From a virus (taxonomy: Duplodnaviria > Caudoviricetes): a stretch of 64,000 bases of DNA. Location of the stretch: IMG/VR virus record IMGVR_UViG_3300008262_000013. One strand, 5' to 3'. Of the stretch, positions 1-64,000 are shown in pieces. Under the pieces are notes generated by a model. That model had not been told where the DNA came from. It made no database searches and saw only the letters and a program-made list of their open reading frames with translations. How positions within the stretch are numbered: position 1 is the first letter of the stretch; each line of letters opens with the position of its first letter. The translations under genes were made by a program, and so were the position numbers.

Positions 1-22
1 ACCGTTAATACACCGTTTATAC
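1..22 (+). promoter_or_regulatory. Imperfect 11-nt tandem repeat in the gp32 leader; candidate autogenous translational operator
   Basis: ACCGTTAATAC ACCGTTTATAC directly upstream of the gp32 RBS; T4 gp32 is known to repress its own translation via an unstructured repeated leader; the window edge truncates the context. Confidence 0.35.
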
Positions 23-35
23 GAAAGGAAGTACT

Positions 36-926
36 ATGTCTAGTTTTGCAAATCTCAAACGCAATCGCAGTTCGTTGGACAAACTAACAAAGGCGATTGA
101 ATCAACAACCCAATCTGGCGAAGCAAATTCAAAGGACGATAATAGATTTTGGCAACCATCAGTTGATAAAGCTGGTAATGGTATGGCAGTCATTCGTTTC
201 TTGCCAGCACCTGCAGCAGATGGTGATGAAGGTCTACCATGGGTAAGAATTTTTCATCACGGTTTTCAGGGACCTGGTGGATGGTTAATTGATAACTGTC
301 TTACTACATTGAACGATAAATGTCCTGTTTGCGAACACAATTCTACTTTGTGGAATTCTGGTGTTGAAGCAAATAAAGATATTGCTCGTAAACAAAAACG
401 TAAACTCTCATACATTGCAAATATTCTCGTTATCTCGGATCCAAGTAATCCAGAAAACGAAGGACAGATTAAACTGTTTAAATTCGGTAAGAAAATCTTT
501 GATAAGATTACTGAAGCAATGAATCCTGAGTTTGCTGATGAAACACCTGTTAACCCATTTGATCTATGGGAAGGTGCTAACTTCAAGTTGAAGATTCGTA
601 ATGTTGAAGGTTATCGTAATTATGATAAATCGGAATTTGCAGATAAGTCTGCTGTTCTTGATGGTGATGATGATAAACTTGAAGAACTTTGGAAGAAAGA
701 ATTCTCCCTAAAAGAATTTACAGAGAAGAAAAACTTTAAATCGTATGAGCAATTGAAAGCTCGTCTTGATAAAGCTCTAGGTTTTGAAGCTGTTGCACCA
801 AGAACTAAAGCTGAAGATTTTGTTCCTAAAACTTCATCTGATCTTGATGGATCTTCATTCGATACTTCATCAAATATTGATGATGATGATTTGGATTATT
901 TTAAATCACTCGCATCTCAAGACTAA
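36..926 (+). CDS. gp32: T4-like single-stranded DNA-binding protein
   Basis: DNRFWQPSVDKAGNGMAVIRFLPAP, H-x-FQGPGGW..C...CPVC Zn-site region, FKFGKKIFDKI, FKLKIRNVEGYRNYDKSEF and an acidic C-tail DDDDLDYFKSLA; AGGAAG RBS upstream. Confidence 0.97.
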   Translation: MSSFANLKRNRSSLDKLTKAIESTTQSGEANSKDDNRFWQPSVDKAGNGMAVIRFLPAPAADGDEGLPWVRIFHHGFQGPGGWLIDNCLTTLNDKCPVCEHNSTLWNSGVEANKDIARKQKRKLSYIANILVISDPSNPENEGQIKLFKFGKKIFDKITEAMNPEFADETPVNPFDLWEGANFKLKIRNVEGYRNYDKSEFADKSAVLDGDDDKLEELWKKEFSLKEFTEKKNFKSYEQLKARLDKALGFEAVAPRTKAEDFVPKTSSDLDGSSFDTSSNIDDDDLDYFKSLASQD

Positions 927-929
927 AAG

Positions 930-956
930 AAAACCCACCGAAAGGTGGGTTTTTTA
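930..956. terminator. Bidirectional Rho-independent terminator between convergent gp32 and the 954-2807 ORF
   Basis: AAAA-CCCACC-GAAA-GGTGGG-TTTTTTT: 6-bp GC stem, GNRA loop, U-tract on + and A-tract (U-tract on -). Confidence 0.9.
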
Positions 957-2807
957 TGCGATAATACTTCGAAACAAATTTGGTAAATAATCTTTAGATT
1001 CTGACTGATTTTCCATCACTATTACATTTTGTTGATTAGTATTATTGTTGATGAAAACTATTGGAGTATCTTCATTCATTGATCCAAAAGCCACATTAAA
1101 AGAAGAATTATCTATCATCTCACCCATATTACCCATGGATTGAGGACTAAAAACTGGAGGATTTTTTCTTATTTCTTCAGCCAAAGCTCTACCTTCAGAT
1201 TTCATTTTATCTGGAGAAATTTCTCCATGTCCAACTACATTTAAATCTCCATGACGTTTTCTTAAAAAAGCAACAAGAGCTTTTGCTGATTTGGTTTGAG
1301 CTTCAGTAAATGATTCACTATTTTTAGAAACTATTTCTACACCAATTGAGTTTTGATTCGTTACTCCCGATTTAGTTCCAGCGTGGTACATGATTGATTT
1401 ATCTGGAGCTATGTTATAAACAGTTCCATCTCTATCAATCACATATTGAACGCCGTGTTTATAACCTTTGCTTTTGCCTTCTTTGTCTGTTTGAAATCTT
1501 TCAAATTCATTTAAGGCACTTGTTAATCTATTATCACCAGTATGGTGCAGAACAACATTTTCAACTTTAGACATTTGACCATAAATTCCAAAATCACCAG
1601 TAACTTCTTTCATTTTGAAGCCTTCTACATTTACATCTTTTATAGTTCTAGGACCAGCTGGTTTTTTTACGAAACCGCCTATTGGTGTTCCTATTCCTAA
1701 TGAATCAAATAAAAGTTTCAAATAATTTTGAGATGCTTTGGTGTCTACTCCTACAGTTCCACTCCAAATTCTAGCTGCTTCATTTAAAGGTTTTGATTTA
1801 TACATTGGAGATTCCCATTTTTCTCTCTGAGCTTGTTTTCCAGCTTCAACAGTAGGAAATTGTGCAAAAGGAATTTTTTTACCATTTACATTTAAGAAAT
1901 GTTTTTCAGAAGGTTTAGCTCCCAATTTTTTTTGAGATTCATCTTTTTCATTATAAAGCATTGCTCCAGGATTATTAAGTTCAGTTGGTTTTGTTCCTTT
2001 TACACCAAATCCTTCAGCTTTTGCTTGAGCTTCCAAAAATTTCTTTTTTTGATCTTCAGTTAAAGTACCAAATGTTAACCTGGACATTTCTCTTTCGATA
2101 TCGGACGCATCAGTAAAAAAATCAATCGACATTACTTCATCAATCGATTTTTGTACTGATTTTAAGAAATCATCAATAGATTCTTTTAAGTCTATATTTC
2201 TTATTCTTTCAACCGCATTATATACACCTTTAATAGCTAAGGTAACCATACCTAAAAGACCTGCAAAAAATGCTGCATCCACTAAAACTCCAAAATTAAA
2301 AGATCCTGAATTTGGTTTAGTGATTTGTCTTTCCGGAGAATTGTTATTTCTTAAATTTGATAATTGTGATTCATACATTTCTTCTCTTTTTGCGGCAGCT
2401 TTAAAATACATATCAGCTTTTGTTGCTGCATCAAATTTTTCCAACTTTAAAAGTTTTACAATATTTTGTCTAATCACATTGAAGTCTCTGTGAATAGAAG
2501 GTAAAACACTTAGATTTTTAGCTGTAATTCTGGTGTCAGATTGTATATTTTCAAATATAGGTTTTATATCTGAAACATCCACTGAAGATTTTTCTATTGA
2601 TTTTCCGGATATCCTAGGATTTGATCCTGCTTTCGATTGGTAAGTTTTTAATCCCGGAAATAAAGCAGCTAATAAACCTCTTTGATTAATTAACTGTCGC
2701 GGATCAAATTTTTCTTTTAATCTTTCTTTGATACCTCCGGCCAAAGCTCCAGTAACGCTGCTACCCTGACTTCTTCGATATGATACTATTTCGGATAATC
2801 TAGACAT
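954..2807 (-). CDS. Tape-measure/baseplate-hub-like virion protein with a lysozyme-like segment and a C-terminal N-acetylmuramoyl-L-alanine amidase (Amidase_2) domain
   Basis: Amidase motifs VVLHHTG, YVIDRDG, YHAG, NQNSIGVE, VVGHGE; internal NNPGAM...FAQFPTVEAG...WSG lysozyme-like motif; helical N-terminus; position after gp26/gp51 where T4-like phages carry gp29-type genes. Confidence 0.65.
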   Translation of the reverse strand: MSRLSEIVSYRRSQGSSVTGALAGGIKERLKEKFDPRQLINQRGLLAALFPGLKTYQSKAGSNPRISGKSIEKSSVDVSDIKPIFENIQSDTRITAKNLSVLPSIHRDFNVIRQNIVKLLKLEKFDAATKADMYFKAAAKREEMYESQLSNLRNNNSPERQITKPNSGSFNFGVLVDAAFFAGLLGMVTLAIKGVYNAVERIRNIDLKESIDDFLKSVQKSIDEVMSIDFFTDASDIEREMSRLTFGTLTEDQKKKFLEAQAKAEGFGVKGTKPTELNNPGAMLYNEKDESQKKLGAKPSEKHFLNVNGKKIPFAQFPTVEAGKQAQREKWESPMYKSKPLNEAARIWSGTVGVDTKASQNYLKLLFDSLGIGTPIGGFVKKPAGPRTIKDVNVEGFKMKEVTGDFGIYGQMSKVENVVLHHTGDNRLTSALNEFERFQTDKEGKSKGYKHGVQYVIDRDGTVYNIAPDKSIMYHAGTKSGVTNQNSIGVEIVSKNSESFTEAQTKSAKALVAFLRKRHGDLNVVGHGEISPDKMKSEGRALAEEIRKNPPVFSPQSMGNMGEMIDNSSFNVAFGSMNEDTPIVFINNNTNQQNVIVMENQSESKDYLPNLFRSIIA

Positions 2808-2808
2808 T

Positions 2809-4773
2809 TTAATTCTTAAAAGGACCTAATGGGTTGGACATCATATCAGAAAAGTGTTTATCTATGAAATCATTATTCCAAGCAGAAGCTGCACCTCCGA
2901 GTCCTCCTACAAAAGGTGGAAAACTTTTTTTATCCGATTCTTGAGTTATAACGATTGGTTGTTTAAACACCACAGATTTTTTTCTATTATCAAATGTTTT
3001 ATCTATGATGTTTGTTGTATAAAAATCTTTCATTTGTGTTTCTAAACTTCCTGATAAACTTGTAAGACTGTTTCTTGCTGTGTTAGCAGTATTCTTTATA
3101 ATTGAACTAACGTCGGGAATATCTAAATCTTTAACAAATTTTTCACCCGCTTTTTCTACGTTACTTGTGATGCCTTTCATTATATCACTGTTCATAATTA
3201 CATCAGTTGCTCTTTCAGTATAAGCGTCAAGAAAACCTGGATCTAAATTTTCCATAACACTTCGCAAGTTGGAAAAGTAAATACGTTTATCGGCACTATT
3301 TGAATTAATTTGTTCTGCAACAAAATTTGCAGCAAAACTTAATAAATCACTTTTTATTATATTAAATTCTTCTCTGAGTTTTGTTTTAGCAGGACTTGCT
3401 GAATTTTGTAATGAGATTAGTTTTCTAAGTGCTGAGAAGTATTCTCGTTGTTTATCACCGTATTCGACAGCTTGTTCTTTTGTCAGTAAAAAAGGATGAG
3501 TATCATTAAGTCCTGGTATGTGTATTTTATACATATTTCTCATTTTACTATAGTATTCTTGTAAAACTCCAGGAGCAAACCTATCTTTTAATATATTTTT
3601 TTGTAACTCAGTTAATTCTCCATTTTTTCCTAATTGTACAGATTTTCCTTCTGAAGCTCCGATTATAGAATATTTTGCATTTGCATCAGCCGTCAAACCT
3701 ATTAATTTAGATCTTTCTAATTCTTCTCCTTCCATTTTTCTGCCACTTGTTGGCAATTCAGAATATTCTCCTTTTTTTAAATCCAAAGATTTTTCATTTA
3801 TTGTTTGTTGATACATATCTTTATCGGATATGTTTTTATCCTGTAACATATTTGCTTGTCGTCTTGCTTCTGGAAGTATTGATAGACCAAAAGCTCCAGC
3901 AAAAAATGCTAATAATCCCATTCCTATTCTTATTAATCCTTTTGGACTTAATACAAATCCTATAAGTCTACCTATTATTGATCTAATTAATATTTTAACT
4001 AAATCACTTGAGATGAATCCTACGATTGTTTTAAGTATGTTCTTAAGGTTTGGCATTAATCCAGCTAAACCGGACAAAGCTCCAAAAAAGGCCTTTCCTA
4101 AAGTTGTAAATATAGTGCCTACAATTCCGGCTAAAAATTTAAATGCTCCTAATATAGCTTTACCAAGACTAGCTAAAGCACTAACGACTGAGGATAATCC
4201 TTTCACTATTGAAGAAATTAATTTTTGAAAAAAACTTTTAGTGCCATCATCTTGTTTTTTCTTTTCATCTTCTTTTATTTTTTGGATTCTACTTTGTTTA
4301 TTTCTTTCTTTTTTTAGTTCCCGTTCATATTTGTCCTCACGTTCTTTTGCTTTTACAAAATACATATCGGCTTTTGTTCTAGCGTCACCGCCTTTTAACT
4401 TTACTAATTTTACTATATTTTGACGAATTACATTTACATCTCGGTGTAGTGCTGGTAAAACCATAGTATTTTTTGCTGTCATTTTTGTATTGAATGAAAT
4501 GGTTTCCAACATAGGTTTTATTTCATCAAAAGACGTAACTTGCATCGAAGATTGTGATATTTCTGATGCGGAAGTTTTTGCTTGATATGTTTTTAGTCCA
4601 GGAAATAAAGCAGTTAATAATCCTCTTTGATTAATTAATTGCCGAGGATCAAATTTTTCCTTAAGTCTTTCTTTGATACCACTAGCTAAAGCTCCAGTAA
4701 CGCTGCTACCCTGACTTCTTCGTGAAGCAACGATTTCTGTTAATCTTCCTCTTGATGGTTTTTTAGTTGCCAT
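2809..4773 (-). CDS. Tape-measure/baseplate-hub (gp29-like) protein, paralog of 954-2807
   Basis: N-terminal ~150 aa closely similar to the adjacent ORF; charged coiled coil followed by a long hydrophobic/amphipathic Gly-Ala-Leu-Phe-rich stretch typical of tape measures; directly downstream of gp51. Confidence 0.55.
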   Translation of the reverse strand: MATKKPSRGRLTEIVASRRSQGSSVTGALASGIKERLKEKFDPRQLINQRGLLTALFPGLKTYQAKTSASEISQSSMQVTSFDEIKPMLETISFNTKMTAKNTMVLPALHRDVNVIRQNIVKLVKLKGGDARTKADMYFVKAKEREDKYERELKKERNKQSRIQKIKEDEKKKQDDGTKSFFQKLISSIVKGLSSVVSALASLGKAILGAFKFLAGIVGTIFTTLGKAFFGALSGLAGLMPNLKNILKTIVGFISSDLVKILIRSIIGRLIGFVLSPKGLIRIGMGLLAFFAGAFGLSILPEARRQANMLQDKNISDKDMYQQTINEKSLDLKKGEYSELPTSGRKMEGEELERSKLIGLTADANAKYSIIGASEGKSVQLGKNGELTELQKNILKDRFAPGVLQEYYSKMRNMYKIHIPGLNDTHPFLLTKEQAVEYGDKQREYFSALRKLISLQNSASPAKTKLREEFNIIKSDLLSFAANFVAEQINSNSADKRIYFSNLRSVMENLDPGFLDAYTERATDVIMNSDIMKGITSNVEKAGEKFVKDLDIPDVSSIIKNTANTARNSLTSLSGSLETQMKDFYTTNIIDKTFDNRKKSVVFKQPIVITQESDKKSFPPFVGGLGGAASAWNNDFIDKHFSDMMSNPLGPFKN

Positions 4774-4776
4774 ATT

Positions 4777-4914
4777 TTATCTCTTTTGATTTTGTGCTGC
4801 TTTTAATCTTTCAGATTCTTCTTCTAGATATCTCATTAACATATTCACATAGATATCTTTTTCCCAAGGAATCATATTCTCCAACTCTGTTAAACTATAT
4901 TTGTGATGTTGCAT
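4777..4914 (-). CDS. gp51: Baseplate hub assembly chaperone gp51-like (absent from the ORF track); reading frame is open up to the slippery site at 4971-4977
   Basis: Manual translation: (FFRLTFGHDNLQNHYHTNFAL)MQHHKYSLTELENMIPWEKDIYVNMLMRYLEEESERLKAAQNQKR*; MQHHKYSLTELENMxPWE is the T4-like gp51 signature. Confidence 0.88.
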   Translation of the reverse strand: MQHHKYSLTELENMIPWEKDIYVNMLMRYLEEESERLKAAQNQKR

Positions 4915-4964
4915 TAACGCAAAGTTGGTGTGATAGTGATTCTGCAAATTGTCATGACCAAATG

Positions 4965-5693
4965 TTAACCGAAAAAACTTTGTAAACCTTCTAATTCAAT
5001 GTTTTCGTGATAGCCGCATTTATTACATTCAAAATCTACTTTCTTTTTAAGTTTTGGCATAGTGTCGAAAAAATCTTTAATTTTTTCCAAATCTTTAGAT
5101 TGTAACGAATCTAAAAACTCTGTTAATTCTTCTTTAGTAGAATCTTTCGCATAATATACATTGTTTTCATCGTAAATAAAATCAATACAGTTTATAATTA
5201 AATCTAAAACAACATTAAAATCTTCTGTATTCGTGTTATCTTTTATCAAGTTCATTTTAGGATACTTCATCATGATACCTAATTTGTCTGTGATTTCTAT
5301 TTTATTTGAATGATTTTCTTCTTTAGTTGGTTCTATTTCCAAAACATTCAAATCTATTTCAACAGAACTGTTACATTTTTTAGGTTCTTCTTCTGTACCA
5401 ACATCATTATTACAACGGTACTTTAATTTGACTATTTCGCCAATTGAACGAGCTCTAATATTTAAAAATAAATGTTCAATATCAAATGTTGGCAAATCCT
5501 TTATATCAATATCACTTACTACACAATTATTTAAAACTTGCATAATTGTGTCTACAGAATATTTTGCATCATCAGATTCATAAGCCATAAGAAATAATTT
5601 TTCTTCTTTTACTGTAAAAGGTCTAAACTTAATAAACTCACCAGTAGAACTTAATTTTATTTCAAATAACGGAACATCAATTTTAGGTAACAT
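4965..5693 (-). CDS. gp26: Baseplate hub subunit gp26
   Basis: MLPKIDVP...IKFRPFTVKEEKLFLMA, FDIEHLFLNIRARSIGE, C-terminal CxxC and LEGLQSFF. Confidence 0.93.
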   Translation of the reverse strand: MLPKIDVPLFEIKLSSTGEFIKFRPFTVKEEKLFLMAYESDDAKYSVDTIMQVLNNCVVSDIDIKDLPTFDIEHLFLNIRARSIGEIVKLKYRCNNDVGTEEEPKKCNSSVEIDLNVLEIEPTKEENHSNKIEITDKLGIMMKYPKMNLIKDNTNTEDFNVVLDLIINCIDFIYDENNVYYAKDSTKEELTEFLDSLQSKDLEKIKDFFDTMPKLKKKVDFECNKCGYHENIELEGLQSFFG

Positions 5694-5704
5694 AGTAACT
5701 CCAT

Positions 5705-6454
5705 TTAAAATTTAAAGAATTTGTCAAATAACTTTGTACTTTTTGCTCCAAAGTAAGAAGCAGCTGCTTCACCCAGATCAGTATAACCTTCATAGATAGT
5801 TTGATATTTTTGATATGCGAATTGAACAGTTAATCTATGATAACCGTCATCACTCCAAGCTAACGGTTGTGCTGCGACACCTATTGGAAAAGCATCGATT
5901 AATTTTACAGAATAAATTTGTTTGATAAAGTCGTCGTACTGAAGAACTTGAATGTCCGTCATGTATCTAGTTTCTTCATCTTTGGGAAATCTTAAATTGT
6001 TGGTGTCAGATGGCATAATAGCATCGATCCAAAGATCAAAAAGTTTTCTTTCATAAAAATCGTTTGTACAGATAAAACTTAAACTCATATCATTATATTG
6101 TTTTTGATATGGTATTTTAAATGTCGGACCATAAATTTTTACATCGGCTGTTTGTAATGTTTTTCCTGGAAGTTCAGCGGTATCACACTGTAAAGAAAGA
6201 TATCTTGTGATAGAGGGATTCGAACTTCTCTTAAAAGGTACTCCTGTTGTTTCATAACTAGTTCTTGAACTTACCCAATCTGTAATGTCAGTAACAAGAG
6301 TATTTGGTAAGTTTAATAATCCTTCTAAAACTCCTGTGCTAACAAAATTACCTATGTAGTTAGGGATCGGTAAAATTACTTTAAATCTATTCGGTCTGGC
6401 TAATCCATCTTTGGCTCGAATATTTGATAAAAAGAGTGTTGGCGTAAAAGACAT
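5705..6454 (-). CDS. gp54: Baseplate-tail tube initiator (gp54/gp19-like fold)
   Basis: GLARPNRFKV, CDTAELPG, FDLWIDAI, LIDAFPIGV, LTVQFAY motifs. Confidence 0.8.
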   Translation of the reverse strand: MSFTPTLFLSNIRAKDGLARPNRFKVILPIPNYIGNFVSTGVLEGLLNLPNTLVTDITDWVSSRTSYETTGVPFKRSSNPSITRYLSLQCDTAELPGKTLQTADVKIYGPTFKIPYQKQYNDMSLSFICTNDFYERKLFDLWIDAIMPSDTNNLRFPKDEETRYMTDIQVLQYDDFIKQIYSVKLIDAFPIGVAAQPLAWSDDGYHRLTVQFAYQKYQTIYEGYTDLGEAAASYFGAKSTKLFDKFFKF

Positions 6455-7044
6455 TAGAATGTATCCTTAGAATCTTGAAAAACTACAGATTTAGAAACAG
6501 GTTTTTTCTTGGATGTAAAATCTTCCATTGGAAGTAGAACGGCTATATCCCATTCTTCAGCACTTATTTCTAAAAATCTTGATTGTATTTGTGTAAATAG
6601 GTATCTCTTAATGCAAGCATTTTTTTCAAATATTCTTGATGCCGCTTTAAGTGTTTGATATGTTAATTTTAACTTCGTGGTTTTGTCAAACTTGTCATTG
6701 TTGGCATATGAACTAAGTTTGTCCATCAATATTAATCTTTGTTTGGGATGAATGTAATGTAGATTTAATCCTAAAAAACCATCTGCATATTGTTCTATAG
6801 GTAAAACTAAAGGAAATCTATCATAGTATTTCATTTTTTCCTTTGTCTTAGGATCGTAAAAGAAAAAATACATTCTACCAATAATACTACGCTCACGCAA
6901 TCTCGCCATATCATTCATTAAACTTGCTTTTGTTGGTTTTAGGTTTGCAACTTTCGTGCGTAACCAGTCTCTAGATTCTCTTGATCTAGAAGCGTAACCT
7001 TCTTTTTGAAGTGATGCTTGAATTCTGTCGATTAAATATGCCAT
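6454..7044 (-). CDS. gp2: DNA end protector protein
   Basis: GRMYFFFYDPKTK, YYDRFPLVLP, GLNLHY, KRYL, EWDIAVLLPMEDF. Confidence 0.93.
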   Translation of the reverse strand: MAYLIDRIQASLQKEGYASRSRESRDWLRTKVANLKPTKASLMNDMARLRERSIIGRMYFFFYDPKTKEKMKYYDRFPLVLPIEQYADGFLGLNLHYIHPKQRLILMDKLSSYANNDKFDKTTKLKLTYQTLKAASRIFEKNACIKRYLFTQIQSRFLEISAEEWDIAVLLPMEDFTSKKKPVSKSVVFQDSKDTF

Positions 7045-7048
7045 CGAC

Positions 7049-7056
7049 TATTTATA
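7049..7056 (-). promoter_or_regulatory. T4-type late promoter (TATAAATA) upstream of gp2
   Basis: Exact TATAAATA on the - strand, 4 nt before the gp2 ATG. Confidence 0.75.
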
Positions 7057-7486
7057 CTAGACCGAGATCGTTTTCCGTAAGTATGAGAAACTTCCAACCA
7101 TGTTCTTTACAAAAGATATCTGCTGCTTTCCATTTTTCTTGATTGATTGCATAAGTCGCAGCTTCCTGTAAATACCGTTTGGTCTTTCTTTTTTGTTTAG
7201 GCATTTTTGTTTGGACTTCTGGTTTTACTTCTAGTACGTAAGTCATCACTGTTCCATCTTTTTTCTTCGTTTTTACGACAAAATCTGGAAAGTAACGGTG
7301 CATCTTTTTATCGATGGGATTGCGATATGGTATGAACAGTTCTTCTGATGCCCACCAGGTAACCATAGGATTTTCATCCAAATATTTCATGACGTAGAGT
7401 TCCCACGAAGAACGGTAGATGATATTTGTTGCATCTCCGTTATATTTCGTCGGATTTTTTGGAGTAAACTTTCCTGAATATGGCAT
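7052..7486 (-). CDS. gp4: Head completion protein (TnsA-like endonuclease fold)
   Basis: YSGKFTPKNPTKYNGD, YRSSWE, WASEE, HRYFPDF, EVKP, NQEKWKAA, ILTE. Confidence 0.95.
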   Translation of the reverse strand: MPYSGKFTPKNPTKYNGDATNIIYRSSWELYVMKYLDENPMVTWWASEELFIPYRNPIDKKMHRYFPDFVVKTKKKDGTVMTYVLEVKPEVQTKMPKQKRKTKRYLQEAATYAINQEKWKAADIFCKEHGWKFLILTENDLGLV

Positions 7487-7491
7487 AAATA
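7484..7491 (+). promoter_or_regulatory. Probable late promoter variant (CATAAATA) for gp48 and the downstream baseplate operon
   Basis: ATAAATA core at the divergent gp4/gp48 junction, upstream of an AAGGA RBS. Confidence 0.5.
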
Positions 7492-7514
7492 TTATATATT
7501 CACAAAGGAATCAT

Positions 7515-8825
7515 ATGGCATTTTTCAACTTAACCGAAATCAAAATCAATAATACGAGTGATGGTGATACCCTTGGTTTAACAAAACAAATTTTGCGTGA
7601 TAGCAGATATATGAGTAATGTACTAAGATATCCTTTGGATATAGGTTCTTTAGATAAAGGACACTATATGGTAATCCATATTAATCAACAAGAAAAAACT
7701 AGATTTGATAGAACAAAGGACGAGGTTGGCTTGCCTAACTTTTATGGAAATCCTACTATTATACAAAATCAAAAGTATAATGGAACACCCAATCCTTTTT
7801 CGCAAACTGTATCTGGTCTTACACAAATAGTTGAAGATGTCAATGAATCTGGACCTACACAAATAAGTAAAGAAATGATTAAAAAAGGAGCTTCTTTTCT
7901 TTCTGATAAAGCCAATGCAAAAATAGAAAATATGAATGAAACGTTCCAAGAAGGTTTTGAGAGTGCTGCTGGTGGATTAAATTCGTTTGGTAAAGGATTG
8001 TCTGATTCTGCGAAAGAAATTTTTAATTTAGCTAATTCTGGAAAAGGTTTGAGAACTATAAAAAGAACCACGGATAGTATTGCTTTTTATATGCCAGATA
8101 CTTTAAATTTTACAAATAATCAACAATATTCTACAATAGAATTTGGATCTTCACCTCTAGCTTACTTGGCAGCTGCAACAGCCGGTTATAGTCAAATAAA
8201 AGGATCAGGAGAGAAAAAAATTGAAAGTGCCGTTAAAAACTTAACACCATTCATTTTAAACAATTTTTTACGAAAAACTCTCGGTGGTGCAGGATCAGGA
8301 GTTTTTGCCGCAGGATTTGGAGCAGTTGTAAATCCTCAACTAGAAATGATATATTCGTCTCCTTCATTTAGAGAGTTCAGATTTGATTTTATGTTATATC
8401 CAAGAAGTTCTAAAGAAGCGGTTGAAGTTCAAAAAATATTACAAAGACTTAGATTTCATCAAGCACCAGAAGTTTTAAAAGAAGGAATTGGAGCCTTAGG
8501 TGGATTCTTCTTAGTGCCACCATCCGAATTTGATATAAAATTTTACTACAACGGTTCTATAAATCCTAATATTCCTCAAATTTCAACTTGTGTTTTGACA
8601 TCTATAGATACAGATTATGCACCAAATGGATGGTCTGCATATGAATCTCCTGACAATTTTGGACAACCTGAGATTGGAAAAACTGGTATGCCTGTTGGTA
8701 TTAGATTATCTTTAAATTTCCAAGAAACGGAAATTCTTACAAAAGATTCTTTTGTTGAAGTTGCGGGAAGAGATAGGGACGATGTGGCGATGTGGGAAGT
8801 TTCTACCACCAAAAGAAGATTTTAA
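7515..8825 (+). CDS. gp48: Baseplate tail-tube cap; start re-assigned to ATG 7515
   Basis: YPLD, LYMPD-like FYMPD, NPQLEMIYSSPSFREFRFDFMLYPRSSKEA, PPSEFDIKF, CVLTSIDTDYAP, LNFQETEILTK; AAGGA RBS before 7515. Confidence 0.88.
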   Translation: MAFFNLTEIKINNTSDGDTLGLTKQILRDSRYMSNVLRYPLDIGSLDKGHYMVIHINQQEKTRFDRTKDEVGLPNFYGNPTIIQNQKYNGTPNPFSQTVSGLTQIVEDVNESGPTQISKEMIKKGASFLSDKANAKIENMNETFQEGFESAAGGLNSFGKGLSDSAKEIFNLANSGKGLRTIKRTTDSIAFYMPDTLNFTNNQQYSTIEFGSSPLAYLAAATAGYSQIKGSGEKKIESAVKNLTPFILNNFLRKTLGGAGSGVFAAGFGAVVNPQLEMIYSSPSFREFRFDFMLYPRSSKEAVEVQKILQRLRFHQAPEVLKEGIGALGGFFLVPPSEFDIKFYYNGSINPNIPQISTCVLTSIDTDYAPNGWSAYESPDNFGQPEIGKTGMPVGIRLSLNFQETEILTKDSFVEVAGRDRDDVAMWEVSTTKRRF

Positions 8826-8838
8826 TAAAAGGTAATAA

Positions 8839-9492
8839 ATGTCAAAATTTTTTAATTACTTTCCTAAGGTTGTTTATTTTTCCGATAGAGATCAAACATC
8901 TTTAGATATAATAACAAACTTAACTTTTAAATTTAAGTTTAATGAAAATTTTAAACAAAATTCTGTTGTTTATTATGATTATATTATTCCTGAAGGAGAA
9001 ACACCAGAAATTTTAGCGGACAAATTTTATGATTCTTCCGAAAGACACTGGATAATTTTAATGGTTAATAATATTATAAATCCTTTGTTAGATTGGCCAA
9101 TGAGTTATACAACACTAAACAAATATATCGATTCAAAATATTCTGCAAATAATTATGCCGATACTTCTAATACCTCGGTTACGGGACTTTCTTGGTCGGA
9201 ATCAAATGTAAAAGAATATTTTGTAAAAGAGAGAAAAACTATATTAGATACTAAAGAGTTTGAAGAAAAAACGATAATTCTAACGCAACCTGACTACGCA
9301 AATACTTCTCCAATAACCTCAAATAATTACACTTTAATTGGTGGTACTCAAATAGAATTTAAAAGAACTAGAGGAACAAAAACTTATTATGAATATGAAC
9401 ATGAGACAAATGAAAATAAAAGAAAAATTAAATTGTTAAAAAAAGAATTCGTTCCTTTTTTAGAAAAAGAATTTAAAGATTTAACAAAATAA
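8839..9492 (+). CDS. gp53: Baseplate wedge subunit
   Basis: MSKFFNYFPKV, GETPEILADKFY...HWIILMVNNIINPLLDWP, YEYEHETNENKRKIKLLK. Confidence 0.92.
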   Translation: MSKFFNYFPKVVYFSDRDQTSLDIITNLTFKFKFNENFKQNSVVYYDYIIPEGETPEILADKFYDSSERHWIILMVNNIINPLLDWPMSYTTLNKYIDSKYSANNYADTSNTSVTGLSWSESNVKEYFVKERKTILDTKEFEEKTIILTQPDYANTSPITSNNYTLIGGTQIEFKRTRGTKTYYEYEHETNENKRKIKLLKKEFVPFLEKEFKDLTK

Positions 9493-9493
9493 A

Positions 9494-10846
9494 ATGCAAT
9501 CGAATTTTTTAATATCAACTGGGTTTATAATAAAAGAATTAAACCTTGTCGCCAAAGATAAAACTGAACGAAGTCTTATTGCACACTACAAAGAAATAAA
9601 CATTTTCGATTCAATATTGCAGCCATGTTTAACTGGTAATATTTTAATTGAAGATTCGTCTGGATTGTCTGATTCTTTTTTATTAGACGGTAATGATTTT
9701 ATAAAAATTCACATAGGAAAAGTTGACGATGATACTTTAGATATAAAAAGAATTTTTAGAATTTATAAACAGTCTGATAGAAATGTAGTAAATCAAACTA
9801 AAGAAACTTATATTTTACATTTTATTTCTGAAGAATTTGTTACGGCACAATTTAAAAAGGTGGGACAAGCTTATTTAAATACCACATATAGTAACACTGC
9901 ACTCAAAATTCTTAGAGATTATTTAAAAACTCCTAGTGAAAAAATAAAAGGAGGAGAATTTGATACATCTTTAGGAATAAGAGATATTGTAGTTCCATTA
10001 TATTTAAATCCAATAGACGCTATAATGTGGATGACAAAATTGGCAATTGATACTGATCACAGACCATGTTTTCTTTTTTACGAAAATATTTTTGGTTATA
10101 ACTTTGCTAGTTTAAGTAATTTGTTAGATAAAGAATCGGTTGTAAATATAAATTTTGATCCTAAAAACTTAGGTCGTATGGATGAAACAAATGATATGTT
10201 TGGAGCCAGACATTTTGAAGTTATACAGCAGTTTGATATTTTATCAAATATAAAAAACGGAGTTTATTCGGGTAAATTTATTGGATATGATAGAAATATA
10301 GGTCAAAGTCTAGAATTAAATTTCGATTACAATTCTATAAATCATCCAAAAAATTCTAGGAATAACGGACCTGCTGTGGCAAATTTAAAAACCATAGAAG
10401 GCGATTTATTAAACAATTTTTCAGAATCAAATATAGTTGAAGGTCCTACAAGTTTAATATCTAGAAATATAAATGAAATAAAACAAAATAGTCCAGGAGA
10501 ATTCGAAAAGAAGATAGATTATGAACAAATTTTATTTCAGAGAGAATCTATATTTGCAAACTTCTTTTCACAAAGAGTTAAACTTGTAGTGCCAGGAAAT
10601 TTTGGAATTTCATCAGGAGCAAATGTATATTTAAACATACCTAAATTCTCCGAGAAAGTTCCAGGAGAAAATAATTTAGACAGAACATTATATGGTCATT
10701 ATATGATCATCGCAGCACGGCACAAATTAACACCGGACAATAAACACGAAACTATTTTTGAAGCTTGTACAAACAGTTCAAATAGAAGTGATAGATATAA
10801 TAAAATGATCGGCGTTGATAATGTAACTAATACAAATTATGCGTAA
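9494..10846 (+). CDS. Probable baseplate hub protein (gp27/Mu gp44-like)
   Basis: EINIFDSILQPCLTGNILIEDS, FLFYEN..GYNFASL, VPGNF..SSG, GHYMIIAARH; located between gp53 and gp5. Confidence 0.6.
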   Translation: MQSNFLISTGFIIKELNLVAKDKTERSLIAHYKEINIFDSILQPCLTGNILIEDSSGLSDSFLLDGNDFIKIHIGKVDDDTLDIKRIFRIYKQSDRNVVNQTKETYILHFISEEFVTAQFKKVGQAYLNTTYSNTALKILRDYLKTPSEKIKGGEFDTSLGIRDIVVPLYLNPIDAIMWMTKLAIDTDHRPCFLFYENIFGYNFASLSNLLDKESVVNINFDPKNLGRMDETNDMFGARHFEVIQQFDILSNIKNGVYSGKFIGYDRNIGQSLELNFDYNSINHPKNSRNNGPAVANLKTIEGDLLNNFSESNIVEGPTSLISRNINEIKQNSPGEFEKKIDYEQILFQRESIFANFFSQRVKLVVPGNFGISSGANVYLNIPKFSEKVPGENNLDRTLYGHYMIIAARHKLTPDNKHETIFEACTNSSNRSDRYNKMIGVDNVTNTNYA

Positions 10847-10867
10847 TATTTTTTTAAGGATAATCCT

Positions 10868-12673
10868 ATGACTATGCAAGTTGTAGAAAGAGATGCTATA
10901 GTTATCAATAATGCTGATCCACTTGGATTAGCCCGACTTCAAGTTTTTATCTATGGTGTTCATGATATAACTGGAATTAAAACTCCATTTGAGAACCTTC
11001 CTTGGGCGTTTGCATCTCAAACTACCGTTTCTATACCAAAAATATACACTCCAATAAAAGTAAAATATAAATTTTCTTTTGGTAGTGCAATGAGAGCTTT
11101 TGCTGATCAAGAGGCTTTAGAATGGCACTCTCCTTCACCTTATTTGAAATTAACAGAAAATAGAGACCCAAGACTCTATTTAAAATATGACAGTGAAAAT
11201 CAAAAATTTTTAAACCAAAGTCCTGTAGATTATTCAACGATTAAAAATAAAATAGCACAATTAGAGGAAGAAAAGAAAACATTAGAAAATGCCAAAAAAG
11301 CTAATGAAGAAGAACTAAAAAATTTAATTGCAGATGAAGAAAAATATCAAGTTTCACCTATAGACGAATCTGGATGGACTGTAGCTATAGAATACTCAAA
11401 AAGTGAACTCAATAACTTTTTAAATGATGTTGGTTCAATTGGTTCAGTAAGTGGGCAATCTTACGATAGTAGAATTTCTCAATTAGAATCTCAAATACAA
11501 AGTGGTAGAAAATTAGCTGAGATTGCGTATCCAAATAGAAATGAAGATGAGCAAGATTTAACATTAGAACAATATGCTGATCAAGTTTGGAATTCTCGTG
11601 AACTAACTGAAAGAGATAATTTAGTAACCAGAAAAGGACTACTAGAAAGAAATATATTAGATGCTGAGACAAACCTGGCAAATCTTTATAAGAACTCTAC
11701 ATCAAATTTAAATAGAGTAAATACGCAAAAACAAGGAATTCAAGAAGAAATAAACAAACAAAGTCTTAAAATACAAGAAATAGATAAACAAATTGCAGAA
11801 CTAAATTCTCAAGCTTCTAATGCGCCGAATGCTTTACTTTCCATAGAACAGGCAAGATCATTGGATGCAAGAGTAGGCCGATATGATGAAACTTCTGGTA
11901 AAGTTTATAATACACAAGAAGAATTAATAGGTAACTGGACAGGATATACTTTTTATTTACCCGGTTACGCATTACAACCTGGACCTTCTATACCAGACAG
12001 AAAAAAATTAATACCAATAGATTCGAAAGGTAGAATAAGTGAAGAATCTTATTTACAATCAACAAATCTTAATGGTTCAAAATCTGGTCAACTGAGTACA
12101 ATTATAGATCCTTCGGATAGTGTAGCTATAGAAAAATCAAATAATGATAAAACTTGGAATTGTGATATTTCCTATGAAACTAGATTAAAAATTCTCACAA
12201 AAAGACAAGAAGTTATAACAGCAGTTAAATGGTTGAGAGATAAGATACTTGCTCTTTTTGCAATTGATGGAAATTCTGCCACAGCTCAGTGGATTAAACA
12301 AACGGTTAAACTTTTAACGGCTACACTCAAAAGTATTCAGAAATTTTTAAAAGTAATAAATGAAATAGTACTAGAGATTGCAAAAATTACCGCACAGATA
12401 AGACAACTAATAAACTGGATATTAAGTTTACCCGCAAGATTATTGGTTCTGTTGCAAGACTGTTTAACTCATTTTTTTAATTCATTGACTGATGCTTTTT
12501 CCGAATCAATATCTTTAAGTGGTGCCGGTGGTGAAAATGTATCTTTTTCTGAAGTAACAGAATTAATATCTGAAACACAAAAAACATTCCAAACAGCAAA
12601 AGAAACAGTAGAAATTACAACAATAGTATATACAGAAATTAAAGCGATAGAAGCAACATTTGAAAAGGTATAA
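10868..12673 (+). CDS. gp5 N-terminal OB-fold-like segment fused to a long coiled-coil/amphipathic helical region
   Basis: VINNADPLGLARLQVFIYGVH...LPWA matches the start of the gp5/VgrG OB-fold; the remainder is heptad-rich and unlike T4 gp5. Confidence 0.6.
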   Translation: MTMQVVERDAIVINNADPLGLARLQVFIYGVHDITGIKTPFENLPWAFASQTTVSIPKIYTPIKVKYKFSFGSAMRAFADQEALEWHSPSPYLKLTENRDPRLYLKYDSENQKFLNQSPVDYSTIKNKIAQLEEEKKTLENAKKANEEELKNLIADEEKYQVSPIDESGWTVAIEYSKSELNNFLNDVGSIGSVSGQSYDSRISQLESQIQSGRKLAEIAYPNRNEDEQDLTLEQYADQVWNSRELTERDNLVTRKGLLERNILDAETNLANLYKNSTSNLNRVNTQKQGIQEEINKQSLKIQEIDKQIAELNSQASNAPNALLSIEQARSLDARVGRYDETSGKVYNTQEELIGNWTGYTFYLPGYALQPGPSIPDRKKLIPIDSKGRISEESYLQSTNLNGSKSGQLSTIIDPSDSVAIEKSNNDKTWNCDISYETRLKILTKRQEVITAVKWLRDKILALFAIDGNSATAQWIKQTVKLLTATLKSIQKFLKVINEIVLEIAKITAQIRQLINWILSLPARLLVLLQDCLTHFFNSLTDAFSESISLSGAGGENVSFSEVTELISETQKTFQTAKETVEITTIVYTEIKAIEATFEKV

Positions 12674-13485
12674 TGATGGCAGATACAGAAGTTAAAAAAC
12701 CCGAAGGTGATAGTACTTGGTATGAACCCGATTCTCAAGCAAATAATTCAGTTTATCCTCATGTAAAAGGATTTTATTCCGATTCTGGTCATTTTGTGGA
12801 AATGGATGACACACCACAATATGAAAGAATGAGAATACAACATAGAATAGGAAATTATACTGAGATACAATCCGATGGAACAGAAATTCATAAAATTATT
12901 GGTGATAATTATGAAATAGTTGTTAAGAACAATCATGTTTTGATAAAAGGTTATTGCTCTGTGACTATAGAAGGTGATTCTAAATTAAATGTTAAGGGAG
13001 ATGTTTATCAAAACATTGAAGGTAATGTTTATCAAAACATTGAAGGTCAGATGGACGCTGTTGTCACCGGTGAGGTAAATTTAACTTCAGAAACCGATGT
13101 AAACATAACTGCTGGAGGAATAGAAGGACAAATTAATTTAAATGCTCCTTTTTCTGTTCATGTCGAAGGTGATTTAACTGTAAACGGAGGAATATCTTCC
13201 ACAGGACCTATTGCTTGTTCTGAAAACATAATAGCGAGTAAAAAAGTTTTTGGTGCTTTAGGATTGGTAACTCCCACAGGAGTTTTAGTTGGCCTTCCAG
13301 ATGCTGGTGCTGTTGCACCAGGAATTTATTCTGCTGGTCCCATTTCATCATTATCCTCAGTTACGGCGCCAGTATTGAATGATATTATTGGACCAATACA
13401 GATATTCAGACATGCGTATACATATCATTTTCATCCAGGAGATTCTGGAGGAGTTACTGGAATTCCTAGCATAGGAGCTTTATAA
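12673..13485 (+). CDS. gp5: Central spike beta-helix (gp5 C-terminal part) with an HxH metal-binding apex
   Basis: YPHVKGFYSDSGHFVEMDDTPQYERMRIQHRIG, octapeptide VxGN-type repeats, C-terminal HFHPGDSGGVTG. Confidence 0.82.
   Translation: MMADTEVKKPEGDSTWYEPDSQANNSVYPHVKGFYSDSGHFVEMDDTPQYERMRIQHRIGNYTEIQSDGTEIHKIIGDNYEIVVKNNHVLIKGYCSVTIEGDSKLNVKGDVYQNIEGNVYQNIEGQMDAVVTGEVNLTSETDVNITAGGIEGQINLNAPFSVHVEGDLTVNGGISSTGPIACSENIIASKKVFGALGLVTPTGVLVGLPDAGAVAPGIYSAGPISSLSSVTAPVLNDIIGPIQIFRHAYTYHFHPGDSGGVTGIPSIGAL
13001..13047 (+). repeat. 24-nt-period tandem duplication (23 nt exact) encoding one extra beta-helix octapeptide (VYQNIEG x2)
   Basis: ATGTTTATCAAAACATTGAAGGT at 13001 and 13025. Confidence 0.9.
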
Positions 13486-14297
13486 TGGCAAATGTTTTAG
13501 ATAGATTAACAACTACTTTCGATTCATCTAAATTTGGTGATGATATTAATTTGAGTGACAGAGCTAAAGCTTTTTTAAACACAAGTCCTATAAAAATAAG
13601 TTCATGGGCGGCTAGTGATTTGGCCAATGGTGCGGTGACACGTTCTGATTATTTTCAAAATCCTGTTGCATCTTATGTTTCTAGTATATCTTCTAATTTA
13701 AATTCAATTATAACATTATGTACTACTAGTCCAGATACAAACTATCCTAGTTCTAATGCTGCGATAAAAAATTTAGCTAATTCATCAAATAATTTAGTAA
13801 CTCAATTAAATTTATTTTTACAACATACAAATAGAATATCTGGTGTTTCAGAGAGTTATTTTGATTCATCTACAGGAGTTATAAAACCAAATTATCAAGA
13901 TTGTGTCGGATCTGGAGGAATGATATTAACTATATTGGGAACAACAGATAATGTTAGAAATTCTACTCCTATTTTAAACCAGTTTACTAGTTTGTATATT
14001 GAAGAAGAATTGGCGGCTAATAATTGGAGTATAGGAAATACTAAAAACTCACTACAAACCGTGCCTTCTTCACTGACAACATCTCAAGTAAATGCAATGA
14101 ATGTAATAATAAACACCGCAAATACATTACTTTACACCAGAAGAACCGAAGATGAGAATTATTTTTACGCTTCCCAACAAATTTTAAAAGATTTTCAGAT
14201 ACTAAACGGAATGCAAAACTCGGGAAGTACTGAAAAAAATCTAATTACCAATAAAATAGGAACCGCAAAACTCAAAACCTCTTTAGGAGTTGAATAA
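13485..14297 (+). CDS. Hypothetical virion-module protein (Asn/Ser/Thr-rich, helical)
   Basis: 270-aa ORF coupled to gp5 (TAATG overlap) and upstream of gp25; no recognised motif. Confidence 0.6.
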   Translation: MANVLDRLTTTFDSSKFGDDINLSDRAKAFLNTSPIKISSWAASDLANGAVTRSDYFQNPVASYVSSISSNLNSIITLCTTSPDTNYPSSNAAIKNLANSSNNLVTQLNLFLQHTNRISGVSESYFDSSTGVIKPNYQDCVGSGGMILTILGTTDNVRNSTPILNQFTSLYIEEELAANNWSIGNTKNSLQTVPSSLTTSQVNAMNVIINTANTLLYTRRTEDENYFYASQQILKDFQILNGMQNSGSTEKNLITNKIGTAKLKTSLGVE

Positions 14298-14300
14298 ATA
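14293..14300 (+). promoter_or_regulatory. Probable late promoter (AATAAATA) before gp25
   Basis: ATAAATA core 4 nt before the ATG, same geometry as the gp2 promoter. Confidence 0.45.
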
Positions 14301-14304
14301 ATAG

Positions 14305-14709
14305 ATGGCCACAATTACTACCAATGTTGCGAGAACTTATAAGGACTTAGACCTCCTTTTCAATGTTCACCCAATAAAAAAAGACGTTAATAAACACACA
14401 GCAGAAATGGCTGTGATTAATTCTGTAAAAAACTTGATTTTAACAAATCATTATGAACGTCCTTTTCAACCAGAAATAGGATCTAATGTCTCAAAACTTT
14501 TATTCGAACAACTAGATTTTGTGACTGCCGCAGCATTGGAAAGAGAAATTTCTCAGACAATACGAAATTTTGAACCAAGAGCCTCTGTTTATAGAATACG
14601 TGCTTTACCAGATTATGACAACAATGGTTTTACGATAGATATGGAATTTACCATTATAAACAGAACTGAACCAATAACAATAACATTTTTTCTAGATCGA
14701 GTAAGATAA
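14305..14709 (+). CDS. gp25: Baseplate wedge subunit
   Basis: YKDLDLLF..HP, SVKNLILTNHYERPFQPEIGS, LFE, NFEPR. Confidence 0.95.
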   Translation: MATITTNVARTYKDLDLLFNVHPIKKDVNKHTAEMAVINSVKNLILTNHYERPFQPEIGSNVSKLLFEQLDFVTAAALEREISQTIRNFEPRASVYRIRALPDYDNNGFTIDMEFTIINRTEPITITFFLDRVR

Positions 14710-16785
14710 ATGACAGATCGTTTAAGAGTAACAGAACTTGATTTTGATCAAATCAAAACAAATTTAAAAAGTTTTTTAAAAAGTCAAAATGAATTTACCG
14801 ACTATGATTTTGACGGTTCTGGATTAAGTGTACTTTTAGATATACTGGCTTATAATACACATTATAACGCTTATTATCTAAACATGATTGCAAATGAATC
14901 CTTCTTAGATACGGCTCTTTTAAGAAACTCGGTTATTTCTCATGCCAAAAAATTTGGATATGTTCCAAGATCAGCAACAGCTGCAAGAGCTACAATTAAC
15001 TTTACTATCAATAGTTTAAACTCTACACCAGGTAGTTTAACTTTACCAAGAGGATATATTTTCTTATCTTCATTGATTGATAATAAAGTATATAATTTTG
15101 TTACATTAGAAGATACTACCGTAACAAAAACTGGGACAAATTTCGTATTCAATAATTTAAAAATATACGAAGGATCTTTGAATAGATATTCTTTCAACCA
15201 TTCTGAAGCTTCAAATCCAAAGCAAATATTTTCTATACCAGATTCGAATATTGATACATCAACATTAAAAGTTACTGTACAACAATCTTCATCTAATACA
15301 GATTCGGTTGTTTATAGTTTAGCCACAGATGTAATAAATCTTACTGCTAACTCTACTGTTTATTTTTTACAAGAGGGACTAAACAATCAATATCAGATTT
15401 ATTTTGGTGATGATGTAATCGGTAAAAAAATACCTGACGCTGGTGTAGTAAATGTAACCTATCTTTCTACGAACGGATCTGTTGCTAATAAAGCCAATAC
15501 TTTTGTTGCCACGACACCAGTCTCATCTTTTACTACTTTTAGTGTGACCCCAGTTGCCGCTTCTTCTGGCGGCGCAGCAAAGGAATCTGTCGATCAAATT
15601 AAGTTTGCAGCTCCATTACAGTTTACCTCTCAAAATAGAGCTGTAACAAAAAATGATTATATTAAACTAATTCAACAAAAATATCCACAGTTTGATGCGG
15701 TTAATGTTTGGGGTGGAGAAGAAAATATTCCTCCCGTTTATGGTAAAATTTTTATTTCTGCTAAACCTAAATTGGGATTTGAAGTTTCTGATACCGAAAA
15801 AAATTATTTTATAAATGAGATAGTTAAACCCATAAGTGTTTTAACAGTTACTCCAGAATTTGTTGATGTTGATTATAATTACATTAAGTTAATTTCTACC
15901 GTTTATTATGACCCAACGAAAACTGATTTAAATACATCAACTCTACAATCAAAAGTTACAAATGCGATAACTTCATTTTCAAATTTAAATTTAAATAAAT
16001 TTAATTCAATTTTTAGTTCATCAAAATTAAGAACTAATGTTGATAATTCTGATATTTCTGTACAATCAAACGAATTGGAAATATTTTTGTCTAAGAGATT
16101 TAGACCTGTTTTAACACAAACTAATACTTATACTTTAGATTTTGGTGTTGAATTGTCTAGAGGCACAACACTCGATAATTTTTATTCTTCACCAAATTTT
16201 AATATACTTGACGAAAATTTAATAGAAAGATCCTGCTTTATTGAAGAAGTTCCATCTTCATTTACAGGAGTCGAATCGATATCAGTTATAACACCAGGTT
16301 CAGGATATACGTCAACACCAACCATAGAAATTATTGGAGATGGTCGAGGAGCCAAAGCGGCCGCCATTATCGTAAACGGAAAACTAAGTTCAGTAAAAGT
16401 TATAAATCCTGGTATTGGTTATACAACAGCTGCAATAAGAATTATTGGTGGTGGAGGAACAAATGCTACTGCTGAGTCTATTTTAGAAAATAGGTTTGGT
16501 AAAATTAGAATCGCCTATTTTAAACCAGATGAGCTTACAAGTAGAAGTACAAAGGTTATTTTAAATGCCGAAAAAAATGAAGGTATTACTGGTGTTATAG
16601 ATTACGTTTTAGGCACTATAACAATAGAAAATTTTGCTCCACTTTCTGTAGATAATGATTTTGATGAACTTTCTATAAATGTTAGACCAAAATCTACAGT
16701 TTTACAATCAATTAAAAATAAAATGTTAGCTTTCGATCAAACGGATCCAACCAGTGTTGTTGTTGAACTAAAAATCATAAAATAA
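14710..16785 (+). CDS. gp6: Baseplate wedge subunit
   Basis: ELDFDQIKTNLKSFL, FTDYDFDGSGLSVLLDILAYNTHY, GYVPRS, QNRAVTKNDY, WGGEEN.PP.YGKIFIS. Confidence 0.96.
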   Translation: MTDRLRVTELDFDQIKTNLKSFLKSQNEFTDYDFDGSGLSVLLDILAYNTHYNAYYLNMIANESFLDTALLRNSVISHAKKFGYVPRSATAARATINFTINSLNSTPGSLTLPRGYIFLSSLIDNKVYNFVTLEDTTVTKTGTNFVFNNLKIYEGSLNRYSFNHSEASNPKQIFSIPDSNIDTSTLKVTVQQSSSNTDSVVYSLATDVINLTANSTVYFLQEGLNNQYQIYFGDDVIGKKIPDAGVVNVTYLSTNGSVANKANTFVATTPVSSFTTFSVTPVAASSGGAAKESVDQIKFAAPLQFTSQNRAVTKNDYIKLIQQKYPQFDAVNVWGGEENIPPVYGKIFISAKPKLGFEVSDTEKNYFINEIVKPISVLTVTPEFVDVDYNYIKLISTVYYDPTKTDLNTSTLQSKVTNAITSFSNLNLNKFNSIFSSSKLRTNVDNSDISVQSNELEIFLSKRFRPVLTQTNTYTLDFGVELSRGTTLDNFYSSPNFNILDENLIERSCFIEEVPSSFTGVESISVITPGSGYTSTPTIEIIGDGRGAKAAAIIVNGKLSSVKVINPGIGYTTAAIRIIGGGGTNATAESILENRFGKIRIAYFKPDELTSRSTKVILNAEKNEGITGVIDYVLGTITIENFAPLSVDNDFDELSINVRPKSTVLQSIKNKMLAFDQTDPTSVVVELKIIK

Positions 16786-16789
16786 AAAA

Positions 16790-19585
16790 ATGTCAGAATT
16801 AATTGTTTCCAATTTAGTTTCAAGTCAACTACCTGATTTTATTAGGTCTGATAACCCCAAGTTTGTCATTTTTTTAGAAAAATACTATAAATGGTTAGAA
16901 AGTAGTAATAATGCATTATACGAAGTCAAAACTTTAGAACAGTCTAAAGATTTAGATTTGGTCGATGATTACTATTTAAATGAAATAGCAAAAGAAGTTT
17001 TACCATATTTTCCAAAAGAAATTCTTTTAGATAAAAGAACTTTTATAAAAAATGTAGGAGAATTTTATAGGTCAAAAGGAACACCAGAATCAGTAAAGTT
17101 TTTATTTAGAATATTATATAATGAAGATATTGAAATTTATTTTCCAAAAGAACAAATATTAAAAGTTTCTGACGGAAAATGGGTATTACCTTTATCGTTA
17201 AGAGTTGAGACTGGTGATACCAATATTTTTGATATTGAAAAATGTAAAATTACCGGAACAAATTCAAAAGCAACAGCTATCGTTGAAAAAGTTATAAAAT
17301 CGGTTGACCGACAGTTAGGAATAGAATATGTAGAATTATACATTTCCAATATTAATAAATTATTTTTAACTGGAGAAAATGTAAGCACAACTATAGTAAG
17401 AACCAATGGAAATGAAGATTTTGTTACCGCAAAATTAATTGGTTCTTTATCTGAAATTAAAATTGATCCTAAAAATAGAGGATTATATTACAATGGATAT
17501 GATACAGAATTAAGATATGAAGGAGATCCAGTTACAATTATAGGTGGATTGAATCCAAGTTCTGGTAACCCTATTGGTGCTATAGCTACAGTTGGAAATG
17601 TATTACAGGGTTCAGTTGACGATGTTGTTGTTACTAATGGAGGTTTTGGATTTAGGGATCCCGCATTATATCAAAATTCCTCAATTCTTGATTTTACTGG
17701 AGGATTTAAAGATATATTATTAGGTTCTGAAGCTAAGGCTAAAATATTACTGTTGGATGAAAAAGTATATAGAACAATAAACGTAAGTAATATAACAATA
17801 GAATCTTTCTATTCTTCAACTATTGACGGAATTGATAATGTAAATGACAATAAAACGATAAATGAATTGACTACGAAACAAACACTGAATGTTTTTCCCA
17901 TATCTTTTATTACCGTAGAATCTTCTGGTGGAGGGTATAAAACTCAACCCGATTTGGACATTTATAGTTTGTATATGGAAGAACTTGATGATACATTAAT
18001 TATAAATTCAACTACTGCCGTAAAGGGCACTAGAGTTTTGAGAGATGAGTCTCAAGATTTAACCAACTCTTTTGAAGTTGGAGAAACAGTAAAATTATTT
18101 TTAAGAAATAGATATGAAGAAATAAAAATTGTAGCCAACGTAAGTTCAAACACAATAACTTTTTTTGATGAATTTGAAAATAATATAAACAATCTTTCAG
18201 TATATAAATTAAATAGAAGGAAATTAACCGAAGTTGGATCTTTAGGTAGAATTCAAATAGTCAATGGTGGAAATGGTTATTCTGTTGGGGATTTTTTAGT
18301 TTTTAGTAGTACTGGTAGAGGATATGGAGCTAATGCGAATGTTAGTTCTGTACATGCCGGAAATAATGGAATTAAAACAATAACTTTCAATGAAACATCC
18401 GATTATATTAGAGGTGGTGAAAGTTATACTATGATTGACCTTCCAACCGTAACAGTTAATTCTCCCGGTGGAGGACAAAATGCAGTATTAAAAGTATCCG
18501 AAATATTAGGTGAAGGATTAAATAAAGAAATTTCTACAACTAGAATTGGTGCAATATCAAGTATAAGAGTTATAAGTTACGGTTATGATTATGTTTCTGC
18601 TCCAATTATTTCTTTGAGAAATGCTGACATATCATTAACTGATGTTACCGAAGGTCAAATTTATGTAGCGAATACATTTGTTTATCAAGGAGCATCGAAT
18701 ACAAATTATAGTTGGTCTGCTTATGTGGACAAATATTCAACATCAAATAATTCATTAAGAGTTTATAATTATACAGGAACTTTTGATTCTAGTCTATCTA
18801 TAAAATCTGATGATAATTTAACCACAGGAAATGTTGTGACCTCGTTGTTCTACGGCGATGGTAAGGCTAAGGCAACAGCCAAATTTGAAAATGGATTGAT
18901 TCGATATCCTGGAATTTACTTGAATACCGATGGTCAACCAAGTTCGGATCAAAAATTTCAAGATGATAAAAAATATCATAACTTCTCGTATATAATTAAT
19001 ACAGAAAATGATTATTATAAATTTAAGAAAACATTGCAAGAAACTGTACATCCATTAGGAACAAAAACTTTTGTAACTAAAATTGATACGAATTCAAAAA
19101 ATGCTTCTGATCAAAATGTACAAATAATCTATTTAACGCAAGATTATCATTCAAATACATTTAATATAAGTAATATTTCTAATAGTATAGTGTCAACGTC
19201 AATAACTCCAAACGTGCAATCTGAAGTTTCTGTTGGCAATTTAATTATTTTAAAAAATTTAGAAAAAACCATAAATGGTACAGCAAATATTTCATCCAGC
19301 TCAAATGTAATAACTGGTAACGGAACTAATTTTATTCATGATGTGGTTGATGGCCAAACGCTCTATCTTTCCTCTGGAAATACAGTAGTCGTAAAAAGTA
19401 TATTTAATGCAAATACTATTTTTGCTCAAACAGAATTTGGCATTTCTAGCACCGATTTGACAATTAGGGTGGTGTTTGATGAAACGAAAAATGTCTCTTT
19501 TGTGAATGCCAACACCATTTTAGTTGACACTAATCCAATAACAACAAACAACTTTGTTTCAATAATTGTACAAAAAGTGAGATAA
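16790..19585 (+). CDS. gp7: Baseplate wedge initiator
   Basis: QLPDFIR...FLEKYYKWLE, FYRSKGTPESVKFLFRILYNE, QDDKKYHNFSY, VHPLG. Confidence 0.8.
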   Translation: MSELIVSNLVSSQLPDFIRSDNPKFVIFLEKYYKWLESSNNALYEVKTLEQSKDLDLVDDYYLNEIAKEVLPYFPKEILLDKRTFIKNVGEFYRSKGTPESVKFLFRILYNEDIEIYFPKEQILKVSDGKWVLPLSLRVETGDTNIFDIEKCKITGTNSKATAIVEKVIKSVDRQLGIEYVELYISNINKLFLTGENVSTTIVRTNGNEDFVTAKLIGSLSEIKIDPKNRGLYYNGYDTELRYEGDPVTIIGGLNPSSGNPIGAIATVGNVLQGSVDDVVVTNGGFGFRDPALYQNSSILDFTGGFKDILLGSEAKAKILLLDEKVYRTINVSNITIESFYSSTIDGIDNVNDNKTINELTTKQTLNVFPISFITVESSGGGYKTQPDLDIYSLYMEELDDTLIINSTTAVKGTRVLRDESQDLTNSFEVGETVKLFLRNRYEEIKIVANVSSNTITFFDEFENNINNLSVYKLNRRKLTEVGSLGRIQIVNGGNGYSVGDFLVFSSTGRGYGANANVSSVHAGNNGIKTITFNETSDYIRGGESYTMIDLPTVTVNSPGGGQNAVLKVSEILGEGLNKEISTTRIGAISSIRVISYGYDYVSAPIISLRNADISLTDVTEGQIYVANTFVYQGASNTNYSWSAYVDKYSTSNNSLRVYNYTGTFDSSLSIKSDDNLTTGNVVTSLFYGDGKAKATAKFENGLIRYPGIYLNTDGQPSSDQKFQDDKKYHNFSYIINTENDYYKFKKTLQETVHPLGTKTFVTKIDTNSKNASDQNVQIIYLTQDYHSNTFNISNISNSIVSTSITPNVQSEVSVGNLIILKNLEKTINGTANISSSSNVITGNGTNFIHDVVDGQTLYLSSGNTVVVKSIFNANTIFAQTEFGISSTDLTIRVVFDETKNVSFVNANTILVDTNPITTNNFVSIIVQKVR

Positions 19586-19588
19586 ATA
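19581..19588 (+). promoter_or_regulatory. Probable late promoter (GATAAATA) before gp8
   Basis: ATAAATA core 5 nt before the ATG. Confidence 0.45.
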
Positions 19589-19593
19589 AGTCT

Positions 19594-20934
19594 ATGTCAT
19601 CAATAATAACGAACACCTTTTCTACTTTACTCGCACAACAATTCATAAATTTATTGGATGTTGGTGCGAATACGTACTTGCCCTTAAATCGAAGGTCTTA
19701 TCTTTTTGCGACTATTGGCAAACAAACGCCTTGGAATCAAGGTGACACTCCTCCTGTTTCTCCCGGACAATCCACCAGAGATTTGATTGAATATTACAAT
19801 AGGGGTATTGTAGCGAAGGTAATTCAATTAGACAATGTTTCTTTCGTGGTTCCGAGGTATAATTGGCAATCCGGAACGGTGTATTCTAGATATGGTTGTA
19901 CAGTTTGTCCTATTGGAACACCATTTTATGTTTTAAATTCTAAAAATCAAGTTTTCAAATGTTTAGATAATAATAATAGTATTGCATCTACGGATGAACC
20001 TGAATTATTTTTATCTGCGACTTCTTTAGAAGAACCATTTTTTATAACTTCTGACGGATATAAATGGAAGTATTTGTACACTATAAGTTCTGATCAAAAA
20101 CAAAAATTTTTAAATCAAGATTGGATGCCGGTTGCTTATAATAGATTTGTTAGAGCAACTGCAATTAATAGAAGTATTGATATCGTTAGAATAGGAAATG
20201 CTGGAAACAATTATGTTGATGGTCCAACACAAAGTATAATTACTATTGTTGGTGATGGAACCGATGCCGTTTTAAAAGCAAATGTTGTTGGTGGAAATGT
20301 AGTAAATATCGTTATTCAAAATAGAGGAAAAGATTATACCACAGCTAACTTAATATTTACTGATGTTGCGGGTGGCATAGGAACTGGTGCTTCAGCTAAT
20401 GTAGTTTTATCTCCGCAAAATGGACATGGTTATGATCCGGTTGAAGAACTTTATGCAAATACTGTAATGTTTAATGTCGATTTTGATGGTAGTGTTGGTG
20501 GAATTTTTCCATCAGAAAATGAATTTAGAGAAGTTTCCTTAGTATACAATCCTTATATTAATAATACTGAGACATTGGCTTCAGCTGATACATATACACT
20601 TTATAGTAAAGTTTTAGTGTCGCCTGGTGTTGGAGATTATAATAACGATGAAGTTATTATACAAGGTGACACTTTAGAAAATTCCACATTTAGTGCTGAA
20701 GTCATTTCATTTGATGAGGGTACTAATGTTATGTACCTTAATAATTTAAAAGGAACTTTTACACCCAATCAACCAGTAAAAGGATTGAGTAGTGGTTCAA
20801 TACGAATAGGAATTAATGTAACAAACCCATCTTTAGAATTATATTCAGGAAAAATATTATTTGTTTCAAATAAAGTTCCTGTAACTAGAGATCCAGACCA
20901 AACAGATAGAATTAGATTTATTTTAAGTTTCTAA
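19594..20934 (+). CDS. gp8: Baseplate wedge subunit
   Basis: VVPRYNWQSG, FYVLNS..QVFKCLDN, DGYKWKYLYTI, GHGYDPVEEL, NEFREVSL, QTDRIRFILSF. Confidence 0.93.
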   Translation: MSSIITNTFSTLLAQQFINLLDVGANTYLPLNRRSYLFATIGKQTPWNQGDTPPVSPGQSTRDLIEYYNRGIVAKVIQLDNVSFVVPRYNWQSGTVYSRYGCTVCPIGTPFYVLNSKNQVFKCLDNNNSIASTDEPELFLSATSLEEPFFITSDGYKWKYLYTISSDQKQKFLNQDWMPVAYNRFVRATAINRSIDIVRIGNAGNNYVDGPTQSIITIVGDGTDAVLKANVVGGNVVNIVIQNRGKDYTTANLIFTDVAGGIGTGASANVVLSPQNGHGYDPVEELYANTVMFNVDFDGSVGGIFPSENEFREVSLVYNPYINNTETLASADTYTLYSKVLVSPGVGDYNNDEVIIQGDTLENSTFSAEVISFDEGTNVMYLNNLKGTFTPNQPVKGLSSGSIRIGINVTNPSLELYSGKILFVSNKVPVTRDPDQTDRIRFILSF

Positions 20935-20945
20935 AAGAGGAATAA

Positions 20946-23900
20946 ATGACTAAGCTTTTTAATTACGATCCATATAATGACGATTTTGATGAAGATAAAA
21001 ATTTTATGCGAGTTCTTTTTCGCCCAGGATATTCCTTGCAGGCGAGAGAACTTACTCAATTACAAACAATCTTGTCCAATCAAATTGAAAAGTTTGGTAA
21101 TCACATATTTAAAAATGGAAGTCCAATAACTGGAGGTAAAATTTCCCTAGATGATAGAGCTTATTATCTAATTCTAAAGGGTCAATATAGTGGTCAAGAT
21201 ATTGTTTTGGAAAACTTTTTGGACAAAACTATTGTTTCTTATAATTCATCTAAAGTAATTAGAGCCAAAGTTATAGCTATAGATAATTCAACAATTTTTC
21301 CTATTTTAATTGTAAAATATTTAAGTGGAGATTTTTTTGCAGAAGGCGATGAATTAAAAGTCTATGGACAAAATATTTTTGCTGAATTGGAAGATGCAAA
21401 TGCTACAGGACGTTCTTATGTAGCTAGTATACAGGAAGGTGTTTATTACTTTAAAGGACAATTTGTAAAAGTTAGTCCTCAATTTTTAGTATTAGAAACA
21501 TATTATAGATTAGGTTTAAACACAGAAACAATTAACAAACAACCTTCTTATAGAATAGGTATTGAATTTGATGAATTGGTTATTGATGAAATTGATGATG
21601 TTTCTTTATTAGACCCAGCACAAGGTTCGTTCAATTATCAAGCACCTGGTGCAACAAGGTTTAAAATTAATACCATATTGAGTAAGAGAACATTAGATTC
21701 TGCTGATGAATCTTCTTTTTTCGAAGTTATCCGAATTGTTGATGGGGTAAAAACAAAAGAAATTGATTATCCTATTTACAATGAAATTGATAAGACTTTA
21801 GCAAGAAGAACATTTGACGAATCTGGTAATTATACTGTTGATCCTTTTGTAATATCTCTAGAAGAAGAATACGTAGATACATCAAATAATAATTACGTTG
21901 ATCCTAATTATTTTACAGCATCATTGGATCCAGGTAAAGCATATGTCGGCGGTTATGAGGTACAAACAATAGCTCCAACAAAATTACAAGTGTCTAGAGG
22001 AAGAGCCACAGCTAGTATTAATGACTATGATTTACCCACAAATTATTCGAGTTATGTCCATGTAGCAAACGTATATGGAACCTTAGTTATATCCAACTTT
22101 GAACTTTTGGATATACATTGTGCAAATCATGCCAGTGTTAGTGTTGCTTCTACGACAGAATATAATTCTTCAAAAATTGGTACAGTTCGTGCCAATATGA
22201 TAAAATATAACAAATCTTCTAATCCCGATCTAGGCACAACCCATCAGTTTACAGTTAATCTTTTTGATGCAAATACTTCTTCAATAACAGGAAGTGTAGC
22301 TTCTTCTGGATCTACTAATACCGTTATAGTCTTACCTTCATCTTTTGCACAACTTCCAGCAAACAGTTATTTGGGAATGTTTTTTAGTATTAAAGATGGA
22401 GCAGGATTAAATTTAGCACCAGTTAGAATTAAAGAATCGAGTGGATCGTCAAAAACAATTACGTTATCTTCAGCTTTACCTTTTGTTCCTTCTTCAAACG
22501 CATTTTCAATTGATTCGGATTTTAAATTTGCAGAATCATTAATAAAAAGAAGTGGTTCAAAAATTTTTGGTGCTGATATAACAGATGATTCTAAAACTAA
22601 CGATGATAATAAGTATGCTTTTATTACTGAACCTAACAGACAAGGATTAATTTTTGATGTTCCTTTTGACGCTATTAAGGAAGATACAATAACAAATTTT
22701 GATTTTTTTGCAAGAAAAGTCTATAGCGATAAGACATCAAGTGGTTCAGGAATTATTACTTTAGCACCGGAGGGCACTGACACCTTTGCATTTGCTGGTA
22801 CTCCAGGAACTTTATCTGACAGCGTTATTTTAGATAATATAATTTGTTTTATTCGACCTGATACTTCTGGAGGAATTCCAAGTATAGCACCAAATACTGT
22901 TTTAAGTTTAGCTAATAATGAATATACCGTATCAGCTATAAGTAGCACTGAAATTAGAGTCAATTTTGATCCTACAAACACAGGACTTTTTGGTGGTATT
23001 AGAGCAGATTTTATAGTAACAACTAAAGTGAATAATGCGGAAAATGGATCAACTGGAGCTATACGATCAAAAGTTTTATACCCATTATCTGTAAGTAAAC
23101 ATGAAAAAGTAGCTTATATGATTGATACTACAACGGGTTTAACTTCACTTAATACTGGAACAACTACTGCTTTTTCTGGAGGATATGTTTTTCCAGAGTT
23201 GGGTGTAACTTATTTTGATAATGAAACGGGAGCGGGAGATGCCGGTACAGTTAAGAAATTAAAAACTCCAGGAGTTCCTGTTAGTTTACAAGTACCTGAC
23301 GTATTAGAAATTGTAAAAATTATAGATTCGAGAACAATTACTGGTAACATTACAACAGCAATGTTGACTGATCCACTTTATGACGTAACTAATAGATATG
23401 AATTTGATAACGGACAAAGAAAAACTCATTATGATCACGCAACAATCAAATTAAAAAGAGGATTTAGTTCTCCTGTTGGCAGTTCAATTTATGTTATGTA
23501 TAATTATTTGAGTCATGGATCAGCACCATCTCCTCAAAATGATGGATTATTTACTGTAGATTCTTATTTGAACGAAACTTCGGATATTACATATGCAACT
23601 ATAAGTAAGTTTGTCGATAAATCTACTGGAAAAATTTTATCTGGAAGAGCTTCTTTTGATTTTAGACCAACTAGAGGTATTGCTCAAAATACTTTGTCTG
23701 GAGCGGTTTGTCCGGATCCTGATGAAATTGCAGAAGTTTCTTTTGAAAATTATTTAAGTAGGGTTGATAAAGTAGTTGTAAAACCATCAAAAGAGATGGC
23801 TATTATTGAGGGACAATCTGCTGTTAAACCTTTGATTCCTCCACATGATATAACTGATATGTTACTTTACACCCTGTATATACCCCCGTATACAGAAAAT

Positions 23901-26900
23901 GTAAAAGATGTTCGTGTAGATTTCCAAAATAATCGTAGATTTACCATGAGGGACATTGGTGCGTTTGAAAATAGAATTAAAGGATTGGAATATTATGTCT
24001 CTTTAAATTCTTTAGAAAAAAATGCTAATGATTCTAAAATATTAGATGCTAATGGACTCGAAAGATCAAAATATGGAATTTTAGTTGACAATTTTACTTC
24101 AACTAGCGTTCAAGCTAATTATGGTGATGTAGGTTTTGATAATAGAAATAAAGTAGAAGATGGAGAATTAAAGCCAGCTTCTTTAATGAGTACGACTAAA
24201 CTCCTATGGTCGGAAAGTACTTCTTCTGGTAGTTATAAGGTTGTGGGTACAAATACTCAAAAATCTTTGATTATGAATTATACTTCCACAAAATTTGCCG
24301 ATCAACCATATGCAACTAAAACTATTCCTATTGCTAGTGCTCTTTATGGTAATTTTAATGGAACGTTAAAACTTTTCCCAGAGTTTACGAGTGACCATGA
24401 TACTAGTGTTACAGCTAAAGTTACTTTAAACTCGGTTCAAGGATTAGAAGATGCCTTTAATTTCGTTGATGATAGATTAAATTACGTAGCTGAACAGAAT
24501 CCAACTTGGCTAAGTGACAAAGATAGTCCTTTTGCAAAAGTTCCAGATTCTTCTTGGTTTGAAACAAAAACCACAGTTGAAAATAAGACAGTACAAATTA
24601 ATAGAAATACAAATGGTAATTTACAAACCACTACTGATCAAGTTTATGTTAAAACAGGAGCAACATTAAGTGCAGATCAGATTGGTGTGTCAACATCAAA
24701 ACAGGATTTAGGATCTTATATTACAGACACAGCAATAAATCCTTTCTTAAAACCTAGAGGTATAGTTTTTATAGGATCTTCTTTAAGACCTAAAACGAGA
24801 TTTTATTCGTATTTTGATGGCACATTAGTTGATAACTACACTATCGTTCCATCAAAAGTTACTTTAACTCAGAATACTCCATTTAAATCTGGAGAAATGG
24901 TTTTAATTGCCAATACAAATGCTGAATTATCAACTCATATAGATAATTATGCTTTAGATACTGGAATATACCATTTAGGTGTTTGTGCCGTTTCTGAAGT
25001 GGGATCAGCTAATGTTTCTATAGTAAATGAAAGTAGTTTGTCATTGAGTGGAAAATATGTATATGGTCTAGATTCGAAAGAAACTAAAATTATTAGTTCA
25101 GTATTAGATCATCGTTGTGGAAATACAAAATCGGTAACATCCAGTACAATTACATTAGCTGCAGATGCTCCAAGTGTAGACATTACTGGCAACACAGTAA
25201 GTTTGGTTAGAATTCAAACTACTGACGCTGATGTAAATCCTGCAACTGGAATTGGTTCCACTTACACAATTACTGCTTATAATACTACTACTAAAGTAGC
25301 TACAGTATCAGGAACAATACCTTCCTCCGAAGTAGGAAAAACATTTTCTTATAGTATAGGAACGAATGTTTCAAATAAAGCTGGCCAAATTGGTGGAATA
25401 TTTTATCCACCACAAGCCACTTTCTTAAGTGGAGAAAGAGTTTATAGATTAACGGAGTCTTTCAATAACTCTTATGATAAAGATGCAATTTCTTTTGCCG
25501 ATAAAAATTTTGTATCATCAGGTATAACAACAACAAAAACTTCTTTAGTTGATACCGTATACAATATTGGAATAAGTAATCAAATTGTAGGAACTGTTAC
25601 TTCACCATTGTTACAATCGACAACAGTTACAAGTACAATAACAAGCACTTGGAGAGTCGATCCATTAGCACAAACATTTTTTGTGGATGAACAAACTTAC
25701 CCACATGGATTGTATTTGGAGAGTGTAAATTTATTCTTTAGTGCTAAGGATGATGAAAACCTTCCAGTCAGAGTGCAAATTAGACCTACAGTAAATGGTA
25801 CACCTTCTTTTGATTATTGGTATCCTGAATCTGTAGTTGAAAAATATCCTAGTGAAATAATTGTCTCAAACACACCTAGTATTAATGATAGTGCTACCAA
25901 AAATGTTTTTACTTTTAGTTCACCAGTATTTTTAAAACCAGGATTATATGCTGTTGTTATATTAACTGATTCTCCAGATTATGTTGTTTGGACAGCAGAA
26001 AAGGGACAAACAACATTAACTAATCAAACTGTTTCTGTTAACCCTTATGTTGGCACTTTGTATAAATCACAAAATGCTATGGAATATGTTCCATATCTAA
26101 ATGAAGATTTAATGTTTGAATTGAATCGTTGTGTTTTCAATACAAGTTCTGCAACATTTTTATTACAGAGTGAGAAACAAGATTCAAAAATTTATATTGA
26201 TAGATTTAGATTGTTGGAGAAGTCTATTACAACACAATCTAGTTCTCCAATATCAATTTCTTACTCAGTTATTACTAAACCAGTAAATTCATCGAAAGAA
26301 ACAATTTATAGAAATATAACACCGTCTACAATTTATAGTATGGGAGATGACACCTTCTATTCTATAGGTAATAGAAGAAAAGAGTTACTAGATAAAAATG
26401 ATTTTACAGTAAGATTAGAAATTTCAACTTCAAACGATGCTGTGACTCCTTTAGTTTCTTTAGAGAGTTTATATGTAAATACTTGGGAAAACTTTATTGA
26501 TAATGGTGAAATTAATCCTGAAGATTTTAATATTATTGTAGCTGGTGCAAAGTACTCAAATGCTAATGTGCTTACTGTTATTTCTTCCACAGGAGAAGGC
26601 GCAAATGTTGAAATAGTTGTAAATAATAGTACAGATGGAAATGTGGTTCGAATGAATGTCGCTTCATCTGGTATAGGATATGTTGATGACTTTTATATTT
26701 CATATCCACATACATCAAACAGTTCAACTGTAACAGCTAATGCCTCTATTGTATTAAATAGTGAATTTGATAGTTCTGGTGGACCATGTTTGGCGAGATA
26801 TATTACTAAACCTATTATTTTGACAGACGGATTTGATGCTGGTGATTTGAGGGTATTCTTATCTGCCAATAAACCTGTTGGAACAGAAATTCATGTTTTC

Positions 26901-27185
26901 TATAAAATTTTATCTAGTTCTGATATTATAAGTTTTTCCGATAGACCTTATGGTAAATTTGAATGTTTGAATCCTAGTGTTAGTGGCGCAATAGATGAAA
27001 CTGAATTTAGAGAATATGAATACCGACCTTCTCTAACAAGTGACGAATTGACTTACACTTCTGATGCTGGAGTTATTTACGACACATTCAAAACATTTGC
27101 AATAAAGATTGTTATGACTTCGCGTGATCCTTCGGTAATACCGAGGGTTAAAGATTTAAGAATAATTGCTTTGCCAGCAGGATAA
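20946..27185 (+). CDS. Large virion structural protein (DUF4815 / VrlC-like)
   Basis: PYNDDFDEDKNFMRVLFRPGYSLQARELTQLQTIL, APGATR, RTFDESGNY, RFTMRDIG..ENRI..LEYY, DPLAQTF, PRVKDLRIIA: conserved in large T4-like myoviruses. Confidence 0.85.
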   Translation: MTKLFNYDPYNDDFDEDKNFMRVLFRPGYSLQARELTQLQTILSNQIEKFGNHIFKNGSPITGGKISLDDRAYYLILKGQYSGQDIVLENFLDKTIVSYNSSKVIRAKVIAIDNSTIFPILIVKYLSGDFFAEGDELKVYGQNIFAELEDANATGRSYVASIQEGVYYFKGQFVKVSPQFLVLETYYRLGLNTETINKQPSYRIGIEFDELVIDEIDDVSLLDPAQGSFNYQAPGATRFKINTILSKRTLDSADESSFFEVIRIVDGVKTKEIDYPIYNEIDKTLARRTFDESGNYTVDPFVISLEEEYVDTSNNNYVDPNYFTASLDPGKAYVGGYEVQTIAPTKLQVSRGRATASINDYDLPTNYSSYVHVANVYGTLVISNFELLDIHCANHASVSVASTTEYNSSKIGTVRANMIKYNKSSNPDLGTTHQFTVNLFDANTSSITGSVASSGSTNTVIVLPSSFAQLPANSYLGMFFSIKDGAGLNLAPVRIKESSGSSKTITLSSALPFVPSSNAFSIDSDFKFAESLIKRSGSKIFGADITDDSKTNDDNKYAFITEPNRQGLIFDVPFDAIKEDTITNFDFFARKVYSDKTSSGSGIITLAPEGTDTFAFAGTPGTLSDSVILDNIICFIRPDTSGGIPSIAPNTVLSLANNEYTVSAISSTEIRVNFDPTNTGLFGGIRADFIVTTKVNNAENGSTGAIRSKVLYPLSVSKHEKVAYMIDTTTGLTSLNTGTTTAFSGGYVFPELGVTYFDNETGAGDAGTVKKLKTPGVPVSLQVPDVLEIVKIIDSRTITGNITTAMLTDPLYDVTNRYEFDNGQRKTHYDHATIKLKRGFSSPVGSSIYVMYNYLSHGSAPSPQNDGLFTVDSYLNETSDITYATISKFVDKSTGKILSGRASFDFRPTRGIAQNTLSGAVCPDPDEIAEVSFENYLSRVDKVVVKPSKEMAIIEGQSAVKPLIPPHDITDMLLYTLYIPPYTENVKDVRVDFQNNRRFTMRDIGAFENRIKGLEYYVSLNSLEKNANDSKILDANGLERSKYGILVDNFTSTSVQANYGDVGFDNRNKVEDGELKPASLMSTTKLLWSESTSSGSYKVVGTNTQKSLIMNYTSTKFADQPYATKTIPIASALYGNFNGTLKLFPEFTSDHDTSVTAKVTLNSVQGLEDAFNFVDDRLNYVAEQNPTWLSDKDSPFAKVPDSSWFETKTTVENKTVQINRNTNGNLQTTTDQVYVKTGATLSADQIGVSTSKQDLGSYITDTAINPFLKPRGIVFIGSSLRPKTRFYSYFDGTLVDNYTIVPSKVTLTQNTPFKSGEMVLIANTNAELSTHIDNYALDTGIYHLGVCAVSEVGSANVSIVNESSLSLSGKYVYGLDSKETKIISSVLDHRCGNTKSVTSSTITLAADAPSVDITGNTVSLVRIQTTDADVNPATGIGSTYTITAYNTTTKVATVSGTIPSSEVGKTFSYSIGTNVSNKAGQIGGIFYPPQATFLSGERVYRLTESFNNSYDKDAISFADKNFVSSGITTTKTSLVDTVYNIGISNQIVGTVTSPLLQSTTVTSTITSTWRVDPLAQTFFVDEQTYPHGLYLESVNLFFSAKDDENLPVRVQIRPTVNGTPSFDYWYPESVVEKYPSEIIVSNTPSINDSATKNVFTFSSPVFLKPGLYAVVILTDSPDYVVWTAEKGQTTLTNQTVSVNPYVGTLYKSQNAMEYVPYLNEDLMFELNRCVFNTSSATFLLQSEKQDSKIYIDRFRLLEKSITTQSSSPISISYSVITKPVNSSKETIYRNITPSTIYSMGDDTFYSIGNRRKELLDKNDFTVRLEISTSNDAVTPLVSLESLYVNTWENFIDNGEINPEDFNIIVAGAKYSNANVLTVISSTGEGANVEIVVNNSTDGNVVRMNVASSGIGYVDDFYISYPHTSNSSTVTANASIVLNSEFDSSGGPCLARYITKPIILTDGFDAGDLRVFLSANKPVGTEIHVFYKILSSSDIISFSDRPYGKFECLNPSVSGAIDETEFREYEYRPSLTSDELTYTSDAGVIYDTFKTFAIKIVMTSRDPSVIPRVKDLRIIALPAG

Positions 27186-27188
27186 TAT

Positions 27189-27428
27189 ATGAAAGAAAAT
27201 CTTTTAAAAGTAGAAGGCGATTTATTCGTAAAAGATAGGAAAAATGGTGCCATTTTGGCTGTAAATAAAAATATACTCATACAAAATGAAGCTAGAAAAA
27301 AAATGGGTAAAAAAATGAGCAGTAATGACACTGAGATAAATAACTTAAAATCTAAAATAGAAGAATTATCTAACGATATGACCGAAATCAAATCGTTGTT
27401 AAAAACTTTGATTCAAAAGAAGGATTAA
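27189..27428 (+). CDS. Small conserved hypothetical protein with C-terminal coiled coil
   Basis: KVEG..FVKD...GAIL followed by EINNLKSKIEELSNDMTEIKSLLK; typical neighbour of the DUF4815 gene. Confidence 0.7.
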   Translation: MKENLLKVEGDLFVKDRKNGAILAVNKNILIQNEARKKMGKKMSSNDTEINNLKSKIEELSNDMTEIKSLLKTLIQKKD

Positions 27429-27437
27429 TAATTAGAG

Positions 27438-30400
27438 ATGCCTACTTCACTAATACCAATTATTGCCAGAACTAACACTATCGATGAGTGGAGAATTCAA
27501 ACTAATAAATCTGCTACAGATTTAAATGATCTTGGATTCTACACCTACGATAAAGCTCAAGGCACATTACTACTCTCGGGTACCTCCCTATTAAGTATAA
27601 CAGCTGAAGGAACACCGTTACAAGTAGCTAACAATGTTTTATTTCAAAGTAGTTTGACTCTTGGTAATACTCTTTTCTTAGGCATTCAATCTTCAGCAAC
27701 TGGTAATATTATTGCTGGTGGAACAATATCAGTTAGGGGTCCAGGACAATCTCTAAACGTGGCGAATAGTGTTTACGTGGGTAGAGACCTGCAAATTGTT
27801 CAAAATGTTTATACCAGTAATGTTATTGTAAATACTGACATAACCATAGCAAATAATTTAACTGTAACAACAGGAAAATTACGATTGAATGGATCTGGAA
27901 ATGTATCCTATATTAATACAGGTTCTTCTTTTACTAAAACGCTATATTCCGATCAAGTATATTCAACAAATGTAAGCACTGCAAACCTATATGCTTTATA
28001 TGCTAAAGTTGATGTTTTAGATGATTTGTCTTTTGCTAGAATTATTACTTTAGATAATACTACTACAAATTCTCATATATTAAAAACTAATGCCGCTACT
28101 TCAAATTTTTTAACAACTAAAAATTTAATAGCCAATGTAACAGCGAACATTGTAAATTTAGAATCGAATGTTGCTGTAATTAACGTAGCAACAATAATTG
28201 ATGGTAATGTAGTATCTCTAGTTTCAAACAATTCTACAATAAACATTTCTACCGTAAATACTTCTACGATATTGACTGGTAATGTAGTTTCATTAGTTTC
28301 AAACAATTCTATTTTAAATAATTCCACTGTAAATACATCTACGGTGTTGGTTGGTAATGTAGTAACACTTACTTCAAATAGTTCTACTATAAATGTTGCT
28401 AGTATCAATTTAGCTTCGATTAATACTTTAACGACATGGAATATAACTTCCACAAATAGAATTACAGGAAATAGTATTGTAACAAATAATATCGTTTCTT
28501 CTACAATTAATACATCTATTTTAAATGTCACATCAAACTTATGGATGAGTACTGGTTCTTTAACAAGAATTTTTGCACCGAATGATCAGCACGAATCTTT
28601 GACTGTTGATGGTAAAACTACTTTAAGAACTGCATTAATTACTAGTAATTTAACTGTTGAAGGAACTTGGACAGCTCTAGGTGATATTGAGTATGAAGTT
28701 GGTGAAATAATTTTAAATAAGAGAACACCAACAAACGCTGAAGCGACATTTAGAAATGAAAGACCTATAGGTGATGATGCGTTAATTAGATGGAATGAAG
28801 CTGATGATAGATGGACTATTTCGAGAGGAAATACATATTCTTCCCTCTATGGAATTTTGGATGATAGTTTCTTAAGTTCATCAATAAACAGCACAAGTAC
28901 TTCAAATGTTGCAACTTCTTTAGCTGTGAATACAGCCCATTTTGTTGCACAGACTTCGGGTATGTACGCTAACTCAGCATTTGCCGCACAGAATACAACA
29001 GGTAGTTATGCTAACTCAGCTTATGCTCAAGCAAATTTAGCATTTACCGCGGGAGGTGTTATAGCTGGAAGTTATGCCAATTCGGCTTATCATACAGCTA
29101 ATAGTGGATCATCATATGCGAATTCAGCTTTCACCCATGCAAATTCATCATTCATTCAAGCCAACACACCATCGCATGTAGCAAATTCTGCAGCACTTTA
29201 TGCAAATGGTGCGTTCTTAAGGGCAAATACACCAACACATGTTGCAAACTCCGCGTCACTTTATGCCAATGCGGCTTTCTCTAAAGCCAATACAGTTGCT
29301 ACTGATTTAAATGACGTTGCTATTTCTACGGCTACAGCTGTACATACTTCAAGTTCTGCATCATTATATGCTAATGGAGCTTTCGCTAAAGCTAATAATT
29401 CTTCAGACGCTGTAGCTTTAGATAAAGCTACTTCTGGATCTGCATATGCTAACTCTGCATTTGCAGCAGCTAATAATGCTGTGCAGAAAGTTGCTCCTAC
29501 ACAGACGATTACTGGTGATCTTACTATAACCCGTAGATTAAATACTGCAAATCTTCAATTTGACGGAGATAGTGCTAGATATTTTGGTTCCAATTTTGTA
29601 TTTAATTCGGATTTAAATCCAAATACATCTCCAGGTGAAAATGCTGCTATACAAGTTTATCGAGGAACTAATGCCTCTCCTGCTACATTCCAATGGAATG
29701 AAACATTAGATAAGTGGCAATTTGAAGATGGTGTAAATGGTTTACATAATTTGGAAGAATTTGCCAATAAAGCAAATAATATTACTGGTGGTGCAACTAA
29801 TAAAATTCCATATCAAACAAACACTAGTGCAACACAATTCATTGATGCTCCTGCTGTTGCTAATCGTTTCTTAAAGTGGACAGGAACCGAGTTTACTTGG
29901 GCGGATGTTCCTGCTGCTGATTTAAATAATTTAAATGCTACCAATTTAACTTCTGGTACTGTGCCGAGTGGTAGACTAACCGGTACTTATAGTATAAACA
30001 TCAATGGAACAGCATCATCAGCATGTACTGCAACTACTGCTAGTTCGGCAACTAGTGCTACAAATGCTACAAATGTTATTGATGGTGGAACTGTTCACAC
30101 AAACACTATAAGATGTGATGATTTTGCAAATTTCTATTCGAACGTATTTTTTAGAAGTGGTGGAACAACAACGTCTAGAACTGACCCAAGTAATTTAGCT
30201 GCTTTAAAAGTTACTGGTGATGTTGCTGTTTCTAATGAAGTTTGGGCACTTCAGTTTCAAGGTGTCGCAGTGCGAGCCCTTTACGCTGACTTGGCTGAAA
30301 AATATTTGTCCGATAAAAAATATCCTACAGGTACCATAATGATGGTTGGTGGCAAAAAAGAAGTTACTGCAGCAAAAGACACCAAAAAACACGCTATCAT

Positions 30401-30650
30401 CGGAATCGTATCGGAGAAACCAGCATACGTAATGAATAATGACTTGAAAAATGGTTTAATAGTTGGACTTAAAGGTCGATTACCTGTTAGAATAATTGGT
30501 ACTTGTGAAAAGGGTGATTTAATTACTGTATCTGAAAAGTCTGGTGTAGGTATTTCTATAAAAGAAAATGTAATTTTACCATTTAGAATTATTGCTTTAG
30601 AAAATAAAGAAACTGAAGAAGAAGGTTTAATAGAAGTAGTTATTATGTAA
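27438..30650 (+). CDS. Tail fibre with C-terminal autocleaving intramolecular chaperone (peptidase G2-like)
   Basis: N-terminal TNTIDEWRIQTN; YANSAF-type repeats; two WNE-containing modules; C-terminal ALYADLAEKY...GIVSEKPAY...GLKGRLPVR. Confidence 0.8.
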   Translation: MPTSLIPIIARTNTIDEWRIQTNKSATDLNDLGFYTYDKAQGTLLLSGTSLLSITAEGTPLQVANNVLFQSSLTLGNTLFLGIQSSATGNIIAGGTISVRGPGQSLNVANSVYVGRDLQIVQNVYTSNVIVNTDITIANNLTVTTGKLRLNGSGNVSYINTGSSFTKTLYSDQVYSTNVSTANLYALYAKVDVLDDLSFARIITLDNTTTNSHILKTNAATSNFLTTKNLIANVTANIVNLESNVAVINVATIIDGNVVSLVSNNSTINISTVNTSTILTGNVVSLVSNNSILNNSTVNTSTVLVGNVVTLTSNSSTINVASINLASINTLTTWNITSTNRITGNSIVTNNIVSSTINTSILNVTSNLWMSTGSLTRIFAPNDQHESLTVDGKTTLRTALITSNLTVEGTWTALGDIEYEVGEIILNKRTPTNAEATFRNERPIGDDALIRWNEADDRWTISRGNTYSSLYGILDDSFLSSSINSTSTSNVATSLAVNTAHFVAQTSGMYANSAFAAQNTTGSYANSAYAQANLAFTAGGVIAGSYANSAYHTANSGSSYANSAFTHANSSFIQANTPSHVANSAALYANGAFLRANTPTHVANSASLYANAAFSKANTVATDLNDVAISTATAVHTSSSASLYANGAFAKANNSSDAVALDKATSGSAYANSAFAAANNAVQKVAPTQTITGDLTITRRLNTANLQFDGDSARYFGSNFVFNSDLNPNTSPGENAAIQVYRGTNASPATFQWNETLDKWQFEDGVNGLHNLEEFANKANNITGGATNKIPYQTNTSATQFIDAPAVANRFLKWTGTEFTWADVPAADLNNLNATNLTSGTVPSGRLTGTYSININGTASSACTATTASSATSATNATNVIDGGTVHTNTIRCDDFANFYSNVFFRSGGTTTSRTDPSNLAALKVTGDVAVSNEVWALQFQGVAVRALYADLAEKYLSDKKYPTGTIMMVGGKKEVTAAKDTKKHAIIGIVSEKPAYVMNNDLKNGLIVGLKGRLPVRIIGTCEKGDLITVSEKSGVGISIKENVILPFRIIALENKETEEEGLIEVVIM
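28206..28430 (+). repeat. Three 75-nt (25-aa) coding repeats NVVSLVSNNSTINxSTVNTSTxxxG
   Basis: Units start at 28206, 28281 and 28356. Confidence 0.8.
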
Positions 30651-30653
30651 ATT

Positions 30654-31388
30654 ATGATTGGAATTATTGGTTATGGAATGGTTGGACAAGCCGTTGAATA
30701 CGGCTTTTCCAAAACCCAAGTTTTCGTTTGTGATCCGAAATATAATCACGTAACGGTCAAAGGCCTCTGTTTATTAAATCCAGAGGCAATATTCGTTTGT
30801 GTCCCCACACCAACAGACGATACTAATTATTCATTGGTTACTTCAGTATTGAATGAAATTTTCGAGATGAACTATCAGGGAATAGTTATAGTAAAGTCCA
30901 CAATTTTGCCGCAATATCTTGAAAAATATGATATTGTGTATAACCCAGAATTTCTATCAAGATCAACCTCGAAAGAAGATTTTGTAAATCCACACTTATT
31001 AATACTTTCTGGTAAAAAATCTCAACAGGCTTTGGAACTTTATAAAAAACATTCTACCGTAGATACTGAAAATATTTTTGTAACAGATATTAATACAGCA
31101 TCATTTATAAAATACACCATGAATTCCTTTTATGCAACTAAGGTAACTTTTATGAACTCTATGTATGAGGTTGCTAAAAAAATGGGTGTCGATTATAATG
31201 AAGCTATAACTGTTCTCTCTAAACATCCATGGATGGGATCCAATCATTTCAAAGTACCTGGTCCTGATGGTAAAAAAGGATTTGGTGGGCCTTGTTTACC
31301 AAAAGACACAGAGTGTTTAGTTAAAAATTATGATGTTGAAATACTTAAAAAAGTTTTGGAATTAAATCAAAAGTTTAGAAATGAATAA
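30654..31388 (+). CDS. UDP-glucose/GDP-mannose dehydrogenase family protein (short form lacking the C-terminal domain)
   Basis: GIIGYGMVG, FVCVPTP, VKST, YNPEFL, KYTMNSFYATKVTFMN, catalytic GFGGPCLPKD. Confidence 0.9.
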   Translation: MIGIIGYGMVGQAVEYGFSKTQVFVCDPKYNHVTVKGLCLLNPEAIFVCVPTPTDDTNYSLVTSVLNEIFEMNYQGIVIVKSTILPQYLEKYDIVYNPEFLSRSTSKEDFVNPHLLILSGKKSQQALELYKKHSTVDTENIFVTDINTASFIKYTMNSFYATKVTFMNSMYEVAKKMGVDYNEAITVLSKHPWMGSNHFKVPGPDGKKGFGGPCLPKDTECLVKNYDVEILKKVLELNQKFRNE

Positions 31389-31393
31389 GTTTG

Positions 31394-31422
31394 TTGAACA
31401 GTTTTGTCAAACACTATATATT
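31394..31422 (+). promoter_or_regulatory. Possible sigma70-type promoter upstream of the first radical SAM gene
   Basis: TTGAAC-N17-TATATT in the largest intergenic gap of the cluster, followed by an AAGGAG RBS. Confidence 0.4.
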
Positions 31423-31456
31423 AGTACGTCTTTGGTTTAAATAAAAAGGAGAAAAA

Positions 31457-32563
31457 ATGGTAGTAGATATAAACGTAACAAGTATCTGCAATTTAGCTTG
31501 CACATATTGTTCCGAAGGTTTTGAATGTGGACTATCTACCGAGTTTGAAGAAAATACTTCTTTGACATTAGATAATGTTGAAGAATTTATGGCTAAAATT
31601 TCTGATCCCAAAAAAGATGTTTATTTCTGGGGTGGTGAACCATTTGTTAATTGGGATTTTTGTAAAGGTGTCATAGAAAAATTTAAACATGATCCTGGTT
31701 TTTCTTTTTTCTTTTATACAAATGGAACGTATTTAAAGAGATATTTAAAAGATTTGGTTAGAATTCACAATGAGATTCCCGGTAGATTAAAGTTGCAGGT
31801 TTCATATGATGGAAAGCCTGTAAACGACATCGCCAGAGTGACTAAATCTGGTACTCCATCGTCAGCAATGGTCAAAGCAAACTATATTGCAGCTAAAGAA
31901 GCTGGATTGAATGTTTCACTGAAATCTGTACTAACGTCTGAAAATTTCCACTTAATCTATGAAGCCTTTTTGGATGTCATAGAAATGGATAAAAATTATT
32001 TTCCAACACCAGATTTATACAGCCAATTGACAGAAGAAGAATTTATGCCTAAATTGGAAGTATTAAAGGATGGATTGAAGAAAATTGCTAAACATATTTA
32101 CGAAAATAAATTACCTCCTGAGAAGTTTGGATGGTTCCAACAATCTAGAGCTCTATGTGCAGCAGGTATAAATTACGTAAGTGTTGATTTAAACGGCGAT
32201 TTGAGTCCTTGCCATGGATGCATGTACAAAGAATCGCATTCACATAAATTAGGAAATATTTTTAAAGTTGCAGATTTGGATCAGTTGATTGAAGAAAAAT
32301 CTCAAATGTATAAGGATGCGTTGAAGAATCAACCTTTAGATTGTATGAACTGTGACAGTCAATTCTGTATGAAATGTAATGCGGCAACTTATGAAAAATC
32401 AGAAAAAGAAACATATCTAGAAAAATGGAGTGATCATACAGCAAATTGGCAAGTCTGTAAAGTATTTAAGACAAACGAGATAGTACATCACGCATTAAGA
32501 ACTGCACTAAAGAGTTATAAAAAGCCTGTAATTAAAATTCAGGCTGAACAGTGTACAGTATAA
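31457..32563 (+). CDS. Radical SAM/SPASM peptide-maturase-like enzyme
   Basis: CNLACTYC (CX3CX2C), FWGGEP; SPASM CAAG...DLSPCHGC...CMNC...CMKCNA...VC. Confidence 0.92.
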   Translation: MVVDINVTSICNLACTYCSEGFECGLSTEFEENTSLTLDNVEEFMAKISDPKKDVYFWGGEPFVNWDFCKGVIEKFKHDPGFSFFFYTNGTYLKRYLKDLVRIHNEIPGRLKLQVSYDGKPVNDIARVTKSGTPSSAMVKANYIAAKEAGLNVSLKSVLTSENFHLIYEAFLDVIEMDKNYFPTPDLYSQLTEEEFMPKLEVLKDGLKKIAKHIYENKLPPEKFGWFQQSRALCAAGINYVSVDLNGDLSPCHGCMYKESHSHKLGNIFKVADLDQLIEEKSQMYKDALKNQPLDCMNCDSQFCMKCNAATYEKSEKETYLEKWSDHTANWQVCKVFKTNEIVHHALRTALKSYKKPVIKIQAEQCTV

Positions 32564-32572
32564 GGATAATAA

Positions 32573-33697
32573 ATGTTTACATTAGAAGTAAGTGTTACTG
32601 AAAAGTGTAATCTAGGTTGTCCGTATTGTTATGTGGCAAACAGACCAACTTGGATGACGAAAGAAGTTTTTGATCAGGGTATGAAAGACCTGCCAAAATT
32701 AATGCAAAGGTCCGGTGATAAAGATTATCATGTAAGTTTTTTTGGTGGTGAACCTTTATTAAATTGGGACCTAATAACTCACGCTGTTCCTTATTTAAGA
32801 TCGGATGATAAATGTAAAGGTATTAATATCATCACAAATTTAACGATGATTGATCAAGATAAAGCTAATTATTTGAGAAATAATGGTGTTGGCGTTTCTT
32901 GGTCTTTTGATGGTATGAGTTCTAATGAGAGTAGACCTTTACTTCCACTTTTGGAAAATACTAATCCAGAAACAGGCGAATTGTTTGATGGTATACTTTC
33001 GATGTATGAATATAAGAAAGATATCATAAAGAATTTGACAAACGGATGTAAGGTCATGATATGGCCAGGAAATACAAAAGACATGAAAGAGAATTTTGAA
33101 TTTCTCTTAGATTGGGGTATAGATCATCCCGATTTTAGTATTGTTCGTGATGATGTTTGGACAGAAGATGATATAATACAGTTTAGATATGAATGTGAAA
33201 GACTTGCAGATTTTTGGATAGAAAAGATAAAATCTGGTAAACCATGTTCAGTAGGATTTTTAAAACTAGCTATTTTAGATATTCTCTATGGTTTAGTGAA
33301 AGGTAAAAGACCTTTTGGTTGTTTTGCTGGAACTAATGGTGGAGTATTGATGAGTTCTGGGGAATTCTACCCTTGCGCTAGGTTTGCATCCAAAAAAATT
33401 ATGAAAATGGATGAACAGTATAATTTTAGGTACTATCAAGACATTTTTAATCCAAAAAATTATGATAAATGTGAACCGTGTGATTTGAAACAGGTGTGTA
33501 ATGCCGGTTGTACATATTCTCAAATTATGAATGATAATAAACCATTAGATAGTATTTGTGAATTGTTCCACATATATTATGAACAAGCAATGCGAGTGGT
33601 AGATGAGTGTAAAGACGAAAGAGTTTTCCAAGATTTGGTTTTAAATTATATCGAAAATGTTGGTGTTGAAAATGAAGGTGTGGAGTGTAGGAACTAA
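32573..33697 (+). CDS. Radical SAM/SPASM peptide-maturase-like enzyme
   Basis: CNLGCPYC, FFGGEPLL; SPASM CFAG...GEFYPCARF...CEPC...VCNAGC...ICELF. Confidence 0.93.
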   Translation: MFTLEVSVTEKCNLGCPYCYVANRPTWMTKEVFDQGMKDLPKLMQRSGDKDYHVSFFGGEPLLNWDLITHAVPYLRSDDKCKGINIITNLTMIDQDKANYLRNNGVGVSWSFDGMSSNESRPLLPLLENTNPETGELFDGILSMYEYKKDIIKNLTNGCKVMIWPGNTKDMKENFEFLLDWGIDHPDFSIVRDDVWTEDDIIQFRYECERLADFWIEKIKSGKPCSVGFLKLAILDILYGLVKGKRPFGCFAGTNGGVLMSSGEFYPCARFASKKIMKMDEQYNFRYYQDIFNPKNYDKCEPCDLKQVCNAGCTYSQIMNDNKPLDSICELFHIYYEQAMRVVDECKDERVFQDLVLNYIENVGVENEGVECRN

Positions 33698-33698
33698 C

Positions 33699-34547
33699 AT
33701 GAAAATTGTTTCTTGCACCAGTCAAGATAAAATTCTTAGAATTAACTGGCATATATTAAATTGGTGTAATTTAAAATGTTCCTACTGTAATGTAAAGGAA
33801 CATTTGAGTTATGATTATAATGATAATACTCAAATTTCAAATAATTATAAATTGATTATAAGTAGATTAAAAACTATTTCTAAACCTTTTGAGATTTGTT
33901 TGACTGGTGGGGAACCAACATTACATCCCAATATCGAAGATATATTAAGTGGATTAAATGAAATTGAAAATTTAACTAAAATTTATTTTTTTACTAACTT
34001 AACTAGATCAGAAAATTTTTATAAAAATATAAAAAGTTTTTCGAAAGTTACATATTACGCATCCTTTCACCCCGAATATCACAAAGAAGATTTTTTAGAT
34101 AAGTGTAAAAATCTAAACTGTGAGGTTCATATAAGTATGATGCCTGAATATAAAAATTACATTTTAAAAATTATTGATAAGTGTAAGTTGGAGGATATAA
34201 AATTTACATTAAATTTTTTAAGAGACACAAAATATTATTCAAGTAATTTAGAAGAAGATTTTTTCGTAGAAGCTTCTACTGCTGAATCTATGATTGATAT
34301 GGATGTTTTATATGATAATGGCTTTCGAGAAAATACTACAAATTTAAGATTATTATACGATAAAAAAAATAATTTCAAAGGCTATAAATGTTTACCGGAA
34401 TCTTTTCAAATAGAATTAAATAATGTAGTTAAAAATGTTTGCACTAACGAAATTATGCCATTATCTTTAAAAGATATTACGAAAAAGGTTATTTGTCCAA
34501 AAGAAGTTTGTGAAGGTGGACTTATGATGTATCCTAAGGAAATTTAA
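33699..34547 (+). CDS. Radical SAM enzyme with short Cys-containing (twitch-like) C-terminus; start re-assigned to ATG 33699
   Basis: CNLKCSYC, LTGGEPTLHP, ASFHPE; C-terminal YKC...NVC...ICPKEVC. Confidence 0.88.
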   Translation: MKIVSCTSQDKILRINWHILNWCNLKCSYCNVKEHLSYDYNDNTQISNNYKLIISRLKTISKPFEICLTGGEPTLHPNIEDILSGLNEIENLTKIYFFTNLTRSENFYKNIKSFSKVTYYASFHPEYHKEDFLDKCKNLNCEVHISMMPEYKNYILKIIDKCKLEDIKFTLNFLRDTKYYSSNLEEDFFVEASTAESMIDMDVLYDNGFRENTTNLRLLYDKKNNFKGYKCLPESFQIELNNVVKNVCTNEIMPLSLKDITKKVICPKEVCEGGLMMYPKEI

Positions 34548-34876
34548 TGAAGAAAAATTTTAAAAGTATTGTATCTATACCTATTAAAGTTGAGATGCAA
34601 CCAGTTGAACATCAAAGCAATAAAGTTTTGACTGTTGATGATTTGTCGAAACAAATAGAAGAAGCTAAAAAGGGAAAAGCCAAAGTCGATAGTAAGTATG
34701 TAGGATTTGAACTGACTGAGAGAGGACATTTATTCGAATATAAATTTGATTATGTTAAATTTTTGGACAATATGTCATTCATAATCAAAACGGCAAAACA
34801 GCGTAAAGAAATGAATCCTAATAATGTCTATACAATGGATAAAACTAAAAGTGCTAGACGAAAAAAAGAAATATGA
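34547..34876 (+). CDS. Hypothetical protein (basic) within the radical SAM operon
   Basis: 109-aa ORF coupled by overlaps on both sides. Confidence 0.6.
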   Translation: MKKNFKSIVSIPIKVEMQPVEHQSNKVLTVDDLSKQIEEAKKGKAKVDSKYVGFELTERGHLFEYKFDYVKFLDNMSFIIKTAKQRKEMNPNNVYTMDKTKSARRKKEI

Positions 34877-35766
34877 ACGCCGAAACTTTCAAAAAAAAGT
34901 ATCCTCAAATAAATTTTTATGTAGGACATGAAACGGATAAAACTGTAACTAAAGATTCGGGAGTAAATGTATTATATTTCACAAATAAATGTAATTTAGC
35001 TTGTACATATTGTTATGAAGATTTGCCTGGTCGCCCTCCACAAATTTTGTCTAAAGAAGATATTAAAAAAAGTATCGATAGAGTTATAGAAAGAGAAGAT
35101 CCCAATAGTCAAACATTATTTGTTCTTTTTGGTGGAGAAGCTACTATGGAATGGGATAATGTTTGTTATGCCATGAATTATGCCTATACAAAAAAGAAAA
35201 ATGTTCATTTTAATTTAAACACAAATGGCATAAGATACCTAAAACAAAGTTTTATAGAGGAAACAAAAAACAATTTTTTTTATAAAAAAAACTTGTTAAG
35301 TATAGACGTTAGTTTTGACGGTATAGGAAATTCGGATAGAGTCACACACGGCGGCAAGGATTCAACTAATTTAATGATCCAAGTTTTCAGAAATTTGAGA
35401 AAAAACGCAATGAAATTTAGGATAAGATACACCATACATCACAAAAACGTTCATAATTGCTATGAAGATATGTCCAATATTATTAGATATTTTAAACCAA
35501 CCCGTCTTATAACATCCGTTGCGTGGGAAACTCTCAATAAAATTCAAATTGACTTGCTCCAAAACATGAAAGAAAGTCTCAGGAAAGATTGGATAAATAG
35601 GATAATTGATGTTCCAGTTTGTGAGTTATTTTGTGACATGTGTGATGGATGTGGTGAGAGAAAGGAAGTAAAAACTTATTTTACTGACGAGGGTAATGTA
35701 ACCACATATGGTAATTATGAGAACTCCCCGAAATTTCATGATTTTAAAGAAAAGGTAATAATATGA
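34873..35766 (+). CDS. Radical SAM enzyme with C-terminal Cys cluster
   Basis: CNLACTYC, LFGGEATM, TNG, VSFDG; C-terminal CELFCDMCDGC. Confidence 0.9.
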   Translation: MNAETFKKKYPQINFYVGHETDKTVTKDSGVNVLYFTNKCNLACTYCYEDLPGRPPQILSKEDIKKSIDRVIEREDPNSQTLFVLFGGEATMEWDNVCYAMNYAYTKKKNVHFNLNTNGIRYLKQSFIEETKNNFFYKKNLLSIDVSFDGIGNSDRVTHGGKDSTNLMIQVFRNLRKNAMKFRIRYTIHHKNVHNCYEDMSNIIRYFKPTRLITSVAWETLNKIQIDLLQNMKESLRKDWINRIIDVPVCELFCDMCDGCGERKEVKTYFTDEGNVTTYGNYENSPKFHDFKEKVII

Positions 35767-36155
35767 GCACTGATAGAGAAATTGTAATTGAAAAGTTAAC
35801 GAGTATTTCACAAAATATTAAAGAGATATCGGAATATGATGAAGGCCTCGCCAACTTAATTTGGATAGGTTTTGACACAGCTATGAGTTTAGCACAATCT
35901 ATTTCTGAAAATAATGAGAAAAAGGAACAAATTGATATTTCTGTTTACATTCAACAAATTTGTGATGCTTTGGGTGTTGATATTGAACAAATGGTTTTAT
36001 CAATTATTCAAAATAACAATACTCAAGAATCTAGTAATAAAGAGCCGGACTTGGAAACTTTAGACTTTATAACATCCGATCTTGATGACTATGAAAAGTT
36101 TTTAGCAAAAAGTTCAGCAAAAAATAATTTAGATTTTTTATCAAAGGAAATATAA
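35763..36155 (+). CDS. Hypothetical acidic helical protein directly upstream of the Cys-repeat gene
   Basis: 130-aa ORF with ATGA overlap; no motif recognised. Confidence 0.6.
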   Translation: MSTDREIVIEKLTSISQNIKEISEYDEGLANLIWIGFDTAMSLAQSISENNEKKEQIDISVYIQQICDALGVDIEQMVLSIIQNNNTQESSNKEPDLETLDFITSDLDDYEKFLAKSSAKNNLDFLSKEI

Positions 36156-36156
36156 G

Positions 36157-36765
36157 ATGGCTTTAGGTAAAATGTTTGACACTACTCTTGGAGTAGGTAC
36201 TAACACAACTCCTGCTGGTGAACATAAAAGGCTATCAATAACTATACAAGGAACTGTTGGTAGTAATGCAGTGAATTATGATCTTGCGAATGTTGTAGCT
36301 GGAGAGGATTTAATAACTAGATCGTTTTTTCAATCGCTGCTTGATAAAGCAAAAGAAGAAAATACGAGAAGGGGAGGCAGCGCCACTAAAGGTTCGTTAT
36401 CAACAACAAACATTAGAGCTGCCGACTTTAATAATATCCGAGCACTTTTTGCTGTTGCCGATTCTAGGACAAATCAAGTTTATAATGATTGGTCTGGTGC
36501 AAATGCTAATTTGCCTAATGGTCCGACAGTAAATAGTCCCACAATAACAACCTTTCCTACTACTGCTGCACCAACTGGTGTTCCAGCAGCAGTTACCACA
36601 GATCCAGCAACTCAAATTAGAGCTACAATTCTGAATTCTCTCATTAATGCTTTGAATTCTGCTGGGCAAGTTTGCACCTGTAATTGTAATTATTGTACTT
36701 GTAATTGCAATTATTGTACATGTAACTGTAATTACGCATGTACCTGCAACTGTAATTACTCCTAA
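36157..36765 (+). CDS. Protein with a C-terminal Cys-rich repeat (CTCNCNY)x4; candidate radical SAM substrate
   Basis: No Cys in the first 172 aa, then 12 Cys in the last 30 aa; AAGGA RBS; embedded among radical SAM genes. Confidence 0.8.
   Translation: MALGKMFDTTLGVGTNTTPAGEHKRLSITIQGTVGSNAVNYDLANVVAGEDLITRSFFQSLLDKAKEENTRRGGSATKGSLSTTNIRAADFNNIRALFAVADSRTNQVYNDWSGANANLPNGPTVNSPTITTFPTTAAPTGVPAAVTTDPATQIRATILNSLINALNSAGQVCTCNCNYCTCNCNYCTCNCNYACTCNCNYS
36673..36762 (+). repeat. Four 21-nt coding repeats for CTCNCNY (one Ala inserted before the fourth)
   Basis: Amino-acid identity with varied synonymous codons (tgc/tgt, acc/act/aca, aat/aac, tat/tac). Confidence 0.92.
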
Positions 36766-36776
36766 TTAAAAATATT

Positions 36777-37238
36777 ATGTTTTTTCAACTAAATCATTTA
36801 GAAGAAACCAATATGTCTTACATAAGACATTTTAATCATGGAATAAGATTGGGATCTTGGTTATTTTTGTGTTCCATCATTTTTTTAATTTATTGTCTTT
36901 TCTCTTTAAAATTTTTAGAAAACTTTGTGATAGCACGAATAAACACAATGTATCATGGATTAATGTTGCGATGGTTTGAAGATGAAACATTTAATCGTGG
37001 AAAACCAGAAAAAGATGTTTTAGAAGAAAAGAAATATAAAAAGCAGTATGTAAAATTGATCGAAGATGGAATGATAAATCCTTTCAATAAAGTTAAAATA
37101 TTTAATGGACTGTTAATTGCATCCATTACTAGTATAACACATTCTTTTATACCACAAATATTTGTGCATCATGCTGCCACCAATGTAATAAGATTATATT
37201 TTAATTATAAAATAATGGAGAAATTAAATGAAAAATGA
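36777..37238 (+). CDS. Hypothetical protein with hydrophobic helices (DUF6356-like)
   Basis: SYIRHFNHGIRLGSWLFLCSIIFLIY and SITHSFIPQIF...AATNVIRLY resemble the DUF6356 pattern; assignment tentative. Confidence 0.45.
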   Translation: MFFQLNHLEETNMSYIRHFNHGIRLGSWLFLCSIIFLIYCLFSLKFLENFVIARINTMYHGLMLRWFEDETFNRGKPEKDVLEEKKYKKQYVKLIEDGMINPFNKVKIFNGLLIASITSITHSFIPQIFVHHAATNVIRLYFNYKIMEKLNEK

Positions 37239-37632
37239 TAGAGTTGAAATTGAAGGTATTGATGCGAATACTTATGCTGGAAAAGCAATTAATGCATGTA
37301 AGTTAAAAGCAAGAGGAATTTTTGGAGATGAACTTTTAACTTTTAAACTTTTGGATTTTGTAAGTTTTTTAATGTTAAATAATGAATTTACGTCAAAAGG
37401 TTATTTTATTAGTGAACATAATAGGGAAGAAATTTATATAAAAATTATAGAAACTGGTGATATACAATTAATAAATGATTTGGAAAAATATATTAATCTT
37501 AGAGATTCTATAAAAGAATTACAAAGAAAAAAAGATGAATTTTACGATATTATTGAAAAATTAAATAATTTATCAAACTTGAATGATGAAACGAGTGTTA
37601 ATGAAATTGTAGAGTCTTATCTAAGGAGATAA
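37228..37632 (+). CDS. Hypothetical helical protein
   Basis: 134-aa ORF overlapping the upstream gene; no motif recognised. Confidence 0.6.
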   Translation: MKNDRVEIEGIDANTYAGKAINACKLKARGIFGDELLTFKLLDFVSFLMLNNEFTSKGYFISEHNREEIYIKIIETGDIQLINDLEKYINLRDSIKELQRKKDEFYDIIEKLNNLSNLNDETSVNEIVESYLRR

Positions 37633-37634
37633 AT

Positions 37635-38627
37635 TTGATAACCTTAATAAATGGACCTAAAAGTATACATTTAAGATATATTGCTAGAAGTATTTTAGAT
37701 TCTGAAAAGATATGGAATTTTGAAGATTATACTGTAAAATATAAAAATGATGGATTCATAATTTTCGATTCAGAAGGAACAAATATATATTGCAATAACT
37801 CGGAATTGGGTAATATAAACAATGATCTTTTAATAATGACCGAAGGTCAGAAAACTTATCTATTGGAAGAAATAGATAAGTTTAGTCACGACATTAATGA
37901 AAAAATTGTAGAACATCATTTCATAGATTCTTGGCCTACAACAAGTATAGATAATTTATTCAGTGAAGAATGTTTTTTGGAAAATTATGAATCTTTAGAA
38001 TATGAAATGGAGTATCAAAAACTTTTAGATGACTTGAAGGATGATAGTATAACTAACATATGGACTGGAAGATTTTCTGCTTCTTGTATAAAAACCCTAA
38101 GGGAAAAGTTAGGAACAGAAAATGTAAGAGTTATAAACTTTTTCAGGAATCCTAGTGCTTGCATTTTTGGCAATCAATTAGATCCTGATTGTCAGTTAAA
38201 AAATGGATTAATTTCTATTTTAAATATGGTAATGGTTAAAAATTTACCAAATACCTTTAATATTAGATATGAAGATTTTTTAACCAATAAAAATTTTCAT
38301 CTAAATGAAAATCAGATAGATTTTCCGGAAAAAATTGTAAATTATAATGGTATTATTAGTCTTTATGAAAAAGAAAACTATAGATTAGAATTAATAAATG
38401 AAAATTTGATGGATCAGTTAAATCAAAACTTTTTGGATTTTGACTTGATAAAAAATTTAAAAATTGGAATGAGACCAAATAATTATAAAGATTATGAAGG
38501 TTTTGAAAAATATATGACGTTATTAGAAAATAATTTAAATTTAGAAATTGCGAATAATATTCCAAAAAACTTTTTTGAATTTTTAGGTTATACTCCATTA
38601 ACAGTGGAACAAATTATCACCGGTTAA
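37635..38627 (+). CDS. Hypothetical P-loop/sulfotransferase-like protein (TTG start)
   Basis: N-terminal LINGPKS, VINFFRNP, IRYEDF and terminal FLGY resemble sulfotransferase-fold motifs. Confidence 0.45.
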   Translation: MITLINGPKSIHLRYIARSILDSEKIWNFEDYTVKYKNDGFIIFDSEGTNIYCNNSELGNINNDLLIMTEGQKTYLLEEIDKFSHDINEKIVEHHFIDSWPTTSIDNLFSEECFLENYESLEYEMEYQKLLDDLKDDSITNIWTGRFSASCIKTLREKLGTENVRVINFFRNPSACIFGNQLDPDCQLKNGLISILNMVMVKNLPNTFNIRYEDFLTNKNFHLNENQIDFPEKIVNYNGIISLYEKENYRLELINENLMDQLNQNFLDFDLIKNLKIGMRPNNYKDYEGFEKYMTLLENNLNLEIANNIPKNFFEFLGYTPLTVEQIITG

Positions 38628-38631
38628 TTCT

Positions 38632-39510
38632 GTGTCTTTAGTAAATCTGAGAAACTATGATTTAGTTATAACTACTTCATTTGGTTTCAAATTTGGAATT
38701 TGTGGTCATTTATTTGAAATGATTGAATATTATTGGGCTATAAAAAATTGGACAAATCTAAATCCTTGTATACTATTGTCCGATGGTACTACAATAGACG
38801 AATTTAATATAGCTTTAAACACGAAATATGATAATCTAGTTGTTGAAAATTTAATATACCATCCTTTTCCAAAACTATTATTGTCAAAAAATTTATTGAT
38901 AGTTGACGGATCTTCAAGACTTGATAATTCGGAAATATATACAGATAATTTTTTTCTATTCAGATGTCATGAAAAAAATTATGACTTTTATATAAACAAT
39001 AAAGCGCAATGTCACTTATTTCAAGATTTTGAAATATATGATGATATTCCTAAAAAAATAAATGTTTTTGATTATAAGAAAAAATTATTATATTCAAAAT
39101 TTAAAAAAATAAATGATGATGTAGAAAATTCTGTAATGTTTTATTTGACAGATGTTAGTAGATTTATGTCTGAAGAAACAATAACTGAAATTTCCAATAA
39201 ATATTCTTTCAACAACACAGTAGTATTTACAAATAAACCAGAACTTTATACAAAAATAAAAACATATAAAGTTCCAGTCCCAGACATGTGGAATAAATTT
39301 TCTACATATGTTTATACTAAATTACCTGGCAAAAAAGATTGTTCCAATAGATTTATTTTAGAGTGTATGCACTATGATAAAGAAGTTGTTTATGATATAG
39401 ATTATTATGATAAAGCTTTAGAAATTAGAAAAAAGGATGGAATAAAAAATACATCTTTAGAACAAGGTGATTTTTTTATCAATTATATCAATGAACAAAT
39501 TAAGTGTTAA
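38632..39510 (+). CDS. Hypothetical protein, possibly glycosyltransferase-like (GTG start)
   Basis: GICGHLFEMIEYY, YVYTK...DCSNRFILECMHYDKEV weakly resemble a GT-B C-terminus. Confidence 0.4.
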   Translation: MSLVNLRNYDLVITTSFGFKFGICGHLFEMIEYYWAIKNWTNLNPCILLSDGTTIDEFNIALNTKYDNLVVENLIYHPFPKLLLSKNLLIVDGSSRLDNSEIYTDNFFLFRCHEKNYDFYINNKAQCHLFQDFEIYDDIPKKINVFDYKKKLLYSKFKKINDDVENSVMFYLTDVSRFMSEETITEISNKYSFNNTVVFTNKPELYTKIKTYKVPVPDMWNKFSTYVYTKLPGKKDCSNRFILECMHYDKEVVYDIDYYDKALEIRKKDGIKNTSLEQGDFFINYINEQIKC

Positions 39511-40483
39511 AAAAATACTGATAGATTATGATAGACCTATTAACAATAGAGCTAAATTAGATACTGGTAAACTCTGTAATTATAAATGTGAATTTTGTTA
39601 CTATAAAAATAGTTTGTCTGAGAGAGATGAACTTGATAAAATCTACAAAAGAATAGATTATTTACTTGACTATGGCATAAAAGAAATCGATCTTAGTGGT
39701 GGTGAAAGTAGTGTAGAACCGAATTGGTTTAATATATTAAATTATTGCCAAAATAAATTTGATAGAATTAGTTGCCTTAGTCACGGAGGTAAATTTAGTG
39801 ATAAAGAATTTATTCAAAAAAGTTTCGACTTAGGTTTAAGAGAGATACTCTTTAGTCTACATTGTACGGATGAAAGTGTTCATGATAAAATTGTAGGCAA
39901 AAAAGGAGCTTTTAAAAATTTAATTAAAGCTATTGAGAACTCCCACCGTTTAAATATTGAAGTTAGATTGAACACAACTGTATATCATGAAAACTACAAT
40001 AAAATAGACACTTCTTTTATAAAATCTTTAAACCCCACCCAAGTTAATTTTATTGCTCTCAATTATTGGAGAGACAATAAAGATTTTTATCCTATTGATT
40101 ACGGAACAATTTGTTCCTATGTTTCAAATTATATTGATGACCTTAAGGACTCAACCGAAGTTAATGCTAGATATTTTCCTTATTGTTTTATGCCATCAAA
40201 AGAAAAATATATAAAAAACCATTATCATCATATATATGACTTTAAAGATTGGAATAAAGCGGTTTATAGTGGAACATTAGACACTAAAAAAAATTATACG
40301 CACAATGAAAAAGTAGAACATTCTTTCTCTGAAGCGGAACGAATGAGAATTTATAGTTACTTTAAAACCGAAGAATGTACAAAGTGTAAATATTTTTATA
40401 TATGTGATGGTATAGAAAATGAACTTAAAGATAAAGTTAGTCCAAATCCTGTTTTTGGAGAAAAGATAAGATTAATATGGTAA
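39491..40483 (+). CDS. Radical SAM enzyme with C-terminal CxxC-x5-C
   Basis: CNYKCEFC, LSGGE, FSLH...HDKIVG..GAF, YFPYCFM, CTKCKYFYICDG. Confidence 0.9.
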   Translation: MNKLSVKKILIDYDRPINNRAKLDTGKLCNYKCEFCYYKNSLSERDELDKIYKRIDYLLDYGIKEIDLSGGESSVEPNWFNILNYCQNKFDRISCLSHGGKFSDKEFIQKSFDLGLREILFSLHCTDESVHDKIVGKKGAFKNLIKAIENSHRLNIEVRLNTTVYHENYNKIDTSFIKSLNPTQVNFIALNYWRDNKDFYPIDYGTICSYVSNYIDDLKDSTEVNARYFPYCFMPSKEKYIKNHYHHIYDFKDWNKAVYSGTLDTKKNYTHNEKVEHSFSEAERMRIYSYFKTEECTKCKYFYICDGIENELKDKVSPNPVFGEKIRLIW

Positions 40484-41163
40484 ACATTGATTTATCTATT
40501 TTAATACTTACGCATAATAGGCCTAAACTTTTTGAAAGAAGTTTAAATTCAATTTTATCATATTTAACTCCAAAAATAGAAGTAATTGTAAATAATGATA
40601 GTTCTGATATAAAAGAAATTGAAAATACTAATGTAAATTATTATTATGAAAAATTTAATAATATATCAAGTGTATATGAATTTTTATTTCTTAAGTCTAA
40701 AGGAAAATATATTTATTTTTTGGAAGATGATGACTATTTGAGGAAGCAATTTTTCGAACAAAGTTTTGATGCTGATATTATAGCTGGAAATTATTGTCCT
40801 ACCTATAAGCCAGATAATACTTTTGAAATAATAAATTTGTTTAAAGATGAAGTTATACACGATAAATGTGAATTTTTAAATAAATTAAACTTAGAACATT
40901 TACAATTAGGACAATTTATATTTAAAAGAAGTGTAATTGAAGATTTTTATTTTGGAATAGATAACAATATTCATAATGATATTAGACTGGTCTATCACGC
41001 TTCACAAAAGTCGAAGAAATTTAGAATGACCAATAAAGTATTTTACTACCAAACAAAAGATGGTAATGATAATATTTCTTTTCCTGGAACAAAAAAAAGT
41101 ATAAACGTAACGGCATCTTTGGACTTTTTAAAAAATTATGAAATACAAAATACAACATCATAA
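40477..41163 (+). CDS. Glycosyltransferase family 2
   Basis: SILILTHNRP, IVNND, KGKYIYFLEDDD. Confidence 0.85.
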   Translation: MVNIDLSILILTHNRPKLFERSLNSILSYLTPKIEVIVNNDSSDIKEIENTNVNYYYEKFNNISSVYEFLFLKSKGKYIYFLEDDDYLRKQFFEQSFDADIIAGNYCPTYKPDNTFEIINLFKDEVIHDKCEFLNKLNLEHLQLGQFIFKRSVIEDFYFGIDNNIHNDIRLVYHASQKSKKFRMTNKVFYYQTKDGNDNISFPGTKKSINVTASLDFLKNYEIQNTTS

Positions 41164-42040
41164 AGATCAAGATCCGGATCATATTAATATTCATTGGGAT
41201 AGTCTTACTATTTGTCAACTCAAGTGTTCTTATTGTTACGCTAGAAATGAGTATGGTAAAGAATGGGGTAAACTATCTAGTAAAAAAACAATTGATGCTG
41301 TATTGGATGCTTTAAATCGAAGTAGTTTGAATTTTAATTTGGGTTTGTTGGGTGGCGAACCAACTTTAGGTCCTTATTATTACCATATTTTAGACTCAAT
41401 CAGTAAAATGGAGAAATTTAATTGGGTTTATGTTGTAACAAATGCTGAAAAGGATTTGACACTTCACCCACATTATGATAAACTGGCTTTCCTATTCAGT
41501 TACCACCCGGCCGATTGTACGGATGAAAATAGATTTCTCAATAATATACATCATATGCTGGGTAGAGGTTATAAATGTAAAGTGAATGTTATGCTTCACC
41601 ATGATAAAAGTTTATGGCCAAAAATAAAAAATATGTTTGAAACTTTGGAAAAAATACCCAATTTAAAAATACATCCACACTTTTTATATGGTAATAGTAT
41701 CACTAAATTGTTTAACTATAGAAAAGATTTTTGGGAATATTTTTCTTTTTTAGAGTCGTATGAAAAAGAATTAAAATATGATGATGATTTTTTTAATGAT
41801 TATATTATATTTAGGGATAAATTAACCAATTTTAAAGGATGGAATTGTTACAACAATAATTATGAAATTGACGTTAGAGGTAACGTTGTTAAATTTTGTA
41901 TGCCAAAAACTGATAATATTAATCTCATAAGCAATAGAGATTTTTTTAAAAATATAACCAAAACTGTTCCTATGGTTTGTCCACATAAAGCTTGCAATTG
42001 TGATGGTCTTTTAAAACAATTAAAAATTAAAAATGAGTAA
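41138..42040 (+). CDS. Radical SAM enzyme with twitch-like C-terminus
   Basis: CQLKCSYC, LLGGEPTL, FSYHP; GWNC...KFC...CPHKACNCDG. Confidence 0.9.
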   Translation: MKYKIQHHKDQDPDHINIHWDSLTICQLKCSYCYARNEYGKEWGKLSSKKTIDAVLDALNRSSLNFNLGLLGGEPTLGPYYYHILDSISKMEKFNWVYVVTNAEKDLTLHPHYDKLAFLFSYHPADCTDENRFLNNIHHMLGRGYKCKVNVMLHHDKSLWPKIKNMFETLEKIPNLKIHPHFLYGNSITKLFNYRKDFWEYFSFLESYEKELKYDDDFFNDYIIFRDKLTNFKGWNCYNNNYEIDVRGNVVKFCMPKTDNINLISNRDFFKNITKTVPMVCPHKACNCDGLLKQLKIKNE

Positions 42041-42791
42041 GATTGTTGAATGGGAAATTACACTTAAATGTAATTATAAATGTGAGTATTGTACAAATTT
42101 GGATCCTAGTATGCGACCAGAATTGACTGAAGAAAAAATAAAAGATTTTATAAAAAAATTAGGTGAGACATATCCCGGTGTAGAAATATTTATTTTTGGA
42201 GGGGAACCATTTGTTCATCCAAAAATAAATTTTATAATAAAAACATTTAATGAATATAATATTCCATTTGTTATACAGACGAACTTCAGTAGTTATAGTA
42301 GAAAAACAATTCAAAAAATAAAAGATCCATTTAAAATTAATATAAGTGTTCATCCTACAGAAACGTCTATAGAAGATATAGTTCAGGGATTAAAAGATAC
42401 TAAAGTTAATATTAAAACTATAGATGTGATGTACACCGGTAAAGAAGCTATAGATTATTATTTTGCAGTAAAAAAATCTTTAGACCACGACAATTTATTT
42501 TTAACTCCAGTAACAGACTTTGGTGATGGTCATAGTGATACTTTACTCGCACAATATCTTTCTTTAAAAAACAATTTAATGTATCGAAAAATAATTAAAT
42601 TTGAAGATATTGAAAGACTAGGTAAACAACGAAGTGATCTTTGGATAGATTCTAATTTTAACACTTTTGGAAAACCTTGTTTATATAAAGATAAATACTT
42701 CCTCTACTCACCCAACTTAGATTTGTATAACTGTTGTTATAGAATCAAAGTCAACAAATTGTGCCCGAAAACAAAATGTTTTCTAATGTAA
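42033..42791 (+). CDS. Radical SAM enzyme (short)
   Basis: WEITLKCNYKCEYC, IFGGEPFVHP, QTN, SVHP; C-terminal CC...CPKTKC. Confidence 0.9.
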   Translation: MSKIVEWEITLKCNYKCEYCTNLDPSMRPELTEEKIKDFIKKLGETYPGVEIFIFGGEPFVHPKINFIIKTFNEYNIPFVIQTNFSSYSRKTIQKIKDPFKINISVHPTETSIEDIVQGLKDTKVNIKTIDVMYTGKEAIDYYFAVKKSLDHDNLFLTPVTDFGDGHSDTLLAQYLSLKNNLMYRKIIKFEDIERLGKQRSDLWIDSNFNTFGKPCLYKDKYFLYSPNLDLYNCCYRIKVNKLCPKTKCFLM

Positions 42792-42792
42792 T

Positions 42793-43626
42793 ATGAGATA
42801 TCTTTTAGCCGGAGCTTTTAGTAAGTTTGTTCCCTTAATAAAATTTTTAAGTCAAAACATAGTCGATTCTAAAGAGTTGGTGGTTTATGACGGCATTAAT
42901 AAATGTAAATGGAATGGAGGTAGAATAAACAGGGATGTTTATTATAAAGATAATTTGATAGAATATTATTATAGTAAGAATATCAAGATTGCTTTAACAT
43001 TTAGTAATCATAATATTGATTTGACTGACGAATTGGGAAATCATTTACTGGAGAAATTTCACAAAAAAGGAAATGCTTTAATTATTGTGAATGATGACTT
43101 GAGAAAATATGTTAGAGAAAAATTTCCATTATACGATTTAATTTACAGTATTACTGGAATGGGACTATTAAACATACCTTTACAAGATAAAGATATAGAA
43201 TTTTATAAAAAATTGGAAGAAAATTATGATTGGATCGTTCCTAGGTTTGAACACATATTTGATCCTAGGTCTAACGAACTGGACAAAACAAAGTGGGAAG
43301 TAATGCTGAATGATACTTGTGTTTATGGATGTAAACATTGGGATGCACACTTCAAGGCAATTGCAGATGAAAATACCGCCGGTAGACCGTATAGTAAGGA
43401 AGTGGAAGAATGTTGGCTTCCTAAGTTTGATTTCAACAAAGATAGTAAATATGAATGTATGGATATAAAACCATTAGCGATGGAAAAATTAATAAAAGAT
43501 GGAGTTAGGAGTTTTAAAATTACTGGTAGAGAAATGAAAGATGATGAATACTATGGAGAATTAATGAGATTCGTTTTAAATAGCAAATCTGTTAATATTG
43601 TAAAATGGCCAACTGGGAAAAAATAA
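42793..43626 (+). CDS. U32-family (Fe-S) protein
   Basis: WNGGR, EVMLNDTCVYGCKHWDAH, EC, GVRSFKITGR (cf. U32 GVxSLKIEGR). Confidence 0.7.
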   Translation: MRYLLAGAFSKFVPLIKFLSQNIVDSKELVVYDGINKCKWNGGRINRDVYYKDNLIEYYYSKNIKIALTFSNHNIDLTDELGNHLLEKFHKKGNALIIVNDDLRKYVREKFPLYDLIYSITGMGLLNIPLQDKDIEFYKKLEENYDWIVPRFEHIFDPRSNELDKTKWEVMLNDTCVYGCKHWDAHFKAIADENTAGRPYSKEVEECWLPKFDFNKDSKYECMDIKPLAMEKLIKDGVRSFKITGREMKDDEYYGELMRFVLNSKSVNIVKWPTGKK

Positions 43627-44678
43627 AAGTAGTTAGAAAAAAAGAGGACATGCAAGTTGGGCAAATAAAGCCTAAATGTTCTTACAAGGTTTTACAATTA
43701 AACAACAGTTCAATAATGGAGTCTAAGTATGTCGTTACATTTAGAATTACTGAAGCGTGCGACCTCAAATGTAATTATTGTCACTGGCATAGTGGTAAAC
43801 ATTACAAATACGAAGATATTATAAAAACGATTGATAAGATATTTGAATTCTTACAAAAAAATAAATTAAAGTCTGTTCTGTTTTACTATCATGGTGGAGA
43901 ACCAACAACACATCCTAAGATAGTTGATATTCTGAAGTATATTCATGATAAGGGAAAACAAACAAATATTATTGCGTCTAATGAGATGCAAACCAATTTG
44001 ACTTTAAAAGAATCAAAGTTAAAAGAAATACTACCATATTGTGACCTTTTTAATGTAAGCTTTCATTACTTGGAATTAAAAAGATTAAAAAAATTTAATA
44101 ATTTTAATCACAATTGGAATCTTTTAAAAGAAATGAATGTGGAGATTCATAATTTAGATATCATGTTGGAGAATGTGGAGAGAACTCATTTATTTTATAA
44201 TGGAGAAATTATTGAAATATATCCAGATGAGTTCTATAGTAGTATTGTAGATTATCTGAAATATGATAAAATTGTTAATAGTGAAATGATATATGGATTT
44301 TGTCACTACAAATACCCTCCAGAAATCGAAGCTAAACATATGGAGTTTTATAAAAAATATAATAAAACAGAACAGAAATATCTTATAGATGATGTTGAGT
44401 ATACCACGAATGATTTATTTAAATTCGGTATAGATGCTAGAGGTTGGCATTGTGCAGCCGGTAATGAAAGTATAACAATTAATGGTGATGGTAATGTTTT
44501 TAATTGTGGTATTCATATGACAAACTACATACGAGAAAGTTCTCCAGAAAAAGCATATACAAATTTAGTACATGATGAAATTGGGGTAACAAAATTAACT
44601 TTATTATATAAAACTGGCACAATATGCCGTTGGGATTATTGTGGCGGCGATTTTTACTTAAGTAGAAAACCCAAATGA
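43605..44678 (+). CDS. Radical SAM enzyme with twitch-like C-terminus
   Basis: CDLKCNYC, YHGGEPTTHP, VSFH; GWHCAAG...GNVFNC...ICRWDYCGGD. Confidence 0.9.
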   Translation: MANWEKIKVVRKKEDMQVGQIKPKCSYKVLQLNNSSIMESKYVVTFRITEACDLKCNYCHWHSGKHYKYEDIIKTIDKIFEFLQKNKLKSVLFYYHGGEPTTHPKIVDILKYIHDKGKQTNIIASNEMQTNLTLKESKLKEILPYCDLFNVSFHYLELKRLKKFNNFNHNWNLLKEMNVEIHNLDIMLENVERTHLFYNGEIIEIYPDEFYSSIVDYLKYDKIVNSEMIYGFCHYKYPPEIEAKHMEFYKKYNKTEQKYLIDDVEYTTNDLFKFGIDARGWHCAAGNESITINGDGNVFNCGIHMTNYIRESSPEKAYTNLVHDEIGVTKLTLLYKTGTICRWDYCGGDFYLSRKPK

Positions 44679-44690
44679 GGATTGATAATT

Positions 44691-45293
44691 ATGTCAGAAA
44701 TAATTTCATTGTTTCCAATTAATGTTTTAGTTGAAAAAATAAATGTCGATTGGAATAAAGATAAAGTGATAGAACACATTGAGAACTATTTAAAAAAACA
44801 ATGTAAAACTGGAGAAGTAGGAGAAGATTTACACAAACAAGAAGTATTCAGTCCAATAGTAAAATTTATGAATGATAGTGTAAACAACTATTGGAAATTA
44901 TTAAATTATTCCAATCATTTTCCAATTGAAATGACAAGTATGTGGGCTAATAGACATGATAGACATCATGATAGACCACATGATTTGGATGTTGATGGAC
45001 CTGCAATTATATCAGCTGTTTTTTATGTTCAAAAAGAAAGTTCTCAAATGGGAAATTTATATTTTGGAAATCCCATTGAATTAATTTGGCAAACACAACC
45101 ACTATCCGAATCGAGGCGCCATGAAAATAGATATTTTGAATTTGATGGTAGAACTGGTGATTTAATTTTTTTCCCTAGTTGGTTACAACACGGCATAAGG
45201 CAAAATAAAACCGATATACCTAGATATTCTATAGCTGCAAACTTTGAATTGAGAGGTATTAAAATGATTAAACAATTGTCTAAGAAAAAATGA
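44691..45293 (+). CDS. 2OG-Fe(II) oxygenase (TIGR02466-like)
   Basis: MWAN..., ISAVFYV, GDLIFFPSWLQHG, RYSIAAN. Confidence 0.82.
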   Translation: MSEIISLFPINVLVEKINVDWNKDKVIEHIENYLKKQCKTGEVGEDLHKQEVFSPIVKFMNDSVNNYWKLLNYSNHFPIEMTSMWANRHDRHHDRPHDLDVDGPAIISAVFYVQKESSQMGNLYFGNPIELIWQTQPLSESRRHENRYFEFDGRTGDLIFFPSWLQHGIRQNKTDIPRYSIAANFELRGIKMIKQLSKKK

Positions 45294-45871
45294 AAGTGTC
45301 TTTGACAGGTTGGAACGGTTTTCTTTCTAAAAAATTGAGAGAAAGAACAGAAATAAAATGGCAAGAAGATGTGAATGGTAGTGATATACTTTTTCTTATG
45401 GGCAGTCCTACGTTTACGGGTTCTACTTTGGATAAAAACGATTCTCAAGTTATGCACAATTATGTAAAAAATACAATTAATAAAATAGACTCCTATTCAA
45501 ACCCTATTATTTTTGCTAGTACCACTGGTGTGAATGATATTGATTTAAATCATTCGGGAACAACTTGTTATAATTTGTGTAAACTTTACATTGAAAATTA
45601 TATAATGAATAAATGTGAAAATTGGATGATATTACGTATTGGCACTATTATATCCGATAATAAGTATGATATTGATAAAATGCGTTTCGATAGAATACAA
45701 CAGAGAATGCTCAAAAATGATTTTACAAACATAGAGTTTGAAGATAATTATCTATTTGTAGATGAATTTGTAAATACTACAATTAATAATATTTTAAACT
45801 TTAATATTGGTATAGTTCATTATAAACTAACAAAAATGACTTTACCAAAATTAATGCTTTTAGGAAAGTAA
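45290..45871 (+). CDS. NAD-dependent epimerase/dehydratase-like (short SDR)
   Basis: KVSLTGWNGFLS, IIFAST, YNLCK (YxxxK), ILRIG. Confidence 0.75.
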   Translation: MKVSLTGWNGFLSKKLRERTEIKWQEDVNGSDILFLMGSPTFTGSTLDKNDSQVMHNYVKNTINKIDSYSNPIIFASTTGVNDIDLNHSGTTCYNLCKLYIENYIMNKCENWMILRIGTIISDNKYDIDKMRFDRIQQRMLKNDFTNIEFEDNYLFVDEFVNTTINNILNFNIGIVHYKLTKMTLPKLMLLGK

Positions 45872-45872
45872 A

Positions 45873-46733
45873 ATGATTACAGTAAAGGTCGGAGGAGCTG
45901 TACAAAAATATAAAAACATATTGATGTTTAATGTTAAAAATAGGTCTTTAATTGATGGTCTACAAATGATTTATTATGATATGCCTAATAGTTGTATTTG
46001 GAATGGCGGCAGAATTAATAGAAATATAGAATTAACTCAAAATATAATAGATACTTACAATCAACAAAAATTTGGATTAGATTTAGGTTTTACCAATCAA
46101 GTCATAATTGATGTTGGAGATGAAGTTGGAAATTATTTGTTGGAAATGGTTTATTCGAATAATCCAAATAAATTGCATGGTGTTATTTTAGTAAGTGAAA
46201 CATTAAGAAGATATTTACGTAAAAATTTTCCAGAATTTAAATTAACTTATAGTATCACTGGTCATCCGACTACCGATCAATTAAATTTTGAGGGATATTA
46301 TAAAGAACTTGAAGAAAAATATGATATAATTGTACCAAAATATAGTCATTTAGATAATATATTACCTCTAATGTATGAAAATAAGTTAGACGCATCCAAA
46401 TATGAAATACTGGTTAATGACAACTGTAATGTCACTTGCCAATTTTACTCCGAACATTTTGCACAAATATCACATTTAAATTCTATTATAGAATTTCCTT
46501 GGGAAAAACAACACGAACTTAGTTATCAAGTCGAAATAAAACCTAAACTAAAATCTGGTCCAATTAAAAAAGAACCGAATTGTATTCAAGGTGATCTTCT
46601 GGTCAATAATTTACAAAGATTTTATGATGCTGGAGTAAGAAACTTTAAAATTAGTGGTAGAGATTTAGAAGATATTGATTTCGAACATCAATTACCAAAA
46701 CATTTAAGAGAAATAAAATCTATACATGTATAA
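45873..46733 (+). CDS. U32-family (Fe-S) protein, paralog of 42793-43626
   Basis: WNGGR, YSIT, EILVNDNCNVTCQFYSEH, NC, GVRNFKISGR. Confidence 0.7.
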   Translation: MITVKVGGAVQKYKNILMFNVKNRSLIDGLQMIYYDMPNSCIWNGGRINRNIELTQNIIDTYNQQKFGLDLGFTNQVIIDVGDEVGNYLLEMVYSNNPNKLHGVILVSETLRRYLRKNFPEFKLTYSITGHPTTDQLNFEGYYKELEEKYDIIVPKYSHLDNILPLMYENKLDASKYEILVNDNCNVTCQFYSEHFAQISHLNSIIEFPWEKQHELSYQVEIKPKLKSGPIKKEPNCIQGDLLVNNLQRFYDAGVRNFKISGRDLEDIDFEHQLPKHLREIKSIHV

Positions 46734-47526
46734 CTATGCGATAGTGTTTTCGGTTGAAAATAAAAAAAAATTAAATTACGAAAAATTGTCTATAATACTT
46801 TCAACTAGCATCAGAGAACATTTACCTGATATTGATGTGTACTGTGGTTGTTTTACAAGTAATACTATTAGTGACGAAACAAAAAAACATTTAAAAAAAT
46901 TAAATGTAAATATTCAAGAAATTGATATTTTTAACGAGAGAGATGGTGATGACTCTTTTTATTTAAGATTGTATACAAAATATTTTTTTTCCAAAACTTT
47001 ATTAAATTCTTATGATTATCTAGTTTACGTTGATGTTGACACTTTATTTTTAAAACCGTTAAACTTTGATTTTGATCCTTTAGATAATATTGTACTAGTA
47101 GAAACAATACCCAATTGGGTTAAAAAACATGAGTCGAAGAATACTTATGTTCCAGAGGGAAATTTGTATTATAATTGGATACAGATATTAAACCATAAAA
47201 ACAAATTTCTATATGATATAGATTTTTCCGATATAAGTTTTTTAGAAAGTAAAATGGCTGATAGTTTTATATCCAAAAGAATAGACAATTCTGGATTAAA
47301 ATTAATTGAACAGAATATAGGAGCCAACCACTGTTTAAAGCCTATAACAGAAAAAACACAAATAATACACTACGATGATTTGGATTATGATGGTTGTTTT
47401 ATTGATTTGGAAGATTTATATCCAGAAACTTACAAAAAATATAAATTATTAATAGAACAAATTTTAAATTTGAAAATAACCAATATTAAAGATTATTATA
47501 AAAATATAAGAGATTTATATTCATGA
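46726..47526 (+). CDS. Glycosyltransferase GT-A fold (GT8-like)
   Basis: ILSTSIREH, YDYLVYVDVDTLFL (DxD), IIHY. Confidence 0.7.
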   Translation: MYNYAIVFSVENKKKLNYEKLSIILSTSIREHLPDIDVYCGCFTSNTISDETKKHLKKLNVNIQEIDIFNERDGDDSFYLRLYTKYFFSKTLLNSYDYLVYVDVDTLFLKPLNFDFDPLDNIVLVETIPNWVKKHESKNTYVPEGNLYYNWIQILNHKNKFLYDIDFSDISFLESKMADSFISKRIDNSGLKLIEQNIGANHCLKPITEKTQIIHYDDLDYDGCFIDLEDLYPETYKKYKLLIEQILNLKITNIKDYYKNIRDLYS

Positions 47527-48206
47527 AAAAAGAAATTTTAGAATATTCTTTTGAAAAAGATGTTGCTCATATACCTTCAGCTTTATCAATGTCGGACTAT
47601 ATTGAGGAGTTGTTTAGTGAAAAATTAGTAACACCTGACGATAAAATAATAATAGGAAAACCTTTTGGAGCTCAAGCCTATTATATAATATGGAAAAAAA
47701 TGGGATATTTGGATGATATACATAAATTAAGTCCTGTTTTAAAAATGAGTGAAGTTGATTTTGTAGATTTTTCTGAAGAAACTATGGGAGATTCATTGGG
47801 TATAGCAGCAGGCATAGCTCTAACTACAGAAAAATTAGTTTGGGTAAATCTATCTGATGCAACTTTACAAATGGGACCAACACTTGAAGCAATACAGTTT
47901 ATAGGACAAAATTGTTTAAAGAATGTTTTAGTAACAGTTGATTATAATGGAACTCAAGTAACGGGGTATACAAAAGATATAATTAATACTGATCCTATCG
48001 TAGACATGTTTAGAGGATATAATTGGGAAGTATTTCATGATTTGAACAATTTTAGTATTGGTAAAAAGCCTAAAGTTTTTATTATGAAAACAATTAAAGG
48101 TAATGGAATACCAAGCATGGAAAAGGATATAAAAAAATGGCATTACAGGAAAATACAATCACAAGAAGAATTACAGTCGTTGGTGCAGGAACTTCAGGTT
48201 ATTTAA
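47523..48206 (+). CDS. Transketolase N-terminal (TPP-binding) subunit
   Basis: AHIPSALS, GDSLGIAAG, SDATLQMG (GDG-like), VDYNG.Q, TIKGNG, WHY. Confidence 0.85.
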   Translation: MKKEILEYSFEKDVAHIPSALSMSDYIEELFSEKLVTPDDKIIIGKPFGAQAYYIIWKKMGYLDDIHKLSPVLKMSEVDFVDFSEETMGDSLGIAAGIALTTEKLVWVNLSDATLQMGPTLEAIQFIGQNCLKNVLVTVDYNGTQVTGYTKDIINTDPIVDMFRGYNWEVFHDLNNFSIGKKPKVFIMKTIKGNGIPSMEKDIKKWHYRKIQSQEELQSLVQELQVI

Positions 48207-49480
48207 CTGTTTTATATTTTTGCAAAAAATATCCTGATATGCAGGTGACATGGATTTATCCAGAAGTCAACCAGCCCATAGGTGTTGGTGAAGCAACAGT
48301 ACCACAAGTTCAAAGATTTTTAGCTGAGTTGGGAGTATCTGTTCAAGATATGATATTACATTGTAATGCAAATTTAAAAATTGGAGCAATGTTTGAAAAT
48401 TGGTCACCAACACAAAAATCTTTTTTTCATCCATTTGGATCCACAGATGAAAATTGTTTGGATTTGGAGTGGTACTTAAAAAATAATCAAATTCCACCAA
48501 ATATTTTAGAAGCTTATCCCGAAACATTAGAATATATGTTGGAGAATGATGATTTTCCAGATTTTGCAACAAATTTTGATGTAAGAGAATTGTGTAAGTA
48601 CTTGGATAAAATTTTTGAAAATTTTAAAAATTTAAAAGTAATACGTAAAACTATAACAGATGTTGATGAAATTGAAGATGATCACATCATAGATGCCACA
48701 GGATTCTCCAAAACATTAATCAATAAAACTGATAAAGAAAATTTCAAAAGTATTAAACACATTATACCTAATAATAAAGCTTTTGTTTATCGAGCTGAAT
48801 ATTCCGATAAAGAGAATCAACAACAACCTTATACAACAATTACCGCGGTGACGCATGGTTGGATATGGACTATACCATTGAAAGATGTTATAACATTTGG
48901 TCACGTACATGATGATCGTTACGACACTAAACAAGAATACATAAATTTTGTGGAGTCTAGACTTGGTTACAAAATAGACGAATCTAAAATTGTTGAAGTT
49001 AAAATGATTACTGGTAGGAATATAAAACATTTTAGAAAACAAGGAAACAAGTCGATTTATTCAATTGGTTTAAGTTCTTATTTTATTGAACCTATAGAAG
49101 CTACAGGATTATATCTTGCAACTTATGGTATTAAATTATTAGATCGTCTGTTAAAAAATGAAATAACCGTGGATGAGTATAACAATGATTATAACAGAGA
49201 ATTTGATGCTGTTACAGACTTTATTACTACATATTATAAATTTTCAAAAAACTCTAATGAATATTGGGATCATTTTAAAAAATTAAATATAGAAACTCAT
49301 AGGAAAAATAATATTTTTCCGGCCAGAAGTTGGAATTTAATATTATCTGGAATGGGACAAGAAGAAAAAAAATACAAAATAAAAGCAGAACGTATAATAA
49401 AAATTAGAAAAAATAATGTAAAATATAGTGAATGGTTAAAAGAATTTCATGAGAAAAACTCTACATCAATATCTAAGTAA
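48137..49480 (+). CDS. Flavin-dependent (tryptophan-halogenase-family) enzyme
   Basis: VVGAGTSG, IGVGEAT, CNANLKIG (catalytic Lys position), GWIWTIP, FIEPIEATG. Confidence 0.9.
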   Translation: MALQENTITRRITVVGAGTSGYLTVLYFCKKYPDMQVTWIYPEVNQPIGVGEATVPQVQRFLAELGVSVQDMILHCNANLKIGAMFENWSPTQKSFFHPFGSTDENCLDLEWYLKNNQIPPNILEAYPETLEYMLENDDFPDFATNFDVRELCKYLDKIFENFKNLKVIRKTITDVDEIEDDHIIDATGFSKTLINKTDKENFKSIKHIIPNNKAFVYRAEYSDKENQQQPYTTITAVTHGWIWTIPLKDVITFGHVHDDRYDTKQEYINFVESRLGYKIDESKIVEVKMITGRNIKHFRKQGNKSIYSIGLSSYFIEPIEATGLYLATYGIKLLDRLLKNEITVDEYNNDYNREFDAVTDFITTYYKFSKNSNEYWDHFKKLNIETHRKNNIFPARSWNLILSGMGQEEKKYKIKAERIIKIRKNNVKYSEWLKEFHEKNSTSISK

Positions 49481-49928
49481 ATTAAAACATCCCGACATTT
49501 ATCTATTACATGGAGATATGTGGGGTTTCCCCACAAAAGGCAATGTAATTAATTGCGGTATACAAGAACCAAATATGGTTAATATTGCAGCTGGTCTTGC
49601 CAGTCAAGGTAAAAAAGTGATAGTATATGGTGTTGCTGGATTTGTAATTTATAGAGCTTACTCTCAAATCAAACTCAATATTAAAGATTGGGCAGAAAAT
49701 TTTGGTTCGATTATATTTGTAAATGCTGGTTATAATGGGTGTTATTCATACTGCGGTAGAGGACATCTCGTATATGATGATCATTTATTGATGAATGCTT
49801 TAGACATTCCGTTATATACTCCCGACGATTGTAGTGGTTTTATACGTACAGTAAAAGAAGGACTACAACAGAACGGAGTTCGTTTTATTCGATTGGGTTG
49901 GGATGGTGCACCATGGAAATTGCGGTAA
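49449..49928 (+). CDS. Transketolase pyrimidine-binding (C-terminal) subunit, short
   Basis: NCGIQEPNMVNIAAGLASQG, RAYSQI, GH...DD, FIRL. Confidence 0.85.
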   Translation: MRKTLHQYLSKLKHPDIYLLHGDMWGFPTKGNVINCGIQEPNMVNIAAGLASQGKKVIVYGVAGFVIYRAYSQIKLNIKDWAENFGSIIFVNAGYNGCYSYCGRGHLVYDDHLLMNALDIPLYTPDDCSGFIRTVKEGLQQNGVRFIRLGWDGAPWKLR

Positions 49929-50509
49929 CTGGACACACGGGATTTATTGGTAGAAATTTGGTCGAAGAATTTAAACGCCAAGGCTATAATCCAATTTTAA
50001 TAGACAAAAATTTTACACCAGTTAAGTGTGATAGGATATATCATTTGGCTTGTCCTGCAACTACATATCACATTACAAATAATACTATTAGTGTTATGGA
50101 TGCTATATTAGATTTAACTCGCAAAGCAATGAATATATGTAGTGATGCTTTATTTGTAAATGCTAGTTCTTTTGGCGCTGCTGATATTAATGAAAGTAAG
50201 CAAGGTGGATATAATGTTGCTAAAAGATGTATGGAAATATATTTGTCGCATTCTAAAATTAATTATATAAATTATAGAATACCTTCCGTTTATGGTCAAG
50301 ACGCCAGTACCGATTCCTTTATTAAAAGGTGTGTTTTAGGTACTGCTTACAAACCCACAAACTCCTCACAGATTTGGCCGATATCTCATGTTGATGATGT
50401 CGTTGAAGCTTTAATTAATCTTTCAGAAATTAAAATTGAATATATTACTTTGGGTGAAATATACGAACAATTTACTTCGGGAAAAAGAAATTTGATAAAA
50501 CATGAATAA
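49913..50509 (+). CDS. NAD-dependent epimerase/dehydratase
   Basis: IAVTGHTGFIG, IYHLA, YNVAK, YRIPSVYG. Confidence 0.85.
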   Translation: MEIAVTGHTGFIGRNLVEEFKRQGYNPILIDKNFTPVKCDRIYHLACPATTYHITNNTISVMDAILDLTRKAMNICSDALFVNASSFGAADINESKQGGYNVAKRCMEIYLSHSKINYINYRIPSVYGQDASTDSFIKRCVLGTAYKPTNSSQIWPISHVDDVVEALINLSEIKIEYITLGEIYEQFTSGKRNLIKHE

Positions 50510-51767
50510 TATAGAAAATATTACAGTTATTGGTGCAGGCACTACAGGTTATTTAACCGTTTTTCATTTGTGTGAAACTTATCCTAATAAAAAAATTACT
50601 TGGATTTATCCGAAAGAAAATCAACCAATCGGTGTTGGAGAAGCTATTATACCAGATGTTAGTAAATTTTTACAAAATTTTGGAGTTAAACATCAGGATA
50701 TATTAAAACATTGTAATGGAACACTAAAATTTGGAGTCTATCTGAAAGGATGGAATAAACCAGGAGAAGATTTTACTTTTCCTTTTGGTTTCGAATCTGC
50801 TAATCCTAGACACAACTCGTCCAGTCAAGATAGAATAATGAAAACTAATAAAATACCAAAAAGAATATTTGATTACCAAAACATTTCTACGCATTTTAGG
50901 GTTACCGAACTATTGGAATATCTAGACAACTATAAAAAGAAATATTCTAATTTAACTGTTATTAGAGAAAAGGTGACATTGAATGATATAAAAGACTGTT
51001 ATGATTTAATAATAGATTGCACTGGATTTGAAAGAACTGTTAGTTATATTCCAAATAATTTTAAAAACATTTCGGATAAAATACCAAATAATCAAGTTTT
51101 TCTTTTTAGACATACTTACACAGATAGGGAAAAACAATGTGTTCCTTATACCGTTGCAGAAGCAATGAATTATGGTTGGTGTTTTAATATTCCTTTAAGG
51201 AATGAATTGGCTTGCGGTTATGTACATGACGGAAAATTTGATGTTAAAGAAGAATATATTAATTATTTGGAAAAAAAGTTTAATATAAAAGTTGAACCTT
51301 CGAGTATAAAATCGTTAAAGATGGTAACTGGTAGAAATAAAATACATTTAAAAAACAATATTGTAGCTATGGGTCTTGCCTCATCTTTTATTGAACCGTT
51401 GGAATCTACAGGTTTATATTTGGTAACTAGTGCTCTTAGAAAATTGTGTGATTATATAGATAAGAAAATTACTGAAACTGAATATAATTTTTTTATTAAT
51501 GAAGAATTCGATACTATTACAGATTTTATAGTCGAACACTACAAATATTCTAAAAGAGACAATGAATATTGGAACTTTTATAAAAAAGTAAATACCAAAA
51601 AACGCACAGTTAATATATTTCCTAATTCTGGATGGGACACAATAAAAAGTGGTTTTCTCTCCGAAGTACCTAGGCCTACTGAACCCATGGATAGTAAAGA
51701 ATTAATTGAAATACATAAAGGTAAACCTTTTCATGAGTGGATATTAAACGAAGAAAATTACATATGA
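50502..51767 (+). CDS. Flavin-dependent (tryptophan-halogenase-family) enzyme, paralog of 48137-49480
   Basis: VIGAGTTG, IGVGEA, CNGTLKFG, GWCFNIP (degenerate WxWxIP), FIEPLESTG. Confidence 0.88.
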   Translation: MNNIENITVIGAGTTGYLTVFHLCETYPNKKITWIYPKENQPIGVGEAIIPDVSKFLQNFGVKHQDILKHCNGTLKFGVYLKGWNKPGEDFTFPFGFESANPRHNSSSQDRIMKTNKIPKRIFDYQNISTHFRVTELLEYLDNYKKKYSNLTVIREKVTLNDIKDCYDLIIDCTGFERTVSYIPNNFKNISDKIPNNQVFLFRHTYTDREKQCVPYTVAEAMNYGWCFNIPLRNELACGYVHDGKFDVKEEYINYLEKKFNIKVEPSSIKSLKMVTGRNKIHLKNNIVAMGLASSFIEPLESTGLYLVTSALRKLCDYIDKKITETEYNFFINEEFDTITDFIVEHYKYSKRDNEYWNFYKKVNTKKRTVNIFPNSGWDTIKSGFLSEVPRPTEPMDSKELIEIHKGKPFHEWILNEENYI

Positions 51768-52687
51768 ATAATTTGATATTAGGTGGAGCTGGTTTTATAG
51801 GACAGCACTTAACACATAAACTTTTAAAAACTAGACAACAAAGAGTTACTATAATAGATAATTTATCTACCAGTAAAATAAATTTAGATAACTTTTCTGA
51901 ATACAAAAATTTATTTAAATTTGTTGAAGGTGACATTTCCAAAATGGAAGATAAAGAACTACTCAAACATATGAGAGATCACAATAGAATTTTTCATTTT
52001 GCGGGCAGTGTTGGTGTCGAACATATTGATAAGGATCCATCAGGCACTCTTTTCAATAACAATTCTTTAACTAATAAATTAATACCATTATTTAAAGAAT
52101 CCAAGAGGCATGTAATATTTTCCAGTACCAGTGAAATTTACGGAAATGGACCCTTCAACGAAGAAGATTGTAGTAACATAGGACCTAGCAATAAGTTAAG
52201 ATGGGGATATGCAACAAGTAAATTGATGGCAGAATTTTTATTAAATGCTAGTGGTGTGCCGTATACTATTTTAAGATTTTTCAATATAGTTGGACCTGGA
52301 CAACTATCAGATTACGGTATGGTTTTACCTAAATTTATAGAAGCTGCAAAACGAAATGAAGATTTAATTGTTTATGGAACTGGTGAACAGATAAGGTGTT
52401 TTTTTCATATTGATGATGCGACAGATGCTATAATAAAATGTACCAATTTTAAAAATGAACTTTTTAATGTTGGAAATGATGAACCGATTACCATAAACAA
52501 ACTTGCCAAAAAAGTTATTAAAATAAGTGGATCTAGTAGTAAAATTGTTCACATTCCTTATGAAAAAGTTTTTAGTAAAAACCACGGTGATATACAAAAA
52601 AGAATTCCCGATATAACCAAACTCAGAGAAAAAACAAATTTCAGACCAAAGAAAAATTTGGATGATATCATAAAAGATATGTTATGA
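51764..52687 (+). CDS. NAD-dependent epimerase/UDP-glucuronate decarboxylase-like
   Basis: ILGGAGFIG, FHFAGSVGV, SSTSEIYG, RWGYATSK, LRFFNIVGP, GTGEQIRCF. Confidence 0.9.
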   Translation: MNNLILGGAGFIGQHLTHKLLKTRQQRVTIIDNLSTSKINLDNFSEYKNLFKFVEGDISKMEDKELLKHMRDHNRIFHFAGSVGVEHIDKDPSGTLFNNNSLTNKLIPLFKESKRHVIFSSTSEIYGNGPFNEEDCSNIGPSNKLRWGYATSKLMAEFLLNASGVPYTILRFFNIVGPGQLSDYGMVLPKFIEAAKRNEDLIVYGTGEQIRCFFHIDDATDAIIKCTNFKNELFNVGNDEPITINKLAKKVIKISGSSSKIVHIPYEKVFSKNHGDIQKRIPDITKLREKTNFRPKKNLDDIIKDML

Positions 52688-53328
52688 AAATAGTTTTTAT
52701 ATTTGCACATTTAGACGATGAGTCTTTTGGGCCAGCCGGAACAATATCAAAATTGTGTGAAGATAATGAAGTTACAATTGTATCTTTATGCAAAGGAAAT
52801 CGTCCAGGTAACGAACATGTTGAATCCAAAAGATTGAATTCTTTTTATAAAGTTTGTGATTATTTTGGTGCGAAACCTATAGTTTTTAATAACTCCGATT
52901 GCACTTTAACTTTAGAAAAGTGTTTGAGTGATGTTGAATTGGTTATCAACGAAATACAGCCAGAGATAGTCTTTACGAATAATATATCGGACATACATAG
53001 AGATCATAGAATAGTTTCCGAATCTGTTATGGTTGCCTGTAGACCTAAACCAAATTCTTCGGTAAAACAACTCTATATGTGCGAGATACCAGCTTCAACC
53101 GAATGGTCTATGGGTCAAATAGAGCCTATTTTTATACCAAATTATTTTGTGAATGTTGAGTATTATATGCATAAAAAGAAATTCGTATTGTCACTATATG
53201 ATACGGAAACGTATTCTTATCCTGATGCTAGATCAGAAAAAAGTATGATAGTTCTATCGGAACAAAGAGGTAAACAAGTTGGATATAATCACGCAGAATC
53301 ATTTAAGATGATATATAACCTTCAATAG
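52684..53328 (+). CDS. PIG-L/LmbE family de-N-acetylase
   Basis: FAHLDDESFG (HxDD), DIHRDH, YDTE. Confidence 0.88.
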   Translation: MKIVFIFAHLDDESFGPAGTISKLCEDNEVTIVSLCKGNRPGNEHVESKRLNSFYKVCDYFGAKPIVFNNSDCTLTLEKCLSDVELVINEIQPEIVFTNNISDIHRDHRIVSESVMVACRPKPNSSVKQLYMCEIPASTEWSMGQIEPIFIPNYFVNVEYYMHKKKFVLSLYDTETYSYPDARSEKSMIVLSEQRGKQVGYNHAESFKMIYNLQ

Positions 53329-53857
53329 AAACCCTCTCTCTACCATAAAATTCATTAATACCGTAAGACTTTAAGACGGTTTGATATAATCCATTTAAAT
53401 CGTTATTATATGGGAAACAAAACTTAACCGGAAAAATATTTAAGTTTTTATTGAACCATTCCAACATTAATTCGGTGTCCATTTTTATATGGTCTATTTT
53501 ATCTTTCAGGCTGCTGAAAAAATTCAAATTTTTGTGAAAATGTGAATGTCCTCCTATAATAACGTTTTTTCTAGTAGATAAATAACTTATCTGGTCCACA
53601 TTCATAAAATCTTCATAATTTCCTTCGAATGCTTTTTTATGGCAATTTTCGGAACTTATGAATTTTTTAGATTGTTTTCCTTTACAAATAATGTTTGTTG
53701 ATACAAAAAATATTTTTTCTGTTTCTATTTTTTCAATTTTTGGGTAATAATAGAAGTGGTTGTAAAGTCCATCATCAAAAGTTAGAACAAAATCTTTTAA
53801 TTTTGGAACTATTAAGTTTTTTTCTATTTTATGTATCATTAAAACTGGTTTGTCCAT
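53303..53857 (-). CDS. Polysaccharide deacetylase (NodB-like); start re-assigned to ATG 53857
   Basis: PVLMIH, LTFDDG, IGGHSHFH, FCFPYN. Confidence 0.85.
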   Translation of the reverse strand: MDKPVLMIHKIEKNLIVPKLKDFVLTFDDGLYNHFYYYPKIEKIETEKIFFVSTNIICKGKQSKKFISSENCHKKAFEGNYEDFMNVDQISYLSTRKNVIIGGHSHFHKNLNFFSSLKDKIDHIKMDTELMLEWFNKNLNIFPVKFCFPYNNDLNGLYQTVLKSYGINEFYGRERVSIEGYISS

Positions 53858-53861
53858 ATCA

Positions 53862-53869
53862 AATAAATA
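53862..53869 (+). promoter_or_regulatory. Possible late promoter (AATAAATA) upstream of the Fe-S carrier gene
   Basis: ATAAATA core followed by an AGGAG RBS in the 28-nt divergent gap. Confidence 0.4.
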
Positions 53870-53885
53870 TAGTAGGAGAAAATTA

Positions 53886-54200
53886 ATGCTTAATATAACT
53901 GAATCTGCTGTAAATGAAATCAAACAATATTTAGACGATGAAAACAAATACTTGAGGGTCTATGTTGAGGGTGGTGGATGTTCTGGTTTTAAATATGGTT
54001 TTGATTTTGAAGAATCTGTTTCCGAAGATGATTTTGAAATTCCTTTAGATGGTTTTTCAATTCTTGTAGACTCTTTCAGTATGCAATATTTGGAAACCGC
54101 AACTTTGAATTTCAAAGAAGATATTATGGGACACACTTTTACTATAGAAAACCCTAATGCACAGACGACCTGTGGCTGTGGAAGTAGCTTTTCGGTATAG
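53886..54200 (+). CDS. erpA: A-type Fe-S cluster carrier (ErpA/IscA/HesB family)
   Basis: LRVYVEGGGCSGFKYG, LVDSFSMQYL, NPNAQTTCGCGSSF; AGGAG RBS; the ErpA versus IscA distinction is tentative. Confidence 0.9.
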   Translation: MLNITESAVNEIKQYLDDENKYLRVYVEGGGCSGFKYGFDFEESVSEDDFEIPLDGFSILVDSFSMQYLETATLNFKEDIMGHTFTIENPNAQTTCGCGSSFSV

Positions 54201-54216
54201 TAAAGATGTCAGTTTG

Positions 54217-54224
54217 ACTAAATA
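54217..54224 (+). promoter_or_regulatory. Possible late promoter variant (ACTAAATA) restarting the structural operon
   Basis: CTAAATA variant upstream of a GGGAG RBS and GTG start at 54249. Confidence 0.4.
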
Positions 54225-54248
54225 CCACATTAACAAAGGGAGTTTAAT

Positions 54249-54581
54249 GTGGCTGAATTTGTAGAACTTACCATAGACCAGGGTGCGACTTTTAACACCG
54301 TAATTACTGTAAATGATGGTACCGGCGCAGGCCAAAACCTGTATGGATATATTGCCAGGTCCCAGATGAGAAAATCTTACTACTCCTCAACAAAATACGA
54401 TTTTAATGTTCAAGTGACCACTCCTAACATTGGAGAAATCACTATGATCATGTCAGCAGCAAATACTGCAAATTTAACTCCGGGACGATACGTTTATGAT
54501 GTAGAAATAGATGATGGCGCAGGTGAAATCACAAGAATTTTTGAAGGTATAATTACTGTCCTTCCTAACGTTACGAGATAA
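54249..54581 (+). CDS. Conserved T4-like virion protein (Ig/BppU-N-like beta-sandwich)
   Basis: LTIDQGATF, SQMRKSY, GRYVYDVEI, RIFEGIITV.PNVTR. Confidence 0.75.
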   Translation: MAEFVELTIDQGATFNTVITVNDGTGAGQNLYGYIARSQMRKSYYSSTKYDFNVQVTTPNIGEITMIMSAANTANLTPGRYVYDVEIDDGAGEITRIFEGIITVLPNVTR

Positions 54582-54584
54582 AAA

Positions 54585-54785
54585 ATGCCAATAAATGTAA
54601 ACGTAAAACCACAAAAAACAACTATATCTTCGGTTACCGTGGCCAGAACTGCAAATTTAGCTCTATCACAATTGAATAATGTTGAAACTCAGGGTGTGGA
54701 AGAAGGATTCGTTTTGACTTATGAATCTGGATCCAATAAGTATGTTATGAAAGAAATTCCTGTAATTAACGGCGGAAGCTTCTAA
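54585..54785 (+). CDS. Small hypothetical virion-module protein
   Basis: 66 aa, LSQLNNV...GFVLTY...INGGSF motif common before fibre genes. Confidence 0.6.
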   Translation: MPINVNVKPQKTTISSVTVARTANLALSQLNNVETQGVEEGFVLTYESGSNKYVMKEIPVINGGSF

Positions 54786-57700
54786 GTGTCAACAGCAATT
54801 GTAACCAAGTATTCTACCGCGAATACTGTACCTACTGCAAACTCACTTCTTGGTGGTGAATTAGCTTATTCATTTCCTTCTGGTAATTTATTCATAGGAA
54901 CTGAAGCCGGATCGTATGAAATTATTGGTGGTAGTTATTACACTAACATAATAGATCAGAGAAGTAGTAACACTTCATCCGGAACTTTAGTTTTACGGAA
55001 TGTAGATGGTGATATTAGAACTAGTGTTTTTATATCAACACAAGATGATACTCCTGGATTTATTGGAAATTTAGATGGTATTGCGGATAGAGCAAACGCA
55101 CTCCATAATTCAGTTCAAATAGTTCTTTCGGGTGATGTTCAATCGAATGTATTTACGACCTTTGGTAATACAGTTAATTTTCAAGTTGAATTAAGTACTA
55201 TAGTTCCCGGTGTATCTGGTACATACGGTAATTCTACTAATATTCCTGTAATTACAGTTGACACCAAGGGTAGAGTAACAGCTGTTTCCAATTTAGCGAT
55301 TTCTGTAGCATCACAAGAACAAGCAACTGCTGCCTTTGATAAAGCTAATGCAGCAAATGTATTAGCGCAAGCAGCTTTTAATGCAGCCAATAGTTTAAGT
55401 CCCAATTTTAATCAGTCTGCATTTGATCGTGCTAATGCGGCTTTTAATTTAGCAAATTCTAGTTCTTTAGCTGCTAATACTCCTAGTTCAATTGCAAATA
55501 TAGCTTTAGATTTGGCTGGACTAAGTTATATACATGCTAATGCGGCTTTTGCTGTTGCGAATACTGGAGCTAACGCAGGACAAACTGCAAATGAAGCCTA
55601 CAGTTTAGTCAGTTATGTTTCAACTTCCGTAAATGCTTCGTTTGATACAGCAAATTCAGCTTATGATGCTTCAGTAAATACAGCTAATATTGTTGTTGCT
55701 CTTGGTGAGTTAATACAGAGTTTTCAGGGAGTTGCAGTAAATGCTGAAAATATTTCAGTATCTACAAATACTTCTACTACATTAGCTTATAGACACGCCA
55801 ACGCTTCATTTAATGCTGCTAATACTAAATTAAGTTTAACTGGCGGCACAATTAATGGTAACGTATCGATTGTTGGTAATTTAAGTATATCGGGTGATGT
55901 CAATTATATTGGCACAAATCAGTTACTTATTGGCGACAATATCATCACATTAAATGCTGATTTACCTAACAATTTAGCTCCCACTCAAAATGCTGGCATA
56001 GAAGTTGCAAGAGGTTCCTCATCAAATGTTCATATAACATGGAATGAAGTTGCAGATAGATGGACATTTACAAACGATGGTACAAACTATAGTAATTTTG
56101 CAACAGACTCAGCCGAGTCATATGCGAATGCCGCCTTTGCACAAGCTAATTCATCATTTGCATTAGGTACTCAAGCTGGTATTAGTGTTAGTGCAGCTTT
56201 TGATAGAACCAACTCTGCATTTACAAGAACAAATTCTTCGTTTAGTCAAGCAAATGCCTCCTATAATACGGCTAATGCAGCGTTTATACAGGCTAATACA
56301 CCAAGTCATGTTGCAAACTCCGCGTCACTTTATGCCAATGCAGCGTTTGCTGCTGCGAATTCTTTAAGTCCAGAGTTCAACCAGAGTTCTTTTGATAAAG
56401 CTAATGCAGCTTTTAATTCTTCAAACTCTGTTGCTAACGTAGTAGGTTCTTATTCTAATTCAGCATACACTCATGCGAATGCGGCATTTGCTGCTGCAAA
56501 TTCAATTACGTTTTCTGTAACTGACTTATATGCAAGAGCTCATTCTAATGCTGCTTATACAAATGCCAATAATACGTTAGCTGTAGCAGATTCTTCTTAT
56601 ACACAGGCAAACCTTGCTACTGTTATTGCTGTTGCTGCTTATGCTAAGGCGAATAGTATTATTGATTTGGCAACAGGTCAAGCAGCTTTCGATGCTTCGA
56701 ATAGTGCTGGTAATTATGCTAATTCCAGTTTTATACATTCTAATGCAGCATTTGCTTATGCAAATACTTTAGCTGCTGACTCTGTAGACTTCTTTGCTAG
56801 ACCTCATGTTAATGCGGCATTTACACATGCCAATGCATCGTTTATACATGTAAACTCCGCATTTAGTGCCGTAAATACTAAATTCTCATCTTCTGGTGGA
56901 ACAATTACCGGTAATGTAATAATTAACGGTAATGTAACGATAGATGCAATTCAGGCATCACTTAGTGTATCGACTTTAAGTGTGCAAGACAATATTATTG
57001 ATATTTCATCGGAGACAGTTGGTACACCTACAAATCCTGCTGGTATTAGAGTAATTCGTGGAGATGAGGTACCCGTACAGTTTAGATGGAACGAATCATT
57101 ATTAAAATGGACATTTACTAATGATGGATTTACTTATAGTAATGTAGGTTCGTCAACTGCTGAAGAATATGCTAACTCAGCTTTCTTAAAGTCCAACTCA
57201 TCTTATGAGAGTCAGAATACAACAGGCATTTATGCTAACTTAGCTTTCACTCATGCAAATTCTGCTTATGAAAGTCAGAATGTAACAGGCATTTATGCTA
57301 ATTCCGCTTATTCTTTAGCTAATACTAAATTCTCATCTTCTGGTGGTACTGTAAGTGGTGATATCGTTGTTACTGGCAATTTAACAATAGTTGGTGAGAC
57401 AGTTTATGCTAATACACAAACTGTATTAATCAAAGATAATATAATTACATTAAATGCAGCAACCAATTTATTATCTCCTGCTATCTTTAATGCTGGTATA
57501 GAGGTTAATAGAGGATCATTATCAAACGTAGCTTTAATTTGGAATGAAACTGTAGACAATTGGCAGTATACGGTAGATGGAACAACCTATACAAACCTTT
57601 CTTCTGCATCGGCCGAATCTTACGCTAATGCAGCATTTGCTGCACAAAACACAACTGCAATTTACGCCAACTCATCCTTTAGTGCAGCTAATACTGCTGA

Positions 57701-60056
57701 CGATAAAGCTGTAACGTCTGGTAGTTATGCTAACTCTGCTTTTGTTGCTGCAAATTCTTCTGGTGCTTATGCTAATGCTGCGTTTAATTCTTCGAACATA
57801 GCTTTTTCAGTTGGTGCTACATCTGGCGCTTATGCTAATGCAGCATTTGCTTTAGCCAATACGTTATCTATAAGTGCAGTTGATACTTATGCAAGACCAC
57901 ATGTTAACGCAGCATTTACTCATGCTAATGCATCATTTAATTTAGCTAACACCGCAAATGATACTTCTTTAAGTGGTAGTAATTATGCTAACTCGGCATT
58001 TAGTGCTGCAAATACCTCGGATTCTAAAGCTGTAACATCAGGATCATATGCTAATGGAGCTTATACTCAAGCAAATACCGCAACTACTAATGCGGCCACT
58101 GCTGATGGTAAAGCTGTAACAGCAGGTGACTATGCTAATGGTGCGTACAGTGCTGCAAATACTTCCGATTCTAAAGCTGTAACAGCTGGCAGTTATGCTA
58201 ACGGTGCTTATGATAAGGCTAATACAGCAGACACTAAAGCTGTAACATCAGGTGTTTATGCAAATTCAGCATTTACTGTTGCTAATACTGCTGATGTTAA
58301 GGCTGTAACATCTGGTTCTTATGCTAACTCAGCGTATGAACAAGCTAATACTTCAAATACCAATGCTGCAACTGCTGATTCAAAAGCAGTAACAGCCGGT
58401 AACTATGCTAATGCTGCCTTTGGATCTGCAAATACATCTGATAGCAAAGCTGTAACGGCAGGTAACTATGCCAATTCAGCATACGGACAAGCAAACACTG
58501 CTACAACTAATGCTGCTACAGCTGATGGTAAAGCAGTAACATCCGGATCTTATGCTAACTCTGCTTTTGATACAGCTAATACTGCTGACGGTAAAGCTGT
58601 AACATCTGGTAATTACGCTAACTCTGCTTATGGTCAGGCCAACACCGCAACTACAAATGCTTCTACTGCTGACAGTAAAGCAGTAACAGCTGGCGATTAT
58701 GCTAATTCTGCTTACAGTCAAGCTAATACATCGGATAGTAAAGCGGTAAGTGCAGGATCTTATGCTAATGGAGCTTATACTCAAGCTAATACCGCAACTA
58801 CTAATGCAGCTACAGCTGATGATAAAGCGATAAGTGCTGGATTATACGCCAATTCTGCGTTCACTGCTGCTAATACTGCTGACAGTAAAGCATCAAGTGC
58901 AGGATCTTATGCTAATGGAGCCTATACTCAAGCAAATACCGCAACTACAAATGCGGCTACTGCTGACAGTAAAGCGACAAGTGCTGGACTATACGCCAAT
59001 TCAGCATTTGGTGCGGCTAATACCAAGTTCTCATCTTCAGGTGGTACCGTAAGTGGTGATGTAATCATTACTGGTAATGTAACAATTCAAGGAAATACCG
59101 CCGAATTTAGTGTACCACATTTCATTGTTCAAGATGGCATAATTGAAGTTAATGTTGAACAGATAGGAAATAATCCCGTAGAAAACGCTGGTTTAAGAGC
59201 CATGCGTGGAGATTTAAATCCAACATTAATTTTATGGAATGAAACGAATGATAGTTGGTCGTTTACAAATGATGGATTAAATTATAGTAATATTGCTTCA
59301 CAATCAGCAGAAAGTTATGCTAATGCAGCATTCAGTTCTGCCAATACGGCCAACAGTAATGCTATAAGTGCAGGCAGTTACGCTAATTCAGCTTATGCTT
59401 TAGCTAATACTATATCTTCTGGCGCAATTGATAACTACGCTAGACCACATGTTAATGCAGCATTTACACATGCTAATTCATCTTTTGATGCTGCAAATAC
59501 TGCCGACTCTAAAGCTGTAACAGCTGGTAGCTATGCCAATAGTGCATTTGGTGTTGCTAATACTAAGTTAAGCACATCAGGAGGCACAATCTCTGGTGAT
59601 TTAAGTGTTACTGGTAATTTGACGGTATTAGGTAATGCTACTTCTATAGCTGTTTCAAGTATAAAAATAGATGATTCTTTAATTCAATTAGCTGCTAATA
59701 ATGAATCGTCCGATACGATTGATATAGGTTTCTTTGGTCATTATAGCCCAGATGCTGGCGTGTCTAAAAAACATACTGGTTTATTCCGTGACGCTAATGA
59801 TGGTCGTTATTATCTATTTTACAATTATGAAGATCCTAGTTTCGAAACTCTATCGCCGAATAATGTAATTGATGTTGCTAATTCTACTTTTAGAGTTGCT
59901 AATTTAACTGCAAACGTCATTACAGATGTAATATCAATTCGTGGATATGATCCAATTAATTATACAAATACTGTTTATACTCATGCAAATGCATCTTACT
60001 CTGCAGCAAATACTGCTATATCCGACGCTTTAGCCTTTGCCATTGCACTAGGATAA
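54786..60056 (+). CDS. Giant repeat-rich tail fibre/adhesin (1756 aa)
   Basis: N-terminal GELAYS..LFIG, GTYGNSTNIPVITVDTKGRVT; dozens of YANSAF repeats; five GGT-x-GD...WNE-type modules; C-terminal ALAFAIALG. Confidence 0.8.
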   Translation: MSTAIVTKYSTANTVPTANSLLGGELAYSFPSGNLFIGTEAGSYEIIGGSYYTNIIDQRSSNTSSGTLVLRNVDGDIRTSVFISTQDDTPGFIGNLDGIADRANALHNSVQIVLSGDVQSNVFTTFGNTVNFQVELSTIVPGVSGTYGNSTNIPVITVDTKGRVTAVSNLAISVASQEQATAAFDKANAANVLAQAAFNAANSLSPNFNQSAFDRANAAFNLANSSSLAANTPSSIANIALDLAGLSYIHANAAFAVANTGANAGQTANEAYSLVSYVSTSVNASFDTANSAYDASVNTANIVVALGELIQSFQGVAVNAENISVSTNTSTTLAYRHANASFNAANTKLSLTGGTINGNVSIVGNLSISGDVNYIGTNQLLIGDNIITLNADLPNNLAPTQNAGIEVARGSSSNVHITWNEVADRWTFTNDGTNYSNFATDSAESYANAAFAQANSSFALGTQAGISVSAAFDRTNSAFTRTNSSFSQANASYNTANAAFIQANTPSHVANSASLYANAAFAAANSLSPEFNQSSFDKANAAFNSSNSVANVVGSYSNSAYTHANAAFAAANSITFSVTDLYARAHSNAAYTNANNTLAVADSSYTQANLATVIAVAAYAKANSIIDLATGQAAFDASNSAGNYANSSFIHSNAAFAYANTLAADSVDFFARPHVNAAFTHANASFIHVNSAFSAVNTKFSSSGGTITGNVIINGNVTIDAIQASLSVSTLSVQDNIIDISSETVGTPTNPAGIRVIRGDEVPVQFRWNESLLKWTFTNDGFTYSNVGSSTAEEYANSAFLKSNSSYESQNTTGIYANLAFTHANSAYESQNVTGIYANSAYSLANTKFSSSGGTVSGDIVVTGNLTIVGETVYANTQTVLIKDNIITLNAATNLLSPAIFNAGIEVNRGSLSNVALIWNETVDNWQYTVDGTTYTNLSSASAESYANAAFAAQNTTAIYANSSFSAANTADDKAVTSGSYANSAFVAANSSGAYANAAFNSSNIAFSVGATSGAYANAAFALANTLSISAVDTYARPHVNAAFTHANASFNLANTANDTSLSGSNYANSAFSAANTSDSKAVTSGSYANGAYTQANTATTNAATADGKAVTAGDYANGAYSAANTSDSKAVTAGSYANGAYDKANTADTKAVTSGVYANSAFTVANTADVKAVTSGSYANSAYEQANTSNTNAATADSKAVTAGNYANAAFGSANTSDSKAVTAGNYANSAYGQANTATTNAATADGKAVTSGSYANSAFDTANTADGKAVTSGNYANSAYGQANTATTNASTADSKAVTAGDYANSAYSQANTSDSKAVSAGSYANGAYTQANTATTNAATADDKAISAGLYANSAFTAANTADSKASSAGSYANGAYTQANTATTNAATADSKATSAGLYANSAFGAANTKFSSSGGTVSGDVIITGNVTIQGNTAEFSVPHFIVQDGIIEVNVEQIGNNPVENAGLRAMRGDLNPTLILWNETNDSWSFTNDGLNYSNIASQSAESYANAAFSSANTANSNAISAGSYANSAYALANTISSGAIDNYARPHVNAAFTHANSSFDAANTADSKAVTAGSYANSAFGVANTKLSTSGGTISGDLSVTGNLTVLGNATSIAVSSIKIDDSLIQLAANNESSDTIDIGFFGHYSPDAGVSKKHTGLFRDANDGRYYLFYNYEDPSFETLSPNNVIDVANSTFRVANLTANVITDVISIRGYDPINYTNTVYTHANASYSAANTAISDALAFAIALG
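57600..59030 (+). repeat. Array of 14/21/28-aa coding repeats (YANSAF..ANTADSKAVTxG)
   Basis: YAN-to-YAN spacings counted at 14, 21 and 28 aa. Confidence 0.85.
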
Positions 60057-60059
60057 ATA
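60052..60059 (+). promoter_or_regulatory. Possible late promoter (GATAAATA)
   Basis: Overlaps the fibre stop codon, upstream of a GAGGA RBS for 60080. Confidence 0.4.
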
Positions 60060-60079
60060 TTGTTTATTGAGGAAAATAA

Positions 60080-60403
60080 ATGGCAAATACGTTTAAAAAT
60101 AGTTTTTCACAAAGTGTAGGTCAAACTTCAGACACAATTTATACTGCTACTGGTGTTCAAGCCACCGTTATAGGTATGAGTGTTGCGAATGTTACTCAGG
60201 CAGATGTAAAAGCAAATGTTTTTGTTACTTCTTCCGGAACAGATTATTTCTTAGTTAAAAGTGCATTGATAGAACCTGGTAGTGCATTAGTTCCTATTGG
60301 AGGAGATCAAAAATTGGTTTTAGAGTCTGGTGACTTAATTAAAGTTCAATCAGATACATCTTCTTCTTTAGATGTAATCTTAAGCGTATTAGAAATAAGC
60401 TAA
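60080..60403 (+). CDS. Conserved small virion protein following the fibre gene
   Basis: MANTFKN, ATVIGMSVAN, DYFLVK, GGDQKLVLESGD.IKV, DVILSVLEIS. Confidence 0.75.
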   Translation: MANTFKNSFSQSVGQTSDTIYTATGVQATVIGMSVANVTQADVKANVFVTSSGTDYFLVKSALIEPGSALVPIGGDQKLVLESGDLIKVQSDTSSSLDVILSVLEIS

Positions 60404-60404
60404 C

Positions 60405-63400
60405 ATGACATATTCTTATATTGGCAATCAGTCTACTTCCAATCAACTTAATAAAGTTAAAACTGAAGCTAACTCAGCATTTAGTGCTGCAAATTCTTCA
60501 GGTTCTTATGCTAACTCAGCATTTAGTGCTGCCAATACAGCCGACAGTAAGGCTGTAACATCTGGATTATATGCTAATTCAGCCTACGCTTTAGCTAATA
60601 CTGTATCCTCTGGTGCAATCGATAATTATGCTAGACCACATGCTAACGCTGCATTTGAGGTAGCTAACAGTAGTTCTTCTTATTCTAATTCTGCATTTTT
60701 AGCAGCCAATACATCAGACAGTAAAGCTGTTACGGCTGGTTCTTATGCTAACTCTGCTTATGGTCAAGCAAACACTGCCACAACTAATGCTGCTACGGCC
60801 GATACTAAAGCTGTAGATGCTGGTAATTACGCTAATTCAGCGTTTGGTATTGCCAACACAGCAAATGTCAATTCTATTTCTGCTGGCAGTTATGCTAACT
60901 CTGCTTATACTCAAGCAAATACCGCAACTACAAATGCTGCTACAGCTGATGGTAAAGCAGTAACAGCTGGCAGTTATGCTAACTCATCCTTCAGTGCAGC
61001 TAATACTGCTGACGGTAAAGCTGTAACATCTGGATCATACGCTAACTCAGCATTTGCAACAGCTAATACTGTTGATGATAAAGTATCAACATCTGGATCA
61101 TACGCTAACTCAGCATTTGGTGCTGCCAATACAGCGGATACTAAAGCAGTAAACGCTGGATCATATGCTAATGCTGCCTTTGGTCAGGCTAATACAGCCA
61201 CAACTAATGCGGCTACGGCCGATAGTAAGGCTGTTAGTGCTGGTAATTATGCTAACGCAGCATTTGATGTTGCTAACACTGCTGATGGTAAAGCTGTAAC
61301 AGCTGGATCGTATGCTAATTCGGCATATGTTCAGGCTAATACAGCTACTACTAATGCGGCCACTGCTGACAGTAAAGCAGTAAGTGCTGGAGAATATGCT
61401 AACTCATCTTTTGGTGCAGCTAATACTGCTGATAGTAAAGCTGTAACAGCTGGTAATTACGCTAACTCAGCATTTGGTTCTGCAAACACCGCAGACGCTA
61501 AGGCTGTAACATCTGGATTATATGCTAATGCAGCCTATGCTTTAGCTAATACTATATCTTCTGGTGCAATTGATAACTATGCTAGACCTCATGCTAATGC
61601 TGCATTTGAGGTAGCTAATTCAGCTTCCAGTTATGCTAACAATGCATTTGCTTCTGCTAACACGGCCGATAGTAAAGCAGTAACATCTGGTAGCTATGCT
61701 AACTCAGCATTTAGTGCTGCCAATAACAAATATTCTTCCTCTGGTGGTACTATTACAGGAGATGTTGTTGTTACTGGTAATTTGACAGTAAGTGGAACTC
61801 AGACTATTATTAATACTGAGACATTAAATCTTGCTGACAATCTAATTGACCTCAATAGTAACTTTACATCGGGAGCACCTACTGAAAATGCCGGTATAAG
61901 AATTATACGCGGTGATGAGTTGCCCGTACAATTGAGATGGAATGAAACTGTAGATCAATGGCAATTTACTGTTGATGGATCTAATTATAATAACATAGCT
62001 TCACAATCAGTAGAAAGTTATGCTAACTCAGCCTTTGGTACTGCTAATACAGTAGACAGTAAAGCAGTAACAGCTGGCAGTTATGCTAATTCCGCTTTTG
62101 GTACTGCTAATACAGCTACTGCAAATGCTGCTACAGCTGATGGTAAAGCAGTAACAGCTGGCAGTTATGCTAATAGTGCTTTTGCTGCTGCGAATACTGT
62201 TTTAAGTGGTTCAGTTGACAACTATGCTAGACCTCATGCTAATGCAGCATTTGAGGTAGCTAATAGTTCCTCTGTTTATGCTAATTCGGCTTACGGTCAG
62301 GCTAATACCGCAACTACCAATGCGGCTACTGCTGACAGTAAAGCGATAAGTGCTGGCAGTTATGCTAATTCAGCATTTAGTTCTTCTAACACCGCCACAA
62401 CAAATGCTGCTACTGCTGACAGTAAAGCAGTAAGTGCTGGAGAATATGCTAACTCTGCTTACGGTCAAGCTAACACCGCAATCACTAATGCTGCTACTGC
62501 CGATTCTAAAGCTGTATCAGCAAGTGACTATGCTAATGGTGCATTTAATACTGCGAATAGTGGTTCGAGTTATGCTAATTCAGCATTTTTAACATCCAAT
62601 ACTGCTGATAGTAAAGCTGTAACATCTGGTAATTATGCTAATGCAGCCTTTGCTTTAGCTAACACAGTATCAAGTGGATCGGTTGATAACTACGCTAGAC
62701 CACATGCTAACGCAGCATTTGAGGTAGCTAATTCAGCTTCCAGTTATGCTAACGGTGCATTTGCTTCTGCTAACACGGCCGATAGTAAAGCAGTAAGTGC
62801 TGGTAATTACGCTAACTCGGCTTATACTCAAGCAAATACTGCTACGACTAATGCTGCAACTGCTGATGGTAAAGCAACAAGTGCTGGTTCATATGCTAAT
62901 TCAGCTTATACTCAAGCAAACACTGCTACGACTAATGCTGCAACTGCTGATGATAAAGCAACAAGTGCTGGTTCATATGCTAACTCCGCATTTAGTTCTT
63001 CTAATACTAAATTCTCATCTTCTGGTGGTACTATTACAGGAGATATTGTCGTTACTGGTAATTTAACGGTAAGTGGAACTAGAACGATAGTAGATACAGA
63101 AATTGTAACTATAGCTGATAATTTAATTGATCTTAACAGTAATTTTGTTACCGGTACTCCTACTGAAAATGGTGGCATAAGGGTTATCCGAGGTGATGAA
63201 GTACCTGTACAATTAAGATGGAATGAAAGTGCAAAATATTGGCAGTTCAGTAATGATGGTGTATCATATTCAAATGTAGCTTCTCAAATATCTGAACAAT
63301 ATGCCAACTCGGCATTTGCAACTGCTAACTCCGCTGATAGTAAAATAACTACAGTAGGTAACTATGCTAACTCGGCATTTGGTGCTGCTAATACATCAGA

Positions 63401-64000
63401 CAGTAAAGCTGTAACAGCTGGATCGTATGCTAACTCTGCTTATGGTCAAGCAAATACAGCAACTACGAATGCTGCTACGGCCGATACTAAAGCTGTAACA
63501 GCTGGCAGTTATGCTAATGCAGCCTTTGCTTTAGCTAATACAGTATCAAGTGGTTCGGTTGATAATTATGCTAGACCACATGCTAATGCTGCATTCAATA
63601 CTGCTAATAGTGGATCAAGTTATGCTAACTCTGCATTTGGTGCAGCTAATACTGCTGACTCTAAAGCAGTAACATCTGGTAATTACGCTAACTCAGCTTA
63701 TGGTCAGGCTAATACAGCAACTACGAATGCTGCTACTGCTGACGGTAAAGCAGTAACAGCTGGATTGTATGCTAATGGTGCGTACAGTGCAGCTAATACT
63801 GCTGACGATAAAGCAATAACATCAGGATCATATGCCAATTCAGCATATGGACAAGCAAATACAGCAACTACCAATGCGGCCACTGCTGACAGTAAAGCAG
63901 TAACGGCAGGAGACTATGCTAACTCATCCTTCAGTGCAGCTAATACTGCTGACGGTAAAGCTGTAACAGCTGGTAATTACGCTAACTCAGCCTATGGTCA
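60405..64000 (+). CDS. Second giant repeat-rich fibre, 3'-truncated by the window edge (absent from the ORF track)
   Basis: ATG at 60405 gives MTYSYIGNQSTSNQLNKVKTEANSAFSAANSSGSYANSAF...; the same repeat frame is read at the window end (...YANSAYG); contains the same repeats and two WNE modules (~61730-62010, ~63000-63290). Confidence 0.88.
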   Translation, partial: MTYSYIGNQSTSNQLNKVKTEANSAFSAANSSGSYANSAFSAANTADSKAVTSGLYANSAYALANTVSSGAIDNYARPHANAAFEVANSSSSYSNSAFLAANTSDSKAVTAGSYANSAYGQANTATTNAATADTKAVDAGNYANSAFGIANTANVNSISAGSYANSAYTQANTATTNAATADGKAVTAGSYANSSFSAANTADGKAVTSGSYANSAFATANTVDDKVSTSGSYANSAFGAANTADTKAVNAGSYANAAFGQANTATTNAATADSKAVSAGNYANAAFDVANTADGKAVTAGSYANSAYVQANTATTNAATADSKAVSAGEYANSSFGAANTADSKAVTAGNYANSAFGSANTADAKAVTSGLYANAAYALANTISSGAIDNYARPHANAAFEVANSASSYANNAFASANTADSKAVTSGSYANSAFSAANNKYSSSGGTITGDVVVTGNLTVSGTQTIINTETLNLADNLIDLNSNFTSGAPTENAGIRIIRGDELPVQLRWNETVDQWQFTVDGSNYNNIASQSVESYANSAFGTANTVDSKAVTAGSYANSAFGTANTATANAATADGKAVTAGSYANSAFAAANTVLSGSVDNYARPHANAAFEVANSSSVYANSAYGQANTATTNAATADSKAISAGSYANSAFSSSNTATTNAATADSKAVSAGEYANSAYGQANTAITNAATADSKAVSASDYANGAFNTANSGSSYANSAFLTSNTADSKAVTSGNYANAAFALANTVSSGSVDNYARPHANAAFEVANSASSYANGAFASANTADSKAVSAGNYANSAYTQANTATTNAATADGKATSAGSYANSAYTQANTATTNAATADDKATSAGSYANSAFSSSNTKFSSSGGTITGDIVVTGNLTVSGTRTIVDTEIVTIADNLIDLNSNFVTGTPTENGGIRVIRGDEVPVQLRWNESAKYWQFSNDGVSYSNVASQISEQYANSAFATANSADSKITTVGNYANSAFGAANTSDSKAVTAGSYANSAYGQANTATTNAATADTKAVTAGSYANAAFALANTVSSGSVDNYARPHANAAFNTANSGSSYANSAFGAANTADSKAVTSGNYANSAYGQANTATTNAATADGKAVTAGLYANGAYSAANTADDKAITSGSYANSAYGQANTATTNAATADSKAVTAGDYANSSFSAANTADGKAVTAGNYANSAYG
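62821..62988 (+). repeat. Near-identical 84-nt tandem duplication (28 aa)
   Basis: Units at 62821 and 62905 differ at only a few positions (e.g. AAT/AAC, GGT/GAT). Confidence 0.85.

Follow-up and report, generated by a model that had tools for sequence, protein, structure and literature searches.

The window analysed here, a 64,000-nt stretch of the genome of an uncultured freshwater T4-like phage (Caudoviricetes; IMG/VR record IMGVR_UViG_3300008262_000013), carries on its minus strand a homolog of phage T4 gene 26 whose 3′ end runs into a second, much shorter reading frame in the -1 register. The features of this junction are listed below by window position.

4965..5693, minus strand: gp26, the predicted short chaperone form (TAC-N); 242 aa in the zero frame, TAA stop at 4967-4965, matching PF12322 and phrog_150
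4971..4977, minus strand: candidate slippery heptamer T TTT TTC, in X XXY YYZ phase with respect to the gp26 frame
4777..4971, minus strand: -1 frame extension, the "gp51" part (TAC-C); 64 residues, RLTFGHDNLQ...NQKR, TAA stop at 4779-4777
4996..4998, minus strand: stop codon (TGA) closing the -1 frame six codons ahead of the heptamer
4987..4991, minus strand: Shine-Dalgarno-like GAAGG (Glu-Gly codons), 9 nt upstream of the heptamer; possible stimulator
4912..4914, minus strand: first ATG of the -1 frame (the M of ALMQHH), codon +21 from the heptamer; rival start site

The 3′ end of gp26 reads CAA AGT TTT TTC GGT TAA, with a single sense codon (GGT) between the heptamer and the stop. In the -1 register this region translates as H*IRRFTKFFRLTFGHDNLQNHYHTNFALMQHHKYSLTELENMIPWEKDIYVNMLMRYLEEESERLKAAQNQKR*, and the frame that opens after the TGA runs through IRRFTK-FF-RLTFGHDNLQNHYHTNFALMQHHKY...NQKR up to the stop at 4779-4777. 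Canonical starts in this frame are limited to a TTG at 4947 (codon +10) and the ATG at 4914 (codon +21), and the kind of stop-start overlap that would serve a coupled small gene is absent (GGT TAA CAT TTG GTC). An earlier note on this DNA, which had predicted a programmed -1 frameshift joining gp26 to gp51, described this end of gp26, the T TTT TTC at 4971-4977, the -1 relation, a TGA six codons upstream that closes the -1 frame, and the lack of any ATG before MQHH; all of these are borne out in the sequence, the TGA lying at 4998-4996 and the first ATG of the frame being that at 4914. In a conceptual fusion the -1 extension begins at CGG, with the C of TTC used twice, and the product is 305 aa long. 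Its junction residues are ...GLQSFFR, and the tryptic peptides CGYHENIELEGLQSFFR and LTFGHDNLQNHYHTNFALMQHHK are diagnostic of it.

The two parts of the junction have related family assignments. The window gp26 matches the T4_baseplate family PF12322 (E 8e-62; 209.2 bits against a curated cut-off of 24.5) and phrog_150 (E 2e-68, profile positions 7-232), and T4 gp26 aligns with it over the whole length (hhalign, 97.5%). The -1 peptide matches phrog_634, "baseplate hub assembly catalyst" (E 5.8e-28), and can also be placed on phrog_150, at profile positions 231-277 (E 4e-6).

Conservation of the junction was assessed in 80 IMG/VR relatives, whose gp26 is 53-90% identical to that of the window, together with three cyanophages (37-42%), a sample that contains 72 distinct junctions. 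The heptamer, whose conservation across homologs was an expectation of the earlier prediction, is present in every one of them, as T TTT TTC in 70 and T TTT TTT in 2, across the full span of gp26 identity from 37 to 90%. The arrangement of heptamer, one variable codon, and stop is likewise constant (72/72). Expressed as a homopolymer, the run is T6 in 70 of the 72 and T7 in the other two, and a C follows it in 70. Part of this conservation is at the protein level, because Phe-Phe is a conserved residue pair of gp26 that is also found at the gp26 end in T4. The choice of codons can be considered separately. The first Phe is encoded by TTT in 70/70 cases and the second by TTC in 68/70, while at eight other conserved Phe columns the share of TTC is 6-39%, and it is 24% among the Phe codons in these genes. 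The preceding Ser or Asn codon is always AGT or AAT (70/70) and never AGC, AAC, or TCN. The last zero-frame codon takes the form GNN (Gly, Val, Ala, or Glu), so gp26 places no constraint on this residue. In the -1 frame, however, the invariant G is the second base of a CGN codon, which specifies Arg and has a free third base.

Flanking elements that might assist a frameshift were sought on both sides of the heptamer. Upstream, GAAGG, GAGGG, or CAAGG/CAGGG occurs at the same position in every junction listed, and GAAGG/GAGGG could possibly act as a Shine-Dalgarno-like stimulator, a role that is inseparable from the conserved Glu-Gly of gp26 at this position. Downstream, no conserved RNA structure was found by RNAalifold among 26 junctions (2 invariant pairs, no covariation), and the single-sequence fold of the region following the heptamer (z = +0.43) gave no stimulatory structure. 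With no such structure conserved after the site, the efficiency of slipping may be low.

The pattern of sequence variation indicates where one coding frame gives way to the other. Upstream of the heptamer, column entropy is greatest at the third position of the zero frame (1.18). In the stretch between the gp26 stop and the ATG it is greatest at the third position of the -1 frame (1.00 vs 0.36 and 0.51), and the same holds after the ATG, so the switch in periodicity sits right at the junction and well upstream of any ATG. Across the 60 nt that lack a start, all 60 distinct sequences keep the -1 frame open and both other frames closed; the synonymous share of codon differences there is 50% in the -1 frame vs 21% and 8% in the others. 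Conservation of the -1-frame peptide follows the pattern F-G-H/Y-D/E-N-L-x-N-x-Y-x-T-N-F-A-L from codon +5, amounting to 18-19 conserved codons before the ATG. On the other side of the heptamer, nearly all relatives have a stop in the -1 frame 1-14 codons before it (28 in the relative L056). In three relatives (L058, L081, and L083) this stop lies just one codon before the heptamer, which places the change of frame at or next to the heptamer itself.

Potential starts of the -1 frame are distributed differently from this constraint. Among the 72 junctions, the first ATG, GTG, or TTG of the frame is at codon +20 or +21 in most relatives, and the TTG of the window (+10) is not conserved among them; in the window, accordingly, the -1 frame has no ATG, GTG, or TTG before +10 and no conserved one until +21. 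Early starts are confined to P-SSM2, L033/34, and L079/82, in which an ATG comes just after the gp26 stop. Two further expectations of the earlier note can be read against these data: codon conservation upstream of the gp51 ATG is indeed present, with -1-frame constraint that starts at the heptamer, and the lack of an in-frame start ahead of the HDNL segment extends to most homologs, with the exceptions just named.

Taken at the level of sequence, these features make it very probable that a ribosomal -1 frameshift at the heptamer joins gp26 to the gp51 part. Most ribosomes would read AGT TTT TTC GGT and terminate, yielding the 242-aa gp26 (TAC-N). A minority, with two Phe-tRNAs on UUU and UUC, would slip back by one base, where both tRNAs could re-pair perfectly on U UUU UU; these ribosomes would then continue into CGG UUA ACA... 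and produce a long form of 305 aa (TAC-NC), the final 64 residues of which would correspond to the "gp51" of databases. A slip of low efficiency would make the long form a minor product, as in phage lambda, and by analogy with lambda the pair may act as chaperones of the tape measure and bring in tube subunits, the short form binding the tape measure and the C-part of the long form the tube protein.

Comparison with T4 bears directly on the nature of the long form. In T4, gene 26 (minus) and gene 51 (plus) are divergently transcribed and encode baseplate-hub assembly chaperones of 208 and 249 aa, respectively. Because of this orientation a 26-51 fusion is impossible in T4 itself, which is a correction to the earlier proposal. 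There is nevertheless a long T4 counterpart of the proposed fusion product, since T4 gp51 covers phrog_150 positions 13-280 as a single ORF. Conceptual fusions were built for 30 relatives, each joining gp26, shortened by one residue at its end, to the -1 peptide starting at Arg. Their alignment matches one of four T4-type gp51 proteins with an hhalign probability of 97.6% (E 3e-12, 232 columns), and no gap is introduced across the junction: ...GLQSFF/RLTFGHDNL... (the slash marks the frame change) is paired with ...IVDVF/KLLVNPDEI... of T4-type gp51, and the -1 peptide aligns to T4 gp51 residues 200-242. Single-sequence hhalign comparisons of T4 gp51 with the gp26 and -1-peptide alignments reach a probability of only 42-49%. 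From the colinearity of gp26 plus the -1 peptide with T4 gp51 it follows that T4 gp51 is, as judged by alignment, the long chaperone form hard-wired in a single ORF, and T4 would need no frameshift because its long form is the separate gene 51. The two systems therefore share the PF12322/phrog_150 gp26 and a colinear long form, and differ in that T4 makes the two forms from separate divergent genes, whereas the window has one gene with a start-less -1 extension.

The genomic distribution of the long gene agrees with this division. In T4, Bp7, Acj133, and AB2I2, gp51 is a separate full-length gene and gp26 is followed by gene 25 without a slippery run; the T4 counterpart of the site is GAG TTC TTT GAG, and the Phe-Phe pair has been lost in two of these four phages. 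No separate long gene was found in the complete genomes of a 214-kb relative with terminal repeats, P-SSM2, S-CREM1, and Aeromonas phage AsFcp_4, all of which have only gp26 and the adjacent -1 piece, and none of the gp51 type occurs in the 96 kb of this phage's own record (58% complete).

That T4 gp26 and gp51 represent the tail assembly chaperones in T4-like phages is a finding credited to Vladimirov, Gautam & Davidson (Virology 2022;566:9-15; doi 10.1016/j.virol.2021.11.003), and papers that cite this work say that poly-T slip sites in the TAC-N genes of T4-like phages are described there. Its title argues for a mechanism other than frameshifting. Going by those accounts, the idea of a frameshift in T4-like phages was already published in 2022, and the window is a well-documented further example of it and not a discovery. 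Judging from that title, the 2022 study may not have claimed what the present data show.

Beyond the T4 group, the junction occurs in several forms. The heptamer without an early start is found in the freshwater clade, in the cyanophages ACG-2014a and S-CREM1, and in Aeromonas phage AsFcp_4. A heptamer accompanied by an ATG at or near the gp26 stop is found in P-SSM2, phiM7, RSP15, Mendera, and RL38J1, and in Mendera, RSP15, and RL38J1 the gp26 stop is part of a TGATG. The heptamer itself varies in this set, being T TTT TTG in Rhizobium phage RL38J1 (L092, about 2180-2200, plus strand) and T TTT TTT in phiM7 and RSP15 (L085 and L086). It may be that RL38J1, phiM7, and RSP15 make both the fusion and a free peptide. 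The Ackermannviridae phages VAP7 and phiDP23.1 and Vibrio phage D524 resemble the window in having a homologous small -1 ORF right after gp26; unlike the window, they have no heptamer, and a canonical ATG overlaps the stop (TAATG). For the small ORF of these three phages, separate, coupled translation is likely. The C-terminal part apparently can work as a free peptide in some lineages.

The cyanophages P-SSM2, ACG-2014a, and S-CREM1 have the same heptamer, the same -1 relation, and a homologous -1 peptide as the window, and GenBank presents the latter as an independent gene, "gp51 baseplate hub assembly catalyst", of 57, 31, and 57 aa, respectively. These annotations lie on the minus strand of their loci at the following positions.

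L001 1474-1647, minus strand of the locus: cyanophage "gp51" (GenBank)
L002 1462-1557, minus strand of the locus: cyanophage "gp51" (GenBank)
L003 1416-1589, minus strand of the locus: cyanophage "gp51" (GenBank)

The annotated starts in the three records are an ATG at codon +5, an internal ATG, and a TTG at +14, and this disagreement shows that gene callers lack a consistent start. The independent-gene annotations probably miss the real product. Elsewhere the ORF has gone unannotated: in Aeromonas phage AsFcp_4 a -1 ORF follows gp26 (L089, about 3208-3380, plus strand; FFRLTLVNDSIYDLFTVNFEMH...), and in Klebsiella phage Magnus (L095, about 2232-2400, plus strand) the -1 ORF has neither the heptamer nor a canonical start, an ATT being present where its relative phiDP23.1 has the ATG of the TAATG overlap.

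The same GenBank practice agrees with an alternative reading, in which there is no fusion and the gp51-like ORF is translated alone, from the TTG at 4947, from the ATG at 4914, or by non-canonical re-initiation after the gp26 stop, to give a free peptide of 45-64 aa that associates non-covalently with gp26. Precedent for such an arrangement can be seen in VAP7, phiDP23.1, and Vibrio phage D524, with their ATG overlapping the gp26 stop, and the ATG or GTG codons at +3 to +5 in a few close relatives would permit it there. As an account of the window, separate translation is nonetheless unlikely. In most of the 72 junctions the first ATG, GTG, or TTG comes no earlier than +20/+21, even though conservation at the protein level already covers the 18-19 codons in front of it. 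The TTG of the window lacks conservation, and the codon that follows the stop is variable (TTA, ATA, GTA, or CTA) and thus cannot be a start. Nor does this alternative account for the invariance of the heptamer and the fixed choice of its codons, or for the gap-free colinearity with T4 gp51. An identical fusion protein could also arise without any shift of the ribosome, if RNA polymerase added one U within the U6 run during transcription. The site is a homopolymer, as such slippage would require, and the run is lengthened to T7 in L033/34, phiM7, and RSP15. For bacterial RNA polymerase to slip efficiently, a run of about 8-9 A or T is needed, compared with the 6 present here. Moreover, the phase of the run is X XXY YYZ throughout, and in 70 of 72 junctions the next base is C, a configuration that fits tRNA re-pairing; the alternative that citing papers give for T4 is two separate genes rather than slippage. 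Transcriptional slippage is therefore unlikely.

A final candidate was that the T-run is an unselected feature of an AT-rich gene end that happens to lie beside an unrelated small ORF. The genome is AT-rich and TTT is a common Phe codon, but this candidate, which has next to no probability, is refuted by the invariance of the site across 72 of 72 junctions, by the reversal of codon preference at the second Phe, and by the homology of both parts to one T4 protein.

With the ribosomal frameshift as the preferred reading, the real product of the locus is likely, on what can be deduced from the reading frames, to be the fusion of about 305 aa. T4-like phages would then come under the general rule for long-tailed phages, whereby a short and a long chaperone are made from one locus, and the "catalytic" gp51 of T4 would be explained as the hard-wired long form. 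There is also a value for annotation, in that the -1 piece now appears in records as a gene in its own right, 31-57 aa long and with an arbitrary start, or, as in AsFcp_4 and Magnus, does not appear. A considerably stronger generalization would be that outside the T4 subfamily the "gp51" ORF (hundreds of records) is never an independent gene, that the long form is made only through a structure-independent -1 slip at U UUU UUC (in the freshwater clade, the cyanophages, and the Aeromonas Angelvirus), and that T4 gene 51 is a derived hard-wiring; in this full form the proposal is doubtful.

Structural comparison likens the N-terminal domain of gp26 to known tail assembly chaperones. The AlphaFold model of gp26 has a pLDDT of 86.8. 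When the model was compared exhaustively with 48,161 solved chains (VIA-align), the leading matches, which involve residues 1-94, were 3fgx (Z 8.2), the HK97 TAC 2ob9 (Z 6.9; 83 aa, rmsd 4.3), YqbN 3klu (Z 6.7), and 5ir0 (Z 5.8), top values that are moderate and are followed by a next row at Z 4.6. A Foldseek search of the gp26 model against the PDB gave no match at E <= 0.001, and a sequence-profile search of the PDB with gp26 gave nothing below E 0.07. As modeled, the N-terminal domain of gp26 resembles the tail-assembly-chaperone fold, the highest match that carries a name being a member of the family expected.

The neighboring genes occupy positions that may correspond to those flanking the chaperone genes of lambda.

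5705..6454, minus strand: tail-tube-family gene directly upstream of gp26 (lambda V position); phrog_45 "tail tube" (E 1.4e-37) and a weak match to PF23849 Phage_TTP_2
2809..4773, minus strand: putative tape-measure-like gene of 654 aa directly downstream (lambda H position); assigned by composition, with a Gly/Ala-rich hydrophobic stretch at about residues 185-300
954-2807, minus strand: second large downstream gene, 617 aa, with an Amidase_2 domain (E 4e-22)

That tape-measure-like genes follow immediately had been stated in the earlier note. The long Gly/Ala-rich hydrophobic stretch of the 654-aa product, a feature that tape measures also show, is in keeping with this statement, but the protein has no Pfam or PHROG family match and no BLASTP similarity to T4 gp29. 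The first ~190 residues of the 654-aa and 617-aa proteins are common to both (56% identity, E 4e-59), after which the two diverge, and they may represent a pair of tape-measure-like proteins with a common docking module.

In lambda, whose gpG/gpGT pair was reportedly described by Levin, Hendrix, and Casjens in 1993, two overlapping ORFs lie between the tube and tape measure genes, as they may in the window, where the upstream gene is of the tube family and the downstream one putatively tape-measure-like; a heptamer likewise precedes the stop of the first ORF by a few codons, and the second ORF is likewise in the -1 frame and without a start of its own; there too no strong RNA structure is required. 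Conservation of a -1 frameshift in tail assembly chaperone genes was reportedly the subject of a 2004 study by Xu, Hendrix, and Duda. The heptamers differ, that of lambda being G GGA AAG and that of the window T TTT TTC, and there is no detectable sequence similarity between lambda G/GT and gp26 with its -1 ORF. Lambda gpG is also about half as long as gp26, which has an extra C-terminal half with four invariant cysteines. The suggestion that gp26 and gp51 are the G/GT equivalent of this lineage gains support from the colinearity with T4 gp51 and the chaperone fold of the gp26 N-terminal domain, and the gp26 pair is probably the counterpart of lambda G/GT, to which the modeled fold would make it a distant relative.

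The four cysteines, C94, C107, C223, and C226, are invariant in 30 relatives and form two distant CxxC-like pairs, an arrangement that suggests a metal site linking the C-terminal ribbon with the middle of gp26. Cysteines also occur in T4 gp51 at the places aligned with these four. Further upstream, and set among the structural genes, is a 144-aa TnsA-like endonuclease (7052-7486, minus strand; PF08722, E 1.5e-22) that adjoins a gp2-like DNA end protector and is possibly a homing-type nuclease.

Follow-up and report, generated by a model that had tools for sequence, protein, structure and literature searches.

A radical SAM and sugar-enzyme island between the tail-fibre genes of a freshwater T4-like myovirus, with a cysteine-repeat fibre protein as candidate substrate

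Gene content and conservation of the island

What is a dense run of radical SAM (rSAM), sugar-nucleotide and halogenase genes doing between the tail-fibre genes of a phage? In the window (the whole analysed stretch of 64,000 nucleotides), positions 30654-54200 hold 31 ORFs in tight succession, of which 30 lie on the + strand and a single one, 53303-53947, on the - strand; 21 of the 30 junctions are overlaps, and the widest gap is 68 nt. The original prediction of about 30 mostly overlapping ORFs, all but one on the + strand, was accurate, and the fibre genes that it placed on both sides were confirmed by PHROG matches (27438, 54786) and an IMC domain (27438):

27438..30650, +, upstream tail-fibre protein of 1070 aa that ends in an intramolecular-chaperone domain (Pfam Peptidase_G2 IMC domain; PHROG tail fibre)
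54249..60056, +, downstream flank: small fibre-associated ORF 54249-54581 and 1756-aa fibre 54786-60056 (PHROG tail fibre matches)

Pfam recovered the eight predicted radical SAM genes, all intact (PF04055; at 31457, 32573, 33657, 34873, 39467, 41138, 42033 and 43605), each with a CxxxCxxC motif and with no others in the 96-kb contig, as well as the two halogenases, the 2OG oxygenase and ErpA. Both expected deacetylases are present, PIG-L (52684) and CE4 (53303, - strand, just under the Pfam cut-off), and the transketolase is indeed split into a PP half (47523) and a PYR half (49449), both truncated, with a halogenase gene between them. Other assignments held in part. The predicted UDP-glucose dehydrogenase (30654) matches the family but is a 244-aa remnant rather than a full enzyme; the two U32 proteins (42793, 45873) have a U32-like predicted fold but miss the Pfam threshold (E 0.067). 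The three supposed SDR epimerases are all SDRs, but only one is full-length (51737) and two are mini-SDRs of ~200 aa (49898, 45290). Two to three glycosyltransferases had been proposed; GT2 40477 and GT-B-fold 38632 stand, but the third (46726) is a weak GT8 hint (E 0.017).

The related loci L001/L002, L003, L005, L012, L017 and L018 are colinear with the block all the way from fibre gene to deacetylases, with 25-98% protein identity, and homologues of 27438 precede the block in L001, L003, L005 and L017. By contrast, it is not present at the equivalent fibre junction of HTVC008M, where the homologue of 54249 lies two genes (~300 bp) past the fibre gene following VrlC, with nothing block-like between. 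The expectation that the block moves as a unit therefore agrees with gene order in at least six other viral contigs. Fibre adjacency extends to other lineages: the L004 locus comes after a long-tail-fibre-like protein and L011 after a VrlC-like protein and a 1374-aa protein. L006-type loci add an upstream protein with a cytidylyltransferase domain and have no fibre closer than 10 kb. The stretch 30654-54200 is a genuine island, specific to phages, that lies inserted among the tail-fibre genes of a T4-like freshwater myovirus.

The island consists of two modules, usually linked but separable: module 1 (31457-37632) and module 2/3 (37635-53947). Module 2/3 was found without any Cys-repeat gene in L004- and L006-type contigs, one of which was judged 88% complete; the repeat protein therefore cannot be an obligate acceptor. 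The block had been proposed to be one pathway for virion decoration. A colinear block with a likely virion substrate fits that proposal, but 'one pathway' is too strong, because the sugar/rSAM module occurs without the Cys-repeat module and the halogenases and 2OG oxygenase are found in a subset of loci only.

A cysteine-repeat fibre protein and its radical SAM genes

Module 1 comprises the following genes:

31457..32563, +, radical SAM/SPASM enzyme (PF04055 + PF13186 SPASM; best NCBIfam match PapB-like, below cut-off)
32573..33697, +, radical SAM/SPASM enzyme, PapB-like, not an equivalog (NCBIfam rSAM_PapB E 2e-38)
33657..34547, +, small radical SAM paralogue (PF04055; CxxxCxxC)
34547..34876, +, small conserved protein, 109 aa, syntenic across module-1 loci
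34873..35766, +, radical SAM enzyme, CxxxCxxCxxC at the C-terminus (PF04055; Cys pattern; syntenic)
35763..36155, +, small acidic conserved protein, 130 aa, just 5' of the Cys-repeat gene in most module-1 loci
36157..36765, +, fibre-like protein with a (CTCNCNY)x4 end, candidate substrate (from sequence)
36777..37238, +, small hydrophobic protein, DUF6356 (Pfam PF19883 E 5e-9), found in the window and L003 only
37228..37632, +, conserved 134-aa partner (phrog_25260), downstream of the Cys-repeat gene(s) and separated from them by no more than one small ORF

The three SPASM-type enzymes most closely resemble maturases of the PapB type, which cross-link Cys residues. No rSAM enzyme of the block reached an equivalog cut-off in NCBIfam; 32573 scored 132 bits against rSAM_PapB, for which the cut-off is 340 bits. 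The product of 31457 is 28.5% identical to F379_166 of a Campylobacter phage. Pfam and PHROG searches with 34547..34876 gave no match.

We found 28 distinct homologues of 36157, and many of them have an S74 intramolecular chaperone directly after the repeat (PF13884 E 9e-7), which argues for its fibre nature. Cys-repeat proteins are 170-530 aa long and form 554 protein clusters in metagenomes. Differences between the repeat copies in 36157 are confined to synonymous positions, which indicates selection on the peptide. Gene 3-9 of the Campylobacter phage IBB_35 is a homologue of 36157, and its product (60,318 Da) was detected in purified virions, with an MS coverage of just 2.6% (PMC3322345 supplement). 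The original prediction had not named 36157-36765, the likely virion substrate.

The association between the rSAM genes and the Cys repeat, tested from both directions, is statistically overwhelming. The exact DNA pattern of the repeat is common to 25 viral contigs, nearly all of which carry rSAM genes 31457, 32573 and 34873 upstream and the 37228 partner downstream, adjoining the Cys-repeat gene. Conversely, employing a profile of 32573 homologues, we found a CxCxC-repeat ORF no more than 6 kb away in 55 of 78 viral loci, and likewise at nearly all loci with at least 37% identity; many relatives with 23-27% identity adjoin (CE)n(CT)n-repeat ORFs. In an independent lineage, Campylobacter phages of the genus Firehammervirus, the Cys repeat of 36157 is present in F379_160, with a 31457-like rSAM gene 4 kb away, beside baseplate genes. 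No paper describing the Cys-repeat/rSAM motif was found in the literature.

The sugar-nucleotide module, accessory genes and late-type motifs

The sugar-nucleotide and rSAM genes, the accessory genes and the ATAAATA motifs are as follows:

30654..31388, +, truncated UDP-glucose/GDP-mannose dehydrogenase-like protein, 244 aa (Pfam PF00984 E 4e-18, partial PF03721)
35593..35599, +, ATAAATA late-promoter-like motif, 170 nt before 35763; position kept in L001, L003 and L012
37635..38627, +, variable 330-aa protein, sulfotransferase-like as a lead only (Atlas feature matches to sulfotransferase clusters)
38632..39510, +, compact glycosyltransferase-like protein of GT-B fold, its gene paired with the following rSAM gene (AF2 pLDDT 91; Foldseek)
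39197..39203, +, ATAAATA motif within 38632 at offset +565, 5' of the anchor rSAM gene; offset identical in L001 and L005
39467..40483, +, anchor radical SAM enzyme of module 2 (PF04055 E 2e-17)
40477..41163, +, GT2 glycosyltransferase, 228 aa (PF00535 E 3e-10; nearest solved structure heparosan synthase B)
41138..42791, +, two small radical SAM paralogues, 41138-42040 and 42033-42791 (PF04055; CxxxCxxC)
42691..42697, +, ATAAATA motif ~100 nt before 42793; offset identical in L001 and L003, close in L017
42793..43626, +, U32-like TIM-barrel protein (predicted fold; Pfam U32 only E 0.067)
43605..44678, +, radical SAM enzyme (PF04055 E 6e-13)
44682..45293, +, 2OG-Fe(II) oxygenase, accessory (PF13759 E 1e-12)
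45290..45871, +, mini-SDR-like protein, 193 aa (BLASTP to 49898 E 7e-5; TGxxGF and YNxxK motifs in common)
45873..46733, +, second U32-like paralogue (35% identity to 42793; invariant Cys/His in common)
46726..47526, +, protein faintly resembling GT8 (Pfam PF01501 E 0.017, below cut-off; phrog_23758)
47523..48206, +, transketolase-like TPP (PP) domain subunit, truncated (PF00456 E 3e-8)
48137..49480, +, flavin-dependent halogenase 1, GWIWTIP motif intact (PF04820, Trp_halogenase, E 6e-65; motifs)
49449..49928, +, transketolase-like PYR domain subunit, truncated (PF02779 E 3e-6; 6yaj E 6e-6)
49898..50509, +, mini-SDR, 203 aa (PF01370 E 4e-14)
50502..51767, +, flavin-dependent halogenase 2, degenerate GWCFNIP motif (PF04820, Trp_halogenase, E 1e-61; motifs)
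51737..52687, +, extended SDR, UDP-hexose 4-epimerase / UDP-GlcA decarboxylase clade (PF01370 E 2e-38)
52684..53328, +, PIG-L/LmbE-type N-deacetylase (PF02585 E 8e-16; 2ixd E 2e-6)
53303..53947, -, CE4 polysaccharide deacetylase-like protein, sole minus-strand gene (PF01522 E 1.4e-4, just under cut-off)
53850..54200, +, A-type Fe-S carrier ErpA/IscA (PF01521 E 1e-20)

The anchor rSAM 39467 has homologues with 39-82% identity in 18 viral loci; the only ones found among prokaryote genomes lie on three short contigs of aquatic MAGs, and two of these contigs have the same cluster. Homologues of 38632 are present in 17 of the 18 related loci. All Foldseek matches of 38632 are GT-B proteins, and comparison with PimA gave a VIA Z of 16.0 (262 residues aligned, rmsd 3.4). 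The AF2 model of 42793 (pLDDT 78) has U32 proteins as its seven best AFDB/Swiss-Prot matches (E 4e-6 to 1.3e-4); C38, C176, C180 and H186 are invariant. The best named solved matches of 51737 are UDP-Glc 4-epimerase and UXS1 (E 1e-33 to 1e-28), and homologues of 53303 occupy the same position in L003, L006, L014, L015 and L017. Atlas matches of 37635 to sulfotransferase clusters reached 0.94-0.95 but share few features; the protein has a conserved IIRNPS motif, and a PDB profile search gave no match.

According to Pfam, 30654 has no C-terminal domain and an incomplete N-terminal one, and its homologues in L001, L003 and L012 keep the length of 244-245 aa. The PP subunit 47523, nearest to the split-chain transketolase 6yak (E 8e-13), is present in 14 of the 18 loci. 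Truncated as they are, the dehydrogenase-like protein and the two transketolase halves may not catalyse the textbook reactions.

Halogenases are absent from most related clusters, and 48137 is 27-30% identical to those of HTVC008M, cyanophages and Campylobacter phages; the 2OG oxygenase is found elsewhere only in L012 and L052. ATAAATA is strongly depleted: the window has 13 copies against 55 expected. The motif precedes structural genes and, inside the block, lies at conserved offsets; this motif is the sole basis on which we infer late timing of the block.

Fibre decoration and alternative roles of the block

The best reading, which we hold tentatively at slightly less than an even chance, is that the block matures and decorates a virion fibre and is expressed late. 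Gene content, synteny, the co-occurrence of enzyme and Cys repeat, the fibre-like character of 36157 and the folds of 38632 and 42793 are shown by the data, whereas chemistry, late timing and acceptor are inferred. Module 1 would be the maturation system of a small virion fibre: the three SPASM rSAM enzymes, two small helpers and the downstream partner would act on the (CTCNCNY)x4 tip of 36157-36765, most likely by radical H-abstraction leading to thioether-type cross-links or another cysteine-centred modification. In module 2/3, a nucleotide sugar would be tailored by SDR epimerase/decarboxylase-type enzymes, the PIG-L and CE4 deacetylases, the TPP-dependent transketolase-like pair, four to five small radical SAM enzymes and two U32-like Fe-S proteins, with halogenases and the 2OG oxygenase added in some genomes. 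The GT-B-like (38632) and GT2 (40477) transferases would then pass the sugar to an acceptor, presumably a virion protein: this fibre itself or a neighbouring protein. The phage probably modifies one of its virion proteins chemically, by a route not yet described.

Alternatively, module 2/3 might remodel host envelope glycans (LPS, capsule, S-layer glycan) during infection, for example to block superinfection or to keep progeny off debris, with module 1 as an unrelated neighbour. UDP-sugar SDRs, GT2 and the two deacetylases are typical of envelope-glycan enzymes, LPS-type genes are found in hyperplastic regions of T4-like cyanophages, and the L006-type loci, with their cytidylyltransferase-domain protein and no fibre close by, and the occurrence of module 2/3 without a Cys-repeat gene point the same way. 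We consider this unlikely: the block showed no flippase, polymerase, ligase or polyprenol-phosphate transferase, GT2 40477 is short, the block adjoins fibre genes in several lineages, and the anchor rSAM is so rare in prokaryote genomes that it does not look like a loan from a host glycan locus. Less probable is hypermodification of phage DNA, modelled on the glucosyl-hmC of T4, in which U32-like proteins would hydroxylate pyrimidines and the GT-B-like protein would attach the tailored sugar. The fold of 42793 matches TrhP and RlhA, which are RNA pyrimidine C5 hydroxylases; the substrates of characterised U32 proteins are RNA pyrimidines or quinones. The GT-B fold is common to 38632 and T4 DNA alpha-glucosyltransferase (AGT; Z 13.5), but 38632 is closer to protein-/lipid-directed GT4 enzymes (Z 14-16). 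In Firehammervirus, the neighbours of the 38632 homologue and its adjoining rSAM gene are ribonucleotide reductase genes instead of structural ones, and IBB_35 DNA preparations inhibited Taq and phi29 polymerases (PMC3322345). However, fibre genes surround the block and run in the same direction, and it showed no hydroxymethylase, no kinase and no other enzyme known to modify bases. Its motifs are of the late type, while the DNA-modification genes known from phages belong to the early or middle class, as in T4.

It is a little more improbable still that the genes have no common function and form a mosaic of unrelated auxiliary genes gathered in a permissive hypervariable site. Halogenases, the 2OG oxygenase, DUF6356 and ErpA come, go or shift position between loci, and gene-by-gene identity to L001 and L003 ranges from 41% to 98%, which indicates recombination; yet more than 15 core genes keep their order across loci with proteins only 25-50% identical, and the rSAM/Cys-repeat association is overwhelming in both directions. 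Least probable is a diffusible small molecule (aminoglycoside-/nucleoside-like, or a released RiPP) directed against host, competitors or defence systems. The rSAM, PIG-L, SDR, glycosyltransferase, halogenase and TPP enzymes do resemble those of antibiotic gene clusters, and RiPP maturases are the nearest relatives of the SPASM enzymes. Nevertheless, the block showed no gene for a transporter, a leader peptidase or resistance, most related clusters are without halogenases, and the Cys-repeat protein, with its length, fibre-type chaperone and presence in virions, is no short precursor peptide.

In the preferred reading, fibre maturation and decoration, ErpA would supply Fe-S clusters. The true start of ErpA/IscA is probably the ATG at 53886, since ATAAATA at 53863 is followed by a GGAG ribosome-binding site and then this ATG. 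In L005, the ErpA homologue is located within module 1.

The fibre-flanked block and its phage

The region between the fibre gene at 27438-30650 and the fibre genes from 54249 on contains 31 ORFs, 30 of which lie on the + strand; 21 of the 30 ORF junctions are overlaps, and the largest gap is 68 nt. Based on Pfam analysis, this block encodes eight radical SAM (rSAM) proteins, two halogenases, a 2OG oxygenase, two transketolase-derived halves, a GT2, SDRs, PIG-L and CE4 deacetylases and an A-type Fe-S carrier. The layout and gene content read from the sequence in the original prediction were confirmed overall, with single genes qualified below. ORFs are designated by their start positions, as follows.

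31457-37632: module 1, rSAM enzymes around a Cys-repeat gene
36157-36765: the Cys-repeat gene, encoding the fibre-like Cys-heptad protein
37635-53947: module 2/3, sugar tailoring and glycosyltransferases
38632: GT-B-like protein
39467: anchor rSAM
42793 and 45873: U32-like paralogues
47523 and 49449: transketolase halves (PP and PYR)
48137 and 50502: halogenase copies 1 and 2
51737, 49898 and 45290: SDRs

The window corresponds to the minus strand of a viral contig of 96 kb from IMG/VR (CheckV completeness 58%). Upstream of the block, the region is filled with baseplate and tail PHROGs, and a gp6-like wedge protein is 40-43% identical to its homologues in the Pelagibacter phage HTVC008M, Methylophilales phage Melnitz and cyanomyoviruses. 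These sequences mark the phage as a T4-like myovirus of aquatic type. Nearly verbatim copies of a 10-kb stretch of the block were found in 20 sequencing runs from 16 studies, mostly labelled lake or freshwater and several 'fungus metagenome', and none of those listed was an RNA dataset. We read the phage as common in freshwater. A marine origin, suggested by the relatedness to pelagiphages and cyanophages, was rejected on the same labels. Cultured phages yielded no near-identical DNA, the sole match being 63 bp of the Cys repeat to Campylobacter phages.

Several features of the surrounding sequence may be added. From 30001 to 54000, the window has a G+C content of 0.25-0.31 and a strongly positive GC skew (0.11-0.26); the downstream fibre genes have a G+C content of 0.36-0.41 and a skew of about 0. 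Just 5' of the fibre gene, 20946-27185 encodes a 2079-aa DUF4815/VrlC-like giant structural protein that is 76% identical in the viral locus L053 and has a counterpart in HTVC008M. The 617-aa product of 954-2807 (- strand) has a C-terminal amidase/endolysin-type domain (residues ~410-590) and a large N-terminal part with no assignment. At 60405-63998, a protein of at least 1198 aa with ten alanine-zipper-like stretches runs off the window and is probably another coiled-coil fibre.

Employing the anchor rSAM 39467 as the query, we retrieved 18 viral loci. Gene order was kept, at identities of 25-98%, in L001/L002, L003 (a 214-kb contig), L005 (205 kb, rated complete), L012, L017 and L018: fibre, SPASM rSAMs, Cys-repeat gene, 37228, 37635, GT-B, rSAM, GT2, rSAMs, U32-like genes, transketolase halves, SDRs and PIG-L/CE4. 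Comparison with relatives had been proposed as a check on whether the block moves as a unit; in these colinear loci it does. In HTVC008M, the flanking genes (VrlC-like, fibre, 54249 homologue and large fibre) are present with nothing like the block between them, so relative to that phage the block is an insertion. Among prokaryotes (one genome per species), the anchor rSAM was found in three short aquatic MAG contigs only; two of these carry the cluster too and are probably phage contigs that were binned wrongly. The system looks phage-specific.

In a second set, consisting of L004, L006-L011 and L013-L016, only the anchor rSAM, GT-B-like gene, GT2, small rSAM paralogues, transketolase halves, mini-SDR, PIG-L and CE4 are kept. 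On one of these contigs, rated 88% complete, the Cys-heptad pattern occurs nowhere. Halogenases are present only in the window-type subset of loci, the 2OG oxygenase is rarer still, and ErpA is located inside module 1 in L005. From these differences, the block consists of a conserved core and optional tailoring genes and falls into two separable modules.

In the place of module 1, the second set carries a Ser/Thr/Gly/Asn-rich protein of ~200-240 aa and an acidic helical protein of ~300 aa, both conserved. This pair (L004:8491-10017, L006:8382-9988 and homologues) always precedes the anchor rSAM, and the acidic member has a WPPLLLP motif. Family searches with the two proteins gave nothing useful except a sub-threshold Fn3 hint in the Ser/Thr/Gly/Asn-rich protein of L006. 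They may be an alternative substrate/helper pair.

The Cys-heptad protein and its radical SAM neighbours

The product of 36157-36765 is a 202-aa protein whose C-terminus reads CTCNCNY CTCNCNY CTCNCNY A CTCNCNY S; the DNA of the repeat copies differs only synonymously. We found 28 distinct homologues in the fetched loci, and the family comprises at least 554 protein clusters in a large protein collection, all annotated as hypothetical, with PF13884 in roughly a quarter of the matches listed. In many homologues, the repeat is directly followed by SD(x)RLK... and a full S74 intramolecular chaperone (PF13884; for the L001 copy, E 9e-7, 29.5 bits versus a threshold of 22). No S74 domain is present at the C-terminus of the window's own protein, which ends at the repeat and thus belongs to the family as a member without the chaperone rather than as an S74 protein; other copies retain an 11-residue stub or, likewise, nothing. 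The N-terminal two-thirds of the family are variable except for an ERxRRG motif and a helix that precedes the repeat. In the S74-bearing homologues, self-cleavage would leave the Cys array as the C-terminal tip of a trimeric fibre. A homotrimer prediction, run without control predictions, scored 0.00, which gives no verdict on trimer formation.

A 534-aa protein with the same Cys repeat is encoded by the Campylobacter Firehammerviruses. In phage IBB_35, this homologue is gene 3-9 (recomputed mass 60,317 Da, published 60,318 Da), which is on the published virion protein list with a coverage of 2.6% (PMC3322345).

L012:3958-6522 and L040:7386-9443 each contain three or four tandem paralogues of the Cys-heptad protein with differing N-terminal parts and near-identical repeats, some with the full S74 domain and others with the 11-residue stub; these look like cassette arrays of alternative fibres. 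A degenerate member at L017:5074-5568 keeps ERARRG, ends in CLCNTDCGGNTWCDCHNDCGCNY instead of regular heptads and adjoins two SPASM rSAM genes. Identity of the window (31457-38627) to L001/L003 is mosaic: 97-98% for 31457, 91-94% for 41138, 36-52% for the Cys-heptad protein and 41-45% for 37635. Conservation is seen in the enzymes, while the body of the putative substrate and the neighbour 37635 diversify or are swapped.

All eight predicted rSAM proteins exceeded the PF04055 gathering score (each > 29.5 bits) and contain CxxxCxxC; no other rSAM genes are present on the 96-kb contig. The curated NCBIfam families nearest to 31457, 32573 and 34873 are Cys cross-linking maturases of the PapB, SCIFF and sactipeptide types, all scoring far below the equivalog cut-offs. 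For PapB (NF047865, cut-off 340 bits), 32573 was best at 132 bits, and 31457 and 34873 reached 78-80 bits; the PapB type is their nearest family only, not one to which they belong. C-terminal Cys clusters are present in all three proteins, and SPASM (PF13186) was detected in 31457 at the threshold (21.6 versus 21.5 bits).

The coupling between these enzymes and the repeat was examined from both sides. Using the DNA pattern of the Cys repeat, we matched 25 viral contigs, nearly all of which contain 31457-, 32573- and 34873-like rSAM genes, 34547 and 35763 upstream of the repeat gene and 37228 downstream of it. Using a profile of 32573 homologues, we retrieved 78 viral loci; a CxCxC-repeat ORF lay within 6 kb in 55 of them, and in nearly every one with at least 37% identity to 32573. 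Variant repeats near the 32573 homologues include CPCNCNF, CACNCNF and CTCDCAY, and many of the 23-27% relatives adjoin (CE)n(CT)n-repeat ORFs. In phage F379, a 31457-like rSAM gene lies 4 kb from the Cys-repeat protein, beside baseplate genes. From this two-sided coupling, and because the nearest families are Cys cross-linking maturases, we infer that the module 1 rSAM enzymes modify the Cys array of the fibre-like protein, most likely by thioether cross-linking. NCBIfam, Pfam and PHROG searches gave nothing useful for 34547, 35763, 37228 and 46726. In L129-L142 (for example, L129:5877), the 23-27% relatives of 32573 are located directly 3' of ~190-205 aa ORFs with CECECTCTCTCTCTCTCTCTC-type repeats, which look like a second repeat grammar for this enzyme clade.

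The sugar module and its possible acceptor

Of the three SDR epimerases named in the original prediction, 51737 is a full-length member of the UDP-hexose 4-epimerase/UDP-GlcA decarboxylase clade; the third, 45290, is a mini-SDR recognisable solely by comparison with 49898. The supposed UDP-Glc dehydrogenase at 30654 turned out to be a 244-aa remnant, with the central domain and part of the N-terminal NAD domain present and the C-terminal UDP-binding domain absent; its length is conserved in relatives. For the split transketolase, two matching halves were indeed found (6yak for PP, 6yaj for PYR), but at 227 and 159 aa versus 309 and 341 they are short, and the C-terminal domain is absent. The pair ranks as a TPP-enzyme relative rather than a bona fide transketolase. 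Both halogenases belong to PF04820 (E 6e-65 for copy 1, 1e-61 for copy 2), with GxGxxG and the conserved-Lys context CNxxLK; the WxWxIP motif is GWIWTIP in copy 1 and a degenerate GWCFNIP in copy 2.

Neither of the two genes assigned to U32 reached the Pfam threshold (PF01136, 22.4 bits): 42793 scored 12.9 bits (E 0.067) and 45873 had no match, and a profile search of the pair against PDB sequences gave nothing. The assignment is favoured by the AlphaFold model of 42793, a predicted TIM barrel with a pLDDT of only 78. U32 proteins occupy ranks 1-7 and 9-11 among its AFDB/Swiss-Prot matches (E 4e-6 to 5e-4, TM 0.51-0.57), the first being MJ1657, TrhP1/2, TrhP, UbiU and RlhA. C38, C176-x3-C180 and H186 are invariant in the two paralogues; 45873 lacks a fourth Cys (EECW), and the spacing is unlike published motifs.

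The product of 38632, which the original prediction had not named, gave no sequence-family match. Its model (pLDDT 91) has a GT-B fold with Z 16.0 to PimA (262/292 residues aligned, rmsd 3.4), and all top structure matches are GT-B enzymes; it is predicted to be a compact GT-B glycosyltransferase-like protein. For 37635, there was no Pfam match and a profile search against PDB sequences gave nothing relevant; with a feature-space lead and an RNPS motif, it is at best a sulfotransferase lead.

Taken together, 51737, the PIG-L and CE4 deacetylases, GT2 and GT-B point to a UDP-sugar that is tailored and then transferred. To this, C-C, hydroxyl or halogen chemistry would be contributed by the TPP pair, four to five small rSAM paralogues, both U32-like proteins, the 2OG oxygenase and the halogenases. 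An Arn-like (L-Ara4N) pathway was suggested by the Ugd-like protein, the UXS/ArnA-like SDR, GT2 and CE4; it was rejected, as the block has no aminotransferase or formyltransferase and the Ugd-like protein is truncated.

The late-type motif ATAAATA is strongly avoided in the window (13 found, 55 expected), as is TATAAATA (1 found, 16 expected). ATAAATA precedes structural genes and also occurs at conserved offsets inside 34873, 38632 and 42033 in loci whose proteins are 37-70% identical. Sites of TATAAATA/ATAAATA are found at 7049-7056, 7485, 14294, 19582 and 60053. Two of them, 14294 (start codon at 14305) and 19582 (start codon at 19594), lie 4-5 nt before structural-gene start codons, which would imply late transcripts that are nearly leaderless, or else a signal serving both promoter and translation. 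In a scan for sigma-70 promoters and terminators, counts equalled those of shuffled controls.

Whether the acceptor of the module 2/3 product is on the virion has to be weighed on mixed evidence. The linkage to module 1 argues for it, but the module is also found where the repeat protein is absent. In several lineages, the block lies next to fibre genes, with which it shares strand and tight packing, whereas the Firehammervirus GT-B-like gene and its adjacent rSAM gene lie beside ribonucleotide reductase genes. Late-type motifs inside the block again favour a virion acceptor; against it, the U32 and GT-B folds both have members directed at nucleic acids.

Overall reading and known systems

Our preferred view is that the block is a fibre-associated island, conserved and specific to phages, that combines a protein-maturation module with a sugar module. 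The original prediction, a single pathway that builds and attaches an unusual decoration to virion proteins, is thus borne out in part: the island is conserved and fibre-associated, but its two modules are separable and the sugar module also occurs without the repeat protein. We tentatively propose, while thinking it somewhat likelier to fail than to hold, that these phages chemically mature a virion fibre, the rSAM/SPASM set rewriting the S74-exposed (CTCNCNY)n array and a co-inherited pathway building an unusual sugar for the particle. The rSAM/SPASM set would cross-link or otherwise rewrite the C-terminal array exposed by S74 autocleavage, a RiPP-style chemistry on a structural virion protein. 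The pathway, with its many rSAM, U32 and TPP enzymes, would make a sugar, possibly branched, hydroxylated or halogenated, which the glycosyltransferases would attach to the particle.

To our knowledge, hardly any case of chemical maturation of phage virion proteins is known other than proteolysis and simple glycosylation. If correct, the proposal would define a widespread, undescribed class of virion post-translational modification in freshwater and other aquatic T4-like phages and partly in Campylobacter Firehammerviruses; the rSAM-modified fibre tip would represent a novel type of structure for receptor binding or stabilisation. The family is large, with dozens of syntenic viral contigs besides its protein clusters. 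The system is experimentally reachable, in that Firehammerviruses are culturable and the enzymes can be co-expressed with their putative substrates. Candidates for new rSAM, U32-like and mini-transketolase chemistry are available in the sugar module. Literature searches found no paper on the Cys repeat or this cluster, and a search combining rSAM, fibre, transketolase and halogenase gave general cyanophage papers only.

In Campylobacter group II phages, which are T4-like myoviruses, 11-12 rSAM genes occur, five of them as an interchangeable module; the 2010 report gave them no function (PMC2853527). The proposed maturation, if true, would account for this long-standing oddity of so many rSAM genes. 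Like the window, the Firehammerviruses CP220, CPt10, CP21, IBB_35 and F379 encode homologues of the Cys-heptad protein, a 31457-type SPASM rSAM, the GT-B-like 38632 and a halogenase; unlike in the window, the genes are scattered, beside RNR or baseplate genes, and do not form one fibre-flanked block. The split transketolase, U32-like, PIG-L and CE4 set was not found in them with the searches used.

Module 1 resembles rSAM/SPASM RiPP maturases (PapB ranthipeptide, sactipeptide, SCIFF) in its CxxxCxxC and SPASM Cys motifs and in the position of the enzyme gene beside a Cys-repeat substrate gene. However, it is phage-encoded, and its putative substrate is a fibre-like structural protein of 170-530 aa, with an S74 chaperone in homologues, rather than a short leader-core peptide, and neither an RRE domain nor a peptidase or exporter was detected. 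The Cys-heptad homologues share with self-cleaving S74 (endosialidase-type) fibres and tailspikes an SD(x)RLK...GV(M/I)AQEL domain directly after the repeat, whereas the window copy has lost the chaperone and ends in ...CNCNYS. We know of no S74 fibre with a Cys-heptad tip or dedicated rSAM neighbours.

Hyperplastic islands of T4-like cyanophages, with LPS/glycan genes, and virion glycosylation cassettes of mycobacteriophages are known systems that, like the window, place sugar-nucleotide and glycosyltransferase genes of variable content beside structural genes. They are not known to have multiple rSAM, U32-like or TPP enzymes or a dedicated Cys-repeat protein, and their order is hypervariable whereas that of the block is conserved. 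With O2-independent U32 hydroxylases (UbiU/UbiV, TrhP, RlhA), 42793 shares the predicted fold; the distant N-terminal Cys and the Cys cluster of 42793/45873 recall the UbiV ligand layout without matching it, and the two paralogues parallel the UbiU-UbiV heterodimer, but the spacing is CX3C...H, not CX12CX3C or CX6CX15CX3/4C. Viral flavin-dependent halogenases are known, and we are aware of no natural substrate for any of them. The window halogenases are in the same Pfam family as the 'PrnA'-like enzymes of cyanophages, HTVC008M and Campylobacter phages (27-30% identity for copy 1) and differ from other viral halogenases in being present in two copies, one splitting the transketolase pair and the other with the degenerate WxWxIP.

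Follow-up and report, generated by a model that had tools for sequence, protein, structure and literature searches.

The peptide maturases CteB (PDB 5WGG) and PapB combine a radical SAM core with a full SPASM auxiliary-cluster domain, and act on Cys-rich peptides of about 45 residues, in which Cys is joined by thioethers to carbons of Thr or Asp. In the QhpD/QhpC system, thioether crosslinking of the gamma subunit of quinohemoprotein amine dehydrogenase is performed by a radical SAM/SPASM enzyme, which places several Cys-to-Asp/Glu thioethers in a protein that is retained in a larger assembly, with no release of a peptide. Self-cleavage of the S74 domain in phage fibres such as the K1F endosialidase and the L-shaped fibre pb1 of T5 leaves the preceding segment as the distal C-terminus of a trimeric fibre. 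To our knowledge, no S74 fibre carries a Cys-heptad tip or is associated with radical SAM enzymes. The gp38 adhesins (PF05268; S16 gp38, PDB 6F45) are small proteins encoded 3' of long fibre genes in T4-like myoviruses. Here we describe a cassette of an uncultivated, T4-like phage in which radical SAM enzymes are encoded beside a fibre-type protein with Cys heptads, an arrangement suggestive of chemical stapling of a viral structural protein, as in RiPP natural products. This cassette is widely conserved and undescribed; we found no paper that reports it.

The cassette lies on the plus strand of a 64,000-nucleotide stretch of phage DNA (IMG/VR record IMGVR_UViG_3300008262_000013; hereafter the window). 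It encodes the radical SAM/SPASM enzymes rS1 (31457-32563, 368 aa) and rS2 (32573-33697, 374 aa), the short radical SAM protein rS3 (33657/33699-34547), the small conserved protein s109 (34547-34876), the radical SAM enzyme rS4 (34873-35766), the small acidic protein s130 (35763-36155), and finally the Cys-heptad protein (36157-36765, 202 aa). Intergenic distances are only -4 to +9 nt, which implies that the genes are translationally coupled. A previous, sequence-only reading had described four CX3CX2C enzymes and two small ORFs in a coupled array ending in a 202-aa protein, and our ORF coordinates match it exactly. It had, however, closed the locus at 36765; the Cys protein indeed ends there, but a conserved partner, p134 (37228..37632, plus strand), lies just beyond. 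Between the two is p153 (36777..37238, plus strand), a small DUF6356-like protein of membrane type (Pfam DUF6356, 36.5 bits), which is restricted to the closest relative, with one phmmer match, and falls outside the conserved core. A large fibre gene is located directly 5' of the cassette (27438..30650, plus strand), as is also seen in other loci. Its 1070-aa product matches PHROG tail fibre and phrog_22593, and has a C-terminal intramolecular-chaperone domain resembling Peptidase_G2 IMC (Pfam, 25.3 bits against a cut-off of 25). A truncated UDP-glucose/GDP-mannose dehydrogenase-like gene (30654..31388, plus strand; 244 aa, Pfam UDPG_MGDP_dh central and N-terminal domains) constantly adjoins rS1 on its 5' side in the marine T4-like phages, being syntenic in seven loci.

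All four enzymes matched Pfam Radical_SAM with 44-59 bits, above the cut-off of 29.5. The sequence-only reading had credited two of them with complete SPASM Cys sets, and this was borne out for rS1 and rS2. With eight C-terminal Cys, rS1 (Radical_SAM, 59 bits) lies right at the Pfam SPASM cut-off (21.6 against 21.5 bits), and its alignment to CteB runs from residue 101; its best NCBIfam match is PapB (78.5 bits, below cut-off). The canonical seven Cys of rS2 (C250, C268, C300, C303, C309, C313 and C329, with the CX2CX5CX3C motif) are invariant in 14 diverse orthologues, and among the enzymes of the cassette conservation is highest for rS2. It matches PapB with 132 bits and the SCIFF maturase with 87 bits, both below cut-off, and CteB with E = 6.7e-18. 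The C-termini of rS3 and rS4 hold only four Cys and are twitch-like. In rS4 (Radical_SAM, 47.4 bits) these Cys, at 250, 254, 257 and 260, form a CX3CX2CX2C cluster motif, that is, a partial SPASM or twitch domain; the best NCBIfam match, again PapB (79.9 bits), covers the N-terminal two thirds, and the gene is syntenic in most loci. The earlier list of components was otherwise sound, but rS3 (43.8 bits; phrog_13987) is best regarded as a lineage-specific insertion that probably lies outside the cassette core. It is found between rS2 and s109 in four loci only, all from the closest relatives of the window, and is a paralogue of a radical SAM family further downstream; elsewhere, such paralogues stand 3' of p134. 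PapB, SCIFF, QhpD and the CXXX-repeat family were the top NCBIfam matches of the enzymes, and CteB was the best solved relative, in agreement with their previous description as relatives of radical SAM/SPASM peptide maturases.

The 202-aa protein contains no Cys before residue 173. All twelve Cys fall within four C-terminal CTCNCNY units (36673..36759, plus strand), a putative modification site in which Ala precedes the fourth unit and only a Ser separates the last heptad from the stop codon. Differences among the units are confined to synonymous positions (TGC/TGT, ACC/ACT/ACA, AAT/AAC, TAT/TAC), just as the sequence-only reading had noted. We found 554 homologues in metagenomes. Among the 120 closest, 118 have exactly four units with a near-invariant C-T-C-N-C-N-Y sequence, despite N-domains that are merely 35-50% identical; the heptads therefore do not arise by chance. 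In an AlphaFold2 (AF2) monomer model the N-domain (residues 1 to about 172) is predicted to form a three-helix module (pLDDT 80-95), and the heptad tail is disordered. The heptads are preceded by an amphipathic helix (residues 156-170; 36622..36666, plus strand) with the pattern I-x-A-x-x-x-N-x-L-I...N-x-A-G, which is modelled with high pLDDT and in which I154, N160 and G170 are nearly invariant in the homologue alignment. This helix is a candidate for an enzyme-recognition element or a neck.

Several lines of evidence suggest that this protein belongs among fibre proteins. In about 80% of the close homologues, the last heptad leads straight into a self-cleaving fibre chaperone of the Peptidase_S74 type or what remains of it, and SDxxxKxN follows the heptads in 99 of the 120. 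In two such proteins, position 1 of the Pfam S74 profile aligned with the Ser that immediately follows the heptads, and S74-bearing copies occur within the same cassette. By hhalign, the N-module shares homology with the N-terminal region of GP38-adhesin proteins (probability 96.8%, E = 2.4e-10). Furthermore, the same heptads are present in CP220 gp140, CPT_0180 and IBB_35 gene 3-9 of Campylobacter phages (Firehammervirus). The last of these, with 60,318 Da and seven CxCDCNY units, was one of 38 proteins identified in virions by ESI-MS/MS (PMC3322345 Table S2). The repeat of CP220 gp140 was recorded in 2010 solely as an intragenic 21-bp repeat, in a report that counted 11-12 radical SAM genes in CP220 and CPt10 (PMC2853527); in CP220 the rS1 orthologue lies 2 kb from gp140. 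Apart from the repeats, the pre-heptad helix is the only part of our protein that resembles gp140. Some observations count against a fibre tip: the window's Cys protein has no S74 domain and ends where its homologues begin it, its N-domain fold has no significant PDB match, its N-region has no detectable homology to the IBB_35 counterpart, and that counterpart was detected in virions with a sequence coverage of 2.6%. Nevertheless, the S74 continuation, the N-domain shared with GP38 proteins and the detection in Campylobacter phage virions point to a fibre-tip protein of the virion rather than to a peptide precursor. Together with the tail-fibre neighbourhoods, they support the previous guess that the substrate is displayed on the virion.

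On this basis we consider it reasonably probable that the cassette is a conserved phage module for making a post-translationally modified tail-fibre tip protein. The three-helix domain would serve as an anchor, which in other phages is joined to an adhesin domain of gp38 type, and the (CTCNCNY)x4 tail would occupy the distal, adhesin position. Probably rS1, rS2 and rS4, with s109, s130 and p134 as partners, act on the Cys tail before it folds. The most likely products are thioethers in which Cys sulfur is bonded to carbon atoms of adjacent Thr, Asn/Asp or Tyr residues; the tip would thereby become covalently stapled and very stable. In most relatives the C-terminal S74 chaperone would then assemble the protein and cleave itself off at Tyr|Ser, so that the heptads become the free C-terminus; the copy in the window would already end there. 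Of the small partners, p134 (phrog_25260) is the most widely conserved. It is always found just 3' of the Cys gene or genes, with homologues adjoining the Cys gene in at least 21 loci, distant ones included, and 191 homologues at 57-92% identity. Its AF2 model is an all-helical bundle of five helices (pLDDT 88) with no match in PDB or BFVD. Between rS2 and rS4, s109, a candidate accessory or recognition factor, is syntenic in about 15 loci and has 12 invariant columns; it had no Pfam, PHROG, Atlas or PDB-profile match. In the marine clade s130 stands directly 5' of the Cys gene and is syntenic in at least 12 loci; it had no family or fold match, and neither small protein has detectable fold relatives. 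No RRE domain was found, as the enzymes begin at the radical SAM motif and p134 has no RRE fold, which counts against a modified tip.

Alternatively, the heptads may bind metal or pack through disulfides in the core of a trimeric fibre tip, with no enzymatic crosslink, and the radical SAM enzymes may act on a sugar, nucleotide or cofactor and be linked only through a shared accessory region. This would be analogous to the HxH iron sites in T4 gp37 and in the spike tips of P2 and phi92; judging from known spike structures, a period of 7-8 residues with alternate Cys would fit triple beta-helix strands with an inward face. The S74 fusions imply a trimeric fibre, and the cassette adjoins a nucleotide-sugar dehydrogenase and a large region of sugar and radical SAM genes. 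What makes this explanation unlikely is the pattern of linkage. A search for the heptad DNA pattern gave 32 IMG/VR contigs, and in nearly all of them rS1, rS2 or rS4 orthologues adjoin the Cys gene. With 10-kb flanks, radical SAM orthologues were found within 10 kb of the Cys gene in 28 of 31 loci. The other three have the heptad protein amid fibre genes with no radical SAM gene on the contig, which counts for this alternative and against a modified tip, but these records are just 9-23% complete. In the reverse direction, a Cys-heptad gene (at least three heptads) was present in 24 of 33 loci with rS2 orthologues, compared with 0 of 46 loci with distant radical SAM genes (at most 28% identity). 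The rS2-positive exceptions are mostly explained by one broken gene, two variant repeat grammars and some genomes with the gene elsewhere. The sequence-only reading would have been undermined by Cys-tail homologues commonly occurring without radical SAM genes; instead, the linkage is strong and specific both ways. In isolated phages, rS2 orthologues and the heptad protein are both confined to Firehammervirus, and outside the 32 viral contigs the motif was found in only three MAG contigs among 185,579 species genomes. Across divergent phages, no other radical SAM enzyme is linked as tightly to the gene of the Cys protein as rS1, which lies directly 5' of it in eleven loci. It is specifically the rS1, rS2 and rS4 clades that show the linkage, which holds across very different phage backgrounds and also in Campylobacter phages, which lack the marine sugar region, and rS1 and rS2 are nearest to peptide or protein thioether maturases, not to radical SAM enzymes of sugars or nucleotides.

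It is more doubtful still that the locus is a classical RiPP cluster, in which the N-domain would be an unusually long leader and the 30-residue modified Cys peptide would be released as a bioactive product against competitors or for host manipulation. The enzyme set does resemble those of sactipeptide and ranthipeptide clusters, and a conserved helix precedes the core like a leader recognition motif. In two loci, tandem paralogues (one to four per cassette) with divergent N-domains and an identical tail stand behind a single enzyme set, as would be expected, under the modified-tip reading too, if one set of maturases served several substrates. However, neither a leader protease nor an exporter belongs to the conserved cassette, and the only protease domain of the family, S74, cuts after the core and not before it. 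The constant tail and variable N-domain are the reverse of leader and core behaviour; the N-domain is confidently predicted to fold and is common to GP38 tail-fibre adhesin proteins, and the Campylobacter counterpart was detected in virions. The 172-aa region once called a leader is indeed long and probably of virion type, and is better termed an anchor domain. Finally, these phages carry 5-18 radical SAM genes per record and twelve clustered Cys could ligate Fe-S clusters, but a role of the tail as Fe-S scaffold, carrier or electron donor, neither substrate nor virion part, is highly improbable, as the S74 fusion, GP38-type N-module, tail-fibre neighbourhoods and virion detection do not fit a cytoplasmic cofactor carrier, and nothing resembling IscU, NifU, ferredoxin or A-type carriers turned up in Pfam or NCBIfam.

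In summary, the modified fibre tip that we favour shares features with each of the known systems. In sequence, rS1 and rS2 are closest to CteB and PapB, and Thr and Asp, which accept their thioethers, also occur in heptads. In contrast to them, the phage system is phage-encoded, has three enzymes per cassette without the N-terminal RRE domain of about 100 aa, and has as putative substrate a folded tail-fibre-type protein of about 200 aa. The scores against the PapB and SCIFF families (78-132 bits against a cut-off of 340; 49-87 against 425) and, for rS1, rS2 and rS4, against QhpD (TIGR03906, among the top matches; 52-78 bits against 453) are so far below cut-off that the reaction type is not transferable to the phage enzymes. 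QhpD, whose product likewise stays in an assembly, works in the bacterial periplasm, on a substrate with no repeats and no virion context. Like the S74 fibres, most family members carry S74, with its Ser...Lys, directly after the heptads, whereas in the window copy the domain has been lost except for the Ser, and Cys-heptad proteins are very small (170-310 aa). Metagenomic relatives of the N-module have a GP38 adhesin domain where the heptads of the window protein start; the latter has no GP38 domain in Pfam, and its heptads replace the polyglycine-rich receptor-binding domain of gp38, with attachment to the fibre tip presumed. The Firehammervirus protein is longer (535 aa) and has its repeats in mid-protein, ahead of a stretch of about 200 aa in which CxC motifs are scattered, and the radical SAM genes of these phages are dispersed, unlike the single operon of the window. 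Even so, it shares the CxC(D/N)CNY heptads (6-7 units) and a similar preceding helix, and rS1 and rS2 orthologues are encoded in the same genomes.

The window covers 64 kb of an IMG/VR viral record that is 96 kb long and about 58% complete. The virus belongs to the T4-like myoviruses and has genes for gp32, gp48, baseplate wedge proteins of the gp6/7/8 type and large fibres. At 31457–36765 (+) lie seven tightly coupled ORFs: the radical SAM (rSAM) genes rS1 (31457–32563), rS2 (32573–33697) and rS3 (33699–34547), the small ORF s109 (34547–34876), the rSAM gene rS4 (34873–35766), the small ORF s130 (35763–36155), and the gene of a 202-aa protein ending in Cys heptads (36157–36765). Large fibre genes precede this cassette both at other loci and in the window, where they encode 2079 aa and 1070 aa; the 1070-aa product has a C-terminus of the IMC type. 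The sequence-only reading had described this layout accurately, and all four enzymes pass Pfam Radical_SAM; it had also been right that Cys appears late in the 202-aa protein with diversified codons, as no Cys occurs until residue 173. The four CTCNCNY units (nt 36673–36759) differ synonymously only, and are followed by Ser and a stop codon. A scan for promoters and terminators at 30–38 kb gave no difference from shuffled sequence. As a side observation, the T4-type late-promoter octamer TATAAATA has a single site in the 64 kb, at 7049–7056 (-), where shuffles predict about 16, and all 100 of 100 shuffles held at least one copy. Such strong avoidance suggests that the octamer functions as a signal in this virus.

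Membership of the Radical SAM superfamily (PF04055) was judged by an N-terminal-proximal CX3CX2C motif and a Pfam score exceeding the gathering threshold, 29.5 bits. rS1 scored 59 bits (motif at residues 11–18), rS2 47.2 (12–19), rS3 43.8 (23–30) and rS4 47.4 (40–47). The SPASM domain (PF13186/TIGR04085) is defined by a C-terminal CX9-15GX4C ... CX2CX5CX3C ... C, seven Cys in all that serve two auxiliary 4Fe-4S clusters. Two complete SPASM Cys sets had been proposed, and two were found: rS1 passes the Pfam cut-off marginally (21.6 vs 21.5 bits, with eight C-terminal Cys), and rS2 shows the canonical spacing, C300-x2-C303-x5-C309-x3-C313 plus C250, C268 and C329, invariant in 14 orthologues. 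rS3 and rS4 do not match the SPASM motif and have twitch-like ends with four C-terminal Cys each. For CXXX-repeat maturases, scores against TIGR04115 were only 37–56 bits, against an equivalog threshold of at least 350. The PapB-family ranthipeptide maturase model (NF047865) was the top match of rS1, rS2 and rS4, at 78.5, 132.2 and 79.9 bits, below its threshold of at least 340 bits. Scores also stayed below threshold for the SCIFF maturase (TIGR03974, 49–87 vs 425 bits) and QhpD (TIGR03906, 52–78 vs 453 bits). In general, the best scores of these three enzymes fell among PapB, SCIFF, QhpD, CcpM and CXXX-repeat maturases, all far below the family cut-offs. The nearest solved structure is CteB, and because the alignment begins only at CteB residue 101, the phage enzymes lack an RRE domain. 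rS3 occupies its cassette position only in the window's nearest relatives and belongs to a paralogue family located further downstream, and was therefore placed outside the core.

A protein search recovered 554 homologues of the 202-aa protein. Among the best 120, exactly four units were present in 118, C-T-C-N-C-N-Y was almost invariant, and the N-domains (residues 1 to about 172) were 35–50% identical. Distant viral relatives carried 3 to 28 units, with N, D or Q at position 4 and Y, less often H, at position 7. A degenerate DNA pattern of two consecutive heptads was found in 32 IMG/VR contigs; across 185,579 prokaryote species, one genome each, it occurred in only three contigs, all short and of phage type, from metagenome-assembled genomes (MAGs). 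A tblastn search with the 202-aa protein gave no match in GenBank phages, probably owing to the low-complexity filter and the divergent N-domains, and relatives did emerge by DNA search and pattern scan. Tandem Cys-heptad paralogues were seen at loci L009:4685–7282 (four copies), L015:7389–9455 (three), L014 and L048 (two); their N-domains diverge, their C-terminal tail is the same, and each array stands behind a single rSAM set. Locus L064 (9779–10537) encodes a 252-aa protein with an unrelated N-terminus and about 20 eight-residue CTCDCNYx units, flanked by fibre-like proteins with S74-type C-termini; its 43.8-kb fragment (23% complete) has no rSAM gene.

In order to relate heptad genes to rSAM genes, the window proteins were compared by phmmer with six-frame ORFs of the collected loci. 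Within the marine T4-like clade the order was UDP-sugar dehydrogenase, rS1, rS2, s109, rS4, s130, one to four Cys proteins and p134, a small partner ORF (37228–37632 (+) in the window). Distant clades showed a reduced order, either rS2-(rS4)-rS1-Cys-p134 or rS4-Cys-p134. Orthologues of rS1, rS2 or rS4 lay near the heptad gene in 28 of 31 loci (10-kb flanks); the remaining three are fragments with an estimated completeness of 9–23%, and in these the heptad gene is surrounded by tail-fibre genes. Conversely, 33 loci had an rSAM with at least 30% identity to rS2, taken as its orthologue, and in 24 of them a gene with at least three heptads lay within 10 kb; the same was true of 0 of 46 loci with more distant rSAMs. 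The sequence-only reading would have been undermined by homologues commonly free of rSAM genes; the linkage came out in its favour in both directions. Most of the nine misses are accounted for: one broken gene (L077), two variant repeat grammars (L099, L105), some contig ends, and two genomes (CPt10, L097) with the heptad gene elsewhere. The broken copy, L077:12638–13097, still encodes part of the N-terminus and, in a different frame, the whole S74 domain; the middle, heptads included, is gone, and the rSAM genes and p134 are intact. This break may be a deletion or an assembly collapse of the repeat. Variant grammars beside more distant rS2 relatives (L099:12397–12894, L103:9549–9974, L102:12145–13551) comprise CTCNVD, CxCxCD followed by R, Q or N, and a single CVCNCNY plus degenerate units, so the pairing of enzyme and repeat may reach beyond the CxCxCNY type. 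That the Cys heptads form a metal- or disulfide-packed tip to which the rSAMs are unrelated is an unlikely explanation, given that the heptad–rSAM linkage is clade-specific and independent of phage background.

p134 was the most widely conserved partner and is all-helical. Fold searches with its model returned no PDB or BFVD match, and p134 was ruled out as an RRE on both grounds. ESM Atlas look-ups of s109, s130 and p134 gave no usable match, nor did an s109 profile match PDB sequences. Further downstream, at 39467–40483, is another rSAM gene, rS5, of HxsC/NirJ-like type; rS5 and short twitch-type rSAM paralogues are interspersed with sugar-modifying genes to about 53 kb. Because the same set trails p134 at related loci, it forms a second conserved module. 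We considered whether the cassette rSAMs serve the adjacent sugar genes, and rejected this because the heptad linkage persists in phages without that sugar region.

Several features point to the Cys-heptad protein as a tail-fibre tip protein, namely S74 fusion, a shared N-module and gene neighbourhood. Peptidase_S74 (cut-off 22 bits) is a C-terminal intramolecular chaperone of phage fibres that cleaves itself off, and its cleavage site has a Ser-Lys dyad. The window protein does not carry this domain and ends one residue (Ser) past the last heptad. The metagenomic homologues P0007 (34.8 bits) and P0034 (27.6 bits) do have it, and in both the first position of the profile falls on the Ser that follows the heptads. 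Among the 120 closest of the 554 homologues, 99 continue straight after the last heptad with an SDxxxKxN-type sequence: 55 show SDx(R/K)(L/V/I)K, the form with which the S74 domain begins, some as 12-residue remnants, and a further 44 have a related SDxxxKxN-type continuation, mostly as such remnants. The window protein resembles the 21 that end within two residues of the last heptad. P0025, P0028 and about 40 other homologues carry only the 12-residue remnant (SDERVKSNIEYM type), which retains the Ser and Lys of the dyad and not the rest of S74. On contigs 346 and 364 kb long, copies with S74 stand within this very cassette. In S74 fibres such as K1F endosialidase and T5 pb1, the cut is made before the Ser, and the upstream segment is the distal C-terminus of the trimer.

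An N-domain profile search of 1.84 billion representatives yielded 114 clusters, 87 with heptads. The heptad-free proteins P0300 and P0291 share the N-module (hhalign probability 96.8%, E = 2.4e-10, residues 4–92) and carry behind it, from residue 99, a GP38 tail-fibre adhesin domain (PF05268; cut-off 25 bits) at 47.5 and 33.8 bits. PHROGs labels both as 'tail fiber protein; host specificity'. Nothing in Pfam, GP38 included, matches the window protein, which has the N-module alone in common with them; the heptads thus fill the slot that the adhesin domain takes in these relatives. Contigs bearing heptad-free N-module proteins (P0300, P0293, P0283) are at most 2.2 kb, too short for a check of rSAM neighbours. 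In the AF2 monomer model the N-domain was confident, a hairpin and three helices, each helix with an I-x-A-x-x-F-N-x-L motif, and the tail was disordered. Foldseek gave no PDB match for the N-domain model, and the top VIA-align Z of 6.3, to the BARA beta-alpha-repeat domain, is within the noise range. The three helix motifs in the model (36157–36672; m0751eb0d6f6c) are similar to one another, and BARA, the non-significant match, is pseudo-threefold. Speculatively, the tip of a trimeric fibre could be capped by one monomer with a threefold character of its own; a homotrimer prediction (three copies, alignment A1) scored 0.00 and counts neither way on trimerisation.

We think it improbable that the cassette is a classical RiPP system with a released product. 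No protease or exporter belongs to the conserved set, S74 cuts behind the core rather than before it, the tail is constant and the N-domain variable, and the N-module is of the GP38 type. An Fe-S carrier is harder still to credit, as the fibre features do not fit.

Our boldest reading, which we put at about even odds, is that a gp38-like tail-fibre adhesin has its Cys-heptad tip stapled by three dedicated rSAMs through thioether, and possibly other carbon-linked, crosslinks, which would give a covalently locked tip for receptor binding or anchoring. Each heptad holds three Cys and, as plausible acceptors, Thr2, Asn/Asp4 and Asn6, plus Tyr7. Acceptors of these types are known from CteB, PapB/QhpD and NxxC-type enzymes, and for this reason thioether stapling is proposed. 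Up to three enzymes (rS1, rS2 and rS4) would act on the Cys tail, before or during assembly.

Among isolated phages, rS2 orthologues (37% identity) were found only in Campylobacter Firehammervirus (CP220, CPt10, CP21, IBB_35 and others), also the only isolates with DNA matching the heptad region. CP220 gp140 (535 aa) contains six to seven CxC(D/N)CNY units, and the helix in front of them resembles that of the window protein; an rS1 orthologue lies 2 kb downstream. The gp140 repeat had been noted simply as the single 21-bp repeat lying inside a gene, and 11–12 unexplained radical SAM genes were remarked on separately (Timms et al., 2010; PMC2853527). Its IBB_35 counterpart, gene 3-9 (1605 bp, 60,318 Da), was among 38 virion proteins detected by ESI-MS/MS, at 2.6% coverage (PMC3322345); its N-region has no detectable homology to that of the window protein. 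Large gp140-like heptad proteins were also seen on MAG contigs, L071:57–1619 (521 aa) and L072:3481–5985 (835 aa), binned as Alphaproteobacteria and Anaeromicropila; hence this architecture is not confined to Campylobacter phages.

Full-text literature searches found the heptad motif in no paper, and no paper tying phage rSAM enzymes to a fibre protein. There is a substantial chance that this is the first case of a virion protein modified in RiPP-like fashion. If so, no earlier structural protein of a virus would be enzymatically crosslinked in this RiPP-like way, and the module is widespread in marine T4-like phages and Campylobacter Firehammervirus. Radical SAM maturases, familiar from bacterial peptide natural products, would then have a protein of the virus particle among their substrates, and virion post-translational modification would gain a new class. 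This would explain the many radical SAM genes of Campylobacter group II phages, a puzzle since 2010, when a part in host metabolism was assumed for them. A new tail-fibre tip module would also be defined, compact, probably very stable and with natural variants in the hundreds, bearing on host-range biology and protein engineering, and rSAM enzymology would gain new enzyme clades with a simple repetitive substrate. Cultivable Campylobacter phages make the idea open to direct test.

A classical RiPP starts as a short precursor: an RRE domain (PqqD-like) recognises its leader, a protease takes the leader off, and a small product is released. Here the rS enzymes are without an RRE domain, p134 is all-helical, the conserved set has no protease or exporter, and, unlike a classical leader, the N-region is modelled as a folded domain of about 170 aa; s109 or s130 could conceivably be a stand-alone RRE. 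Sactipeptide and ranthipeptide chemistry is defined by a thioether from Cys sulfur to an alpha, beta or gamma carbon in the product. The enzymes are of a known kind; what is new is the type of substrate, the coupling to S74 and the phage setting.
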